In this document: piece by piece, positions 1 to 64,000 of the stretch
How positions within the stretch are numbered: position 1 is the first letter of the stretch
Layout: every line of letters begins with the position of its first letter
Source: Macrostomum lignano
Lineage: Eukaryota
Assembly: GCA_002269645.1 (NCBI GenBank)
Contig: NIVC01000032.1
Location: 248,001 to 312,000 of the forward strand
Reading direction: 5' to 3'
Length of the DNA stretch: 64,000 nt
Position numbers and translations under genes: made by a program
The notes under the pieces: model-generated
What the model was told of the DNA's origin: nothing
The model's database searches: none
The model's input: only the letters and a program-made list of their open reading frames with translations

Positions 1-499
1 CAAAAAGAAGACAAATTTTGTATGCATGCAATGGCATTACGAAGGAACTTTGGCAGCAAATTTTGGCGTTAGCTAGAACGACCCATGCATGGATTGAAAG
101 CAATTCCTTTTGCCCTGCTGCAGTCGCTCTTGACGGGGTGTCTGCATGCTTGTATCTGACTGTCTGCTTCAGCTTCAGTATCTGTGCCCCTGGTTCTCTC
201 ATAGTTCTCCGAGGGATGGGGTGAAATGCAGACTATACGCACTTTAAGTGTACCGGATTCGTGCAGAGCATTATATGATGAATGAATGAAATGCATACAT
301 GCACATACTCACCATTTTTGACATATCGCCGTTGCGCATGGATGAATGGAATTTTTTGTTTAAGCTCCATGAGAGAAAAAAACCATTTTCGCATTTTCTG
401 CATCCTAAAATGTACTTTTAAATAATTATCTACCCTGGGAGATTATATATTAATTGGATTTTTACCTTTAAATGCAAAGCTGCATAGGGTCAATGAGAT

Positions 500-1361
500 T
501 TGTCCTCCTTCGTCAATCACAAGGGGTCATAAGATTCTTTAAGAAGGGGTGGGGTGATTGACCTCCTTCGTCAAATTCATGAGGGTAATAAGATTCTTTG
601 AGAAGGGGTCATTGACCTCCTTCGTCAAATTCATGAGGGTAATAAGATTCTTTGAGAAGGGGTCATTGACCTCCTTCGTCGAATTCATGAGGGTAATAAG
701 ATTCTTTGAGAAGGGGTCATTGACCTCCTTCGTCGAATTCATAAGGGAAATAAGATTCTTTGAGAAGGGGTCATTGACCTCCTTCGTCGAATTCATAAGG
801 GAAATAAGATTCTTTGAGAAGGGGTCATTGACCTCCTTCGTCAAATTCATAAGGGAAATAAGATTCTTTGAGAAGGGGTCATTGACCTCCTTCGTCGAAT
901 TCATAAGGGAAATAAGATTCTTTGAGAAGGGGTCATTGACCTCCTTCGTCAAATTCATAAGGGTAATAAGAATCTTTGAGAAGGGGTCATTGACCTCCTT
1001 CGTCAAATTCATAAGGGTAATAAGATTCTTTGAGAAGGGGTCATTGACCTCCTTCGTCGAATTCATAAGGGTAATAAGAATCTTTGAGAAGGAGTCATTG
1101 ACCTCCTTCGTCAAATTCATAAGGGAAATAAGATTCTTTGAGAAGGGGTCATTGACCTCCTTCGTCAAATTCATAAGGGAAATAAGATTCTTTGAGAAGG
1201 GGTCATTGACCTCCTTCGTCAAATTCATAAGGGTAATAAGAATCTTTGAGAAGGGGTCATTGACCTCCTTCGTCAAATTCATAAGGGTAATAAGAATCTT
1301 TGAGAAGGGGTCATTGACCTCCTTCGTCAAATTCATAAGGGTAATAAGATTCTTTGAGAAG
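500..1361. repeat. 54-bp minisatellite (~15 copies)
   Basis: Unit AGAAGGGGTCATTGACCTCCTTCGTCAAATTCATRAGGGWAATAAGATTCTTTG; gives the 18-aa periodic ORFs 539-1336 and 558-1391. Confidence 0.97.
606..1320. promoter_or_regulatory. Tandem IR-1 (EcRE/FXRE-type) nuclear-receptor elements inside the 54-bp array
   Basis: Nearly every unit contains GGGTCA-T-TGACCT, matching RGKTCA-N-TGAMCY; 1.1-1.9 kb upstream of the ATG at 2480. Function is inference. Confidence 0.3.
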
Positions 1362-2479
1362 GCCGGGCACCTATCTGTAATCTACAACTAACTAGAATAT
1401 ATGCATTATGCAAGAAGCATTTTAGCAAGCAGAGATGAGAGCGCGGTATTGACGAGACCAGTTGGAAAGCAAGAAACTAAATTTTGGAAGCAATTTTCCA
1501 CAGATCATAAATTATCTTTTTGGTCTCTTCCCCTTCTCAGGTCAGTTCCAACTTCCTTATTTATTAGTCTGGAGTTAGTTCGAAAGCCATGCGTCTAAAG
1601 CCGTCTATGCAATAAAATTGATTGCTTATCGAATAATAAGGCTCATTTTCAAAGTCATCTGCCATATTTCGTACCGATTTTCATCCACATAGCAACAACG
1701 ACAGCAAAAATGGGGGTTTAATTTTACTCTTGGCTTTTAAATGCAATTTCTGTCTGTATTTTCTTGTCACTGTAAATTCTAAAATCGAAGCAAGCAATAT
1801 TAGCTAACGCATAAAAAATCCATTAAAAATGACACAAAAATGGATGTCATGAAAGCGATTTCACTTGTGATACTGCTGCTGCTGCAGTCATTCAGTGCCC
1901 TGTGTCAGGCACAGTGACAGTGACTTATTGCGGCTGTTGGGGACCGTATAAAAAATAAAAAATACACTTGATTTTGACTAGCCTAACATGGTCCATAGCT
2001 TGACTGGAGAGGAGGAGCGAAGTGAATCACACACACACCGAGGGACCCCGCCCCGCAAAGCGAAAACCCACCACCCCATTCCCCCCAGTCCAACGGGCGA
2101 ACAAACCACCCCATAAATATCGTCCAATAGGAACGCTCCAAATCTCTCACCCCTCTTAGCCCATGCGAGAAGGGCAGAAGCCATTTATAGAGCGGAACAA
2201 TCAACCCCTCGCACATTCAGAACCGGCCGCTTTGCGAAACTTTTACAGGCACTCCAGGCAAGGAAGGCAAGCGCGTGTAAATAACAGCGAGTGTGTGGAC
2301 TTTAATTTTAACAACGCTCAGCAAGTCCGTTGGCTCGGCATGTGAAAATATTTAAAATCTAAATCTCTTCGTCATCAATCGTCTAAGCTTTCATCGACGC
2401 TGAGTGCTAATAAATTACACTACTCGCCTAGCAGCATCAATTCACTTTGATACTACGTACTATTCGAATTAGATAAAAG

Positions 2480-3278
2480 ATGGAGCATCATAACAATAAC
2501 GTCAACGAAAACAACAACATGCTGGTAAATGTGGACTCCGAGGTTACATTTGAACTTGGCGACGGTGCCAGCGGCAGCGGAGGAAGCCCTAGCGCTGGCA
2601 GTTTACCAATAGCAGCCGCAGTTGACGCCGGCTTTGGCAGTCGTGGCGGCAGCGCCGGCGGCTCAACCCAGGCCACTACTAGTCCTCGGGGTCCACCGCT
2701 AGAATGGAGTACGCCAGTGTCAAATTCGGATAGTTACAATAATAATATTGCCAGTCTTCGTCGACACGGCGCCGGAGGCGGCGGCGGCGGCATGGACAGC
2801 GGGTATCAGACTGATTCACCGCTGATGATGAACACCGCCTTAGCGGCAGCAGCCGCTGGAACATCAACATCTGATCAACAGCAGCAGGAGCAATTTCAAA
2901 TGAGCATGGAAGATTTGCGACTACAATTGCCTAGCCCGCCGCCGCTTCATCATCATCATCAGCAGCAGCCACCGCCTGGCACTTTTAGACCCGTTAGTCC
3001 CCAGCCTGTCATGCTGTCAACGTCTGCTCCAACAATGAGACAGCTGTCGCCTCATCTCGCCTCAGGCTACCATCTGCACTATCAGAATCATCATCATAAT
3101 CAATATTATTATCCATATCGACCGCCGTCTGTACCCATGGCCGATCTGCCAGAGCCAGAAGAGGCAGCAGCAGCAGAAGAAGCAGCAGACCTCGAGGCCC
3201 AGCAAAGCCTTCTCGGCGGCGGCCCAAATTCTGCTGCAGATCGAGAAGTTGCTTACGTTGCTGCCTCCCGTTCGGGTG
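2480..3278 (+). CDS. Candidate BH3-only protein, coding exon 1 (disordered N-terminus, DSGYQT degron)
   Basis: ORF from ATG 2480 with poly-G/Q/H tracts; donor G|GTGAGT at 3278/3279, phase 1, compatible with the next exon. Confidence 0.7.
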
Positions 3279-3799
3279 GTGAGTTATTAAGGTTTCCTGA
3301 TTAATTACTTTCTATTCTAAAAGTACATGAGCACAGGAGAAAGAGCTGACTAGGGGCGGGGTCATTTTATGGCTCTCTAGAAATGCTCACATGTTGATCA
3401 CGTGACATGACGTTAAGACGTTTAACCTCGTGACACGGGGTTTCTTCCTTCTTGCTATCTATATTTCTTAAATTTGTTTGCTTGCACTTTTAATTGAAAG
3501 TCATTTAAACATCTCTATGGCCTGTAGTGTCACAGTGTGGAAATGAGGGGGATGGTCTTGGTCAAGAATTAGGTCAGCTCATGTGTATGATAAGGAAGGA
3601 AGAAAGAAAGGTCACTGAGTGCGTTTTTTTCTTTTATAAACGAATTTTATAAAGTACACCTGGTCTTACATTTAAAGCTTCAGTCTATTGTACTTTTTGT
3701 TTAAATAAAGTTCATAGTGCACTTATTATTATACTTACTCTGAAACAGATAGTGCCATTCTGGTTCTTGCATTCTGGCCTGATACTCTATAGACTCTAC

Positions 3800-5955
3800 T
3801 AAGTCTCATTCTGGCACTGGCACTCCACCCCAGTCTCATTCTGGCACTCCACCCCAGTCTCATTCTGGCACTCCACCCCAGTCTCATTCTGGCACTCCAC
3901 CCCAGTCTCATTCTGGCACTCCACCCCAGTCTCATTCTGGCACTCCACTCCAGTCTCATTCTGGCACTCCACCCAGTCTCATTCTGGCACTCCACCCCAG
4001 TCTCATTCTAGCACTCCACCCCAGTCTCATTCTGGCACTCCACCCCAGTCTCATTCTGGCACTCCACCCCAGTCTCATTCTGGCACTCCACCCCAGTCTC
4101 ATTCTGGCACTCCACCCAGTCTCATTCTGGCTCTCCACCCCAGTCTCATTCTGGCACTCCACCCCAGTCTCATTCTGGCACTCCACCCCAGTCTCATTCT
4201 GGCACTCCACTCCAGTCTCATTCTGGCACTCCACCCAGTCTCATTCTGGCACTCCACCCCAGTCTCATTCTGGCACTCCACCCCAGTCTCATTCTGGCAC
4301 TCCACTCCAGTCTCATTCTGGCACTCCAACCCAGTCTCAATCTGGCACTCCACCCCAGTCTCATTCTGGCTCTCCACCCCAGTCTCATTCTGACACTCCA
4401 CCCCAGTCTCATTCTGGCACTCCACCCCAGTCTCATTCTGGCACTCCACCCCAGTCTCATTCTGGCACTCCACCCCAGTCTCATTCTGGCACTCCACCCC
4501 AGTCTCATTCTGGCACTCCACCCCAGTCTCATTCTGGCACTCCAACCCAGTCTCATTCTGGCACTCCACCCAGTCTCATTCTGGCACTCCACCCCCAGTC
4601 TCATTCTGGCTCTCCACCCCAGTCTCATTCTGGCACTCCACCCCAGTCTCATTCTGGCACTCCACCCCAGTCTCATTCTGGCACTCCACCCCAGTCTCAT
4701 TCTGGCTCTCCACCCCAGTCACATTCTGGCACTCCAACCCAGTCTTATTCTGGCACTCCATCCAGTCTCATTCTGACACTCCACCCAGTCTCATTCTGGC
4801 TCTCCACCCCAGTCTCATTCTGGCACTCCACCCCAGTCTCATTCTGGCACTCCACCCCAGTCTCATTCTGGCTCTCCACCCCAGTCTCATTCTGGCTCTC
4901 CACCCCAGTCTCATTCTGGCTCTCCACCCCAGTCTCATTCTGGCTCTCCACCCCAGTCTCATTCTGGCTCTCCACCTGACCTCAGTCTCATTCTGGCTCT
5001 CCACGGACTTCACCCCAGTCTCATTCTGGCTCTCCACCCCAGTCTTATTCTTGCTCTCCACCCCAGTCTCATTCTGGCTCTCCACCCCAGTCTCATTCTG
5101 GCTCTCCACCCCAGTCTCATTCTGGCTCTCCACCCCAGTCTCATTCTGGCTCTCCACCCCAGTCTCATTCTGGCTCTCCACGGACTCCACCCCAGTCTCA
5201 TTCTGGCTCTCCACGGACTCCACCCCAGTCTCATTTTGGCTCTCCACCCCAGTCTTATTCTTGCTCTCCACCCCAGTCTCATTCTGGCACTCCACCCAGT
5301 CTCATTCTGGCTCTCCACCCCAGTCTCATTCTGGCTCTCCACCCCAGTCTCATTCTGGCTCTCCACCCCAGTCTCATTCTGGCTCTCCACCTCAGTCTCA
5401 TTCTGGCTCTCCACGGACTTCACCCCAGTCTCATTCTGGCTCTCCACGGACTCCACCCCAGTCTCATTCTGGCTCTCCACGGACTCCACCCCAGTCTCAT
5501 TCTGGCTCTCCACCCCAGTCTCATTCTGGCTCTCCACCCCAGTCTCATTCTGGCTCTCCACCCCAGTCTCATTCTGGCTCTCCACGGACTCCACCCCAGT
5601 CTCATTCTGGCTCTCTACCCCAGTCTTATTCTGGCTCTCCACCCCAGTCTCATTCTGGCTCTCCACGGACTCCACCCCAGTCTCATTCTGGCTCTCCACC
5701 CCAGTCTCATTCTGGCTCTCCACCCCAGTCTCATTCTGGCTCTCCACGGACTCCACCCCAGTCTCATTTTGGCTCTCCACCCCAGTCTCATTCTGGCTCT
5801 CCACCCCAGTCTCATTCTGGCACTCCACCCAGTCTCATTCTGGCTCTCCACCCCAGTCTCATTCTGGCACTCCACCCAGTCTCATTCTGGCTCTCCACCC
5901 CAGTCTCATTCTGGCTCTCCACCCCAGTCTCATTCTGGCACTCCACCCCAGTCTG
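3800..5955. repeat. 24-bp minisatellite with 23- and 33-bp variants
   Basis: Unit CTGGCACTCCACCCCAGTCTCATT, drifting to CTGGCTCTCC with a 9-bp insertion (CCACGGACT) in the 3' half. Confidence 0.97.
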
Positions 5956-7732
5956 CCTCTACACCTACAAAAAAGTGGTAATTGAAATTAAGATATCACC
6001 TTAATTCGAGGACACCGCGGTCCGCGGCACCTTTTTTTTGGGGGTGCAAGTTAAATGTTATTGAGCTTTTTTGTTCTCTAATGAGCTAGCCTAACCTGTG
6101 AATAACCTGTATTTATATAGTTACCTAATAAGTAAGATAAGCGGCGTCATTTATAGTTGTCTAGACTTGTTGCCCTGTAAGGTGACCCTAATGACCCTGG
6201 TTGGGACATACTATAAATAGATTTTATCACGTGATTCGGTAGACTATAAACTAAATAATAAGGTTCTTGTTCTGCGTGTGTGTGAGGGTTGGACGCGCCA
6301 GGGGCACAGGGGCAACGTAAAAGGGCGTTAAGCCCTATTACGAGTATCTGACAAGAAAGACCAAAAACAAATATAAATGACGAATACACTACACCCGTAT
6401 AATAGTCATATGCCAGCCCTGTCACTCAGTTTACTCTGTCTGTCTGACCGGTTTGCCAGGTTCTAATTTTAGTCATTCTTTTTGTGGCCTAGAAATGCGT
6501 CTAGTCTAAAAACGTCTCTTAGATTATGGCTACTAGGGCTGCTTTTCATCGTTGATTATTTTCGATTTCGAAATATAATTGCTTGCTTGCTTACGGAGTT
6601 TTAGTTCATCTGCACCGGTTGAGTGTTTATCGCCTCTCCTCTGACCCTGACTAACTTATTCCTTACATCCAAGTCCTAAGTCCTAACTAATCTGTTTAAA
6701 TGTTTTTGCCTTTTTATCTTAAAAGTAAACGATGATCCTTTAATAATAGTTACGGACGGCGTGTTTAAGACTTTATTCTGTTCTTTGATTTTTGTTCAAA
6801 GAAATAGCCGCCCGCCGCCGCCGCCCACCGCCCCATAAAAGATCTAACAAATTCACACGCCGTACATTAGCGCTGTCTGTTTTGGTGTGAAAATTTGCCC
6901 GGCCCGGCTGTGGGGGATTGAGGTCGGAAAGGGGTGGCTATCGTATCTATTTTATTTTACCCCGCCCCCCGCCCCAACCCCCCGTCTAGCCCTGACCCTA
7001 TTAGGTCACGTGACAATTTAATTGTCTCCGCGTTCCCATTCCCACGACAGACGACGCGTCGCCTCGACGACACACTTAATTATCCGTGGATTAGAAATTT
7101 GTGATGTGATCGCGATCGCCGCCTATTTGTCATCTTGTCCTTGTTTGTCTGTCCTGTCGTTCATTGTAGGAAGTATTATTATTTATTATTATTGTCAAAA
7201 CAAATTTAGTTTTTTTTCGTAATGTGTACAAGTCTGTGTACAGGTTTTAAATTTTAATGTGGTGGTTTGTAATGTAAATGAGCCCCTTCTGAGCTGACGC
7301 ACTTTTATGTATGGGCCTCTGTTGAAAATAAGATGATTCAGTAGTGTGAATGAAAAAACCACTAAGGATGCACCGTCTCCCATCATGATTCCAGACATCT
7401 GGAGCGTATCCATGAATGATTTTTTAACTTAAAAGTGGGGATATCGATTGGTGAGTCTTTTGCCCCCTTCCTCCACCCCCTGGCTACGTCGTTGTGCCGT
7501 GTGTTTGTTGGGTACTGACAGATTAATAATTACACTTGATTATGTCATCATTTTTAGTCAATTAGGGCCGCGCTCTCTTTGCCCGCTGTTTTGTAATTTT
7601 CATTTTACACGTGTAAATTTTCACCTAACAAGGCAAAGCACAGGTCAGTTTTTTAAGGACAATGTTGTTATCCGCTGGGGTCACGTTTAGAATCCATGTT
7701 AGAATGGGTTCTTATAATCTTTTTGCGTAGTT

Positions 7733-8650
7733 TCTCGGAATCTAATGGGGTGTCAGATCTCGGAATCTAAAGGGGGTGTCAGATCTCGGAATCTAAAGGG
7801 GTGTGTCAGATCTCGGAATCTAAAGGGGGTGTCAGATCTCGGAATCTAAAGGGGGTGTCAGATCTCGGAATCTAATGGGGTGTCAGATCTCGGAATCTAA
7901 TGGGGTGTCAGACCTCGGAATCTAATGGTGTCAGATCTCGGAATCTAAAGGGGTGTCAGATCTCGGAATCTAATGGGGTGTCAGACCTCGGAATCTAATG
8001 GTGTCAGATCTCGGAATCTAATGGGATGTGTCAGATCTCGGAATCTAATGGGGTGTCAGATCTCGGAATCTAATGGGGTGTGTCAGATCTCGGAATCTAA
8101 TGGGGTGTCAGATCTCGAAATCTAATGGGGTGTGTCAGATCTCTGAATCTAATGGGGTGTCAGATCTCGGAATCTGATGGGGTGTGTCAGATCTCGGAAT
8201 CTAATGGAGTGTGTCAGATCTCGGAATCTAATGGGGTGTCAGATCTCGAAATCTAATGGGGTGTGTCAGATCTCGGAATCTAATGAGGGTATCAGATCTC
8301 GGAATCTAAAGGGGTGTCAGATCTCGGAATCTAAAGGGGGTGTCAGATCTCGGAATCTAATGGAGTGTCAGATCTCAGAATCTAAAGGGGTGTCAGATCT
8401 CGGAATCTAATGGGGTATGTCAGACCTCGGAATCTAATGGTATGTCAGACCTCGGAATCTAATGGTGTGTCAGATCTCGGAATCTAATGGGTTGTCAGAT
8501 CTTGGAATCTACAGGGGGTGTCAGATTTTGGAATCTAATGGGGTGTCAGATTTTGGAATCTAATGGGGTGTCAGATTTTGGAATCTAATGGGGTGTCAGA
8601 TTTTGGAATCTAATGGGGTGTCAGATCTGGGAATCTAATAGTGTTGTCAG
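7733..8650. repeat. ~25-bp minisatellite
   Basis: Unit GATCTCGGAATCTAATGGGGTGTCA, 24-27 bp variants. Confidence 0.95.
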
Positions 8651-9395
8651 AACCTAATAAATTAATTAAAACGTTTCCTCAAGGCCTTGCCGACACCAAA
8701 AACGCTAAACAGACAAGCACTACGCAAACACTACGCTACTATGTACATTTAGTTAGTAGTAGTCAAACTGGTTGTTCTATATTTAGCTAGGTCCAGTTTA
8801 ACGTCATCAGGTTGAGTTTATTGCAAGATAGATAGAATTCACCGCGCACCCGGGCTCCGAGTGCGGCTGCTTGCCCCTGGATGAATCCAGGGCCCAGGGG
8901 TATTAGCGAAAGCCATAACTATATTTGAAATTTGTGGACAAGCGTTGAAGGTTATACTTTACACCCCCAGCCCTAACCCCAACCTGCTGTTAACAAACCT
9001 TTGTTTAGAAACTTTTTAAAATTCAAGAATCTTAATAAAACTATGAAAAAAATGATTGAATAAGTATGAAAATTTATTATTAATATCAAGTATAGATTCT
9101 TTATATAATAAAGCTAATTTTCTATTTTTAATCTCTCCCCCCTTTCTCTCTCTCTTGGTAGGCAGCAGGTCTCTCTTGACCACTCGTGGCCAGTGGCGCC
9201 ACCCTTTACTTTTATTTCTGTCTCAAAATGAACATTTATTGGACATTGTGCCAATTTAAGAAATTTTCTTTTCTATCCACTCTTTTCGCTCTCTTCTTCC
9301 TTTCCGCGCATGTGTATATATAAATGTTGTGTCTCACATGCGGGACTGACTGGGCAGGTGGATTAGGTTAAAAACAGCCTGCTGTGTATCATTAG

Positions 9396-9527
9396 CAATG
9401 CCGTCTCAGCATCAACAAGTCATATTTGGCTTGGAATCATCAGATTCGGAAGCTGACGATGCGGATGACGTATTCGAACAGTCGACTTCTAATGGAGATA
9501 ATTATAGCGAATCTTTGTTGTCAGCTT
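9396..9527 (+). CDS. Candidate BH3-only protein, coding exon 2 (acidic, Ser-rich)
   Basis: Acceptor ATTAG|CA at 9395/9396 (alternative AAACAG| at 9377/9378, same phase); donor T|GTAAGT at 9527/9528; phase 1 in and out; AMPSQHQQVIFGLESSDSEADDADDVFEQ... Confidence 0.6.
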
Positions 9528-9664
9528 GTAAGTTTTTTGTCTTCAATTTATTGATAGGTCTTATTGATAGGTCTTATTGATTGTCTTCAATTTATTTTAT
9601 AGTATTAACTAAATAACCTTGTCTAATAGGGGTAGCTGGGCATAATCTACGGTCTAAGTCACGT

Positions 9665-12600
9665 GGAGTGCCATTTTCTAGTTTGGGGAGTGCCATTTTC
9701 CAGTTTGGGGAGTGCCATTTATTAGTTTAGGGAGTGCCATTTTCCAGTTTGGGGAGTGGCATTTTCCAGTTTAGGGAGTGCCATTTTCCAGTTTGGGGAG
9801 TGCCATTTTCCAGTTTGGGGAGTGCCATTTATTAGTTTAGGGAGTGCCATTTTCCAGTTTGGGGAGTGCCATTTTCCAGTTTAGGGAGTGCCATTTTCCA
9901 GTTTGGGGAGTGCCATTTTCCAGTTTGGGGAGTGCCATTTATTAGTTTAGGGAGTGCCATTTTCCAGTTTGGGGAGTGCCATTTTCCAGTTTGGGGAGTG
10001 CCATTTTCCAGTTTAAGGGAGTGCCATTTTCCAGTTTGGGGAGTGCCATTTTCCAGTTTAGGGAGTGCCCTTTTCCAGTTTGGGGAGTGCCATTTTCCAG
10101 TTTAAAGAAGTGCCATTTTCCAGTTTGGGGAGTGCCATTTTCCAGTTTAAGGGAGTGCCATTTTCCAGTTTGGGTAGTGCCATTTTCCAGTTTAAGGGAG
10201 TGCCATTTTCCAGTTTGGGGAGTGCCATTTTCTAGTTTGGGGAGTGCCATTTTCCAGTTTGGGGAGTGCCATTTTCTAGTTTGGGGAGTGCCATTTTCTA
10301 GTTTGGGGAGTGCCATTTTCCAGTTTAAGGAAGTGCCATTTTCCAGTTTGGGGAGTGCCATTTTCCAGTTTAAGGGAGTGCCATTTTCCAGTTTAAGGGA
10401 GTGCCATTTTCCAGTTTGGGGAGTGCCATTTTCCAGTTTAGGGAGTGCCCTTTTCCAGTTTGGGGAGTGCCATTTTCCAGTTTAAGGAAGTGCCCTTTTC
10501 CAGTTTGGGGAGTGCCATTTTCCAGTTTAAGGAAGTGCCATTTTCCAGTTTGGGGAGTGCCATTTTACAGTTTAAGGGAGTGCCATTTTCCAGTTTGGGG
10601 AGTGCCATTTTCCAGTTTAAGGAAGTGCCATTTTCCAGTTTGGGGAGTGCCATTTTCCAGTTTAAGGGAGTGCCATTTTCCAGTTTGGGGAGTGCCATTT
10701 TCCAGTTTAAGGGAGTGCCCTTTTCCAGTTTAGGGAGTGCCATTTTCCAGTTTAAGGAAGTGCCATTTTCCAGTTTGGGGAGTGCCATTTTCCAGTTTAA
10801 GGAAGTGCCATTTTCCAGTTTGGGGAGTGCCATTTTCCAGTTTAAGGGAGTGCCCTTTTCCAGTTTAGGGAGTGCCATTTTCTAGTTTAAGGAAGTGCCA
10901 TTTTCCAGTTTGGGGAGTGCCATTTACCAGTTTGGGGAGTGCCATTTTCCAGTTTAAGGGAGTGCCATTTTCCAGTTTGGGTAGTGCCATTTTCCAGTTT
11001 AAGGGAGTGCCATTTTCCAGTTTAGGGAGTGCCCTTTTCCAGTTTAGGGAGTGCCATATTCCAGTTTAAGGAAGTGCCATTTTCCAGTTTGGGGAGTGCC
11101 ATTTTCTAGTTTGGGGAGTGCCATATTCCAGTTTAAGGAAGTGCCATTTTCTAGTTTGGGGAGTGCCATTTTCTAGTTTGGGGAGTGCCATTTTCCAGTT
11201 TAAGGAAGTGCCATTTTCCAGTTTGGAGAGTGCCATTTATTAGTTTGGGGAGTGCTAATTATTAGTTTGGGGAGTGCCATTTTCCAGTTTGGGGAGTGCC
11301 ATTTTCTAGTTTGGGGAGTGCCATTTTCTAGTTTGGGGAGTGCCATTTTCCAGTTTAAGGGAGTGCCATTTTCCAGTTTGGGGAGTGCCATTTTCCAGTT
11401 TAAGGAAGTGCCATTTTCCAGTTTGGGTAGTGCCATTTTCCAGTTTAAGGGAGTGCCATTTTCCAGTTTAGGGAGTGCCCTTTTCCAGTTTAGGGAGTGC
11501 CATATTCCAGTTTAAGGAAGTGCCATTTTCCAGTTTGGGGAGTGCCATTTTCTAGTTTGGGGAGTGCCATATTCCAGTTTAAGGAAGTGCCATTTTCTAG
11601 TTTGGGGAGTGCCATTTTCTAGTTTGGGGAGTGCCATTTTCCAGTTTAAGGAAGTGCCATTTTCCAGTTTGGAGAGTGCCATTTATTAGTTTGGGGAGTG
11701 CTAATTATTAGTTTGGGGAGTGCCATTTTCCAGTTTGGGGAGTGCCATTTTCTAGTTTGGGGAGTGCCATTTTCTAGTTTGGGGAGTGCCATTGTCTAGT
11801 TTGTGGAGTGCCATTTTCCAGTTTGGGGAGTGCCATTTTCCAGTTTAAGGAAGTGCCATTTTCCAGTTTGGGGAGTGCCATTTTCCAGTTTTAGGGAGTG
11901 CCCTTTTCCAGTTTGGGGAGTGCCATTTTCCAGTTTAAGGGAGTGCCATTTTCCAGTTTAGGGAGTGCCCTTTTCCAGTTTAGGGAGTGCCATATTCCAG
12001 TTTAAGGAAGTGCCATTTTCCAGTTTGGGGAGTGCCATTTTCTAGTTTGGGGAGTGCCATATTCCAGTTTAAGGAAGTGCCATTTTCTAGTTTGGGGAGT
12101 GCCATTTTCTAGTTTGGGGAGTGCCATTTTCCAGTTTAAGGAAGTGCCATTTTCCAGTTTGGAGAGTGCCATTTATTAGTTTGGGGAGTGCTAATTATTA
12201 GTTTGGGGAGTGCCATTTTCCAGTTTGGGGAGTGCCATTTTCTAGTTTGGGGAGTGCCATTTTCTAGTTTGGGGAGTGCCATTGTCTAGTTTGTGGAGTG
12301 CCATTTTCCAGTTTGGGGAGTGCCATTTTCCAGTTTAAGGAAGTGCCATTTTCCAGTTTGGGGAGTGCCATTTTCCAGTTTAAGGGAGTGCCATTTTCCA
12401 GTTTGGGGAGTGCCATTTTCCAGTTTAAGGGAGTGCCATTTTCCAGTTTGGGGAGTGCCATTTTCCAGTTTAAGGAAGTGCCATTTTCCAGTTTGGGGAG
12501 TGCCATTTTCCAGTTTAAGGAAGTGCCATTTTCCAGTTTGGGGAGTGCCATTTTCCAGTTTAAGGGAGTGCCCTTTTCCAGTTTAGGGAGTGCCATTTTC

Positions 12601-13132
12601 TAGTTTAAGGAAGTGCCATTTTCCAGTTTGGGGAGTGCCATTTTCCAGTTTAAGGGAGTGCCATTTTCCAGTTTGGGGAGTGCCATTTTCCAGTTTGGGG
12701 AGTGCCATTTTCCAGTTTAAGGGAGTGCCATTTTCCAGTTTGGGTAGTGCCATTTTCCAGTTTAAGGGAGTGCCATTTTCCAGTTTAGGGAGTGCCCTTT
12801 TCCAGTTTAGGGAGTGCCATATTCCAGTTTAAGGAAGTGCCATTTTCCAGTTTGGGGAGTGCCATTTTCTAGTTTGGGGAGTGCCATATTCCAGTTTAAG
12901 GAAGTGCCATTTTCTAGTTTGGGGAGTGCCATTTTCTAGTTTGGGGAGTGCCATTTTCCAGTTTAAGGAAGTGCCATTTTCCAGTTTGGAGAGTGCCATT
13001 TATTAGTTTGGGGAGTGCTAATTATTAGTTTGGGGAGTGCCATTTTCCAGTTTGGGGAGTGCCATTTTCTAGTTTGTGGAGTGCCATTTTCTAGTTTGGG
13101 GAGTGCCATTTTCTAGTTTGGGGAGTGCCATT
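9665..13132. repeat. 22/23-bp minisatellite with higher-order structure
   Basis: Units CCATTTTCCAGTTTGGGGAGTG and CCATTTTCCAGTTTAAGGGAGTG alternate as a 45-bp dimer; larger blocks are duplicated. Confidence 0.97.
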
Positions 13133-13827
13133 TAGCATTCGAAGTATTTTATCTAATTATGTAATCTTGACCCTCCATGCATACACCAATGCTCAAGTGA
13201 GTTTTGTTTATTTTACAACAGCAGCAACAAAAGAAAACCAAAACGTTGCATTCCTTTGTTGTGTCAATTTTCTAGTGTCAATCTATAATTCAGTGATGCG
13301 CTGGCTAGCGGTTCGTTTCAGTAACAAATATTCATTTAGCAAGGTCTTTGTAGATATTATCTTGTTTATCAGACCCCGATCTTGCAGGCAGATAAGCGCG
13401 AGGTGCATAGTTGTTAGTTTATGATTTCAGTTGTGTTTTTTGAAACAAAATTCGACTTCTTTAACTGTCTGTCAATCAATCAAATTAGGAAAATAATACG
13501 GCTTGTAACAGGCGCCGCTGACAAGCCAAGTGACGTATATACAATAAGTGCTAACTAATTTATGACAAAACTGAATTAGCTTTCTTCCCAAACTTGTTGA
13601 CATTCCATGTGTCCCACTCAAATTTTCACCTGCCTTTTTTGACCTCGGCCGAACCTGTACCCTATGTTTTGTTAATTAGGGTGACCTGAAAATACAGTGA
13701 AGTCTTGCTCTTTGCGAAATTTCCCTGCTTTAAGTTGAATTTTAACCATGAAATATTTGTTTGAAATTCGATGCAGCTTTTATGGGGATCACTGCATACT
13801 TGAATCGGGGGCATTGTTCATTAGGAT

Positions 13828-14878
13828 CATGGGATTCTCGAGTCGGGATAATAGGATTCTTGATTTGGGATCATAGGTTTCTCGATTTGGGATAATGGGA
13901 TTCTCGATTTGAGATAATGGGATTCTCGATTTGGGATCATGGGATTCTTGATTTAGGATCATGGGATCCTTGATTCGGGATAATTGGATTCTCGATTTGG
14001 AATAATGGGATTCTCGATTTTGGATAATGGGACTCTCGATTCGGGATAAGGGGATTTTCGATTCGGGATAATGGGATTCTTGATTTGGGATCATGGGATT
14101 CTTGATTTGGGATCATGGGATTCTCGATTTGGGATCGTGGGATTCTCGATTTTGGATAATGGGATTCTCGATTCGGGATAATGGGACTCTCGATTCGGGA
14201 TAAGGGGATTTTCGATTCGGGATAATGGGATTCTTGATTTGGGATCATGGGATTTTCGATTTGGGATCGTGGGATTTTCGATTCGGGATAATGGGATTCT
14301 CTATTTGGGATCATGGGATTTTCGATTTGGGATCATGGGATTTTCGATTTTGGATCATGGGATTTTCGATTTGGGATCATGGGATTTTCGATTTTGAATC
14401 ATTGTATTCTTGATTTGGGAATTTTATTTGGGATCATGGGATTCTTGATTTAGGATCATGGGATCCTTGATTCGGGATAATTGGATTCTCGATTTGGAAT
14501 AATGGGATTCTCGATTTTGGATAATGGGATTCTCGATTTTGGATAATGGGACTCTCGATTCGGGATAAGGGGATTTTCGATTCGGGATAATGGGATTCTT
14601 GATTTGGGATCATGGGATTCTCGATTTGGGATCGTGGGATTCTCGATTTTGGATAATGGGATTCTCGATTCGGGATAATGGGACTCTCGATTCGGGATAA
14701 TGGGATTCTCGATTCGGGATAATGGGACTCTCGATTCGGGATAAGGGGATTTTCGATTCGGGATAATGGGATTCTCTATTCGGGATCATGGGATTTTCGA
14801 TTTGGGATCGTGGGATTTTCGATTTTGAATCATTGGATTCTTGATTTGGGAATTTTTGGGATCATGGGATTCTCGATT
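13828..14878. repeat. ~22-bp minisatellite
   Basis: Unit GGGATTCTCGATTTGGGATCAT with variants. Confidence 0.95.
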
Positions 14879-15174
14879 TAGTATGTGTGAAACTGACATT
14901 TCTTTAATGTACAAAATTTTGGCTTCAAATTTGTAATTTTTTTTTTCGGTTTTAAACAGGTTAAACTTACTGTTCCAGTGCATAAATAGTTGTTGCTCTT
15001 ATCGGTGAATTAGTATGTATTTATAGGACGCTCCGCTGCGCAGACCGAATCTAGTGCACCTGCACTCATGTTGCTTCGGTACAGTTGTGCATCTTAGAGG
15101 GTTTGTTGTTTCTTTTTTCATAGCGCATTTGAAGTGCGTGCACAGCTGTGTGCTATAGTTGACTGTACTAGGCC

Positions 15175-16040
15175 CAGGGGTTGGCAAACTCCGGCCCGTG
15201 GGCCCCATGCCTTTGCGTCCTTTGAAATTTCACAATAGGAATCTGGCCCGCTTAAGGGTTGATGTCTCTTCTCTCAGCTCTCTTCTCTCTACCCTCTTTT
15301 TATCTCCTCTCTCCTGTACTCTCTTCTCTCTCCTCTCTCCCTAATCCTCTCTACCCTCTTCTTTCTCCCCCTAATCTCTTCTTTCTCTCTCCTCTCCTTT
15401 CTTCTCTCTCCCCTGTTCTCTTCTCTCTCCCCTCTCCCTAATCCTCTCTACCCTCTTCTCTCTCCTCTCTCCCTAATCCTCTCTACCCTCTTCTTTCTCC
15501 CCCTAATCTCTTCTTTCTCTCTCCTCTCCTTTCTTCTCTCCCCTCTCCTTTCTTCTCTCCCCTCTCCTTTCTTCTCTCCCCTCCTCTCTTCTCTCTCCCC
15601 TGTTCTCTTCTCCCTACTCTCTCCTCTCTTCTTTCTTCCCTCCTGTCTCCTCTCTCGTCTCTTCTCTTTTCCCTCCTCTTTCTTCTTTCCTCTCTCCTCT
15701 CCTCTCCTCTCTAACCTCTCCTCTCTCCTCTTTACCCTCTTCTCTCTCCTCTCTACCCTGTTCTCTCCCCTACTCTCTTCTCTCTCCACTACTCTCTTCT
15801 CTCCCCTCTCCCCTCTCCCCTCTCCTCTCTTGTCTCTCCCCTCTCTACTCTCCCTGTTTCTCTTCTCTCTTCCCTCTCTCTTCCTCTCTCATATCTTCTC
15901 TCCTATCTCTCATCCCTTCTTTTCTAATTTCTCTCTCCTCTATTCAAACTATTTTTCTCTCTTATCTGGCCCGCATCCATAAGGTATATATTAATTATTT
16001 TTCAGGCGCTTTAAGGTAAAAAAAGTTGTTTCGACCCCTT
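15175..16040. mobile_element. hAT/Charlie-like MITE expanded by an internal CT-rich tract
   Basis: Left end CAGGGGTTGGCAAACTCCGGCCCG, right end AAAAAGTTGTTTCGACCCCT (imperfect TIR), GGCCCG subterminal motifs typical of Charlie-derived MITEs; no exact TSD found; 15265-15960 is CT low complexity. Confidence 0.55.
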
Positions 16041-16507
16041 TGTCTGGTCTACTCGTACATATATAGACGGTGTTAAGGGACTCTGTAGTACTATTAATTA
16101 TTTTTAGGCTACGGGCATATTCACTGTTGCACTGTTGTTCGCTGATAGGAGCGTCAAATTTTCAAATTTTCAAATTTTCAAATTTTCCCATTTTATTAAT
16201 AATACCAGCTAGCTGAACGTGTGTCCGTGCAGCTATGTAAATATGAATGTGTGGATCTAGTACTGCAGTACTATTATTTTATTGTCTAGACTAAAGACCT
16301 TTTAGTGTATATAGTATAGTGAAACTGAATGACTCATTAGGAATTTCGCTTTCTACGATATGTATATATGTACGTGTAATACTCGTCGTCTGAAGTATCT
16401 GCGCAATAGGTGCAATCGTAAGTATTAATATTCAGCAATTCTTTAATAAATTGGTTACTAGTTAGCTAATTAAACGCGCACAAGGGGCGCCACAAGGGGC
16501 GCACAAG

Positions 16508-17278
16508 AGGTGACTAGATAGGGAACAGAGTCACTAGATAGGGAACAGAGTCACTAGATAGGGAACAGAGTCACTAGATGGAGTGCAGAGTCACTAGACA
16601 GGGCACAGAGTCACTAGATGGAGTGCAGAGTCACTAGATGGAGTACAGAGTCACTAGACAGGGCACAGAGTCACTAGATGGAGTGCAGAGTCACTAGATG
16701 GATTGCAGAGTCACTAGATGGTTCACAGAGTTACTAGATGGAGTACAGAGTCACTAGATGGAGTGCAGAGTCACTAGATGGTTCACAGAGTTACTAGATG
16801 GAGTACAGAGTCACTAGATGGATTGCAGAGTCACTAGACAGGGCACAGAGTCACTAGATGGAGTGCAGAGTCACTAGATGGAGTACAGAGTCACTAGATG
16901 GAGTACAGAGAGCAGAGTCACTAGACAGGGCACAGAGTCACTAGATGGATTGCAGAGTCACTAGATGGATTGCAGAGTCACTAGACAGGGCACAGAGTCA
17001 CTAGATGGATTGCAGAGTCACTAGACAGGGCACAGAGTCACTAGATGGATTGCAGAGTCACTAGACAGGGCACAGAGTCACTAGATGGATTGCAGAGTCA
17101 CTAGACAGGGCACAGAGTCACTAGATGGAGTACAGAGTCACTAGATGGATTGCAGAGTCACTAGACAGGGCACAGAGTCACTAGATGGATTGCAGAGTCA
17201 CTAGACAGGGCACAGAGTCACTAGATGGATTGCAGAGTCACTAGACAGGGCACAGAGTCACTAGATGTAGTGCAGAGG
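16508..17278. repeat. 20-bp minisatellite
   Basis: Unit AGAGTCACTAGATGGAGTGC alternating with AGAGTCACTAGACAGGGCAC. Confidence 0.96.
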
Positions 17279-18029
17279 AATTGCTACCAGATCACACTGG
17301 TTCTAGAGCTTATATCTCCATGAGTAAGCAGAGTAAGTACCATTGTCTATAGCGTCTGTTTGTATAAGCAGTGAGCACAAAGGCAGGCAGACTCATAAAT
17401 GCTTTGAATAAATTTCAGCTAGAAGCAGGTGTCACTCTGGGGTCGTCTCCGGTCACGTGATTAAAACAGAGAAGCGAAGCAAAGTTGACAGGAGCGTCTT
17501 TGTTTTAACTCCCCTGACCCTTCATTTAAAAGCGTTGCGGGTTGTTAAAATTCTTTACCTCAAGGGCCTGCTAAACAATCCAGCTCATGGCTGCGGGCCA
17601 GTTGAGGGAGGAGAGGAATAGAGGAGAGAGAGAAGATTAGAGGTAAAAGGAGAGAAGAAATGAGAGAAAGGAGAGAGGGGGAATTTCGAAATGCAGACAC
17701 AGAAAGCCAGACTGAGACGTAGTTATAATTCCTAAACAGTGAGCGGCCTATAGTTTTGTCCAACGTGCCGAATAGCAATGTTTGTTTTAACAGTGTAGTA
17801 AAGCTTTTATCTATCTTGGGTTCTACTATATCGTGACCTTGACATGGTTATAACTGCGACATTGTTTATAACAATTATTATGCCTGATGTTTGTTAATTT
17901 TTGGGCGATAGATAGTAGGATTCTGAGTTTTTAAGGATAAATTTGACCCCAATCAATGGATGATAAGATAAGGTGACCGCGATAAAAATGTGACCTCTCG
18001 TTTATGGCTCCCGAGATGTGATCTCGATT

Positions 18030-18712
18030 GGTTTTAGGAAATTGCATCAATTGAAATCTAAGAAAATGATCCAAATAGATTCTAAGAAATAATCCAAATC
18101 GATTCTAAGAAAATGATCCAAATAAATTCTTAGAAATAACCCAAATCGATTCTAAGAAAATGATCCAAATAGATTCCTAGAAATAATCCAAATCGATTCT
18201 AAGAAAATGATCCAAATAGATTCTTAGAAATAACCCAAATCGATTCTAAGAAAATGATCCAAATAGATTCCTAGAAATAATCCAAATCGATTCTAAGAAA
18301 ATGATCCAAATAGATTCTTAGAAATAACCCAAATCGATTCTAAGAAATTTCACCAATCGGATTCTAAGAAAATGACCCCAATCGCCTCTAAGAAATTGCA
18401 TCAATTAAAATCTAAGAAATGACCCCAATCGATTCTAAGAAATTTCACCAATCGGATTCTAAGAAATTGCGTTATCAAATTCACAGAAATGATCCCAATC
18501 AATTCCAAGAAATGATCCCAATCAATTCCAAGAAATGATCCCGATCAATTCCAAGAAATGATCCCGATCGATTCCAAGAAATGATCCCGATCGATTCCAG
18601 GAAATGACCCTAATCGATTCCAAGAAATGACCCTAATCAATTCCAAGAAATAATCCCGATCGATTCCAAGAAATAATTCCGATCGATTCCAAGAAATGAT
18701 CCCAATCAGTTG
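18030..18712. repeat. 23/24-bp minisatellite
   Basis: Units AAGAAAATGATCCAAATAGATTCT and AAGAAATGATCCCGATCGATTCC. Confidence 0.93.
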
Positions 18713-18853
18713 AAGGAAAAACCTCAATATGTTTGAATAAATGACATTAATGTAATATTCTCTAATAGATTCCAAAGATGAATTATTAATAAATACCTGC
18801 TATGGATTTCTTGATTAATTCATTCCCCACCTACATCCCCCCATTCTGCTCAG

Positions 18854-19089
18854 CCCGCAGTCTTGTCAACCAGCGGGAGCCGCTGCCAGACCTTCTACTG
18901 GAGACCACCGTAGTTGACATCCGGGTCCGCAGCCAGTCTGTGCCAGTGATGCCCGAAGATGCTCAACAGTTGCGCCTGCAGATGCGACGCGAAGAGAGCG
19001 TCGAAATGGTTGCTATGAGACTTCGAAGCATTGGTGACGAGATTGATAGCAGCAGGTCGTCTGTGCAAAATCGCAGCGAAGTTCTCGTG
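18854..19089 (+). CDS. Candidate BH3-only protein, coding exon 3 (14-3-3/Akt motif and BH3 motif)
   Basis: Acceptor CTGCTCAG| at 18853/18854 (phase 1); donor GTG|GTAAGT at 19089/19090 (phase 0); encodes RVRSQSVP (18922-18945) and VAMRLRSIGDEID (19009-19047), which aligns without gaps to Bim IAQELRRIGDEFN. Confidence 0.8.
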
Positions 19090-19149
19090 GTAAGTTTTTT
19101 TAGATCTAAAAAATTATAATCATTTCTCTCCTTTAGTATGATTGTATTC

Positions 19150-19455
19150 TGAGGTCTATTTTAGTAGCTTAGTTTAGCCTGATGTCTATTTTAGTTTAGC
19201 CTGAGGACCATTTTAGTTTAGCCTGAGGACCATTTTAGTTTAGCCTGAGGACCATTTTAGTTTAGCCTGAGGTCCATTTTAGTTTAGTCTGAAGTCCATT
19301 TTAGTCCAGCCTGAGCCCTGAGGTCCAATTTAGTTTAGCCTGAGCCCCGAGGTCCATTTTAGTTTACCCTGAAGTTCATTTTAGTTTAGCTTGAGGTTCA
19401 TTTTAGGTTACTTGGGGTTCATTTTAGTTCACCCTGAGGCTTATTTTAGTTTAGC
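19150..19455. repeat. 22-bp minisatellite
   Basis: Unit TTTTAGTTTAGCCTGAGGACCA. Confidence 0.9.
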
Positions 19456-19844
19456 CTGGCACTAGTATAGCGTGACTAAAATCAATTTTAGAATCCTGAA
19501 ATAAAAGGTCCGGTTTTGAGTACAGTGCACTCAACTATCAGTTGCTAAGGCTGAATTGTTATCAAAACAGGCCCTGTAGGTCTTTGTCTCAACTCGTACT
19601 TAGTTGTGTTTATTATTATTAGAATATTGCTCCAGCTCAAGGTCATTTGAAGGTCATCGTCTCAAATGCCCTCACATGCCTCCACGATTCGTTGCTTCTT
19701 AAGTGCAATAATAATAATCGTAAAACAGGAAATAAAAAGCTCTCATCAACTAGAGTCTGCTTTTAGTATCCAGGGCCCAAAATAGTATCTAGGGCTTTCA
19801 TATTCTAGAAGGATAACTTAAAATCCTCTTCTATAGATCAGGCA

Positions 19845-21461
19845 TGAGATTATCCGAATCTTCTCTCACCCTGAGACAGGAGTGATATTATCAGAATCTT
19901 CTCACCCTGAGACAGAAGTGAGATTATCAGAATCTTCTCTCACCCTGAGACATGAGTGAGATTATCAGAATCTTCTCTCACCCTGAGACAGAAGTGAGAT
20001 TATCAGAATCTTCTCTCACCCTGAGACAGGAGTGAGATTATCAGAATCTTCTCTCACCCTGAGAGAGGAGTGAGATTATCAGAATCTTCTCTCACCCTGA
20101 GACAGGAGTGAGATTATCAGAATCTTCTCTCACCCTGAGACAGGAGTGAGATTATCATAATCTTCTACTCACCATTAGACATGAGTGAGATTATCAGAAT
20201 CTTCTCTCACCCTGAGAGAGGAGTGAGATTATCAGAATATTCTCTCACCCTGAGACAGGAGTGAGATTATCAGAATCTTCTCTCACCCTGAGACAGGAGT
20301 GAGATTATCATAATCTTCTACTCACCATGAGACAGGAGTGAGATTATCAGAATCTTCTACTCACTATGAGACATAAGTGAGATTATCATAATCTTCTACT
20401 CACCATGAGACAGGAGTGAGATTATCAGAATCTTCTCTCACCCTAAGACAGGAGTGAGATTATCAGAATCTTCTCTCACCCTAAGACAGGAGTGAGATTA
20501 TCAGAATCTTCTCTCACCCTAAGACAGGAGTGAGATTATCAGAATCTTCTCACCCTGAGACAGGAGTGAGATTATCAGAATCTTCTCTCACCCTGAGAGA
20601 GGAGTGAGATTATCAGAATCTTCTCTCACCCTGAGACAGGAGTGAGATTATCATAATCTTCTACTCACCATGAGACAGGAGTGAGATTATCAGAATCTTC
20701 TACTCACTATGAGACATAAGTGAGATTATCAGAATCTTCTACTCACCATGAGACAGGAGTGAGATTATCAGAATCTTCTCTCACCCTGAGAGAGGAGTGA
20801 GATTATCATAATCTTCTACTCACCATGAGACAGGAGTGAGATTATCAGAATCTTCTACTCACTATGAGACATAAGTGAGATTATCAGAATCTTCTACTCA
20901 CCATGAGACATGAGTGAGATTATCAGAATCTTCTCTCACCCTGAGACAGGAGTGAGATTATCAGAATCTTCTCTCACCCTGAGACAGGAGTGAGATTATC
21001 AGAATCTTCTCTCACCCTGAGAGAGGAGTGAGATTATCAGAATCTTCCACTCACCATGAGACATGAGTGAGATTATCAGAATCTTCTCTCACCCTGAGAC
21101 AGGAGTGAGATTATCAGAATCTTCTCTCACCCTGAGACAGGAGTGAGATTATCAGAATCTTCTCTCACCCTGAGAGAGGAGTGAGATTATCAGAATCTTC
21201 CACTCACCATGAGACATGAGTGAGATTATCAGAATCTTCTCTCACCCTGAGACAGGAGTGAGATTATCAGAATCTTCTCTCACCCTGAGACAGGAGTGAG
21301 ATTATCAGAATCTTCTCTCACCCTGAGAGAGGAGTGAGATTATCAGAATCTTCTCTCACCATGAGACATAAGTGAGATTATCAGAATCTTCTACTCACCA
21401 TTAGACATGAGTGAGATTATCAGAATCTTCTACTCACCATTAGACATGAGTGAGATTATCT
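19845..21461. repeat. 38-bp minisatellite with internal inverted repeats
   Basis: Unit GAGATTATCAGAATCTTCTCTCACCCTGAGACAGGAGT, ~42 copies, contiguous without spacers. Confidence 0.97.
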
Positions 21462-22089
21462 AAACATAAAGAACGGTGCTGTAATAACACTGACCTATTT
21501 GGTCAGAATTCGGAGTTTCCTGCTACAATAGTGTTTATTGAATGGTGAGGCTGACATACACGAAGTTGCTTTAATAAAGATGCGAAAGATGACAACGTTA
21601 CACAGTATGCGTCACAGCTCCTCTTCCCCTTGCCAAACTAAAGCTGACCCTGTCATGCATGTCACGGTCACGTGCCAATGCCTGGATTTAGTTTAATTCT
21701 TTGCAATATTAATCTTGACTATATTAATACTGAATACTTTTTTATGAAGTGATTGCGGCAGTTGTGTATACTCGTATTATGATTGGGTTGCTATGCCGAG
21801 AGAGAGAGGGGAGATAGCTACTGGACTGGCCCTGTTTTTATGAATGAGCGATTGGGAAGAGAGGGAGGGGTGGTAGGAGAGAGAGGAGCGAGAGGAGGGT
21901 TCGCGCCCACCCCCTCACCTCTCCAGCGCCTCAGCAGCGAGCCACGTGACTTTGTTTTATACTCGGTATTTATAAAAATAATGCTTTATTACAAGTGCTC
22001 AAGGTAAAAACCGGGGGGGGGGGGTTGGTTTAATATTGCCTTTGTTTGTCCCACCCCTCAAATTTCCTACAGGTTCTAAACTTTACCAG

Positions 22090-22300
22090 ACTTGAGATGC
22101 GGCACATCTGAAGGCTGCGTACGGCTGTTCAGTCCAAGGACTGGGGGGTCACCACACACACCTTCAATTACCCCAGCTAATGCTGGCACCCATGCAGTTT
22201 ATAGCTGAGTGAACTGAAGCAATGCAGAGTTAAGGTGTCTTGCTCAAGGACACAAATTGTTCCTTAGTGGGTCGAGAATCGAACCCCCGACCGACCTTCT
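22090..22300 (-). mobile_element. tRNA-derived CORE-type SINE, 5'-truncated
   Basis: Minus strand reads GGTTCGATTCTC (B box), then GTGTCCTTGAGCAAGACACCTTAACTCTGCATTGCTTCAGTTCACTCAGCTATAAA, resembling the CORE domain; no A box seen. Confidence 0.7.
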
Positions 22301-22721
22301 AAGAAACTAGAAGTTTCACGTACTTTTTTAGTTAATCAAGAACACGTATAAAAAGACATGCGGTATCGGGGATTCTATGTGTGACATTGGGGAGTTCATT
22401 CGGTGCAACATTGTGGTGGTTTTTCGTGCAGGAAAGGGGAGTGGGAGAGGGAGATAAACCGCCCGCCCACTATTTTTCTCCCAATGCATGACTGACCTTC
22501 CTTTGCTCCTTCATTGTCATTGGCTGGTTTTTATTCCATATGTGGGCTGGTTGGACTGAAGTCAGCTGACCCAAAGTATTTCGTAGCTTATAGAATTAAA
22601 TAGCATGGCTTCTTTTCTTAGACTTATGAATAAACAAGTTCCTAGCGTCCTTTATTAATTATTGAATTCTTGATTACGGCTATTGTGACATTAATATTTA
22701 TCATATTTTTATCTGAAGACA

Positions 22722-25112
22722 CTGAGAATAAACTCTAGCAGTGATTGGTGACACACTGGGGACTCTAGCAGTGATTGGTGACACACTGGGTACTCTAGCA
22801 GTGATTGGTGACACACTGGGTACTCTAGCAGTGATTGGTGACACACTGGATACTCTAGCAGTGATTGGTGACACACTGGGTACTCTAGCAGTGATTGGTG
22901 ACACATTGGACACTCTAACAGTGATTGGTGACACACTGGGTACTCTAGCAGTGATTGGTGACACACTGGATACTCTAGCAGTGATTGGTGACACACTGGG
23001 TACTCTAGCAGTGATTGGTGACACACTGGGTACTCTAGCAGTGATTGGTGACACACTGGGTACTCTAGCAGTGATTGGTGACACACTGGATACTCTAGCA
23101 GTGATTGGTGACACACTGGGTACTCTAGCAGTGATTGGTGACACACTGGGTACTCTAGCAGTGATTGGTGACACACTGGATACTCTAGCAGTGATTGGTG
23201 ACACACTGGGTACTCTAGCAGTGATTGGTGACACACTGGGTACTCTAGCAGTGATTGGTGACACACTGGGTACTCTAGCAGTGATTGGTGACACACTGGA
23301 TACTCTAGCAGTGATTGGTGACACACTGGGTACTCTAGCAGTGATTGGTGACACACTGGGTACTCTAGCAGTGATTGGTGACACACTGGGTACTCTAGCA
23401 GTGATTGGTGACACACTGGGTACTCTAGCAATGATTGGTGACACACTGGGTACTCTAGCAGTGATTGGTGACACACTGGGTACTCTAGCAGTGATTGGTG
23501 ACACACTGGGTACTCTAGCAGTGATTGGTGACACACTGGGTACTCTAGCAGTGATTGGTGACACACTGGGTACTCTAGCAGTGATTGGTGACACACTGGG
23601 TACTCTAGCAGTGATTGGTGACACACTGGGTACTCTAGCAGTGATTGGTGACACACTGGGTACTCTAGCAGTGATTGGTGACACACTGGGTACTCTAGCA
23701 GTGATTGGTGACACACTGGGTACTCTAGCAGTGATTGGTGACACACTGGGTACTCTAGCAGTGATTGGTGACACACTGGGTACTCTAGCAGTGATTGGTG
23801 ACACACTGGGTACTCTAGCAGTGATTGGTGACACACTGGATACTCTAGCAGTTATGGGTGACACACTGGGTACTCTAGCAGTGATTGGTGACACACTGGG
23901 TACTCTAGCAATGATTGGTGACACACTGGGTACTCTAGCAGTGATTGGTGACACACTGGGTACTCTAGCAGTGATTGGTGACACACTGGGTACTCTAGCA
24001 GTGATTGGTGACACACTGGGTACTCTAGCAGTGATTGGTGACACACTGGATACTCTAGCAGTTATGGGTGACACACTGGGTACTCTAGCAGTGATTGGTG
24101 ACACACTGGGTACTCTAGCAATGATTGGTGACACACTGGGTACTCTAGCAGTGATTGGTGACACACTGGATACTCTAGCAGTGATTGGTGACACACTGGG
24201 TACTCTAGCAGTGATTGGTGACACACTGGGTACTCTAGCAGTGATTGGTGACACACTGGATACTCTAGCAGTGATTGGTGACACACTGGGTACTCTAGCA
24301 GTGATTGGTGACACACTGGGTACTCTAGCAGTGATTGGTGACACACTGGATACTCTAGCAGTGATTGGTGACACACTGGGTACTCTAGCAGTGATTGGTG
24401 ACACACTGGATACTCTAGCAGTGATTGGTGACACACTGGGGACTCTAGCAGTGATTGGTGACACACTGGGTACTCTAGCAGTGATTGGTGACACACTGGA
24501 TACTCTAGCAGTGATTGTGACACACTGGGTACTCTAGCAGTGATTGGTGACACACTGGGTACTCTAGCAGTGATTGGTGACACACTGGGTACTCTAGCAG
24601 TGATTGGTGACACACTGGGTACTCTAGCAGTGATTGGTGACACACTGGGTACTCTAGCAGTGATTGTGACACACTGGGTACTCTAGCAGTGATTGGTGAC
24701 ACACTGGGTACTCTAGCAGTGATTGGTGACACACTGGGTACTCTAGCAGTGATTGGTGACACACTGGGTACTCTAGCAGTGATTGGTGACACACTGGGTA
24801 CTCTAGCAATGATTGGTGACACACTGGGTACTCTAGCAGTGATTGGTGACACACTGGGTACTCTAGCAGTGATTGGTGACACACTGGGTACTCTAGCAGT
24901 GATTGGTGACACACTGGGTACTCTAGCAGTGATTGGTGACACACTGGGTACTCTAGCAGTGATTGGTGACACACTGGGTACTCTAGCAGTGATTGGTGAC
25001 ACACTGGGTACTCTAGCAGTGATTGGTGACACACTGGGTACTCTAGCAGTGATTGGTGACACACTGGGTACTCTAGCAGTGATTGGTGACACACTGGGTA
25101 CTCTAGCAGTGA
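22722..25112. repeat. 30-bp minisatellite (~79 highly homogeneous copies)
   Basis: Unit GTGATTGGTGACACACTGGGTACTCTAGCA; two 29-bp units cause the frame shifts in the ORF track. Confidence 0.98.
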
Positions 25113-26046
25113 TTAAGTTGGCTCGCTAAAAAAATTCATACCCGTGACCAACGCGTAGTTCTGTATATTCTTGCTTCTAAATTAAATAACAAAATGTTTT
25201 TTGTATAAACGAACGCATAATGTATATTTGGCGTCTCAATTGTTGATCTTAGCTAAGATGACTGACTGTGCTTGGCCCCTGGACAAAAGCGTGTGTGTTT
25301 GCGCTGGAAACAGCAGCTAAGCTGGGTGTCATGTCGTTTGCCCGGTCTCCCCTCTTCGCGACATGGCGTCAGGGTCTATTTTTGGAAATGGCCTTTTTTG
25401 ACAATTTTCGTTTGCATATACGCGAATGCATAGTATAGCCAGACCTAAATGGTCCTGGTCTCTAAACTCTTCACGTGGTATATCTTATAGTTATTTAAGT
25501 CACCTGATTCTAAGTATCTGCGCTTCAAATCTGTAGTGAGACTGATGATTTTTAACACTGCGCAAGTCAAGTGCAATGGAAGTCTACCCTCGGGCACACG
25601 GCGCACGGGTCCAATACGTGTTGGTTAAATCTGTTAAAGCTTCTATAGAGTGCTTTGATAAATCTTAACTCGTGACTTTAGTGCAAAATTCTTACCTGGA
25701 AATGCAATTTTTTAATCTACTTCCACCTCTGGACCCTGGCGATAAGATATGCCTAATAGTGCGTTATGAAATTGCATATGATACTACTTGCCTTGTATTG
25801 TATAAGTAATAAAAAAGAAACATGAATTTTTAATTAACAATTTTTTTGTGAATCTGTTGCGGGCTTTATACAGATAAAAGTTTGTGAATCTGTTTAAATT
25901 TTGTTTCTGTGTACGAAAATAAGAGCCTTGTATAACTTTTACGAGTATTTTCGGGCTTCATTTTTTAGTCCAGCCTCTACATTTATGCTCCTTCGTCACT
26001 CTCTCATTGTCACTCTCTCACTCTCACGCTCACTCTCCCATTCTCC

Positions 26047-26820
26047 TGAAGAGTTTATTGGGTGGTGATCAGTCACTCAATAACTCCCACTTCTAGACAC
26101 TGGGGAACAAGTGCCTAGGTATAAACAAAATCGAATAACTCTTACTGCAGCGGATCCTCTTGAGGTTGGTAGTCGGCTGTTGTCTCTTGGAGACCTTAAC
26201 TTTATCTGTGGGTCGACCAAAACGAGAGCGAATCAGAATTCTTGACGGTCCTCGAGCTCGGAATTCACAATAGAACGTGCGCCCTTATGAACAATTGAAT
26301 TCTTTAAATCTCTGTAGTAGGTCCTCCTGAAGGGCGTCTTCTTCGTTACGTCCGAAACGTAACGAATAACTCAAATCAACTCAATAAATCCTCTAGGAAT
26401 GTATCCTAGGAAACAAGGAGGCCTTTCTCAAATGTGTCGACAATAAGTGGCTCTCGTAAACTCAATTAATCAAATTATTAGTGCTAAAGCAAAGAACTAA
26501 ATTGGGTAACGCTTACCAATCTGTCCGGATTTCTTCTCTCAGAGATGGATCTTCTTGGTTAACGTAATCCAAAGTCTTCCTTGAGACCGCTCCGAGTCTG
26601 AATTTTTGACTCGGTTTTCGATTTTATTTATAGTAAATTTTTGGTGAAAAACTGGTTTAAAATCTGTTATTTACTTAGTTCACGTATGTTTGATTAAGAG
26701 GTCATGAATGTTTGATCATTACCGAATATGGAATTAAACAAATACAACTCCCGAGAACCGGTTTCTTGATCAAATAAACGTCGGTCCTACGTAGGGCTCT
26801 GAGTCACTTGTGTTTTCACC
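26047..26820 (-). mobile_element. Possible solo LTR or TE fragment
   Basis: Complex sequence between two CTCA-rich tracts; on the minus strand a TATA-like CTATAAATAAAA (~26625) precedes AATAAACTCTTCA ending in CA at 26047. No TSD confirmed. Confidence 0.25.
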
Positions 26821-27068
26821 TGACTCATTCTAAAAATAGAATTTCTAAAAATAGATATGACTCATCATGACTCATTTTAAAAATTGATTGCGAGTTTAAA
26901 TTAATTTTATTAGAATATTACCCTTAAGTAGTGCATTACGGTATGACTAACGGCTCTCTACACTCCCACTCTTTCTCTAACTCTCACTCACTGTCTCATT
27001 CTCACTCTCACTCTCACTCTCCCACTCTTACTCTCACTCTCACTCACTCCCTCGCTATGCAGTTCCAG

Positions 27069-27209
27069 CGTCTGCGCGGTTACTCGGTGAGCGAGGCGGA
27101 GCGCCAGGGTCACTCATCTGGCGACGGCGCCGGCGCCGTTGGAGGCGGCAGCGCCTCGTCGTACCCGGGCGATCCAATGTCGCACTTCATGCACGACCGT
27201 CGCCAGTCT

Positions 27210-27246
<37 letters not shown>

Positions 27247-27383
27247 GTCAGTCGTGGCTCGGCCGAGCCCTGTACACCCTCTCCGGCGCTGGAATTTCCA
27301 GCGAAGAGGCCGAAGAAGATGGCCATGCTGATGCGGATCGAGACGATTATAGTCGGGGATTCGATGGCGGCGAGATGGACTGA
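27069..27383 (+). CDS. Candidate BH3-only protein, terminal coding exon
   Basis: Pyrimidine-rich tract, then tandem phase-0 acceptors (ATGCAG| 27062/27063 or TTCCAG| 27068/27069); RLRGYS, RRQS twice, poly-Q, stop TGA 27381-27383. The four exons sum to 1482 nt (494 codons). Confidence 0.65.
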
Positions 27384-27544
27384 TGTGATTTGATGAAGCT
27401 GTTGTCAAATTTGAAATTCTACTGTTGTGTGGACATACTCGATGACAGGGTAAATGCTGTATTGATGTATATATGTTCATATATATCCCATCATTTAGAC
27501 ATTTGGGCTTGTTGGGGTTGAGCTTTTGTTCAGTATTGTTGAGC

Positions 27545-28030
27545 TTATTTATATATAGTTTCTCTGCTCTGCTCTCTACTCTGTTTACTCTGCTCTCTAT
27601 TCTGTCTACTCTGTTCTCTACTCTGTCTACTTTTCTCTCTACTCTGTCTACTCTGCTCTCTACTCTGTCTACTCTGCTCTCTATTCTGTCTACTCTGTTC
27701 TCTACTCTGTCTACTTTTCTCTCTACTCTGTCTACTCTGCTCTCTACTATGTCTACTCTGCTCTCTACTCTGTCTACTCTGTCTACTCTGTCTACTCTGC
27801 TCTCTACTCTGTCTGCTCTCTACTATGTCTACTCTGCTCTCTACTCTGTCTACTCTGTCTACTCTGTCTACTCTGCTCTCTACTCTGTCTGCTCTCTACT
27901 ATGTCTACTCTGCTCTCTACTCTGTCTACTCTGTCTACTCTGATATGTCTACTCTACTATCCACCGTGTCTACTCTACTCTATTCTGTTTCTACTCTACT
28001 CTACTCTATGTCAGTCTACTCTCTCAGCTC
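27545..28030. repeat. CTACTCTG-based degenerate tandem repeat in the putative 3' UTR
   Basis: Repeated CTACTCTGTCTACTCTGCTCT. Confidence 0.9.
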
Positions 28031-28124
28031 TCAAATTGACTTTCTACTCTACTATTTACCCTCTAATCTACCGTCTGTTCTCAACTCCCTTACTCGCTAA
28101 TGCTTCTTTCTACTCTCTTTAGAT

Positions 28125-28140
28125 ACTCTCTCTATCTCTC

Positions 28141-28220
<80 letters not shown>
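28125..28220. repeat. (CT)n microsatellite
   Basis: Direct reading. Confidence 0.98.
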
Positions 28221-28222
<2 letters not shown>

Positions 28223-28564
28223 AAAACTTTAATATCCCAAACGTTTTTCGCAGTTTTTTAAATCTGATATTTTGTACATATCGACACAATCGGGCAATCG
28301 GTTTCTAAGTTTCCAAACCTAATAGTAGCTTCCACAATACTCTACTGCCAAGTTGTGAATCTTAGCTCTGTGTTGTTCGTTTCACCTCGAACTTGCTGTT
28401 GCTGGACATCTTTTGTACAGCACCTGTACATATTCTCTATTAGTAAAAGATAAATAGTTCGATTTGTACAGCTTTCGAGTGTGTTTTTTTATTCGCGCGA
28501 AATTTAACTGCTTGAATGTCTGTCTATTGTTATTATTTGTACATATTAATTGCCTGTCATCAAT

Positions 28565-28570
28565 AATAAA
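28565..28570 (+). terminator. Candidate polyadenylation signal of the BH3-only gene
   Basis: AATAAA followed by T-rich sequence ~1.2 kb after the stop. Confidence 0.35.
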
Positions 28571-29460
28571 TCATCTTTAATTTTAATCTCATCTTAATAC
28601 TGTTTTTGTAAATAATTTAATTTCAAAAACCATTGGAAACCCTGCATCTACGTGGAAATTAATTTTTTTTCTAGTTGCAATTGTAACAATACAGTAACAT
28701 GCTTGGATACTACTGTGAGTAAGCTAAATCTGCTTATAACCTTATTCAGCCAAAGACAATTCAAACAGAATTTAAAACTCGCCAATTAACAAAACCTTTT
28801 TTTCAGATATTGCATCAGTGTTTTGTATAGATTAAATTGCGTTTATTTGTAATTTGCAATTTGATTTTGTGTTTTTTTCTTTTTTTAAGTAAGTAGGCTA
28901 CAGTAGTAGTATGTGCGGGTTGTGTTTTCTGTCTATTTTGAATTATTTTCTGGCATTTTTTCGCGTTTTTTTCAATTCTGTATTTGTGAAGTTTTGAGCA
29001 ATCTGACACCATCAAGTGCTAAAACTCCTTGATAGCGCAAGCTAGTATCTCTATGTTTGTTTTTTGTGTTTTCTTGTTTACTTCCTGGATAATTATTAAT
29101 TTTAATACAATCAAACTAAATCGATAATCCTAAAACAATGATGGGTATTTAAGTAACTATTATAGTTCAACACAACATTTATTTAAATTTGAAATTACCT
29201 GAATGCAAAACAGTTTTGACAATTCTATTAATAATTTGTAATGTTATAAAATTGAAATGCGTAAAACTCAGTCAGTCAGCCAGTCAGCAGTGTTAATAAA
29301 TGTCAGTAATTTCTGTTTTCACGGAAAGTTTTGTTTTAATATGTTGTGATCTTGGAAAGAAATAAATTTAACAAAAAAACTTAATAAATTTTCTTTTATT
29401 AAAACATTCGGTTTTTAATTGTTTTGATCGAATATTATGCTTTGTTTATTCGTGTTAGAG

Positions 29461-29636
29461 GACGGGGGTCAGATGAGAGCTGTTGGTGCGTCAGATGAGA
29501 GCTGTTGGTGCGTCAGATGAGAGCTGTTGGGGTCAGATGGCAGCTGTTGGGGTCATATAGGGGCTGCTGGGGTCAGATGGGAGCTGTTGGGGTCAGATGG
29601 GAGCTGTTGGGGGGGGTCAGATGGGAGCTGTTGGGG
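29461..29636. repeat. 20-bp minisatellite
   Basis: Unit GGGGTCAGATGGGAGCTGTT. Confidence 0.9.
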
Positions 29637-29869
29637 TGACAGCGCTGAGACACTGTTCGGGACTTTGTTTACCTGTGTTTACCTAGCCACTCTTGTCCTT
29701 GTTTTTGAGCTGCAGGAATATAGCCATCCTATAGAGCCTCGCCATCCAGGAATGTGCTGGCAGATGCAAATTTGCTTGTCAGTTTGTCGTCCTCGGAGCC
29801 CTTTTTAAGTTCTTTTGGTACATGTATAATATACGATCGTTCAAGGACCAACTAGAAGTTACCGTTACC

Positions 29870-30487
29870 ATCTCCCATCCCAGACCCCAAACCTACAACT
29901 ACGAGCGTACATCTCCCATCCCAGACCCCAAACCTACAACTACGAGCGTACATCTCCCATCCCAGACCCCAAACCTACAACTACGAGCGTACATCTCCCA
30001 TCCCAGACCCCAAACCTACAACTACGAGCGTACATCTCCCATCCCAGACCCCAAACCTACAACTACGAGCGTACATCTCCCATCCCAGACCCCAAACCTA
30101 CAACTACGAGCGTACATCTCCCATCCCAGACCCCAAACCTACAACTACGAGCGTACATCTCCCATCCCAGACCCCAAACCTACAACTACGAGCGTACATC
30201 TCCCATCCCAGACCCCAAACCTACAACTACGAGCGTACATCTCCCATCCCAGACCCCAAACCTACAACTACGAGCGTACATCTCCCATCCCAGACCCCAA
30301 ACCTACAACTACGAGCGTACATCTCCCATCCCAGACCCCAAACCTACAACTACGAGCGTACATCTCCCATCCCAGACCCCAAACCTACAACTACGAGCGT
30401 ACATCTCCAATCCCAGACCCCAAACCTACAACTACGAGCGTACATCTCCCATCCCAGACCCCAAACCTACAACTACGAGCGTACATT
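29870..30487. repeat. 41-bp minisatellite (~15 near-identical copies)
   Basis: Unit CATCTCCCATCCCAGACCCCAAACCTACAACTACGAGCGTA. Confidence 0.98.
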
Positions 30488-30995
30488 TAGATCAAAAGTT
30501 CATTCGGAGTGACTGTATCAATTTCTACTTTCCAAAGCACTCATATTTTAACAATAATTTTCCAGCTAAAAGTACCTGTGCCCATGCATATAAAACACAA
30601 AACAATAAACCACTGAGGAAAATGCAACACAGAAGCGAGCGCTGATCTGCAGCGAGTGAGGAGAATTTAAACAAACTGCATGCCATTTTTGCTGAAATTC
30701 AATTTAACAGTCAATTGTCCCAATTTCGGGTGCTGAAACTTCTAGAAAAATAAAAACAATCAGAGAAGTGTTGAGGGCCAACGTGAATCTTAGCTACATG
30801 CATAATATTTAATGTGCTTCTATTCAATAAATATCAATTCTGAACAGACTGGACATAATGAACAAATATCAGACAAAGAAGGTCATCGCATGTAAAAATC
30901 CTATAATAACAAAAACTCGACCGAAACCCGGCCTCCATAAATCAGTCACTAAGAGAAACCCCACATTTAGATTATTATTCGGCCTGTGAATAAAA

Positions 30996-32732
30996 TTAGG
31001 ATGCACTGAACACCTGCAGTTTCCTGTTGCCATGGTCAGCCACCACCAGCTGCTCGCGCGGACCTCCAGTCACCACCGCCAGACCCAATGGCCTGTCGAA
31101 CCTGTCGTCTCCGCTGCCGCACTCACCCGGAGTCCCCAGAGTCCACAGCAGCGACCCGTCGTCTGCAGCCACCGCTCGCACTGACTCACCACCGAATTCA
31201 CTCACGAACAGGCGGCCTCTGCTGTCGACGGCCACATCAATTGGATGAGCAAACTGTTGGAGGCCGGAACGCTGAGTCGGGAAGGAGGCGACCAGCTGCT
31301 GGGTGTCGATGCGCACTCTGTGCACCTGCTTATGCTCCCTGTCGATCACCAGAATGCAGTTTTCGTGAGTCGCCAGGTTGCGCAAATAAGCATGAGGACG
31401 CTGAGACAGCGTGATGACCGTCTCCATCTGCCAAGTCGCTTTGCTGAATGAAGCAATTTTGTTTCCACTGGACACAAACACGGAGGCTGCGTTGCCGCCG
31501 ATTCCCCAGATGCCCTTAAAGCCCTCGATGTGTGGGCGGACTCGAATCACCACGCGACCGCTCAGGTCCGTCACTGTCACTGCGTCAGGCTGAGCAATGA
31601 ACAGCAGCTGACGGTCGCAGTGAAGGCCACGAATGTCCTTCTCCCAGTCGATGTCGCAGTGGCACCGCAGCTTCTGTGAGCCGTCCACAGAAAGCACCAG
31701 TAGGTATTCTCTGTGATAGAATGATGCAAGGATGCAGGGCTTCTGTGAGCCGTCCACACACAGCAGCAGTAGGTGATCTTTCTTGCTCGTGAAGCTAGAG
31801 AATGATGCAAAGATGCAGGGCTGAGGCAGAGGTTTTCTGCGGTCTCCCGCTGAATTGGCGGGAACCACACGGCCTGAGGTGTCACACACGAATCCGCTGG
31901 TGTCGCTGCACACAACCAGCCATGTAACATCGCCATCCAGCTTCACCTCGTGACTGAAGACCATCGGCTCTAACATTCTCTCTCTCTCAGCGGCTATATC
32001 TCTGTCTATCTCCTCGGATGTCGCGGTCACCGCAGCGTCTCTCGACCAGTCGCCCTCTTCACTGCGTCCCGCACAAATGCCGACCAGCCGCTCGAGCTGG
32101 CCCAGAAGCCGCAGCTGCAGCTCCTCATTGTCGCTCTGGTCTCTGAGCAGCCGCTCTGACCTCTCAAAGTCGGCCTCCAAGTCTCCAAGCGATTCGTGCA
32201 TGGACTGCACCAGGCGAAGCAGCTCCGCCATGTCGCCTGCAGCCTCCACAGTGGCCACCTCCTGCTTGTAGCTGGAGACGTCCTCGAGGTCCCGCTCGCA
32301 CACACGCACTGCCTCAAGCACACCTGAGAGCTGGCCCGTCACCCTGCTACGAAACGAGTCGATGTGTTGCTGTACCAAATCGAATTTGTGATTGACCTCT
32401 TGCAGCTGCTGTTGGATGTCGAGAGCGAGACGACGCAGCGACTCAGCGTCTTGTCTTGGTCGCATCAGCGCTGCACGGCTGGCTGCATTTGCTGCACCTT
32501 GTGAGTCTTGTGAGTCTTGTGACTCTTGTGAGTAGGCACGCAGCAGCTCTTCGACCTCCTCCTTGAGCTTGAATAGATTGGCCACATCGACACTGAGGTG
32601 TTGACTGCACATGTGGCAGCGGGAGAACGGAGCCACACCGACTGCAGCTTGGTCGCAGATGATGCAGAGAGGAGTTGGGGTAGCGGGAGGCGCGTCCGAA
32701 CTCGAGCTGTCGCTGGAGTCTTCAAGGCTCAT
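30996..32732 (-). CDS. B-box-like/coiled-coil/NHL-repeat protein (RING-less TRIM-NHL-like), paralog 1, 578 aa
   Basis: CxxC-x12-CxxC-xxH zinc motif, long coiled coil, C-terminal NHL blades (FAHPIDVAVDSRGRLFVSE; FDRPLGLAVV...VVADHGNRKLQVF); uninterrupted ORF. Confidence 0.85.
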   Translation of the reverse strand: MSLEDSSDSSSSDAPPATPTPLCIICDQAAVGVAPFSRCHMCSQHLSVDVANLFKLKEEVEELLRAYSQESQDSQDSQGAANAASRAALMRPRQDAESLRRLALDIQQQLQEVNHKFDLVQQHIDSFRSRVTGQLSGVLEAVRVCERDLEDVSSYKQEVATVEAAGDMAELLRLVQSMHESLGDLEADFERSERLLRDQSDNEELQLRLLGQLERLVGICAGRSEEGDWSRDAAVTATSEEIDRDIAAERERMLEPMVFSHEVKLDGDVTWLVVCSDTSGFVCDTSGRVVPANSAGDRRKPLPQPCIFASFSSFTSKKDHLLLLCVDGSQKPCILASFYHREYLLVLSVDGSQKLRCHCDIDWEKDIRGLHCDRQLLFIAQPDAVTVTDLSGRVVIRVRPHIEGFKGIWGIGGNAASVFVSSGNKIASFSKATWQMETVITLSQRPHAYLRNLATHENCILVIDREHKQVHRVRIDTQQLVASFPTQRSGLQQFAHPIDVAVDSRGRLFVSEFGGESVRAVAADDGSLLWTLGTPGECGSGDDRFDRPLGLAVVTGGPREQLVVADHGNRKLQVFSAS

Positions 32733-33477
32733 TGTTTGTCAGGAAATTTGCTATTTTTGAAAAAAAATATTGAAGTGCTTAGACAAAGTGAACTACATTC
32801 AAAGTTGCTTAAATCGGTTCCCTTTTCATAGGAAATGGCTGTGCATGCAGTTTTGTGTTCGATGACTGATGGATGTTTTATGATATGTACAAAAAAGTTT
32901 GTGTGGTAAAATTTATTTTTCGTTTTTATGCCAGATAAATGTTTTTGTTATAATTATATAAAAGTACAAAATTCAAATCAACTCAAATTGCTGATTAGGT
33001 GCTCACAGTGGGAACTGAGCAGCCTGCCAGGAATGGACAATGCAGCTCTTCTCTCCCCGTCTGTCTGTCTCTCCTGTGCAGGCATTGAACACCGCGGATT
33101 TCTATCCCCATTTTGAACAGCTGGGGTACTCAGCGGGCTGAGAGTCACCCTCTTCAGTAATTTCCATTCATAGTGCTGTACAAGCTGTGTATACTGCCTC
33201 TGCTATTGACTGCACTACTATCGGTTTTTTCTGACCGTCCTAAGTCTGAAGTAATACAACTTTAATCATTTCTGCCCCCAGGCAGAGCTGTGGCTGGCTT
33301 ACGAGTAAGCAGCATGAAAACTGACGTCAATATTGAAACCGAAAATCAAGGGAAATCTTGCAGCAAGAAGAGCTAAAAGCAATTTATTAACAAACTTTTT
33401 TGCGAAGTTCTAAATGCTCGAATTTTAAGTTGGCTGGCTGAATTGGTGGCTTAAAATAGTTTGAAGGACTCTGGGAA

Positions 33478-33901
33478 TGGGGAAGGGCTGGGGATAGGGG
33501 AGGCTGGGATAGGGAAGGCTGGGGTGGGGAAGGCTGGGATGGGGAAGGCTGGGATGGGGAAGGCTGGGGTGGAGAAGGCTGGGGATGGGGAAGGCTGGGG
33601 TGGGGAAGGCTGGGATGGGGAAGGCTGGGGTGGAGAAGGCTGGGATGGGGAAGGCTGGGGATGGGGAAGGCTGGGGTGGGGAAGGCTGGGATGGGGAAGG
33701 CTGGGGTGGGGAATGCTGGGATGGGGAAGCCTTGGGTGTGGAAGGCTGGGATGGGGAATGCTGGGGTGGTGAAGGCTGGGGTGGGGAAGGCTGGGGATGG
33801 GAAGGCTGGGGTGGGGAAGGCTGGGATGGGGGAGGCTGGGGTGGGGAAAGCTGGGATGGGGAAGGCTGGGATGGGGGGAGGCTGGGATGGGGAAGCTGGG
33901 C
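33478..33901. repeat. 15-bp G-rich minisatellite just 3' of the EF-hand gene stop
   Basis: Unit GGGGAAGGCTGGGRT. Confidence 0.95.
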
Positions 33902-33924
33902 GCCAATCCCAGCCGCGCTCTCCA

Positions 33925-34941
33925 TCACTTTGAGCTCGGCCTCTTCCCTGACGGCCTTTCTGGCTGCTCATCCCGCAGCCCACTGCTCATCTCCGCGAAC
34001 TCGTCAAAGGAGATGAAGCCGTCCTGATTGGTGTCCGCGGTGCTGAACATCTCGACGATGTCGGAGTCGCTGAGCTCCGCGCTGCCGACGCTGGGCCTCA
34101 TGGCCTGGCGCAGCTCCGTCATGGAGATCTTGCCGTCCCTGTTCCTGTCGATGGCGCGGAACAGGTCGCTGATGTCGGAGTCCATCAGGCGGAGACTCAG
34201 CTCGGTGCCGTGCCGCTGCATCATGTCGCAGAATCCGCTGAAGTCCAGGTGACCGGGCGGCGCCTTCGAGTTGGCGTCCCGCTGAGCTTCGATCATGGCG
34301 TCCAGCTCGGACTGAGATGCCGCGATGTTGAGCTGCTGCATCAGCTGGCCGAGATCGCTGGCATCGATGAGGCCGTCTTTGTTGTGGTCAGCCAGCTTGA
34401 ATGCCGCCTGCAGCTGGTCTTTGTTGAGCGCGGAGTTTTTGTTCTCCTGCTGCTGGTCATTGCTGACGTTGGAGTCTTTGTTCTCCCGCTGCTGGTCATT
34501 GTTGACGCCGGAGTCTTTGTTCTCCTGCTGCTGGTCATTGCTGACGTTGGAGTCTTTGTTCTCCCGCTGCTGGTCATTGTTGACGCCGGAGTCTTTGTTC
34601 TCCTGCTGCTGGTCATTGTTGACGTTGGAGTCTTTGTTCTCCCGCTGCTGGTCATTGTTGACGTTGGAGTTTTTGTTCTCCCGCTGCTGGTCATTTCTGA
34701 CGTCGGAGTCTTTGTTCTCCTGCTGCTGGTCATTTCTGACGTCGGAGTCTTTGTTCTCCTGCTGCTGGTCATTGTTGACGTCGGAGTCTTTGTTCTCCTG
34801 GTGCTGGTCATTGCTGATGTTGTAGTCTTTGTTCTCCTGCTGCTGGTCTTTTTTCTCCGGGGCGTCACTGTCCGCCCGTCTTTGTCCGGGTGCAGCCGAT
34901 GACTTGCTGCTGGCAGCCGCTGTCGACCTCCTGTGAGCCAT
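33925..34941 (-). CDS. Calmodulin-like four-EF-hand protein with an N-terminal 13-aa repeat
   Basis: ATG at 34941 (MAHRRST); ~11 copies of NDQQQENKDSDVN (39 bp); loops DHNKDGLIDASD, degenerate DANSKAPPGHLDFSG, DRNRDGKISMTE, DTNQDGFISFDE; stop TGA 33925-33927. Confidence 0.88.
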   Translation of the reverse strand: MAHRRSTAAASSKSSAAPGQRRADSDAPEKKDQQQENKDYNISNDQHQENKDSDVNNDQQQENKDSDVRNDQQQENKDSDVRNDQQRENKNSNVNNDQQRENKDSNVNNDQQQENKDSGVNNDQQRENKDSNVSNDQQQENKDSGVNNDQQRENKDSNVSNDQQQENKNSALNKDQLQAAFKLADHNKDGLIDASDLGQLMQQLNIAASQSELDAMIEAQRDANSKAPPGHLDFSGFCDMMQRHGTELSLRLMDSDISDLFRAIDRNRDGKISMTELRQAMRPSVGSAELSDSDIVEMFSTADTNQDGFISFDEFAEMSSGLRDEQPERPSGKRPSSK

Positions 34942-35257
34942 CGGCGCACGAAATCGGCAGGTTAAAAGTTCCAAAGAGCTTCAACTTCACGTTGCTTTTT
35001 TAATTCACACAGCATTCCTGGTTACCGAGATTTGTCTATGGCTGCAGCTTCAGACTAAGCCGAGCTCAATTGTTTCTCTATATGTAAAACCGTCGATATT
35101 CTCAAAGACTCGTGTGCCATGTTGACTCAGACTCAGACTCAATGGTGCTCATTGAAAAATCAGAAAATTAAACGTTGAAGCTTGATTAAACAGCAAATCA
35201 TCCTGCGATGTCATTGAAACAGCCATATAGGTTGCTACTCAAGGCCTTGGGTGCCGA

Positions 35258-35705
35258 TCTCAGATCCCCATCCAAGATCCCCATACCAGATCCCCATCCC
35301 AGATCCCCATCCCAGACCCCCATCCCAGATCCCCATCCCAGACCCCCATCCCAGATCCCCATACCAGATTCCCATCCCAGATCCCCATACCAGATTCCCA
35401 TCCCAGATCCCCATCACAGATCCCATACCAGATCCCCATACCAGATCCCCATCCCAGATCCCCATACCAGATCCCCATCACAGATCCCCATACCAGATCC
35501 CCATACCAGATCCCCATACCAGATCCCCATCCCAGATCCCCATACCAGATCCCCATCACAGATCCCCATACCAGATTCACATCCCAGATCCCCATCACAG
35601 ATCCCCATACCAGATCCCCATACCAGATCCCCATCCCAGATCCCCATACCAGATCCCCATACCAGATTCCCATCTCAGATCCCCATCTCAGATCCCCATC
35701 TCAGA
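35258..35705. repeat. 13-bp minisatellite
   Basis: Unit CAGATCCCCATAC/CAGATCCCCATCC. Confidence 0.95.
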
Positions 35706-35740
35706 TATTACACAAAATGAAAGAAACATGGCAGAAAGTG

Positions 35741-38700
35741 CACACTATCAAGACTCACTATAGTCACTGTGAACACTATTCAGACTCACTGTAGTCACTG
35801 TGAACAACAAACAACAACAAGGTACTGCTCCCGCCGGCCACGCAGTAGCCAGAAAGGGGGGAGCAGTCAGAAAGCGCGTCTCTGGGCCATTGCCCTCAGG
35901 AAGTCGCATCCCCCTGCTTGGTCCGGGGCGCCAGCGTCACTCAAAAGTCGGTCAGGGTATTGCACCGTTCGCCCTTGGCCTCGCCTCCGCGGTCCCTGCA
36001 GCTTGAGCAGCAGCACGTCGTGTAGCGGCTCAGGACAGCGGGCCTCCGACCGGATGACGTGGCCAGCCAGTCGAAGTCGCCGCCCGCGCAGCAGGTCAGA
36101 AGGCCGCGTCAGGCGCGCCCTAGTGTAGAGCGCGGCATTGGTCTCGTTGCCTGGGCCGCTGCGCACTCCGAAAGCCGCACGCAGCATTGCCGCATGCGCA
36201 GCGTCCAGCTGCCTCTCCAAGGCGTCCGTCAGGGTCCAAGTCTCGGCGTTGTACAACAGGACAGTCTCGACGACTGCCTGAAACAGCCGAGCCTTGAGCC
36301 CGTCGTCCAGGGCCTCAGATTGGAGCACGGAGCGCACAGATCGAAATGCGGCCCAGGCCAGTCCTCGTCGTCTCACCAGGTCGTCGGCAACGTCCGGCAC
36401 GGAACCGCCGAGGTACACAAAGCGCTCGCAGCGGGTAAGCATAAATGCATTCCCGGCAGCGTCTCGGTAATTGATCTCGGCCGGCAAGTCGGAGGGCACC
36501 GTGAACACTACCGTCTTCCGCGCGTTCAGCTTAAGGCCGACCCGCGACGCTGCCGCCGTCAGGCCATCAAGCAGCCGCTGGGCACCTTCAGCCGTCGATG
36601 AAAGTAGCGCGAGGTCGTCCGCGGAGCCGAGAACGGAGAGCCGCTTCTCAAAAGGAAGCCGTCATCCAGGTTGGGCAGGCCGGTTCTCAGCACCCAGTCC
36701 AGTGCCAGCACAAACAGAAAAGGCGCCAAAGTGTCACCCTGCAGCACGCCTGACGACGTGCTGAATTGGTCTGACAGTCCATCTGGCGTCATCACCGAAG
36801 CGGTCGTGTCCTGGTACATCGCCATGATGGCGGAAATCAGTTGCTCCGGTACATTGTACGCACGAAGCACGAGAGGCAGCGCGCCGCGAGCCAGCGAGTC
36901 GAAGGCCTTGAGGAAATCAATGAAGATCACCACGAGACTTGACTGATGGATGCGCGCCTCCTTGATGATGCGGCGGAGGGCTAGGATCTGCGTCACTGTG
37001 CCGCGATGTGGGCGGAACCCGTTCTGCTCAGTTCGCAGGAACTGGTCCAGCACAGGCTGTAACCGAGCCAGCAGCACCCGGTTGAACAGCTTCGCGGCGC
37101 AGGACATAAGCGAGATCCCCCTGTGCTCCTCCTTCCGTGTCGTGCCTGGCTTCTTCGGGATCGCGACGATGTGCGCGGTTGTCCACTCGCGGGGCGCGGC
37201 ATCTCCAGAAAGGACACCGTTCATCACACGAGCCACCTCAATGGCGACCCTTGTGACTCGCAGCACCTCGATCGGCACCTCGTCCGGTCCCGGGGCGCGA
37301 CCTCCCGGCGCCTGGCGAGCGAACTGCACAACGTCGTTGCTGGTCACTGGCTGGGTGTTGAAATCTTCCTGCGACGGCAGCGCGTCTCGAGCGGCAGTGG
37401 CATCACTTCTGGCAGAGGCGGTGGCGGCGCGTTGACGATATCGGCGAAGAAGTCGCGTAGCTCATTTCTGCGCGCTTCTGGCGTGTCGCCGGTCAAGTTT
37501 AGCACCGTTCTCTTCTTGCGACCAGTCAAGGCGTTGATTGTCGGCCATACGAGCCGATTCTGTTGGTCGAGCCCTGCGGAGGTGACGCTTCGGATGGCAT
37601 CGTCAACAGCGGCTTGCTGCCGCCTGATATAAACGTCTGACAGGGCTTTCTCGGCCTCTGCCGTCGGTCTCCTGGACCGTCGCAGCCTCTCGACTGTCCG
37701 CCTCGCCTCTTGAACCTCCTTGTCATCCGCCCAGACAGGGAGACTACGGGCTACAGATTTCATCAGTGGCAGAGTTTTGCTCGCTGCCGTCGCTACTGCC
37801 GCGCTTATTTCAGAGTAGTTACCGGTGCTCGCAGACTCTCCCAGTGCGGTGGCGAACGCGTACGCGAACCTGCCGCGGATGCTAGAATCTCGCAGAGCCC
37901 GGAAATAGCGGCGTGGGGGTCGCTTGGGCGGCCTGTACAGCGGATCCCGGATGCGAAGGTTGCAGAAAAGCAGGCGGTGGTCGGATCGGATGGACAGCGG
38001 GGCCATCGTGTTGCAGTCTGTCACCCGACTGCCCTAGCGGTTACGAACAAGAATGTGGTCGAGCTGGGCCCGGCGCGTCGTGGCGTTTCAGCGCGCGTTC
38101 CGCTTTCTTCGCTTACAACCAGCAAAAGTCGCCAAACGAAAAGCTGGCTTGCGGAAGCGCGTGTTCGCCGACACCAGATCTTGCCGCGACATAAGGTCCG
38201 CAAGCGCACTAGAGTTGCCATTTTGGCGCGGGGACACGAACGGGGAGCGCTGGGACCTCTCCGCGACAGCGTTGAGATCGCCAAGCACCGCCAGTGTCAC
38301 GCATTGCGACCGACTCGAGCTGCTCTGACAGGAAATCAAAGAACTCCTGCGCCTCATGCTGATGGGCAGCTGTCGGTGCATACGCGCAGAACAGCCGGGC
38401 GTTACGGCCTCGCAGTCTCACATCCACACGCAAAAGCCGAGGTGACACGGGGACACAGCAGACACTCTGCTGCAGCCGCGGTCCGACTAGAGCGCCGACT
38501 CCTCCACGTCCTCGACTGTCCGCTGAGGTGAAAAACAGGGTCCAGCCGGCACCGAGATCCTCACGTTGGAGGCCGTCCTGCGTCACAATTGAAACTTCCT
38601 GCAGCATCACAATGTCCAGCTGCAGATCGAATGCTAGCTGCGCCAGCATTCCCCTCCTCCAAGCAGGTTTGAGAGTGCGACAGTTGAAGTTGGCAATTCT

Positions 38701-39556
38701 AAACGCGCTTCCTGGTACAGCTGGGGCCCGGACTTGTTGGGCCTCACGGTCTCCTGCGCCACCAGGCAGAACCGATTGGATAGGGGCCGGGTCAAGCAAA
38801 CTTGCGGACTTGCGAAAACGACCTTTCAGCCGTCCTCGCCTGTTGCGCTCACGCCGCCGCTGGATGCGCCGTGGAGACTTCGTTTGCCTCGCCGGTTGCC
38901 CTTCCTGCCGCTGTTAGCAGCCGCAGCGTCCGTGTTAGCAGAGCGCAGCTCACCGCTCTCACCTGGGCAAGCGCCAGCCAGATGGCAAGCGTCACCCGGA
39001 GGTCGCAGCATATTTGCACCGAAGTGCAAATTTAATAGAACCTAATTTAATAGAAATAGTCACTGTGAACACTATTCAGACTCACTGTAGTCACTGTGCA
39101 CACTATCAATACCCACTATAGTCACTGTGAACACTATCCAGACTCACTGTAGTCACTGTGCACACTATCAATACTCACTATAGTCACTGTGAACACTATC
39201 CAGACTCACTGTAGTCACTGTGCACACTATCAAGACTCACTATAGTCACTGTGATCACTATCAAGACTCACTATAGTCACTGTGAACACTATCCAGACTC
39301 ACCATAGTCACTGTGAACACTATCAAGAATCACTATAGTCACTGTGAACACTATCAAGACTCACTATAGTCACTGTGAACACTATCAAGAATCACTATAG
39401 TCACTGTGAACACTATCAATACTCACTATAGTCACTGTGAACACTATCAAGAATCACTATAGTCACTGTGAACACTATCAAGAATCACTATATAGTCACT
39501 GTGAACACTATCAAGAATCACTATATAGTCACTGTGAACACTATCAATACTCACTA
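35741..39556. repeat. 31-bp minisatellite split by the RTE insertion (35741-35802 and 39056-39556)
   Basis: Unit CACTATAGTCACTGTGAACACTATCAAGACT on both sides of the LINE. Confidence 0.93.
35803..39055 (-). mobile_element. RTE-clade non-LTR retrotransposon (APE + RT), near full length but frameshifted
   Basis: APE motifs (IANFNCRTL, IVMLQE, YAPT, GDLNA, SDH) and RT motifs (RGISL, QNGFRP, IDFLKAFDS, GVLQGDTLAP, SADD replacing YADD, YLGG) spread over several frames; (TTG)n tail at 35803-35820; 43-bp flanking duplication. Confidence 0.93.
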
Positions 39557-39629
39557 GCCACTTTGGACATTACATAACGAACAAACAATCTATGGTCCAA
39601 CAATTTGACTGATTAGTGGTAGGTGTTGA

Positions 39630-41366
39630 CCTTGTACTTCCAGCCAATGGCTTCTTGCCGAAGCAATCTGCCGGGACCGTGGACGTCTGCCACCATCGGG
39701 GACGCCCCGGCGAGACCCGTGGAGCCAACTCTGAACGGTGCCTCCAAGAAGACACCTGCAACTCCAGCTGCCAAGCAGCTGAGCACCACCTCTGGAGCTG
39801 CCCGTCGTCGACTTAACAAGGCGAGGCGGGTCAAGGGGGGCGGAAGCCGGCCGTCAGGGGCCAACGGCCCGCGGCAGCGGAAGCTTCCCAATCTGGGGCG
39901 GCGGCGGAAGAGGGCCTTGAGCCCACTGAAGTCCCTGCCCAGGATAGGGAGGCCGATGCAGCCGGGAGGGTGGACAGCCCACCTGATGCGGCAAAGAGGC
40001 AACCGGCGGTTATCATCCTGGGAAAGGACGCGCGCCTATCTCCCGAACAGCTGAAGCAGGTGAGCCGCACTGTTGATGGTCTCTTGTGGAAGCTCACTCT
40101 GAACGGCACACCTCTGAGCATTCACTCGAATGCGACGAGAGACCCTTGCCTTCTCATTTGGCCCGGTGATGCTGACTCGGGACGGCGGCTCCTTGAGCTG
40201 CTGCCCGAGCAGAGCTGGGACCTCAATTTAGCCTTCAGCAGAGAGGATAAGCGCCCCTGGACCAAGAGGCATCGAATCTGGGTTCCGGCCAGTAGAGTCG
40301 TTACCTCTGCTGATGAGCTCCGTAAAGGACTGCTAGCAGTCAACCGAGAGCTTCCCGCCGCGGGCCTAGTGGTGCATGACACCCGTAAGCGTACCGACGG
40401 CACTGGCTTCACAGCCATCCCGGGGCTGTCGGACGCCTGAATGAGGCGCTATCCGCACGACAGCTTCATCAACGTCGGCCTTTGGAAGCTGCGCATCCGC
40501 TCCTACGAGGCCGACCCTCCACGTGGCGGTGAGCAGGACAGGCGGGACGCGAAGGCGGCCGAAGCCGAGGCGGGAGCCTTCAAGAAAGTGCGGGCCTTTA
40601 AGAAGCGGTCGCTTATCCCGCACTCCGACCTCTGCCTCAAGACTCTCGAGGAGTGTGGCGGGCTCAACATCCTCACAGACTCAATCCTCGGCAACGAGCG
40701 CACTGACCTGCTGGCCAAGGCTGGCTCTGCCGGCGCGCTGTTGGGGCCAGGCCCAGGGCCCCCATCCCCGCCTCGGTGATCAATTCCCGCGTCAAGCGCT
40801 GGGCTGATTCCGAGCATCTCCACGGAGGGCAGGCGATCCCGAGCTGCCGTCCCCTGTCCCTCCCCCTCCTGAGTAGAGCCCTCCTCAGGCTCAAGCGCAG
40901 AGACCTCAGGCGCAGAGACCTCAGAGCAGTTAGCATGGCCCTCTCCGGGCATGGCTGCTTGTCTCGCCACCGCTTCCTTCAGGGCCAAGTACCTGAGGAG
41001 CGGTGCCCCTTCTGCGGCTCAGGTAGTGAAAACGCCGAGCACTTCATCTGCCACTGCCCGGTTTTCACCAGGGCCAGGCTCACTCACCTCGGGCCAAACC
41101 CGGTTCTCTCCGACGTTTGCAGGCCTGAGAGCATCCCGCTGCTTGCCCGGTACTTTAGGGACACGGAACGAGCTGATTACTTCCCCACCGCCGGTGAGGA
41201 GGACCGCGCTGCAGGCGAGACCGACGGGTCCCCCTGACGGCCCTGAGCAACATCGCTTCGATGGAAGTCATTGGTCGACGACAGGGGCTAGCGAATTGAG
41301 TGGTCCCCTCCGCCTCCTCGCTGCATCCGCCGGACGATGCCCCTGCCGCTAAGTCAAATAAGTCCA
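39630..41366 (+). mobile_element. Internally deleted LOA/I-group LINE (ORF1 + RNase H remnant + C-terminal CCHC), 12-bp TSD
   Basis: TSD GGTAGGTGTTGA at 39618-39629 and 41367-41378; ORF1-like RIWVPASRVV...LLAVNRELP (DUF4780-like, from recall); RNase H pieces LNILTDS and ILGNERTDLLAK; ALSGHGCL...CPFCGSGSENAEHFICHCP; no APE or RT. Confidence 0.78.
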
Positions 41367-41378
41367 GGTAGGTGTTGA

Positions 41379-42230
41379 GCCTGACTTTTTATCTCGACAT
41401 CGCGCTTTTAACGACAAAGGAGACTAGGACTCTGACGAACTTCAGGTGAGCACCGAGCTGCTGTGAGCTGGCCGAAGCATATCTGCAGGACCCAGGGATC
41501 AGCCAGCGATCGAGTTGACTCAAAAGCTCGCCGAATTCAGTCAAGCAGCTGAGGCCGGAGCTGCAGCCATGCTGGAGAATCAGGAAGCAGCTCGATTCCC
41601 AGATCCCGTGGGATTCGGTCTGGTGGCCCAGGATCCACAATCAAAATTGAGGAGTTCATGCGCCACTGCGAGGCCTCCAAGGGACGGTTCTGACACCGAC
41701 GAAATGGCCAACGCGACCATGCGAGGAGCTTCAGCTGGATATCCTCGGGGAGCTGCACTGGGCACCGAACTCCTGCCGCTTTATTCCCGGTGCAAGTGGC
41801 CGGAAGCAGCCTACGTGTTGACAGTGACGACATGGTTCAGCCGCTGGGGACTTTCAAGGAGCATCAATACAGATGAAAGGCCTGAGCCCGTGTCGGGCGA
41901 ATCCGAGGCATCCAGCATCGCCAGTTGCCGCACTCTCAACCCCAGAGCAATGCGGCAGTTGAGCACTTCAGCAGGATCTTTAAGGACGGCCTGAAGAAGC
42001 GCCTGTAGGAGGGCTGCGGCATGCCTCTTACCGAGGTGTCTCCGGCAGAGTTGATGTCAGGTCGAAAAATCTGCTCTGCTGCCAAGGCCCCATCGCATCA
42101 AGCGGAAGCGGCAGCAGGTTTTCAACCGGAGTCAACATAACTAGGAGGCAGCCGATATTGGAGGTGGGACTGAGGCGGCCACTTGTCCGCGGCAAACTGA
42201 GCAGCCGCCTGTTCGAACCCCCGGACAGAT
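41379..42230 (+). pseudogene. Degenerate Ty3/Gypsy integrase remnant
   Basis: Across frames: DFLSR, WWPRIHNQIEEFMRHCEA (zinc-binding), LQLDILG, INTD, PQSNAAVEHFSRIFKDGLK, SPAELMSGRKI; many stops and frameshifts. Confidence 0.75.
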
Positions 42231-42234
42231 GTGA

Positions 42235-42440
42235 CTCTGACTACTACACTGTGACTGATGACGAATGAACTGTGACTGATGACTAATGAACTGTGACTAA
42301 TGACTAATGAACTGTGACTAATGACTAATGAACTGTGACTAATGACTAATGAACTGTGACTAATGACTAATGAACTGTGACTAATGACTAATGAACTGTT
42401 ACTCATTGACTAATGAACTGTGACTAATGACTAATGAAAA
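42235..42440. repeat. 21-bp minisatellite
   Basis: Unit ACTGTGACTAATGACTAATGA. Confidence 0.95.
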
Positions 42441-42865
42441 GTCACTGCGAAACCGGTCCCGCATCACCAAAAAACCAGTGAGAGTTTACCTCAGAAAATA
42501 TTTTTTTCAGATAACTTAAAATGATTTATAAAATAAAGAAAGTTTATTACCTGATTGGATGAGCAATTACATGAAAATTGATCAGGTTTTCTGTGTGAGA
42601 GTACACTCAATTGTGCATCAATTTCTACTTTCCAAAGCACTTATATTTAACAATAATTTCAAGTCCTAATGAAGTACAACAAATGCTTCTATTCAATAAA
42701 TATCAATTCTGAACATACAGGACATAATAAACAATTATCAGACAAAGAGGGTCATAACATGTCGATTATTCTATAAGAAGAAAAGCTCTAACTAAAACTC
42801 GGCATCCAATAAATCAATAACTCCAGAAACCCCACAGTTCTGTTATTATTCGGCCTGTGAATAAA

Positions 42866-44773
42866 TTAGGATGCACTGAACACCTGCAGTCTCATATTGC
42901 CGCCGTCAGCCACCACCAGCTGCTCGCGCAGACCTCCTGTCACCACCGCCAGACACCATGGACTACTGAATCTGCCATCTCCGCTGCCGCTCTCGCCCGG
43001 AGTCCCCAGAGTCCACAGCAGCGACCCGTCGTCTGCAGTCACCGCTCGCACTGAGTGACCCAAAAATTCACTCACGAACAGGCGGCCTCTGCTGTCGACG
43101 GCCATCTCCAATGGACCAGCAAACTGTCGAGTCGGGAAGGAGGCGACCAGCTGCTGGGTGTCGATCCGCACTCTGTGCACCTGATTGTGCTTAAAGTCCG
43201 TCACCAGAATGCAGTTTTCGTGAGTCGTCAGGTTCCGCAAATAAGCATCAGGAAGCTGAGACAGCGTGATGACCGTCTCCATCTGCCAAGTGGTTTTGCT
43301 GAATGCAGCAATTTTGTTTCCACTGGACACAAACACGGAGGTTGCGTTGCCGCCGATTCCACTGATGTCACCGAAGCCCTCGATGTGTGGGCGGACTCGA
43401 ATCACCACGCGACCGCTCAGGTCCGTCACTGTCACTGCATCAGGCTGAGCAACGAACAGCAGCTGACGGTCGCAATGAAGGCCACGGATGTCCTTCTTCC
43501 AGTCGATGTCGCAGTAGCACCCCAGCTTCTTTGAGCCATCTACAGACAGCACCAGTAAGAAGTTCTTTTTCAAAAAGAATGATACAAAGATGCAGGGCTG
43601 AGGCAGAGCCTCGCTGCCGCCTCTCGCTGAGTCGGCGGGAACCACACGGCCTGAGCGGTCACCAACGAATCCGCTGGTGTCGCTGCACACAGCCAGCCAT
43701 GTAACAGGGCCATCCAGCTTCACCTCGTGACTGAAGACCATCGGATCGAACAGCAGTCTCTCTCTCTCAGCAGCGGCTATGTCCTCCGATGTTGCGGTCA
43801 CCGCAGCGTCACCCACATCCGGTCTCACGGTCACCGCAGCGTCACCCACATCCGGTCTCACGGTCACCGCAGCGTCTCTCACATCCGGTTTCACGGTCAC
43901 CGCAGCGTCACCCACATCCGGTCTCACGGTCACCGCAGCGTCACCCACATCCGGTCTCACGGTCACCGCAGCGTCTCTCACATCCGGTTTCGCGGTCACT
44001 GTAACGTCTCGCGACCAGTCACCCTCTTCACTGCGTCCCGCACAAATGCCGACCAGCCGCTCGAGCTGGCTCAGAAGCCGCAGCTGCAGCTCCTCATTGT
44101 CGCTCTGGTCTCTGAGCAGGCGCTCTGACCTCTCAAAGTCGGCCTCCAAGTCTCCAAGCGATTCGTGCATGGACTGCACCAGGCGAAGCAGCTCCGCCAT
44201 GTCGCCTGCAGCCTCCGCCGTGGCCACCTCCTGCTTGTAGCTGGAGACGTCCTCGAGGTCCCGCTCGCACACACGCACTGCCTCAAGCACACCTGAGAGC
44301 TGGCCCGTCACCCTGCTACGAAACGAGTCGATGTGTTGCTGTACCAAATCGAATTTGTGATTGACCTCTTGCAGCTGCTGTTGGATGTCGAGAGCGAGAC
44401 GACGCAGCGACTCAGCGTCTTGTCTTGGTCGCAGCAGCGCTGCACGGCTGGCTGAGACTGCTGCGCCTTGAGACTGTTGTGGCTGTTGTGACTCTTGTGA
44501 CTCTTGTGATTCTTGTGATTCTTGTGAGTCTTGTGAGTCTCGTGACTCTTGTGACTCTTGTGACTCTTGTGAGTAGGCACGCAGCAGCTCTTCGACCTCC
44601 TCCTTGAGCTTGAATAGATTGGCCACATCGACACTGAGGTGTTGACTGCACATGTGGCAGCGGGAGAACGGAGCCACACCGACTGCAGCTTGGTCGCAGA
44701 TGATGCAGAGAGGAGTTGGGGAAGCGGGAGGCGCGTCCGAACTCGAGCTGTCGCTGGATTGTCCAAGGCTCAT
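42866..44773 (-). CDS. B-box-like/coiled-coil/NHL-repeat protein, paralog 2, 635 aa
   Basis: Collinear with 30996-32732; expanded 9-bp (SQE) and 33-bp (PDVGDAAVTVR) coding repeats; probable 5' UTR intron 44795-44983 (GTGAGT...TTTCAG on minus). Confidence 0.85.
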   Translation of the reverse strand: MSLGQSSDSSSSDAPPASPTPLCIICDQAAVGVAPFSRCHMCSQHLSVDVANLFKLKEEVEELLRAYSQESQESQESRDSQDSQESQESQESQESQQPQQSQGAAVSASRAALLRPRQDAESLRRLALDIQQQLQEVNHKFDLVQQHIDSFRSRVTGQLSGVLEAVRVCERDLEDVSSYKQEVATAEAAGDMAELLRLVQSMHESLGDLEADFERSERLLRDQSDNEELQLRLLSQLERLVGICAGRSEEGDWSRDVTVTAKPDVRDAAVTVRPDVGDAAVTVRPDVGDAAVTVKPDVRDAAVTVRPDVGDAAVTVRPDVGDAAVTATSEDIAAAERERLLFDPMVFSHEVKLDGPVTWLAVCSDTSGFVGDRSGRVVPADSARGGSEALPQPCIFVSFFLKKNFLLVLSVDGSKKLGCYCDIDWKKDIRGLHCDRQLLFVAQPDAVTVTDLSGRVVIRVRPHIEGFGDISGIGGNATSVFVSSGNKIAAFSKTTWQMETVITLSQLPDAYLRNLTTHENCILVTDFKHNQVHRVRIDTQQLVASFPTRQFAGPLEMAVDSRGRLFVSEFLGHSVRAVTADDGSLLWTLGTPGESGSGDGRFSSPWCLAVVTGGLREQLVVADGGNMRLQVFSAS

Positions 44774-45527
44774 TGTTGGATAGTCTGTGATGAGCTGAAA
44801 TGCAGATGAAGTTAAAAACTAACGTAGTGACAGATAGAGAAGAGAGTGTGAAGAGAGTGAGAAGAGAGGAGAGAGAAGAAGAGAGGGAGAACAGAGGGAG
44901 CAGAAGGCAGAAGTTCTCAATGCACAGTGGGATTAGCAAAGCAGATTTCAAGGCATTCCCAGCCTTATTCCAATCCGACTCACCTGTCAAATGGGAAATA
45001 CAGTCAGATTTCGAGTCAGGGAGTTCAGTGCTGGTCAAGGAATTCTTGGCTGAGTCTCCTCTGCTGCCAGTGCAAGGCTGCTGAGCTCTGCAAAAGCCAG
45101 TGTGCCACACACTTTGAATCGGTGCCAGTATCGCAGGTCACAGAATTGCATCTCTGCAGCTGCAAGAATGCTCAGTCTGAGAAATTACTGAGCACACACT
45201 GGTACCTGTTCTGGGTGAGTTTTCTAGTGCAGATAATTATTAATTTAACTTTGTTTGTCTGTGCAGCGGTGCGAAATTCGAATTTCTCGCTATTCGATGT
45301 TGGAAATGTGCATCGGAGACCGAGTTGGTCTGGCTGGCAATCCCTGCTGCACTCAGCTGAGCTCTGCAGTCTCTGCGCCTCTCATTCCGTTTCTGTGTGT
45401 GCAGCCTGCGGTCTGGTGTACTTTGCCAGCAGCTGCGCGATGAAGCTCGCGTGTGCAGAGCGGCCTGCAGTAACAATGGAGACTGCTGGCTGAGAAATGA
45501 GTGGGGAGAGAAAAGCCGCAATGAGGG

Positions 45528-45760
45528 CTGAGAGGTGTGCTCAGGAGCGATGTGCTCAGGAGAGATGGGCTCAGAAGAGATGGGCTCAGAAGAGATGGGC
45601 TCAGGAGAGATGGGCTCAGGAGAGATGGGCTCAGGAGAGATGGGCTCAGGAGAGATGGGCTCAGGAGAGATGGGCTCAGGAGAGATGGGCTCAGGAGAGA
45701 TGTGCTCAGGAGAGATGTGCTCAGGAGAGATGTGCTCAGAAGAAATGTGCTCAGGAGAGA
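45528..45760. repeat. 15-bp minisatellite
   Basis: Unit GGGCTCAGGAGAGAT. Confidence 0.95.
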
Positions 45761-46236
45761 TAAAGCTGTCAGTGGGCAGTGAGAAGAGAAAGAGAAGAAC
45801 TGATCTCGATTACGAAATATGAGCTCCCTCCCCTGTACTGTACTTACTACTGCTAGTAGCCATGGAGTTGCGTCGGATTTAGCCTATTCTCCGGATTAGC
45901 CGATAATTTCCACAACTGTACCTTTCACATTTTCCCTGCTCTCCTGCAGTCTCTCGCTGTCTTCGCGTAGCAATAGGACCTTAAGCTGCTCGACACGCTA
46001 TACACATACCTTGGGCCGCTGACCACCGTGTAGGAGAGGCAAGAGCATTAGGTGATTGATTTATTTCTATGCTATGAGGCCGGAAAAGCCCCCGATCAAG
46101 TGTTTAGTAAGGCCGAACCCATCACAGCCAGCATGTCGTGCGGTATTTTTTTAACTCTATGACTTTAGGTGAAGAGTGGCAGATCATTAGTCTTTCTGCT
46201 GTAAAAATAATAATACAGGGACAATGTTGAGAAACT

Positions 46237-46447
46237 CCCGTATAGCAATCCGACGTTGGCGACGTCGACCGACGTTCAAGACGCCTTTCGACGTTAATGA
46301 CAGATGTGTACTTTTACAGTGCACCGAATGTTCAGCCGGCGTATGCCGTCGTTTATATCCGTCGAATTGTCATCGACGTCCTACATGTACTCGTACATCG
46401 GCGGAAACATCGGCAGACGTTGCGCCGACGTCGGATTGCTGTACGGG
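46237..46447. mobile_element. 211-bp MITE with ~25-bp TIRs
   Basis: CCCGTATAGCAATCCGACGTTGGCG ... CGCCGACGTCGGATTGCTGTACGGG (2 mismatches); CpG/ACGT-rich interior; TSD unclear. Confidence 0.75.
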
Positions 46448-46714
46448 TATTATAGGAGCTTCAATCTCCAGAACACACTTTAGTTAACGAGTCTACTTTT
46501 TGTCGTAGTCAAAGTGTCATTTTGTGCAATACACTTGTACATTACCTACTACGTACACATGTAAGTAGTGGTATAGATACATGTATGTACTGCATGCACA
46601 AGGGAATGGCAAATTGTTGTGAAGTTATATTTTGACTATAAAACTGACGAGATGTCCAGTTACTTGATTTTACTTGCGTGGTATGTTTGTCGATATTTTC
46701 CATCATAAGCATTT

Positions 46715-47185
46715 TAGGGCGCATTGACTGATTCTATTTGCGATCTGTGACCAGGACGCCCAGATACTTGAACTGCATGGTTGCACACGGGGCGATGGTG
46801 TTGCCGTCCGGTAGAAGCAGCGGTGGAGAGTGGCAATACCAACATGCAGCACCTCTGTCTTGCCGTAGTTGATGTGGAGACCCACCCCCTCTGCGCAGCT
46901 TCGGGACTGCAGCAGGTCAGTGCCAAGTCGTCGGCGTAGGCGAGGCAGGTCAGCTTGACGCAGGGAAAGCGGGAGCTACGGCGAGGCACCACTTCATAGC
47001 CGTCTTCATCGCGAAGAGCCAAGCCGCATGACGTAGTCAATCAGGATAACGAATAGAAACGGTGATATGGTGTCACCTTGCAGGACCCCGGAGGTGGTGA
47101 CAAATTCTGACGTAGGGCCGTGGTCTGTCTAGACAAAAGCCTTGGACGAGCTGTAGAGGTCCATGATCGCCTGAACCAGCAGCTG
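46715..47185 (-). mobile_element. RTE RT fragment (degenerate)
   Basis: SGVLQGDTISP, LTCLAYADDLAL, GLHINYGKTEVL, KYLGVLV on minus, with frameshifts. Confidence 0.85.
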
Positions 47186-47229
47186 AGGAACTCCATGCTG
47201 CTGGAGGAGCCAGGCAAAGGCTGCCTGCC

Positions 47230-47865
47230 CGGCTGACGGAGTTAGAAGCTTTACTGACCCGGATGCCTTTGTCAACAACCGCAAGCAGCTGGCGCGGCGG
47301 GCCTCCCACCTTCTCCGCGCTCCATCTTCAACTGCTCGCCACCGACAGCCTGAAAAGGTCGCCCTCTTCCGCTCGGCAGTAATTGAGACAGTGCTGACCT
47401 ACATGTATCTATGGGCTGGAAGCTGTTCCCAATGACTGCCACTCGTGAGGCGAGCTTGGGGGCCTGTCATCGTCACCTCCTGCGCAATGCCCTGGGCATC
47501 TGGTTCCCAGAGCGCGTGAGCAACGCTGAGCTGGCGGCCCGGACCCGCGTCGCGCCCCTGGTCGCACTTTGCAGAGGCGACGCCAGATGTTGATTGGCCA
47601 CTGCCTGCGGGCCCACATACGGGGAACCGGGCACCCGCTCGCTGACCTGCTGCTCAGGAAGCTCAGCCCACCTTGTAGGAGACTCCGCTAAGGCCAGGCG
47701 CGCTGCAAAACTCTGACTGACACTATTCTCACTCACTTCCAGTCTCTGGGCCTTATCCCTCAGTCTGTCTGCAAGCTAGGCTGGACTCAGCTGTTTTCCA
47801 CCAACGTGTGCTTCGCTGACCCCTGCACCAGCGCCTGTTTAATAATAAAAATAATAGTAATAATT
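47230..47865 (+). mobile_element. RTE 3' fragment with (TAA)n-like tail (degenerate)
   Basis: KVALFRSAV.ETVLTY, HRHLLRNALGIWFPERVSNAEL, LIGHCLR; tail TAATAATAAAAATAATAGTAATAAT at ~47840-47864. Confidence 0.8.
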
Positions 47866-48159
47866 TGCGATTTATGTTAAATATATTTTAATATATTGAG
47901 TTACGTTGAAATATATTAAATATACTGAGGATACTACGTTTTGGCTTTCATCAGACATGCATACGTTAGATTTTGGATTCCGAAACTCGTATATAACGAC
48001 ATGATGTCTAGATGTCGGACGTACTTAATTTCTGTTTTTACAAGAAACTGACAGAAGCGTGCTATGCTAAAGCATTTCAATTGTTTCTTGTAAGTATCTG
48101 AGGTACAAGCAAGCATCGGTGATTAATTTCTCAAAAAAATCTTTACTGCTAGCGTACAA

Positions 48160-48211
48160 ATGCCATTGAAATGCAATGGCTGCGTTGAAATTTCTCGAGT
48201 ATTATCATCTG
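48160..48211 (+). CDS. USP34: USP34 orthologue, coding exon 1
   Basis: MPLKCNGCVEISRVLSS resembles the human N-terminus MCENCADLVEVL (CxxC, from recall); donor G|GTAAG, phase 1, fits exon 2. Confidence 0.6.
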
Positions 48212-49784
48212 GTAAGATTATAGCCATAGGGTATAATATCTGGACATTTGCTTTGGAGAAAATGTAGGCCAGTAGGGCCTAATTTTTTGAGAAAACTTCC
48301 TGATTTTCCTGATAGTAGGGACTCTCAGTGAGATTTTGAAATTTTATCTTTTGTATTTTTTCTATTTGATAAATCTTCCTTTCTATTTGATACATTTTTG
48401 AAAATTGCTGAAGTAATAGAAAGTTATTAAATTTTTGGTTTTGTAATGCCGTATTTCTATTCGAATAACAAAAACCCATGGACACATGACGGATGCAAAA
48501 AAGTAGCCTAAGTGCACAACACATGAGACAAAAGAATGAAAAAGTATGATGCAATGCAACACTGCTATTGAGTAGAAATGTATTAAAGTTGTATTTTTAA
48601 ATGTTTTTTTTAAAATGCAAAGCATAGCAAACAAAGGCAGATAGTTACTAATATAAAAACCTATAAAATAAAATAAATGTTCCAAAATTTTATACTTTCA
48701 GACTCAAATGACAACACATAACTCTCATAGTATTAGATATATATTTTCCTAGCATTGCTATCTATCAATTGTAAGTAAGGGCCATAGTCAGGATCATATT
48801 AAGTGCATGCCGGAATGCTTTGAACCAATGTATGCCAGTGCCAAGTAGTTGCACACTAGTGCTAAGTAGATGCATGCCAGTGCCAAGCAAATGTATGCCA
48901 AACTAATATGTTATAGAAAAAATGTTACTTTTTATATTTAAAAATGCACTTAAAAAAACTTAGTCTTCAACATTTTTTAAAACTTTTAAAGCATGCAAAT
49001 ATATAATGTTTCTTTTTTGTACATAAAAATTTGCTTGTCATTTTGCAATAAAAATAAGTATGAATTCTTGTCTTTACAAAACCATGTCTTTTCATGAACT
49101 TTTGTCTCAACAAAACATGCCCCAATATCATGCGAGGCCATATTCTACACCAGCTATTACATGCCATAGCATGCCAGCATGCCACTTTTGGCATGCAATA
49201 CCCAAATACAGGCCAATGCATACCACAACTTTTAGGCCAAACTAAATGCATGCCAGAATTTCTGGCATGATGTATGCCTTCAAGAGTATGGCGCCTATGA
49301 CATATGCCATAGTTTGGATTATATATTAGTATACAATAGGTCTAGTGAAAGCAAATATATAGCCTAAAGAACCAGGTTTATATACCTGGACAAAAAAGTT
49401 TTTAACAATGTATGCTAAAGTTGTATATTTTTCATTTTTGAATTCATTATTTATATAGAATAACAAACAAAATTGATCCTAACATGTACATAGGTATGCC
49501 ATAAATGTAAGCTAAAAATTTTCCATTATTATGTATACTAGGATATACATTAATGTATGTTGAAAGATGGCAAATATCCTTATTATATGCAGAAAAATTA
49601 AAGTGTATATGTTATATTTTGAACTATAGGACATATGATATTGCTCTGCTTTTCAACTTTGCTATGCAATATGACATTGCCTACCTTTCATAAATCTATA
49701 ATGCAATAAGTACTAGAAGATATTAAAAACATAATAAATGACTATTCACAATTTTTTATTTTATTCTAATAAGGTTGTACTAAC

Positions 49785-50964
49785 TAGGGATTGCAACACT
49801 GGAATAAATTTGTTAAGTTTTTAAAAAAAGTGTTAATATAAACATAATTGGGCTCACAACTAGTTTATTATACTGCACTAATTTCTGTTAATTGGCCTAT
49901 AGTGCATGGTGCCTTTTTAAACCCTATATCAAATTTATATATGAAATTTATTCTAATATAAATTTTGATATATCATTTGCTTCTTTACTACTAATTAGTA
50001 CTTTTTTACTACTTACTTTTTACTTTTTACTATAGATCATTAACTTTATAGCAATAAAAATTGAAGCAAAAATGTGTAGCCCTATTGGAATAACTTTCAA
50101 AAACCCACGGATGTGCGACATGGGTGCCAAAATTTTGCCCTCAAAAGGCGACGCGACACCAAATTTTGTTGACTGGGGGGCGGCAACGCGCGACGCAACA
50201 CCGATGTCTGTTGACTGAATGATGGAAGGATGCCACAGCAGCCACGTTGCAATTGACAATTCTCGTTCTGCTGTTCACTCCTGACACCAAGACCATGGAG
50301 CGAGGGATAAGAGTATTCCTTTCAATTTCGCAGAAAAAGAAATGAAATTTAAAAACAATAAACAGTAAAACAACAAAGGTACAACAGTTAGAAAAACAGC
50401 GCATGCATTGTAACTAACAAGTAACATTTCTAAAATTTATATTTGAAGTATTAGTTATTTTACCGTCAAAATAAAAAAGAACAATTCAAGGATTAGTTTT
50501 TAGCAAACATGTTTGAAACATTTAAGTACCGAGAAACAACCGTGAACATATTACAATGAAACACAGTTTGCGAGGTTTTGGCTGCAGATCCAGGCCGCAA
50601 CATGACACATGACAACACCAGCCGCCAAGTTGCCACACTTTCGCGTCTCGTTGTGTCGTGTCGCGCGACACAATGCATGACGACACCAGGTTTCCACAGT
50701 GTTGCGCGACGCGACACACCACTTGACACCACTGTTGCATGACGCGACACTAGGAGAATCTAAAAATGCGACGGACGGTTGTCCATGTTTTGTCAACTTA
50801 TTCCAATAGGGATGTGTAGCACATGTTTTCCTTAGAATTTCAACCTAAAAACTAAAAAATCTGTATTTTTCTGATCTTAGGATTGAATCCCAGGATTGGC
50901 CAAATTCTAGTATTAAATCCCAGGATCCCAGGATTGCAAAAACTGTAGGATTTTGGAATCCCTA
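49785..50964. mobile_element. hAT MITE with 8-bp TSD GTACTAAC, carrying a nested MITE
   Basis: TIRs TAGGGATTGCAA / TTGGAATCCCTA; TSD at 49777-49784 and 50965-50972; ATCCCAGGAT subterminal repeats. Confidence 0.88.
50080..50811. mobile_element. 732-bp non-autonomous DNA transposon with 8-bp TSD ATGTGTAG
   Basis: TIRs CCCTATTGGAATAA / TTATTCCAATAGGG; TSD 50072-50079 and 50812-50819; CGCGACAC subterminal repeats in both orientations. Confidence 0.9.
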
Positions 50965-51713
50965 GTACTAACTTGTATTATATTTGATTTTGTCCATTAG
51001 GCAATGTGATCATTTTTGCCTTAAACATTTTGTTTTTATACAAATATTTTTGATATAGTACAACTAATTAAATAATTTATATGCTAAATTCCATTTTTAG
51101 CTTTTTGGAGTAATTGGGATCAGGGTAAAAAGGGCACAGCTTAATATTAAATTGTATTTATAGATAATAAATTTTTGCCTAAGACAATTTTTTGGATTCT
51201 GAATATCAAGCTCTTGTTTTCTAAACACCAAGACACCAAGAGTGAATATAGATATAGAATGTTTCTTGACATTTTCCAAATCAAATTGATGATTTTTTAC
51301 TTTGTGTTTTTGGGTAAATTGCAAAAACAAATTGCAAGTCATATGACCAATGTAATTTTAAGACTATTGTATATAAATAAAAAAGCCAAGTATAATAGAT
51401 AGTTTTGATATATAAATCTTTTAACTTTTGACTTTGCTGGCTATATGTTGGCTTATAGACCAGTGTTTTCTAGCTGCAGTATAATGTTTAGTCAACAAAT
51501 ATGTATTAGTAGGACTAAGATAATTTATTTCTTACTTTGAAATACTTTTGTAGTGAATTTGGTAGATGCTCTATATACTCTGATACTCTACAACTAGAAA
51601 AAAATTCTTTTTTCTTCTAGTTGTAATTTTTTCAATCAATTCTAACATTTTTTATTAATCTTATTTTTTTTAAATAGTTAAAATCATTATCAATAACCAT
51701 ATAAATTTTTTAG

Positions 51714-51801
51714 TTGCACAAGAGCGCCACAAGTGTGACTTCAGCCTCTCTAAACAGCAAATATTTACTGTCATTCATCATTTAAATGCATTTAATGACA
51801 G
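51714..51801 (+). CDS. USP34: USP34 orthologue, coding exon 2
   Basis: TTTTTTAG| acceptor, AG|GTGAGT donor; AQERHKCDFSLSKQQIFTVIHHLNAFND; phases 1 and 2 fit both neighbours. Confidence 0.7.
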
Positions 51802-51929
51802 GTGAGTCAATTATTGATCTAAAGATTTGTTTAAAATCACTTAATATAAAATAAGTTTTGAGACATATACAAAAATAAATATTGGTTCATAATCATTGAC
51901 CTTGGCTTTTGACCCTTAATCCTAGTTTT

Positions 51930-52578
51930 AGACTCTTTTTGGTTCCAGATCCCTCCTATTGGTTGCAAATTGTTCATATTTGGTTCTAGATCCTAAATAT
52001 TGATTTCAAATCCTTTATATTGGTTCCAAATCCCTAATATTGGTTCCAGATCTCTAATGTTGGTTCCAAACTCATAATATTGAGTGCAGATCCCTAATAT
52101 TGGTTCCAAATTCATAATATTGAGTCCAGATCCCTAATATTGGTTCCAGATCTCTAATATTGGTTTTAGATCCCTGATGTTGGTTCCAGATCCGTAATAT
52201 TGGTTCCAGATCTCTAGTGTTGGTTCCAGATCCCTAATATTCTGGAATGGTTCCTAACGGTTCACTAGTGGTTCCAGATCCCTAATGTTGGTTCCAGATC
52301 CCTAATATTGCTTCCAGATCCCTAATGTTGGTTCCAGATCCCTAATATTGCTTCCAGATCACTAATTTTGCTTCCATATCCCTAGTATTGGTTTCAAATC
52401 TCTAATATTGGTTCCATATCCCTAGTATTGGTTCCAAATCTCTAATATTGGTTCCATATCCCTAGTATTGGTTCCAAATCTCTAATATTGGTTCCAGATC
52501 ACTAATATTGGTTCCTGATCACTAATATTAGTTCCAAATCCCTAATATTGGTTTCAGATCCCTAATATTGGTTTAAAA
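51930..52578. repeat. 20-bp minisatellite
   Basis: Unit TGGTTCCAGATCCCTAATAT. Confidence 0.93.
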
Positions 52579-52740
52579 TCCAAGTAACTCACATGTGCAT
52601 TCTGAAGCAATGATACAGGAGTCATAATTAAAAAAAAATATTGTAATTATTGTAGCATCCAACTCAAATATCGAATATCCTCTCTACCATTAAAAGTACA
52701 CGAGAGCACACTTAAACAAATGAGTACCGTGAATTTTCAG

Positions 52741-53347
52741 CAACAGCTGTCTGTGCATCTATCAGAAGCGGCGATCGCTAGACCTGCTCAATGAAGCCAT
52801 TCAATCGATTATTCGAACCTCAATTGTCATTTTGCAATCCTTTGTTACAACTTCGCAAGAATCCGCAAATGCTACTACAAATACTACTGATGCTACTTGT
52901 GATAGTAGTGCTAATGATGCTGAATCTGCGGCTGTTAAAATGTCCCAAGTTGGCGAAGAAGTTCTCGCAGGCACTTCAGCTGATAGTAGTTACGAATTGT
53001 CATCTTGGCCAATTGAAGACAAATTGCAATTGCTAGAATTTATTGGTCGCGTGTTTCACACGGAATTTCCTGTTCACGTGACCTACAGGCATCTGTATAA
53101 GCAGTCTAACGAAGATGTTTCACCTGCTATGGTGCAAACATTTCAAACTTATTGCAACATTTGCGAAGCCACCGCTTCGGTTGGCGGGGCTGGCTACGGC
53201 CTGCCAATATTTCTGCTACAGAATGTCTGCTTCTTTTGCGACTTTAGAGGCCTTCTGGCTCTGCGAGAGGTTATGGAGCTGGCTGCGCAATGTCCCAACA
53301 GGCTGTCACTGCCGATTGCTAATTGCCTGTTTTTTATGCTGTCTAAT
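52741..53347 (+). CDS. USP34: USP34 orthologue, coding exon 3
   Basis: NSCLC...SWPIEDKLQLLEFIGRVFHTEFPVHVTYRH...PIFLLQNVCFFCDFRGL matches recalled human QCLC...LWSTDEKEKLLLCVAKIFQIQFPLYTAYKH...PLHLLRYVCLFCGKNGL; TTTTCAG| and |GTGAGT. Confidence 0.92.
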
Positions 53348-53415
53348 GTGAGTGTCTGTTGTTTTATTTTCATTGGATTCACTTTGGTTTCGTATGCTTT
53401 AGTAAGGCCATGTGT

Positions 53416-54128
53416 GACAGGCTCAGATTCACTCTAGTCTAAATGAGAGTGACAGGCTCAGATTCACTCTAGTCTAAATGAGAGTTACAGGCTCAGATTC
53501 ACTCTAGTCTAAATTAGATTGACAGGCTCAGATTCACTCTAGTCTAAATGAGAGTGAGAGGCTCAGAAGAGCAAGAGTTTCAGCCTCATTGAGGGAGTAC
53601 CAGACTCATTCAGAGAGTGCCAGACTCATTCAGCGAGTGCCATACTCATTCAAAGAGCGCCAGACTCATTCAAAGAGTGTCAGACTCATTCAAAGAGTGC
53701 CAGACTCATTCAAAGAGTGCCAGACTCATTCAGAGAGTGCCAGACTCATTCAGAGAGTGCCAGACTCAATCAGAGAGTGCCATACTCATTCAGAGAGTGC
53801 CATACTCATTGAAATAGTGCCAGACTCATTGAGAGAGTACCAGACTCATTCAAAGAGCGCCAGACTCATTCAAAGAGTGCCAGACTCATTCAGAGAGTGC
53901 CAGACTCATTCAGAGAGTGCCATACTCATTGAAATAGTGCCAGACTCATTGAGAGAGTGCCAGACTCATTCAAAGAGTGCCAGACTCATTCAAAGAGTGC
54001 CAGACTCAATCAGAGAGTGCCAGACTCAATCAGAGAGTGCCAGACTCATTCAAAGAGTGCCAGACTCAATCAGAGAGTGCCAGACTCAATCAGAGAGTGC
54101 CAGACTCAATCAGAGAGTGCCAGACTCA
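53416..54128. repeat. 35-bp array (53416-53565) followed by a 20-bp array (53590-54128)
   Basis: Units GACAGGCTCAGATTCACTCTAGTCTAAATGAGAGT and CAGACTCATTCAGAGAGTGC. Confidence 0.95.
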
Positions 54129-54159
54129 TAATAAACCGCCCCCTCTAAATCCCACTCAG

Positions 54160-54546
54160 CTATTCGACTGGTTGAATCTTCGCCTTGTACGCGAGGATTT
54201 CCTATCGATCCGCAGCAGCGTGGCCAAGTACGTGAGCAAATTAGAAGACGCCAAACTTCGCTCCCTGGTTACCGAAGGCATCGCCGAACGAAATCTCATG
54301 GATCTGGTTTGGTCCGTCTGCCGTTTGGCTCCTGACGAAGATTCTCCACCTGTGGACGTGTTGAATCTGATATTCGCCTGTCTGAGCGTGTCCACTCTAG
54401 CTGTTAGATTGACAGGTATAGCCCAGTTAAATAGCGTTATTGGCAGGTGTGTTGGATTGAAACAACAGTTGGCCGCTTGGCTGGTTAATAAAGGCATTGT
54501 GCAACTGCTTTTTGGTCCCAATATGCACGCCGAGGTGCTGAAGCAG
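54160..54546 (+). CDS. USP34: USP34 orthologue, coding exon 4
   Basis: RNLMDLVWS, STLAVRLTGIAQ and LAAWLVNKGIVQLLFGPNMHAEVLKQ versus recalled human RNMADLMWS, PTLTMRLAGLSQ and LADWLISNNVVEHIFGPNLHIEIIKQ; phase 0/0. Confidence 0.93.
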
Positions 54547-54594
54547 GTGAGTCATTATTTTTATATCTTTTTAATAGTTCTGAATCATCATACT

Positions 54595-57250
54595 AGTATA
54601 ATAATCACCCTCTGAGTCATTTATCCTCATTTAATAATCACCCTCTGAATCATTTATCCTCATTTAATAATCACCCTCTGAATCATTTATCCTCATTTTA
54701 TAATCACCCTCTGAGTCATTTATCCTCATTTAATAATCACCCTCTGAATCATTTATCCTCATTTAATAATCACCCTCTGAATCATTTATCCTCATTTAAT
54801 AATCACCCTCTGAGTCATTTATCCTCATTTAATAATCACCCTCTGAGTCATTTATCCTCATTTAATAATCACCCTCTGAATCATTTATCCTCATTTTATA
54901 ATCACCCTCTGAGTCATTTATCCTCATTTAATAATCACCCTCTGAATCATTTATCCTCATTTAATAATCACCCTCTGAATCATTTATCCTCATTTAATAA
55001 TCACCCTCTGAATCATTTATCCTTATTTAATAATCACCCTCTAAATCATTTATCCTCATTTTAGAATCAACATCTGAATCATCATCCTCATTTTAGAATC
55101 AACATCTGAATCATCATCCTCATTTCAGAATCAACATCTGAATCATCATCCTCATTTCAGAATCAACATCTGAATCATCATCCTCATTTCAGAATCAACA
55201 TCTGAATCATCATCCTCATTTCAGAATCAACATCTGAATCATCATCCTCATTTTAGAATCAACATCTGAATCATCATCCTCATTTCAGAATCAACATCTG
55301 AATCATCATCCTCATTTTAGAATCAACATCTGAATCATCATCCTCATTTTAGAATCAACATCTGAATCATCATCCTCATTTCAGAATCAACATCTGAATC
55401 ATCATCCTCATTTTAGAATCAACATCTGAATCATCATCCTCATTTTAGAATCAACATCTGAATCATCATCCTCATTTTAGAATCAACATCTGAATCATCA
55501 TCCTCATTTTAGAATCAACATCTGAATCATCATCCTCATTTCAGAATCAACATCTGAATTATCATCCTCATTTTAGAATCAACATCTGAATCATCATCCT
55601 CATTTCAGAATCAACATCTGAATCATCATCCTCATTTTAGAATCAACATCTGAATCATCATCCTCATTTTAGAATCAACATCTGAATCATCATCCTCATT
55701 TTAGAATCAACATCTGAATCATCATCCTCATTTTAGAATCAACATCTGAATCATCATCCTTATTTTAGAATCAACATCTGAATCATCATCCTCATTTTAG
55801 AATCAACATCTGAATCATCATCCTCATTTTAGAATCAACATCTGAATCATCATCCTCATTTCAGAATCAACATCTGAATCATCATCCTCATTTCAGAATC
55901 AACATCTGAATCATCATCCTCATTTCAGAATCAACATCTGAATCATCATCCTCATTTCAGAATCAACATCTGAATCATCATCCTCATTTTAGAATCAACA
56001 TCTGAATCATCATCCTCATTTTAGAATCAACATCTGAATCATCATCCTCATTTTAGAATCAACATCTGAATCATCATCCTCATTTTAGAATCAACATCTG
56101 AATCATCATCCTCATTTTAGAATCAACATCTGAATCATCATCCTCATTTTAGAATCAACATCTGAATCATCATCCTCATTTTAGAATCAACATCTGAATC
56201 ATCATCCTCATTTTAGAATCAACATCTGAATCATCATCCTCATTTCAGAATCAACATCTGAATCATCATCCTCATTTTAGAATCAACATCTGAATCATCA
56301 TCCTCATTTTAGAATCAACATCTGAATCATCATCCTCATTTTAGAATCAACATCTGAATCATCATCCTCATTTCAGAATCAACATCTGAATCATCATCCT
56401 CATTTTAGAATCAACATCTGAATCATCATCCTCATTTTAGAATCAACATCTGAATCATCATCCTCATTTAGAATCAACATCTGAATCATCATCCTCATTT
56501 CAGAATCAACATCTGAATCATCATCCTCATTTCAGAATCAACATCTGAATCATCATCCTCATTTCAGAATCAACATCTGAATCATCATCCTCATTTTAGA
56601 ATCAACATCTGAATCATCATCCTCATTTTAGAATCAACATCTGAATCATCATCCTCATTTTAGAATCAACATCTGAATCATCATCCTCATTTTAGAATCA
56701 ACATCTGAATCATCATCCTCATTTTAGAATCAACATCTGAATCATCATCCTCATTTCAGAATCAACATCTGAATCATCATCCTCATTTCAGAATCAACAT
56801 CTGAATCATCATCCTCATTTCAGAATCAACATCTGAATCATCATCCTCATTTTAGAATCAACATCTGAATCATCATCCTCATTTCAGAATCAACATCTGA
56901 ATCATCATCCTCATTTCAGAATCAACATCTGAATCATCATCCTCATTTCAGAATCAACATCTGAATCATCATCCTCATTTTAGAATCAACATCTGAATCA
57001 TCATCCTCATTTTAGAATCAACATCTGAATCATCATCCTCATTTTAGAATCAACATCTGAATCATCATCCTCATTTTAGAATCAACATCTGAATCATCAT
57101 CCTCATTTTAGAATCAACATCTGAATCATCATCCTCATTTTAGAATCAACATCTGAATCATCATCCTCATTTCAGAATCAACATCTGAATCATCATCCTC
57201 ATTTTAGAATCAACATCTGAATCATCATCCTCATTTAGGAATCACCCTAT
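54595..57250. repeat. 33-bp array switching to a 32-bp array (~80 units in total)
   Basis: ATAATCACCCTCTGARTCATTTATCCTCATTTA, then ATCATCCTCATTTYAGAATCAACATCTGAATC from ~55045. Confidence 0.98.
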
Positions 57251-57332
57251 GAGTCATCCTTATTTAAGCATCTTTAATATCACAGTAATGCAGTCCTAAG
57301 TTCGAATCCCAATCCCACCTCAATCCCCCCAG

Positions 57333-57995
57333 GCGCACGCGGTTCTCCAGCTCTTAGCCTCAACAGACTGCGTCACCACCGACTGCATCGACAGCATGTG
57401 GACGGCCGCCCAGCAGCGCTGGAGCGGCAAAAGCGTCATTGATGTACTTTTACCATTTGTCCGCCATCTCAGCCTTCGCCTAGTGGACTATTTCCTTGCC
57501 CAACTGGGCAACTGCCAGTGCCACACTGAAGGCACTCTGAGCTTGGCTTTTCATCTGCAGAAACGCGCCTGGGCAGCTGTGTCGCGAAGTCTGCATCAGC
57601 GACAAGCTGCTGCCGCTGCGGCCGCTGCAGCCGCCGCCGCTGCAGCCGCAGCAGCCGCTTCATCAACTTCGTCTGCTGCAGCTTCGACAGCCGCATCGTC
57701 AACTACTACTACAAGCAGTAGTCAGCAGCCGGCTAGTAAACGATTGAAATTATTTCCTAATACTGTTGCATCTGAACAACAGCAGCAGATTCTTCTTGAT
57801 GCCTCAACTCCATTGAAACCGTCGCTCGATAATAACGACGTCGATATTGTTGATCGACAGTCCGCTATTGAGCAACAGTTGAAATCTATTGTTGGCGAAG
57901 ACAGTCATAGATTGAATCGGCTTGCCGGAAATGCTGGTAGAAGCAATGCTTCTCTGCTTGTTGGTAGCGCTTTTCGCAGGCACCAGAAACCGCTG
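57333..57995 (+). CDS. USP34: USP34 orthologue, coding exon 5
   Basis: CCCCCCAG| acceptor; AHAVLQLLASTDCVTTDCIDSMWTAAQ versus recalled human CQVILNFLAAEGRLSTQHIDCIWAAAQ; the 3' donor (CTG|GTTAGT) is less certain. Confidence 0.82.
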
Positions 57996-58044
57996 GTTAG
58001 TAGGGCCAGAGTTTACACTTTTTATGGGGAATTTGGGATTCTAA

Positions 58045-59086
58045 TTATGGGATTTTTATGGTTTGAGATTGAAACATAATTAGAGTGGGATTCTAATTAT
58101 GGGATTTTGATGGTTTGGGATTCTAATTATGGGATTTTTATTGTTTGCGATTCTTATTATGGGATTTTTATTGTTTGGGATTTTAATTATGGGATTTTGA
58201 TGGTTTGAGATTCTAATTATGAGATTTTGATGGTTAGGGATTCTAATTATGGGAGTTTAATGGTTTGGGATTCTAATTATGGGATTTCGATGGTTTGAGA
58301 TTCTAATTATGGGATTTCGATGGTTTGGGCTTCTAATCATGGGATTTTGATACTGATAGTTGAAATTCTAATTATGAGATTTTTATGGTTTAGGATCCTA
58401 GTTATGGGATTGTAATTATTGAGATTTTTGAGATTCTAAACAAGGTATATTTGGGGATTCTAGTTTGGTACTTTCGGGATTCGGATTGATGAATGTGGTA
58501 TTCAGATTGAAGGGTGTGGGATTCGGATCGAAGGGTGTGGGATTCGGATCGAAGGGTGTGGGATTCGGATCGAAGGGTGTGGGATTCGGATCGAAGGGTG
58601 TGGGATTCGGATCGAAGGGTGTGGGATTCGGATCGAAGGGTGTGGGATTCGGATCGAAGGGTGTGGGATTCGGATCGAAGGGTGTGGGATTCGGATCGAA
58701 GGGTGTGGGATTCGGTTCGAAGGGTGTGGGATTCGGATCGAAGGGTGTGGGATTCGGATCAAAGGGTGTGGGATTCGGATCAAAGGGTGTGGGATTCGGA
58801 TCGAAGGGTGTGGGATTCGGATCGAAGGGTGTGGGATTCAGATTGAAGGGTGTGGGATTCGGATCGAAGGGTGTGGGATTCGGATCGAAGGGTGTGGGAT
58901 TCGGATCGAAGGGTGTGGGATTCGGATCAAAGGGTGTGGGATTCGGATCAAAGGGTGTGGGATTCGGATCGAAGGGTGTGGGATTCGGATCGAAGGGTGT
59001 GGGATTCGGATCAAAGGGTGTGGGATTCGGATCGAAGGGTGTGGGATTCGGATCGAAGGGTGTGGGATTCGGATCGAAGGGCGTAG
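58045..59086. repeat. 30-bp array (58045-58435) and 21-bp array (58500-59086)
   Basis: Units GGGATTCTAATTATGGGATTTTGATGGTTT and GGGATTCGGATCGAAGGGTGT. Confidence 0.96.
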
Positions 59087-59132
59087 GATTCGATACCGCT
59101 ACCCCCATCAACCCATCGTTATTGTCTCGCAG

Positions 59133-59286
59133 CATCAGCGCCGTCGGCACCAGCAGGGCAGTCCGCCGCCGCCAAACATCACAATTGTGTCACCGTCTCT
59201 GGCCCCGGCAGTGGCTTTTGATCTGGCCCGATCTTCCGCTAAGTCCTCTAAGCTGCTGGCTGCGGTTGGCCGGGGTAGTTTGAAAG
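59133..59286 (+). CDS. USP34: USP34 orthologue, coding exon 6 (low complexity, not conserved)
   Basis: TGTCTCGCAG| acceptor (phase 0), G|GTAAG donor (phase 1); phases fit both neighbours; no sequence conservation. Confidence 0.55.
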
Positions 59287-59389
59287 GTAAGCTGCTCACT
59301 TTTATCGATTACGAGCTTTTGTGGTTTTTTATAGTACCAATTTTAAGATTACAAGTGCCATTTTATAGAGAAAAAGTGCCATTTTTAGA

Positions 59390-60105
59390 GTGCCATTGAT
59401 GAGCAGTCCCATTTTAGAGGAGAAATGCCATTTTTAGAGGAGGAGTGCCATTTTTTAGAGGAGGAGTGCCATTTTTTAGAGGAGGAGTGCCATTTTTTAG
59501 AAGAGGAGTGCCATTTTTTAGAGGAGGAGTGCCATTTTTTTTAGAAGAGGAGTGCCATTTTTTAGAGGAGAAGTGCAATTTTTTTAGAGGAGAAGTGCCA
59601 TTTTTTAGAGGAGGAAGTGCAATTTTTTATAGGAGGAGTGGCATTTTTAGAGGAGGAAAGCCATATTTTAGATGAGGAATGCCATTTTTAGAGGAGTACC
59701 ATTTTTTAGAGGAGGGGTGCCATTTTTTAGAGGAGGAATGCCATTTTTTAGAAGAGAAAGTGCCATTTTTTATAGGAGGGGTGCCATTTTTAAAGGAGAA
59801 ATGCCATTTTTAGAGGAGGAATGCCATTTTTAGAGGAGGAAAGCCATATTTTAGATGAGGAATGCCATTTTTAGAGGAGTACCATTTTTTAGAGGAGGGG
59901 TGCCATTTTTTAGAGGAGGGGTGCCATTTTTAAAGGAGGAATGCCATTTTTAGAGGAGGAATGCCATTTTTAGAGGAGGAAAGCCATATTTTAGATGAGG
60001 AGTGCCATTTTTAGAGGAGTACCATTTTTTAGAGGAGTGCCATTTTTAGAGGAGGAGTGCCATTTTTTAGAGGAGGAGTGCCATTTTTTAGAAGAGGAGT
60101 GCCTT
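59390..60105. repeat. ~20-22-bp degenerate minisatellite
   Basis: Unit GAGGAGTGCCATTTTTTAGA. Confidence 0.92.
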
Positions 60106-60347
60106 TTTGTGTATCAAAGTCGCTTTTTTGAAGTTTGTCAAAGTTGTATTTGAATAGATAAAGATTTTTAGAACTAATGAGATCAGAAATATTGAATTAT
60201 TGTTCTATTATTATTATTTATGTTATTTATCGAGAAATAAATTGCAACCTACGTCAACCTACTTAAAGTAGAATAATTTGCGTATAGGAAAAATCAATTT
60301 AATGAACTTATTAAATGTTTGGTTATCTTTTCTCCATCCCGCTTCAG

Positions 60348-61012
60348 ACGCCACAGCCGGTCTGGGCGGCATCATTCCGCCCGTCCTGCCGCCGGCAGTC
60401 CCAGCCTCCGGCCGTCATCATCAGCAACATCGCCATCATCACCGTCACCATCATCACCGTCACCGTTCTCATCAACCGGTGCAGCTCCGGCGGCCGCAGG
60501 CAAATTACAGTCGGCGTTTGTTGTCGGCTCTGCCGCCTCTCGCCGCTGCCGCCGCCGCCGCAGCCGCAGCCGCGGCAGCTACTGCGGTGCCAGCAGATCG
60601 ACGTCGCAGCGATCGGTCGAGACGCCGCCGACCTGTTGAAGCAGCAGCAGGCAAAAATAATAACAAATCAGCCAGTCGCATTGTTGTCAGGCAAGATGAT
60701 GATGAAGATGAAGAGGATGAAGAGGATGAAGAGGCCGCCGATATGCTGGATGTTGGACGGCGTCGTAATGTTAAACGAAAGCTCGGCAGTGCAACCGAAG
60801 ACGCAGGAGTCATTATCGACGAGGTCCAAGACGAGGACTACGGAGGCGACGAAGAGGAAGGCGACGTCGAAGAGGAGGACGACGATGATGAAGACGAAGA
60901 AGAAGACAACAGCAGCAATGCCAGCTTCTATGTTGGCATGCCTCGAGGCACGCCGGAGACTGGATCTTCATCGTCTGGCCGACTGTCCGTGAAAAATATG
61001 GCCGACTTTGAG
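60348..61012 (+). CDS. USP34: USP34 orthologue, coding exon 7
   Basis: CCGCTTCAG| phase 1; His/Ala/acidic tracts ending SSSGRLSVKNMADFE (recalled human SSQVSAKSEKNMADFD); GAG|GTGATG. Confidence 0.82.
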
Positions 61013-61024
61013 GTGATGAATTTA

Positions 61025-63175
61025 AGTGAATTGTCTATGGAGTGACTCATTGTAGATTGGAGTCACCCCTTGTAGATTGTGTTGTCTATGGAGTGACTCA
61101 TTGTAGATTGGAGTCACCCCTTGTAGATTGTGTTGTCTATGGAGTGACCCATTGTAGATTGGAGTCACCCCTTGTAGATTGTGTTGTCTATGGAGTGACC
61201 CATTGTAGATTGGAGTCACCCCTTGTAGATTGTGTTGTCTATGGAGTGACTCATTGTAGATTGGAGTCACCCCTTGTAGATTGTGTTGTCTATGGAGTGA
61301 CCCATTGTAGATTGGAGTCACCCCTTGTAGATTGTGTTGTCTATGGAGTGACTCATTGTAGATTGGAGTCACCCCTTGTAGATTGTGTTGTCTATGGAGT
61401 GACCCATTGTAGATTGGAGTCACCCCTTGTAGATTGTGTTGTCTATGGAGTGACCCATTGTAGATTGGAGTCACCCCTTGTAGATTGTGTTGTCTATGGA
61501 GTGACCCATTGTAGATTGGAGTCACCCCTTGTAGATTGTGTTGTCTATGGAGTGACCCATTGTAGATTGGAGTCACCCCTTGTAGATTGTGTTGTCTATG
61601 GAGTGACTCATTGTAGATTGGAGTCACCCCTTGTAGATTGTGTTGTCTATGGAGTGACTCATTGTAGATTGGAGTCACCCCTTGTAGATTGTGTTGTCTA
61701 TGGAGTGACTCATTGTAGATTGGAGTCACCCCTTGTAGATTGTGTTGTCTATGGAGTGACCCATTGTAGATTGGAGTCACCCCTTGTAGATTGTGTTGTC
61801 TATGGAGTGACTCATTGTAGATTGGAGTCACCCCTTGTAGATTGTGTTGTCTATGGAGTGACTCATTGTAGATTGGAGTCACCCCTTGTAGATTGTGTTG
61901 TCTATGGAGTGACCCATTGTAGATTGGAGTCACCCCTTGTAGATTGTGTTGTCTATGGAGTGACCCATTGTAGATTGGAGTCACCCCTTGTAGATTGTGT
62001 TGTCTATGGAGTGACCCATTGTAGATTGGAGTCACCCCTTGTAGATTGTGTTGTCTATGGAGTGACCCATTGTAGATTGGAGTCACCCCTTGTAGATTGT
62101 GTTGTCTATGGAGTGACCCATTGTAGATTGGAGTCACCCCTTGTAGATTGTGTTGTCTATGGAGTGACCCATTGTAGATTGGAGTCACCCCTTGTAGATT
62201 GTGTTGTCTATGGAGTGACCCATTGTAGATTGGAGTCACCCCTTGTAGATTGTGTTGTCTATGGAGTGACCCATTGTAGATTGGAGTCACCCCTTGTAGA
62301 TTGTGTTGTCTATGGAGTGACCCATTGTAGATTGGAGTCACCCCTTGTAGATTGTGTTGTCTATGGAGTGACCCATTGTAGATTGGAGTCACCCCTTGTA
62401 GATTGTGTTGTCTATGGAGTGACCCATTGTAGATTGGAGTCACCCCTTGTAGATTGTGTTGTCTATGGAGTGACCCATTGTAGATTGGAGTCACCCCTTG
62501 TAGATTAGAGTGACCCCTTGTAGATTAGAGTCACCCCTTGCAGATTGGAGTCACCCCTTGTAGATTAGAGTCACCCCTTGCAGATTGGAGTCACCCCTTG
62601 TAGATTAGAGTGACCCCTTGTAGATTAGAGTCACCCCTTGCAGATTGGAGTCACCCCTTGTAGATTAGAGTCACCCCTTGCAGATTGGAGTCACCCCTTG
62701 TAGATTAGAGTGACCCCTTGTAGATTAGAGTCACCCCTTGTAGATTAGAGTCACCCCTTGTAGATTAGAGTGACCCCTTGCAGATTGGAGTCACCCCTTG
62801 TAGATTAGAGTGACCCCTTGTAGATTAGAGTGACCCCTTGTAGATTAGAGTCACCCCTTGTAGATTAGAGTCACCCCTTGTAGATTAGAGTCACCCCTTG
62901 TAGATTAGAGTCACCCCTTGTAGATTAGAGTCACCCCTTGTAGATTAGAGTCACCCCTTGTAGATTAGAGTCACCCCTTGTAGATTAGAGTCACCCCTTG
63001 TAGATTAGAGTCACCCCTTGTAAATTAGAGTCACCCCTTGTAGATTAGAGTCACCCCTTGTAGATTAGAGTCACCCCTTGTAGATTAGAGTCACCCCTTG
63101 TAGATTGGCTTGTAGATTGTAGTGACGCCTTGTAGATTGGAGTGACGCCTTGTAGATTGGAGTGACCTCTTGCAG
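61025..63175. repeat. 51-bp array (~29 copies) converting to a 20-bp array
   Basis: 51-mer TAGATTGTGTTGTCTATGGAGTGACYCATTG+TAGATTGGAGTCACCCCTTG to ~62500, then TAGATTAGAGTCACCCCTTG. Confidence 0.98.
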
Positions 63176-63243
63176 ATTGGATTTGACTCTACCAGCGTAT
63201 GGATTGCAATTTTTTCTCAACATAAATACACGATTTAACCCAG

Positions 63244-63894
63244 GGTGAAGAAGAGGAAGAAGAGGAAGACGATGAAGACGAAGAAGAAGAAGACGAGGAG
63301 GAAGAAGAGGAGGAAGACGACGGCGTAGAGGTGGACAGCGCCTCGGTGGTGGCCGCAGCAGCGGCGGTGGCGGCAGCGGCCGCTGCAGCTGCTGGTAACA
63401 CGTCCCAGAAGCAGCAACAGCAGCAGCAGCAATTAACAGCAGCCACGGCAAAGTCGAATGCAACTAATTCGCCGGTTTTCTCTTCCTCGTGGCATCGGCC
63501 TCATCATCATCATCATCATCAGCATCATCATCGTCACACTGTGCATCATCATCAGCAGCTTCAGCATCATCAGCAGCAACAGCAGCAGCAAGCTGACTGC
63601 CTGGCTGATCGATTGAACCGTGTCGCCGAACCCGGCCACTGCCTACTGTGGGATCTCTGTCGGGATGACAGCTCGGCTGCTCGGCTAGCCGAGGACCACC
63701 TGTTTGATGAGGCTCAACGATTGCTGTTCTGCCTGCTGTGCGGCGCCGACGGCCGGATCAGGCATCGGTTCGTGTCCGCCGCTGTGGCCAGCCTCGCCGA
63801 GCACCGGGCACCGTTGGTCTGCGTTCGGCTGCTGGCTAAGTTGTTCAGATCGTTTGGCGCTCAGGCCAAGGAGATGCTGCGCTGGGCTGTGCAG
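63244..63894 (+). CDS. USP34: USP34 orthologue, coding exon 8 (gene continues past the window)
   Basis: GEEEE continues NMADFE; PGHCLLWDLCRDD...EAQRLLFCLLC...IRHRFV...VRLLAKLFRSF versus recalled human KGNTLLWDIVQDE...EAEKLLCSLVC...IRMRFI...LRLLPKLFGTF; CAG|GTCTGG donor. Confidence 0.9.
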
Positions 63895-64000
63895 GTCTGG
63901 CGTTTCTGCAGTCTTGGCTGGGTTCTGCCTCTGTTCTCATATCCCCGTCTCTGATCTCATCTCTGTGTCTGTCTGTTCTCATCTCTCTCTGTCTCTGTTC

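What the first reader, a model, noticed from the sequence alone, without database searches (positions are those of the whole stretch)
2480..27383. Candidate invertebrate BH3-only protein hidden across 25 kb of repeat-filled introns
Seen: four exons with canonical splice sites and consistent phases (1,1,0) join into a ~493-aa, largely disordered ORF. Exon 3 encodes V-A-M-R-L-R-S-I-G-D-E-I, an ungapped match to Bim I-A-Q-E-L-R-R-I-G-D-E-F (four hydrophobic positions, the G-D pair). No BH1/BH2 region and no C-terminal membrane anchor are visible (the C-terminus is acidic). Established: BH3-only proteins share little beyond this motif, so homology searches often miss them, and few are characterised in flatworms. 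Inference: a cytosolic trigger or sensitiser of mitochondrial apoptosis.
Basis: partly seen in the sequence, partly recalled or inferred. Interest (0 to 1): 0.8.

Follow-up and report, generated by a model that had tools for sequence, protein, structure and literature searches.

The report
Candidate BH3-only gene in Macrostomum

Summary
The motif VAMRLRSIGDEI is at window 19009-19044 (+), inside an exon with canonical splice sites (18854-19089). The window is Macrostomum lignano contig NIVC01000032.1. The gene is already annotated from RNA-seq-based models as hypothetical protein BOX15_Mlig023455g1 (PAA93152.1).

The four-exon chain is not supported. The gene therefore gives two three-exon isoforms: 451 aa from 2480, and 228 aa from 9398. 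Both share the BH3 exon and the last exon (27063-27383).

The coding sequence is under purifying selection against a paralogue (dN/dS 0.21). No homologue exists outside M. lignano, in an exhaustive search of 1.84 billion representative proteins. There is no Pfam domain, Bcl-2 fold or membrane anchor.

The motif meets every sequence criterion for a BH3. Its best PDB matches are BH3 peptides solved in Bcl-2-family grooves (PXT1, Bim, Bax). However, about 20 equally good matches are expected by chance in a proteome-sized random set, and binding was not tested.

An Akt/14-3-3-type site (RVRSQSVP) lies 28 residues upstream, as in BAD. I put BH3-only function at about 0.45.

The parts
2480..3278 (+). 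Alternative 5' coding exon E1a (long isoform). It runs from ATG 2480 for 266 codons plus 1 base, with donor GTGAGT in phase 1. It encodes a low-complexity N/G/A/Q/H/P-rich extension.
   Evidence: The same exon and junction are used in the annotated paralogue protein P0001. dN/dS against L001 is 0.19, p=3e-5. It is not part of any annotated model at this locus itself.
9315..9325 (+). TATA-like element TATATATAAAT, about 40 nt upstream of the annotated 5' end of E1b. It is the putative internal promoter for the short isoform.
   Evidence: Sequence read; invariant in all three paralogous loci. Its function as a promoter is inferred, not shown.
9362..9527 (+). Alternative first exon E1b (short isoform). 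The annotated 5' end is 9362, the ATG is at 9398, it has 43 codons plus 1 base, and the donor is GTAAGT in phase 1. It encodes the acidic leader MPSQHQQVIFGLESSDSEADDADDVFEQSTSNGDNYSESLLSA.
   Evidence: P0002 (PAA93152.1) maps here at 100% identity. ATG, frame and donor are conserved in L001 and L002. Indels upstream of the ATG break the frame, and the AG at 9394-9395 is lost in L002.
18854..19089 (+). Common exon E2 (79 codons; phase 1 in, phase 0 out). It encodes LPDLLLETTVVDI, the RVRSQSVP site and the BH3-like helix.
   Evidence: It is present in both annotated isoforms. dN/dS 0.18.
18922..18945 (+). RVRSQSVP (long-isoform residues 290-297). It matches the basophilic-kinase (Akt-type) RxRxxS motif and the mode-1 14-3-3 RSxSxP motif. 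The putative phospho-acceptor is S295 (S72 in the short isoform).
   Evidence: Sequence. RxRxxSxP occurs in 1.8% of shuffles of the protein. It is identical in the paralogue. BLASTP aligns it with BAD RGRSRSAP, but not significantly. Function is inferred.
19009..19044 (+). BH3-like core VAMRLRSIGDEI (long-isoform residues 319-330). HP1 is V319, HP2 L323, HP3 I326, then G327, D328 (AC1) and HP4 I330. Acidic flanks are EE upstream and D331 downstream.
   Evidence: It lies in one of the two most amphipathic 18-residue segments of the protein (the other starts at residue 264) and is predicted helical by AF2 at low confidence. The only paralogue difference is S325H at an exposed position.
27063..27383 (+). 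Last coding exon E3 (106 codons plus stop TGA). It contains a Gly/Ser-rich stretch, a Q11 run, RRQSW and an acidic C-terminal tail. There is no membrane anchor.
   Evidence: It is the same in P0001 and P0002.
3279..18853 (+). Intron 1 of the long isoform. It contains E1b and minisatellite arrays at 3802-5954, 7733-8651, 9665-13133, 13824-14851, 15265-15910, 16513-17277 and 18057-18707.
   Evidence: It is colinear with L001 at 87-94% identity.
19090..27062 (+). Intron 2, with minisatellite arrays at 19169-19458, 19845-21460 and 22732-25114.
   Evidence: This intron is shorter (4.8 kb) in paralogue L001.

Best explanation
The locus is a genuine Macrostomum lignano gene (BOX15_Mlig023455g1; paralogues Mlig026279g1 and g2).

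Shown:
- Two alternative first exons (ATG 2480 or ATG 9398) are joined to two common exons. This gives a 451-aa and a 228-aa protein.
- Both proteins are acidic, lack lysine and cysteine entirely, have no known domain and are predicted mostly disordered.
- The common exon carries a canonical BH3 motif.

Inferred (most likely mechanism): the protein is a lineage-specific BH3-only protein. The segment EESVEMVAMRLRSIGDEIDS folds into an amphipathic helix on binding. It inserts V319, L323, I326 and I330 into the hydrophobic groove of a flatworm Bcl-2-like or Bak-like protein, and D328 pairs with the conserved BH1 arginine. This would neutralise pro-survival proteins or activate Bak, promoting cytochrome c release.

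More speculative: phosphorylation of S295 in RVRSQSVP by an Akt-type kinase, followed by 14-3-3 capture, would hold the protein inactive, as with vertebrate BAD. The two promoters would provide separate transcriptional inputs.
For: The gene is real:
- Transcript-derived annotation covers all junctions used here (PMC5730564).
- Splice sites are canonical and conserved in three loci.
- dN/dS is 0.21, p=1e-6.

The motif is BH3-like:
- It is an exact match to a PROSITE-type BH3 pattern, the only one in the six-frame window (0.025 expected).
- Its PSSM score of 15.2 bits is in the middle of the leave-one-out range of 17 known BH3s, equal to BIK and above BAX, BID, MCL1, NOXA and BAD.
- A profile search of the PDB returns BH3 ligands as 5 of the 6 best hits: PXT1 BH3 (E 8e-5, 12/19 identical), a Bim-derived peptide, Bax BH3 and the DM2 peptide. 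7wjh is the Bcl-xL complex.

The context fits the class (criteria in PMC8998228; PMC9171138):
- The BH3 lies on one exon that is present in both isoforms.
- There is no Bcl-2 domain.
- 78% of residues are polar or disorder-promoting, and AF2 mean pLDDT is 43 with a helix over the motif.
- The only paralogue substitution in the core is at the solvent-exposed HP2+2 position.
- RxRxxSxP lies 28 residues upstream of HP2.

Flatworms have Bak, Bcl-2-like proteins and, in schistosomes, BH3-only proteins.
Against: - All support for function is at motif level.
- 22 windows score at least as well as the candidate in 25 million random residues. A BH3 HMM gives E=1.2 against 60,000 decoy proteins.
- Reviews state that BH3 patterns have little predictive value (PMC9171138).
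- No orthologue outside M. lignano was found. Conservation of the motif over real evolutionary distance is therefore untested; the paralogues differ by only dS of about 0.08.
- There is no significant similarity to BAD, Bim or any Pfam BH3-only family.
- The presence of Bcl-2-family partners in M. lignano itself was not checked here.
- The AF2 model is low-confidence.
- The candidate was picked because it matched Bim, so there is selection bias.
Confidence: 0.45

Rival explanations
1. Chance BH3-like motif. The gene is a real, fast-evolving, intrinsically disordered orphan protein with some unrelated role, for example a signalling scaffold, a transcriptional co-regulator or a 14-3-3 client. 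The BH3 pattern is then a coincidental amphipathic helix that binds no Bcl-2-family protein.
For: - False-positive rate at proteome scale: 22 windows at or above the candidate score per 25 million random residues, and HMM E=1.2 in 60,000 decoys.
- The literature warns that BH3 consensus patterns give many false positives.
- No homologue and no domain anchor any function.
- The long isoform has a 266-aa Q/H/N/G/A-rich extension more typical of nuclear low-complexity proteins.
Against: - The match goes beyond the minimal L...GD pattern: all four hydrophobic positions, a small residue at HP1+1, and acidic flanks. It is 12/19 identical to the PXT1 BH3.
- The best PDB neighbours are almost only BH3 ligands.
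- Chance hits should mostly fall in folded helical proteins. Here the motif lies in one of the two most amphipathic segments of a hydrophobic-poor disordered protein, and in the exon shared by both isoforms.
Confidence: 0.4
2. A functional BH3-like motif with a non-apoptotic role. The helix binds a Bcl-2-family groove, or another helix-binding groove, to regulate something else such as autophagy, mitochondrial dynamics or germ-cell biology. BH3-containing proteins such as Beclin-1 work this way.
For: - The closest solved BH3 is that of PXT1, not a classical BH3-only protein.
- The protein is longer and more complex than classical BH3-only proteins, and it has two promoters.
Against: Nothing specific in the sequence points to autophagy or another pathway. 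There is no other recognisable domain or motif family.
Confidence: 0.1
3. Not a functional protein-coding gene: an annotation artefact or a decaying duplicate among repeats.
For: - The locus sits in minisatellite-rich DNA.
- The model at this locus is flagged 'partial'.
- E1a is not annotated at this locus.
Against: - All exons are intact in three loci, with conserved splice sites and only in-frame indels.
- dN/dS is 0.21 with p=1e-6.
- The gene models are transcript-based.
Confidence: 0.03

Closest known systems
Vertebrate BAD (BH3-only sensitiser regulated by Akt/PKA phosphorylation and 14-3-3)
   Same: - Disordered, with no membrane anchor.
- The BH3 is preceded by an RxRxxSxP site: candidate RVRSQSVP against BAD RGRSRSAP and IRSRHSSYP.
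- An RRQS-W element follows the BH3, loosely like BAD MRQSSSW.
- The predicted logic is the same: a survival kinase switches the BH3 off through 14-3-3.
   Different: - No detectable homology: Pfam Bcl-2_BAD gives no hit, and BLASTP gives E=0.11 with the BH3s misaligned.
- The candidate keeps the canonical Gly-Asp, where BAD has Ser-Asp with the regulatory S155.
- Spacing from the site to HP2 is 28 residues, against 15 or 39 in BAD.
- The BAD sequence and site numbering are from my own memory.
Bim, Bik and Bax BH3 motifs
   Same: The core is 7/12 identical to Bim, 7/12 to Bik and 5/12 to Bax, sharing IGDE[IL]DS with Bax. All HP1-HP4 positions and the G-D pair match.
   Different: - No similarity outside the motif.
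- No LC8-binding TQT motif as in Bim or Bmf.
- No C-terminal tail anchor as in Bim or Bik.
- No Bcl-2 fold as in Bax.
PXT1 BH3 (PDB 7wjh with Bcl-xL; 8gsv)
   Same: It is the best match in the whole PDB. EEIIHKLAMQLRHIGDNID aligns with EESVEMVAMRLR[S/H]IGDEID at 12/19 identity, profile E 8e-5.
   Different: The similarity is confined to the 19-residue motif. PXT1 is a small protein named as a peroxisomal testis-specific protein. The resemblance is convergence at motif level, not shared descent.
Schistosome BH3-only proteins (sjC and its S. mansoni counterpart; Lee et al. 2011, PNAS 108:6999)
   Same: Same phylum and the same proposed role: a BH3-only ligand in a three-part Bcl-2 pathway with Bak-like and Bcl-2-like partners.
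   Different: - The exhaustive search found no protein other than the gene itself at E<=0.001, so there is no detectable relationship.
- The paper itself was not held, so I could not compare the sequences directly.
- Reviews report that the schistosome proteins likewise find no homologues in other lineages.
Echinoderm and cnidarian candidate BH3-only proteins (PMC8998228)
   Same: They were nominated on the same criteria: a BH3 on a single exon, a substantially disordered sequence, lengths up to 350-373 residues, and no experimental confirmation.
   Different: Those candidates were found by BLAST with human Bim, Bad or Bmf. This one has no detectable similarity to them beyond the motif.

Membership tests
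BH3-only proteins (functional class) | BH3 motif: four hydrophobic positions HP1-HP4 spaced i, i+4, i+7, i+11, with Leu at HP2 and an acidic AC1 (Asp) preceded by a small residue (Gly) | tested here: met
   V319, L323, I326, G327, D328 and I330. Exact match to a PROSITE-type pattern. PSSM 15.2 bits, mid-range of known BH3s. PDB neighbours are BH3 ligands. Definition from PMC9171138.
BH3-only proteins (functional class) | No BH1, BH2 or BH4 motif and no Bcl-2 fold | tested here: met
   No Pfam family at E<=10. The AF2 model has no globular fold.
BH3-only proteins (functional class) | Intrinsically disordered when free, with the BH3 as a locally helix-prone amphipathic segment | tested here: inconclusive
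   78% polar or disorder-promoting residues, and the motif region has the second-highest helical hydrophobic moment. AF2 pLDDT is 43 with a helix at 105-121 of P0002. No dedicated disorder predictor was available.
BH3-only proteins (functional class) | BH3 encoded on a single exon | tested here: met
   The motif at 19009-19044 lies wholly within exon 18854-19089. Criterion as used in PMC8998228.
BH3-only proteins (functional class) | BH3-dependent binding to the groove of a multi-motif Bcl-2-family protein of the same organism | not testable with these tools
No complex prediction or binding assay was possible.
BH3-only proteins (functional class) | Pro-apoptotic activity that depends on the BH3 | not testable with these tools
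   Needs experiment.
BH3-only proteins (functional class) | Cognate Bcl-2-like and Bak-like proteins present in the same genome | not tested
   Reported for triclads, trematodes and cestodes (PMC11463336; PMC7022251). M. lignano itself was not examined. The word-index search was judged unlikely to surface such distant homologues.
BAD family (Pfam Bcl-2_BAD) | Sequence homology to BAD | tested here: not met
   No Pfam hit. BLASTP against human BAD gives E=0.11 with the BH3s misaligned.
BAD family (Pfam Bcl-2_BAD) | Basophilic-kinase and 14-3-3 site(s) N-terminal to the BH3 | tested here: met
   RVRSQSVP matches both RxRxxS and RSxSxP; 1.8% of shuffles contain RxRxxSxP. This is a motif match only; phosphorylation was not tested.
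BAD family (Pfam Bcl-2_BAD) | Regulatory serine in the BH3 at the position of the usual Gly (RRMSDEF) | tested here: not met
   The candidate has G327-D328.
Bim/Bmf | Homology to the Bim families, and a dynein light-chain-binding [KR]xTQT motif | tested here: not met
   No Pfam hit. No TQT in either isoform.
Schistosome sjC-type BH3-only proteins | Detectable sequence homology | tested here: not met
   Exhaustive phmmer of the C-terminal 237 aa against 1.84 billion representatives returned only the gene itself. Caveat: I assume, but did not verify, that sjC is in that library.

The most novel reading that the evidence does not exclude
The gene encodes a BAD-like sensor in an early-branching, regeneration-competent flatworm. 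It would be a lysine-free BH3-only protein whose BH3 is switched off by Akt-type phosphorylation of S295 and 14-3-3 capture. Its two promoters would give separate stress and developmental inputs. That would make kinase and 14-3-3 gating of a BH3 either ancient in bilaterians or convergently re-invented. It would also give Macrostomum, which has transgenesis, a genetic handle on stem-cell and tissue-turnover apoptosis.
Probability: 0.15. Interest if true: 0.7.

Novelty: new member of a known kind. Interest (0 to 1): 0.45.

Why it matters
BH3-only proteins are the upstream sensors of mitochondrial apoptosis, but they evolve so fast that homology searches rarely find them outside vertebrates. [quoted passage not shown]

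A validated BH3-only protein in Macrostomum lignano would have three consequences:
- It would extend the three-part Bcl-2 pathway to an early-branching free-living flatworm.
- It would allow tests of how cell death is coupled to neoblast-driven turnover, regeneration and irradiation responses, because M. lignano is transparent, regenerating and transgenic (PMC5730564).
- If the 14-3-3 site is functional, it would bear on whether BAD-type survival-kinase gating is ancestral or convergent.

If the motif proves inert, the locus is just one more orphan disordered protein, and a useful example of how weak BH3 pattern matches are as predictors.

Tried and rejected
1. Homology. Three searches each returned only M. 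lignano copies:
   - word-index search with the full 451-aa model (saturated by low-complexity words);
   - word-index search with 176 aa of exons 2-3 with the Q-run trimmed;
   - exhaustive phmmer of the C-terminal 237 aa against 1.84 billion representatives.
   There is therefore no cross-species conservation test.
2. Pfam gave nothing at E<=10.
3. BAD homology was not significant: BLASTP E=0.11 with the BH3s misaligned. I rejected membership and kept only the motif-level analogy.
4. AF2 of the short isoform without an alignment gave mean pLDDT 43. It is useful only for the helix over the motif. No fold search was run on so poor a model.
5. Transcription-factor sites that drive mammalian BH3-only genes were absent:
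   - no full p53 response element anywhere in the window, and only 4 half-sites (one search failed on pattern syntax);
   - FOXO TTGTTTAC occurs only at 29074 and 29665, at chance level.
6. In-phase AG acceptors exist at 9378 and 9396. The paralogue comparison shows frame-breaking indels and loss of the AG, and the transcript model starts upstream of them.
7. Literature:
   - the gene identifiers Mlig023455 and Mlig026279 occur in no held paper;
   - Lee et al. 2011 is not held, so the schistosome sjC sequence could not be compared directly.
8. Not done:
   - The last word-index protein search was not spent looking for M. lignano Bcl-2 or Bak homologues. Distant homologues rarely share enough exact 5-mers to surface among thousands of vertebrate hits.

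Full report
**What is there**

The window is eukaryotic DNA at 46% G+C. The 12-residue motif VAMRLRSIGDEI is encoded once, at 19009-19044 on the + strand. It sits in a 108-codon open frame. That frame has a polypyrimidine/AG acceptor at 18853|18854 and a GTAAGT donor at 19089|19090.

An ATG-initiated open frame starts at 2480 and ends at a GTGAGT donor after 3278, in phase 1. A terminal exon starts after TGCAG at 27063 and ends with TGA at 27383. Joining these three pieces gives a 1356-nt, 451-codon ORF.

**Identity of the locus**

- The 451-aa model matches hypothetical protein BOX15_Mlig026279g1/g2 of Macrostomum lignano at 94% identity over 100% of its length (P0001, 445 aa; PAA49021.1 and PAA73904.1). 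The exon-exon junctions are identical...SRSG|ARSL... and ...SEVLV|FQRL....
- P0001 is encoded at two near-identical loci of assembly GCA_002269645.1 (L001, L002). They have the same three-exon layout across 21 kb and the same splice-site sequences.
- An exhaustive phmmer search returned one further protein, P0002 (PAA93152.1, BOX15_Mlig023455g1, 'partial', 240 aa).
- The last 185 residues of P0002 are identical to the window's exons 18854-19089 and 27063-27383. Its first 55 residues map at 100% identity to window 9362-9526.
- Its gene lies on contig NIVC01000032.1 and spans 18,022 bp, exactly window 9362-27383. The window is therefore that contig.
- The GenBank annotation of this assembly comes from a genome-guided RNA-seq transcriptome (PMC5730564). 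The junctions are therefore transcript-supported.

**Correcting the exon model**

It is not an internal exon in any annotated model.
- In the paralogues, E1a is joined directly to the BH3 exon.
- At this locus the transcript starts at or before 9362 and uses an ATG at 9398.

Comparison of the three loci supports this.
- From the ATG to the donor, the sequence is conserved and only an in-frame 15-nt insertion occurs.
- Upstream of the ATG there are 1-nt indels.
- The AG that would give the best in-phase acceptor (exon start 9396) is CG in L002.
- A TATATATAAAT element at 9315-9325 is invariant in all three loci.

The gene therefore has two alternative first exons. E1a contributes 266 aa and is low-complexity. 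E1b contributes 43 aa and is acidic. Both end in phase 1 and join two common exons, giving isoforms of 451 and 228 aa.

**Is it a real coding gene?**

Against L001, synonymous divergence is 0.080 and non-synonymous divergence 0.017 (omega 0.21; Fisher p=1e-6).

| Exon | omega |
|---|---|
| E1a | 0.19 |
| BH3 exon | 0.18 |
| Last exon | 0.40 |

Introns are colinear between the loci at 83-94% identity. Ten minisatellite arrays make up about 59% of the introns, in line with the repeat-rich genome described in PMC5730564.

**The protein**

- No Pfam family matches at E<=10.
- No relative exists outside M. lignano in 1.84 billion representative proteins or in the 5.8-billion-protein word-index search.
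- There is no transmembrane-like segment (best 19-residue hydropathy mean 0.72), and the C-terminus is acidic.
- 78% of residues are polar or disorder-promoting.
- AF2 without an alignment gives mean pLDDT 43. It predicts a helix over EESVEMVAMRLRSIGDE and another over the Q-run and RRQSWLGRALYTL.
- Both isoforms and the paralogue contain no lysine and no cysteine, against 21-34 arginines.

**How BH3-like is the motif?**

It satisfies the structural definition of a BH3 (PMC9171138): HP1 V319, HP2 L323, HP3 I326, G327, AC1 D328, HP4 I330.

For the motif:
- It matches a PROSITE-type BH3 pattern (written from memory) exactly. This is the only match in the six-frame window, against 0.025 expected in shuffles, and 1.75e-4 per shuffle of the protein.
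- In a PSSM built from 17 known BH3 segments (written from memory), it scores 15.2 bits. That is the middle of their leave-one-out range.
- Searching all PDB sequences with the region returns BH3 ligands first. With a two-paralogue profile, the PXT1 BH3 gives E 8e-5 at 12/19 identity. A Bim-derived peptide, the Bax BH3 and the DM2 peptide follow, making 5 of the 6 hits. 7wjh is the Bcl-xL complex.

Against over-reading it:
- 22 windows in 25 million random residues score as high.
- A BH3 HMM ranks the candidate level with the two best of 60,000 decoys, at E=1.2.
- The field regards BH3 patterns as poor predictors.
- The candidate was picked for this match in the first place.

**Context that raises the odds**

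- The motif is on one exon, and that exon is the one shared by both isoforms.
- It lies in one of the two most amphipathic segments of a hydrophobic-poor, domain-free protein, whereas chance matches should mostly fall in folded helical domains.
- The only paralogue change in the core (S325H) is at the exposed HP2+2 position, where known BH3s vary.
- Twenty-eight residues upstream of HP2 lies RVRSQSVP. It matches both the Akt-type RxRxxS motif and the mode-1 14-3-3 motif RSxSxP (1.8% of shuffles contain RxRxxSxP). This recalls BAD's RGRSRSAP and IRSRHSSYP (from memory), although BAD homology is not detectable.

Weighing perhaps 0.5-2 true BH3-only genes that would pass this score against about 0.5-1 chance hits expected in the orphan, disordered fraction of a proteome, I put BH3-only function at roughly 0.45. 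A chance motif is at about 0.4.

**Comparison with known systems**

Functionally, the proposal is a BH3-only ligand of the flatworm Bcl-2/Bak system. That system is documented in schistosomes and planarians. The candidate is not a detectable member of the Bim, Bad, Bik or schistosome sjC sequence families. This is normal for the class, which is regarded as polyphyletic. It is best filed as a new, unvalidated member of a known kind.

**What remains untested**

- Whether M. lignano has the partner proteins.
- Binding or complex prediction.
- Phosphorylation and 14-3-3 binding.
- Any phenotype.
- Conservation in other Macrostomum species.

No paper in the held library mentions the gene identifiers.

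Noticed in passing
window 2480-3278, 9398-9527, 18854-19089, 27063-27383 (and P0001): The protein has no lysine and no cysteine in either isoform or in the paralogue (0 K against 21-34 R in 228-451 residues). The chance of this is about 1e-6 even at a 3% lysine frequency. A lysine-free protein cannot be ubiquitylated on internal lysines, which could matter for its turnover.
   Followed up: partly
window 19036-19050 (residues 328-332, DEID|S): The end of the BH3 reads DEID-S, a DExD-type executioner-caspase consensus that overlaps HP4. Bax has the analogous DELD-S. It may be a by-product of the BH3 consensus or a cleavage site. YQTD-S at residues 109-113 of the long isoform is another candidate site.
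   Followed up: no
window 9315-9325: A TATA-like TATATATAAAT lies about 40 nt upstream of the annotated 5' end of the alternative first exon. It is invariant in all three paralogous loci, which suggests an internal promoter.
   Followed up: partly
window 3802-25114 (ten arrays): The introns hold long minisatellite arrays with periods of 20-38 nt and up to 155 copies (for example 9665-13133 with period 22, and 22732-25114 with period 30 at 97% match). They create many spurious long open frames on both strands.
   Followed up: partly
window 30999-32738 (-) and 42869-44818 (-): Two paralogous long ORFs of 580 and 650 aa have similar Cys-rich N-termini (CIICDQ...CHMC), a coiled-coil-like middle and an NHL repeat at the C-terminal end (Pfam NHL, E 2e-7 and 1.5e-5). 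They look like first exons of duplicated TRIM-NHL-like genes.
   Followed up: partly
window 33928-34980 (-): An EF-hand protein (Pfam EF-hand_7, E 2e-24; annotated as 338 aa) whose N-terminal half is a tandem QQENKDS-type repeat.
   Followed up: partly
window 35870-38913 (-) and 40707-41234 (+): Fragments of non-LTR retrotransposons. Reverse-transcriptase pieces (RVT_1, E 5e-21) are split over different frames, and a zf-RVT piece lies in the G+C-rich stretch 36-42 kb. They appear to be decayed copies.
   Followed up: partly
L001/L002 versus window: There are three loci for this gene in the assembly: two near-identical ones, plus this one at dS of about 0.08. This is consistent with the duplicated chromosomes of the DV1 line. 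The long isoform is annotated only at the L001/L002 pair and the short isoform only here, possibly because transcripts were assigned to their best-matching paralogue.
   Followed up: partly

Follow-up and report, generated by a model that had tools for sequence, protein, structure and literature searches.

The locus described here raises the question of how two neighbouring genes can remain nearly identical in their front halves while their C-terminal propellers have diverged. The window, which is the whole stretch of 64,000 nucleotides of Macrostomum lignano DNA that was analysed, was found to contain two such genes, A and B, arranged head-to-tail on the minus strand with a spacer of 10.1 kb between them. 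Both were present in the list of open reading frames with the ends given in an earlier note on this DNA. The locus contained the following features.

30996-32732, minus strand: gene A, an intronless open reading frame of 578 amino acids; it encodes a Cys motif, an extended helical region and a propeller of the NHL type (open reading frame list, Pfam NHL, full-length AF2 model)
42866-44773, minus strand: gene B, an intronless open reading frame of 635 amino acids, a paralog that shares the architecture of A (Pfam, alignment, AF2 model of residues 330-635)
30815-30995, minus strand: 3' flank of A, which has its homolog in that of B at 42684-42865 (p-distance 0.153)
32733-42865, no strand: spacer between A and B, non-homologous between the two units, with satellites (TRF)
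33925-34974, minus strand: EF-hand gene in the spacer
35867-38799, minus strand: degraded LINE-like element with RT, in the spacer
about 39970-41237, plus strand: tail of a second retroelement, in the spacer

The DNA homology between A and B spanned positions 30815-32736 and 42684-44777, respectively. The 5' (N-terminal) 750 nucleotides contained 28 mismatches (95.9-97.1% identity), whereas the 3' 1179 nucleotides contained 123 mismatches (84.8-86.6% identity). The contrast was significant (Fisher p=3e-8), and the near-identical front half and divergent NHL region described in the earlier note were borne out. The six pairs of A/B peptides quoted there (FKGIWGI/FGDISGI, IDREHKQ/TDFKHNQ, FAHPIDV/FAGPLEM, EFGGES/EFLGHS, FDRPLGL/FSSPWCL, and DHGNRK/DGGNMR) were all found at aligned positions, where they sit between conserved strands. 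The remaining long open reading frames of the window gave, RT aside, only low-complexity artefacts in Pfam. Exact-sequence look-ups in public annotations found neither the A nor the B protein on record.

In our study, A and B were found to belong to a family of at least 20 tandemly arrayed copies, several of which carry frameshifts. One array (L001) packed about 8 copies, some with frameshifts, into 54 kb, and intact open reading frames of 540-635 codons were kept in at least 11 copies. Flanks were 93-97% identical to the reference loci. The relatives of A and B were all M. lignano proteins, and no literature on this Macrostomum NHL gene family was found. A and B belong to a Macrostomum gene family that is restricted to its lineage and was amplified in tandem, and the expanding family that had been suspected took the form of tandem arrays with pseudogenes. 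An origin by retroposition, suggested by the intronless genes and by the end of the A-B homology 4 bp upstream of the ATG, was rejected because other pairs of paralogs share 650-1300 bp upstream. The downstream homology between other pairs reached up to 1.5 kb. The 5' flank of A was of a different type, common to the frameshifted copies of L001. Most copies contained a 'tttcag' acceptor about 22 nucleotides upstream of the ATG and the frame was open up to this acceptor, so an upstream exon is formally possible.

The divergent half of both genes encodes the propeller.

30999-31958, minus strand: propeller of A, residues 259-578, with 25 hypervariable codons
31506-31508 (W409), 31386-31394, 31335-31346, 31239-31247, 31191-31196, 31092-31097, and 31023-31034, minus strand: examples of hypervariable codons in A
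42869-43741, minus strand: propeller of B, residues 345-635
43361-43363 (S471), 43241-43249, 43190-43201, 43109-43117, 43061-43066, 42962-42967, and 42893-42904, minus strand: examples of hypervariable codons in B

Matches from Pfam, PDB profile and Foldseek searches agreed with the NHL label used in the earlier note. The Pfam NHL family (PF01436) matched the last one or two blades above the gathering score, with E=1.4e-5 in A and 2e-7 in B. In the PDB, the family profile matched the NHL domain of Thin/TRIM32 (E=3e-30), followed by TRIM71 (E=4e-28). The AF2 model of B residues 330-635 had a propeller pLDDT of 92.5 and a pTM of 0.89, and its best Foldseek matches were the six-bladed NHL domains of Thin, Lin41/TRIM71, and TRIM2/3 (TM 0.73-0.80). 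DSSP of the AF2 propeller gave 26 strands with seven 'a' strands about 40 residues apart, and at least 41 query residues were unaligned against 6xg7 (329 alignment columns, 288-residue target). The propeller is therefore likely to consist of seven blade-like units and not six.

The conserved half consists of a Cys/His motif and helices.

32598-32669, minus strand: C-x2-C-x13-C-H-x-C-x2-H motif, A residues 22-45 (from sequence; B equivalent 44639-44710)
32070-32606, minus strand: four long helices, A residues 43-221 (DSSP of the AF2 model, alignment; B equivalent about 44039-44647)

The Cys/His motif had been called a B-box, a label that found no support in Pfam, PDB or AF2 and that agreed with the automatic UniProt name of the paralogs, 'B box-type domain-containing'. 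The motif of A contained only six putative Zn ligands (C22, C25, C39, H40, C42, and H45), whereas seven to eight define a B-box (Pfam zf-B_box), and C39 was missing in two paralogs. Pfam gave no zf-B_box match in the motif even at E<=10, phmmer found no relative of it in the PDB, B-boxes included, and AF2 gave it no confident fold (pLDDT about 31). No RING was found by Pfam in A, B or 15 relatives, and the open reading frames begin 21 residues before the sole Cys motif. Helices were predicted at A residues 43-76, 84-154, 162-198, and 203-221 (AF2 monomer, low confidence, pLDDT 40-47), and this region of about 180 residues is presumed to be a coiled-coil dimerisation module. It was almost invariant among 11 paralogs, with a 4-fold pi of 0.031. 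No relative of the N-terminal module was detectable outside Macrostomum among 1.84 billion representatives.

The two genes also differed by coding repeats and indels.

31719-31796, minus strand: A-specific tandem duplication of 26 codons, in which the first two strands (a, b) of the second blade are copied (alignment)
43795-43999, minus strand: B-specific coding tandem repeat, 33-bp x 6.2, DAAVTV[RK]PDV[RG], in the helix-propeller linker (TRF, alignment)
44467-44572, minus strand: coding microsatellite of SQE/SQD units in B, 9-bp x 11.8 (TRF, alignment)
32498-32533, minus strand: shorter SQE array in A

In the alignment, the insertion of the 33-bp repeat in B relative to A was 66 codons long (43811-44008) and the (SQE)n expansion in B was 18 codons long (44480-44533). 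The SQE/SQD array differed in length among all paralogs. AF2 modelled the duplication in A as a low-confidence loop and the propeller as intact. The expansion, the insertion and the duplication were absent from the earlier note.

Studying the substitutions in the propeller, we applied codon models (own implementation) to 289 propeller codons of 11 intact paralogs, which were A, B and nine reference paralogs. M0 gave an omega of 1.02. M2a was favoured over M1a with an LRT of 299 and 10.5% of sites at omega 9.9, under a single-tree assumption that recombining paralogs violate, a problem that was mitigated but not removed. Three propeller segments with a separate tree each gave LRT values of 53, 79, and 146, and null simulations under M1a gave an LRT of about 0. 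When the selected sites were pooled and given a synonymous rate of their own, their omega was 5.5; that of the non-hot propeller sites was about 0.6. Split-sample held-out tests with site-specific synonymous rates gave omega values of 2.8 (p=0.01) and 12.3 (p=3e-8). Sites picked from the nine reference paralogs predicted the differences between A and B (15/23 vs 39/266 elsewhere, p=3e-7). The 11-paralog set thus gives strong support to diversifying selection at particular loop residues of the propeller.

The earlier note had proposed such selection and had named dN/dS at or below 1 at top-face sites, with dS equally raised, as one result that would speak against it. The A-B pair alone resembled this pattern: its dN/dS was 0.52 for the N-terminal half, and for the C-terminal half, where the NG86 dS was up 3.5-fold, it was 0.73. 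However, 4-fold sites with an identical amino acid in A and B differed at only 5/111 and 7/134, so the NG86 dS is inflated by multi-hit hot codons. With dS inflated and a single pair without power, the pair-only dN/dS was set aside as a refutation. The proposal did not stand on A and B alone, but it did once the nine paralogs were added, where the site models give an omega of about 10.

At the selected codons, the extra amino acids numbered 105 and the extra synonymous codons 11, whereas the corresponding counts elsewhere were 170 and 93. Changes at codon positions 1, 2, and 3 numbered 48, 43, and 30 at the hot sites and 91, 70, and 125 elsewhere; positions 1 and 2 exceeded position 3 at the hot sites only. 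Both patterns, together with an omega above 1 when the hot sites have their own synonymous rate, make it extremely improbable that the loop codons simply mutate faster, by sequence context or by error-prone repair after conversion, with no selection for change, although a slight synonymous rise at the hot codons and many codon pairs with 2-3 positions changed agree with that explanation.

The selected sites were clustered on the propeller. In the well-defined blades 3-7, 16 of the 19 selected sites were found in the top loops (d-a or b-c) and none of the 35 residues in bottom loops was selected (top vs bottom p=3e-4), the face being assigned from the strand order of the predicted structure and not from 3D coordinates; by this assignment, most of the selected residues in these blades lie on the top face, as had been predicted. 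The bottom loops had an omega of 0.30. In the two atypical N-terminal blades, four selected sites were in nominal bottom loops. All top-loop residues taken as an a-priori class, with no tree, gave a dN/dS of 1.27 (CI 0.87-1.88), which is not significantly above 1; the class is diluted by structural loop residues that do not vary. At the selected sites Tyr was the most enriched residue (16-fold); the enrichment of Trp was 4-fold and that of Arg was 2.7-fold. The b-c and d-a loops make up the top face of NHL domains, which is the RNA-binding site of Brat (PMC4015489) and also binds RNA in LIN-41 (PMC4015489, PMC9634614).

A loss of constraint was also considered, in which the propeller halves of redundant copies drift towards pseudogenes, the variable sites being unconstrained loops and the conserved ones residual fold constraint. 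The domain-wide omega of about 1, the A-B omega of 0.73, the omega of about 0.6 even at non-hot sites, and the frameshifted members of the arrays are in line with such drift. It is already disfavoured and, in our view, quite improbable, since the nearly-neutral M1a was rejected, the held-out omega of 2.8-12 was significantly above 1, the equally exposed bottom loops were at 0.30, and at least 11 copies have kept intact reading frames.

The N-terminal half had a 4-fold pi of 0.039 and the propeller one of 0.067, whereas the 3'-flank p-distance was 0.28 family-wide and 0.153 between A and B. Silent divergence was thus 4-7 times lower in the coding sequence (0.04-0.07) than in the 3' flank (0.15-0.28). 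The four-gamete test was failed by 46% of the informative site pairs, and neighbouring sites failed less often (p=4e-4). A GENECONV-like longest-run test gave weak signals (best global p=0.03). From the low silent divergence and the four-gamete failures, gene conversion seems to homogenise the whole coding sequence, the N-terminal half most. Conversion had been supposed to keep the front module uniform; the homogenisation is supported, but it is not confined to that module, being about twofold stronger in the N-terminal half.

The same observations fit a reading by age, in which the hot codons are old fixed differences between paralogs that were shielded from conversion while the rest was recently homogenised, with no ongoing selection. 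The low coding silent divergence and the evident recombination among paralogs agree with it, as do the NG86 pS of 0.37 at hot codons (0.10 elsewhere) and an ML dS about 2-fold up. Of three pooled estimates of the hot-codon synonymous rate, two were raised about 2-fold and one was not, so retained old divergence or local hypermutation may contribute. Nevertheless, we regard age as an unlikely source of the contrast, since the held-out omega was 2.8-12 even with a class-specific synonymous rate, and the 5-8 different residues found per hot site among 11 copies indicate repeated replacement and not a few old states.

Diversifying selection combined with gene conversion is the explanation that we prefer. 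It is probable that A and B represent a RING-less, TRIM-like tandem family evolving by birth-and-death, gene conversion and diversifying selection at about 25 propeller positions, with the paralogs as recognition modules. In the proteins, a short Cys/His motif is followed by long predicted helices that cover about 180 residues, then by a linker prone to repeats, and the C-terminal part is an NHL-type propeller. Birth-and-death evolution with frequent short-tract conversion seems to hold the whole coding sequence similar, the helical module above all, while diversifying selection drives fast amino-acid turnover at the 25 or so positions, mostly in the d-a and b-c loops. We infer that each paralog may act as a cytosolic recognition module in defence, whose propeller face would bind a different fast-changing ligand, the candidates being RNA or protein of a virus, a transposon or another antagonist. 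The uniform helical module could permit homo- or heterodimers between any paralogs. Of this picture, the analysis demonstrates the architecture, the expansion, the selection, the position of the selected sites in loops and the homogenisation, whereas dimerisation, the class of ligand and a role in defence are inferences. A bolder version is tentative and rather doubtful: that these genes are an unrecognised class of germline-encoded variable receptors in flatworms, RING-less, coiled-coil-dimerising NHL propellers with CDR-like hypervariable top-face loops rich in Tyr, Trp and Arg. In this version the repertoire would be diversified by selection, shuffled among the tandem paralogs by gene conversion and possibly multiplied by heterodimers through the uniform coiled coil, and the receptors would bind RNA or proteins of viruses or transposons.

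TRIM-NHL proteins (TRIM71/LIN-41, TRIM32/Thin, TRIM2/3, Brat, and Mei-P26) are conserved developmental regulators. Their C-terminal NHL propeller is the best sequence and fold match of the Macrostomum family, which also has a long helical region ahead of the propeller, a Cys/His motif at the B-box position of TRIMs, and variable residues in the loops of the top face with which Brat and LIN-41 bind RNA. However, the Macrostomum family is devoid of a RING and of a recognisable B-box, nothing related to its N-terminal module was detected outside Macrostomum, and its propeller probably has seven blade-like units and not six. Flies have three TRIM-NHL genes, C. elegans has four and mammals have five (PMC4015489), whereas the Macrostomum family contains at least 20 tandem copies and has an omega of about 10 at the face.

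TRIM5alpha/TRIM22 and the fish finTRIMs are tandem TRIM-like genes with conserved coiled-coil dimerisation modules and positive selection concentrated in surface loops of the C-terminal recognition domain (B30.2/SPRY), and their expansions followed birth-and-death with pseudogenes. The Macrostomum family shares the tandem expansion with pseudogenes and a site class of omega above 1 clustered on the predicted ligand face. It differs in that its recognition domain is an NHL propeller and not SPRY, and in that its link to viruses is putative. As it has no RING, no intrinsic E3 activity is expected. In plant NLR/LRR arrays and MHC-type loci, homogenising exchange between tandem paralogs is combined with hypervariable, exposed ligand-contact residues in a conserved scaffold; their likeness to the Macrostomum family lies in evolutionary mode only, the fold and architecture being unrelated.

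The locus illustrates cleanly how gene conversion and diversifying selection act together within one gene, in a tractable flatworm in which RNAi and transgenesis are available. If the ligands are viral or transposon RNAs or proteins, the family would provide a new receptor scaffold for invertebrate innate immunity, and its naturally occurring variants of the NHL top face would serve as a library for studies of specificity. NHL propellers have so far been known as conserved RNA- or protein-binding domains in a handful of developmental regulators, and the signature of diversifying recognition receptors was not previously known on this scaffold. The Macrostomum family uses it as TRIM5 and the finTRIMs use SPRY and plant NLRs use LRR, with many tandem copies, a near-fixed, presumed oligomerisation module and a hypervariable face.

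The DNA of the window is eukaryotic. The genes A and B were found head-to-tail with a spacing of 10.1 kb, and tblastn of the window did not find a third copy of the family. The features of this region were as follows.

Features between and including the two NHL paralogs
30996..32732, minus strand: gene A, intronless ORF of 578 aa, from the ORF list
33925-34974, minus strand: calmodulin-like EF-hand gene (Pfam EF-hand_7, E=2e-24)
35867-38799, minus strand: degraded LINE-like (non-LTR) retrotransposon in at least four frames (Pfam RVT_1 match at 36559-37347)
about 39970-41237, plus strand (the opposite strand): tail of another retroelement; it carries an RNase H-like segment plus a Cys-rich C-terminal motif
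42866..44773, minus strand: gene B, intronless ORF of 635 aa, from the ORF list

The DNA homology between A and B extended over 30815-32736 and 42684-44777, respectively. The N-terminal 750 nt contained 28 mismatches (identity 95.9-97.1%) whereas the C-terminal 1179 nt, of which about 180 nt were 3' flank, contained 123 mismatches (84.8-86.6%; Fisher p=3e-8), which bore out the near-identical N-terminal half and diverged NHL half described in the earlier note. The six peptide pairs quoted there were all found, each of them aligned and lying between conserved strands. Three indels were absent from the earlier note. The (SQE)n microsatellite was expanded in B, and the linker of B contained a 33-bp x 6 repeat insertion. 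The propeller of A contained an in-frame 78-bp (26-codon) tandem duplication at 31719-31796, a copy of the second blade's strands a and b; these 26 residues were looped out and disordered (pLDDT 36-49) in the full-length model of A, where the propeller was kept. The a-b loop of the second blade, where the duplication lies, also differed in length among other paralogs.

The spacer was not duplicated between the two units and contained several satellites. The EF-hand gene had not been duplicated along with the NHL genes; its N-terminal half was a 39-bp x 11 coding repeat (NDQQQENKDS...). The GC content of the retroelement block was 0.55-0.63, against 0.37-0.45 over much of the window. A 31-bp satellite flanked the LINE-like block on both sides (35738-35806 and 39056-39556) and was also present, at about 90-93% identity, between the family copies of the reference array L001 (28800-29500); the retroelement was apparently inserted into this array-associated satellite. 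At 29869-30486, about 500 bp downstream of the stop codon of A, a 41-bp x 15 tandem repeat that was nearly perfect (99%) yielded a spurious 222-aa ORF. About 1 kb of the window (13809-14855) was about 76% identical to part of the M. lignano locus L007 (15355-16958), a stretch with internal repeats that returned many overlapping matches, and this similarity points to a dispersed repeat family.

All relatives found were M. lignano proteins, and exact-sequence look-ups found no record of the A and B proteins. Seven loci of GCA_002269645.1 were retrieved. L001 contained about eight copies in 54 kb in a single orientation, four of them intact and the rest frameshifted or fragments, and at least four other contigs carried additional copies, three of them more distantly related subfamily members (44-50% identity); the family is thus an expanding one, as had been proposed. 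The upstream flank of B was 95% identical to that of the reference locus L002, and the upstream flank of A was 85% identical to those of frameshifted L001 copies. Judged from the tandem copies, some frameshifted, across loci and from the shared flanks, A and B are two members of a large birth-and-death family, and the window comes from M. lignano or something very closely related. In most copies a 'tttcag' stood some 22 nt upstream of the ATG, the frame being open to it (32733-32760 and 44774-44800; units of L001-L005), which suggests a splice or trans-splice acceptor. The 5' flank of A differed in type and was common only to the frameshifted L001 copies, so the expression of A may differ. Some public gene models of UniProt/WormBase type (P0008, P0009, P0011, P0013) joined family members to unrelated upstream genes, e.g., a voltage-gated proton channel or a ferritin-like protein, and are probably read-through mis-annotations in gene-dense arrays.

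In the alignment of 11 distinct intact paralogs, including A and B, the N-terminal half was almost invariant; in the propeller, invariant strands were broken by positions with 5-8 different residues. The pairwise medians of dS and dN were 0.044 and 0.034 in the N-terminal half and 0.132 and 0.121 in the C-terminal half. Codon models were fitted to 289 gap-free propeller codons with our own GY94/F3x4 maximum-likelihood code, all branch lengths being optimised. The omega of M0 was 1.02, and M2a (lnL -3863.4) was strongly preferred to M1a (lnL -4013.0; LRT 299, p about 1e-65), placing 10.5% of the sites at omega 9.9; for 25 sites the posterior exceeded 0.9. Three propeller sub-segments, each with its own NJ tree, gave LRT of 53, 79, and 146. 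For three data sets that were simulated under M1a with the tree of the real data, the LRT was about 0 and zero sites were selected. The N-terminal half gave an LRT of 39, which came from three sites only (alignment columns 4, 5, and 106). In A these are residues 4, 5, and about 82 (~32718-32723 and ~32487-32489 of the window); two lie directly behind Met-Ser-x and one just behind the SQE repeat.

When sites were picked from the nine reference paralogs alone (23 sites, LRT 267), A and B differed at 15 of the 23 predicted sites, against 39/266 elsewhere (p=3e-7). In a split-sample test, sites picked in one half of the sequences were examined in the held-out half, their class being given its own synonymous rate, and the held-out omega values were 2.8 (p=0.01) and 12.3 (p=3e-8). 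The diversifying selection proposed in the earlier note was therefore recovered for the propeller. The A-B pair alone (NG86) had resembled what that note took as contrary to selection, a dN/dS not above 1 with raised synonymous divergence (dS 0.156, dN 0.113, omega 0.73 in the C-terminal half; dS 0.044, dN 0.023, omega 0.52 in the N-terminal half). However, much of the 'synonymous' excess of the pair in the C-terminal half was due to multi-hit hot codons, i.e., the selected sites, since 4-fold sites with identical amino acids differed at only 5/111 (N-terminal) and 7/134 (C-terminal) positions.

With their own rate scale, the selected sites had an omega of 5.5 and a dS_tree of 1.27, against 0.60 at the remaining sites. 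The synonymous rate at hot codons thus appears to be raised roughly 2-fold, with a larger rise in one of the two held-out tests, and a partial alternative is that the hot codons are islands of old differences shielded from conversion. Extra amino acids exceeded extra synonymous codons by 105 to 11 at selected codons and by 170 to 93 elsewhere. Pure mutational hot spots are unlikely, since non-synonymous change was in excess at codon positions 1 and 2.

Pfam detected only NHL repeats in A and B, in the last one or two blades. The family profile matched solved NHL domains, with Thin/TRIM32 the strongest (E=3e-30), followed by TRIM71 (4e-28) and TRIM2/3 (about 1e-20). AlphaFold2 predicted a confident beta-propeller for B residues 330-635 (pLDDT 92.5, pTM 0.89), for which the best Foldseek matches were the NHL domains of Thin, Lin41/TRIM71, and TRIM2/3 (TM 0.73-0.80), in agreement with the NHL identity given in the earlier note. 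The modelled propeller likely has seven blades, since its DSSP string contained 26 strands, seven of them 'a'-type and about 40 residues apart, and at least 41 query residues were unaligned to the six-bladed 6xg7 (by gap arithmetic from 329 alignment columns and a target of 288 residues).

In the model of the complete A protein, the propeller was modelled well and residues 43-221 formed four long helices, of low confidence as a monomer. The N-terminal Cys motif of A (C22-x2-C25-x13-C39-H-x-C42-x2-H45) had a pLDDT of about 31 and no fold in this model. Pfam zf-B_box did not match the proteins even at E<=10, and phmmer against PDB gave nothing meaningful; the 'B-box' label is not established, and for the paralogs 'B box-type' came from UniProt automatic names only. 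Two otherwise intact paralogs (L001 30444-32093 and 42611-44269) contained LSH for RCH and had lost the third Cys (C39), which argues against a strictly required zinc site. A HMMER scan of the N-terminal 256 residues against 1.84 billion representative proteins returned six matches, four of them M. lignano proteins that were also among the family relatives and two other database proteins (P0016 and P0017). A RING was absent. The layout of the proteins is therefore TRIM-like, but it is not established that they belong to the TRIM family.

The b-c and d-a loops form by definition the NHL propeller's top surface, which binds RNA in Brat (PMC4015489), and for TRIM2, TRIM3, and TRIM71 the top groove is the putative site of interaction (PMC9634614). 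The face of each selected site was assigned from the order of the DSSP strands in the B model. By this assignment, 16/19 selected sites in the five regular C-terminal blades (blades 3-7) were in d-a or b-c loops, two were strand residues adjoining such loops and one was at the start of a d strand, whereas 0/35 residues of the bottom loops were selected (Fisher p=3e-4); the selected sites of these blades were concentrated on the predicted top face. Four further selected sites, from the two atypical N-terminal blades, were in nominal bottom loops. The tree-free dN/dS of blades 3-7 was 1.27 in top loops (CI 0.87-1.88), 0.30 in bottom loops and 0.64 in strands; the top-loop value has the right direction, but this class also includes invariant structural residues, which dilute it, and is not significantly above 1. 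Relaxed constraint of the propeller was rejected, as M1a lost to M2a, the held-out omega values were contrary to it and the bottom loops were constrained. The selected sites were enriched in Tyr (16-fold), followed by Trp (4-fold) and Arg (2.7-fold), and their net charge ranged from 0 to +6 per paralog. A Tyr/Trp/Arg-rich make-up is typical of binding hot spots, and the composition would suit RNA ligands as well as protein ones.

Variation at 4-fold sites (pi4) by region, with 95% CI
N-terminal half: 0.039 (0.021-0.057)
Helical part: 0.031 (0.012-0.055)
Propeller: 0.067 (0.049-0.086)

The first 180 nt of the 3' flank had a mean difference of 0.28 across the family and 0.153 for A-B, and the A-B 4-fold sites differed from this flank (p=5e-4). 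In the four-gamete test, 46% of biallelic informative site pairs failed; incompatibility was lower for neighbouring than for distant sites (p=4e-4) and was already 37% within 30 nt. A GENECONV-like run test was weakly significant. The simplest reading is frequent short-tract gene conversion over the whole coding sequence, about twice as effective in the N-terminal half, with the hot codons escaping conversion. The earlier note was right in the kind of process, but conversion was not confined to the presumed dimerisation module.

Taken together, the results support diversifying selection on the binding face of the propeller in a family that expands and undergoes gene conversion. The function suggested in the earlier note is, like its 'B-box' label, not established. 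We consider it fairly probable that A and B belong to a cytosolic, TRIM-like, RING-less recognition family, with a uniform helical module that presents the NHL propellers and with diversifying selection on their top face for different putative ligands. The helical module would allow dimerisation, possibly also heterodimerisation. A literature search found no publication on this Macrostomum NHL family. The family resembles the diversifying receptor arrays of TRIM5 and finTRIM, a known evolutionary kind; here the scaffold is NHL, which is normally conserved.
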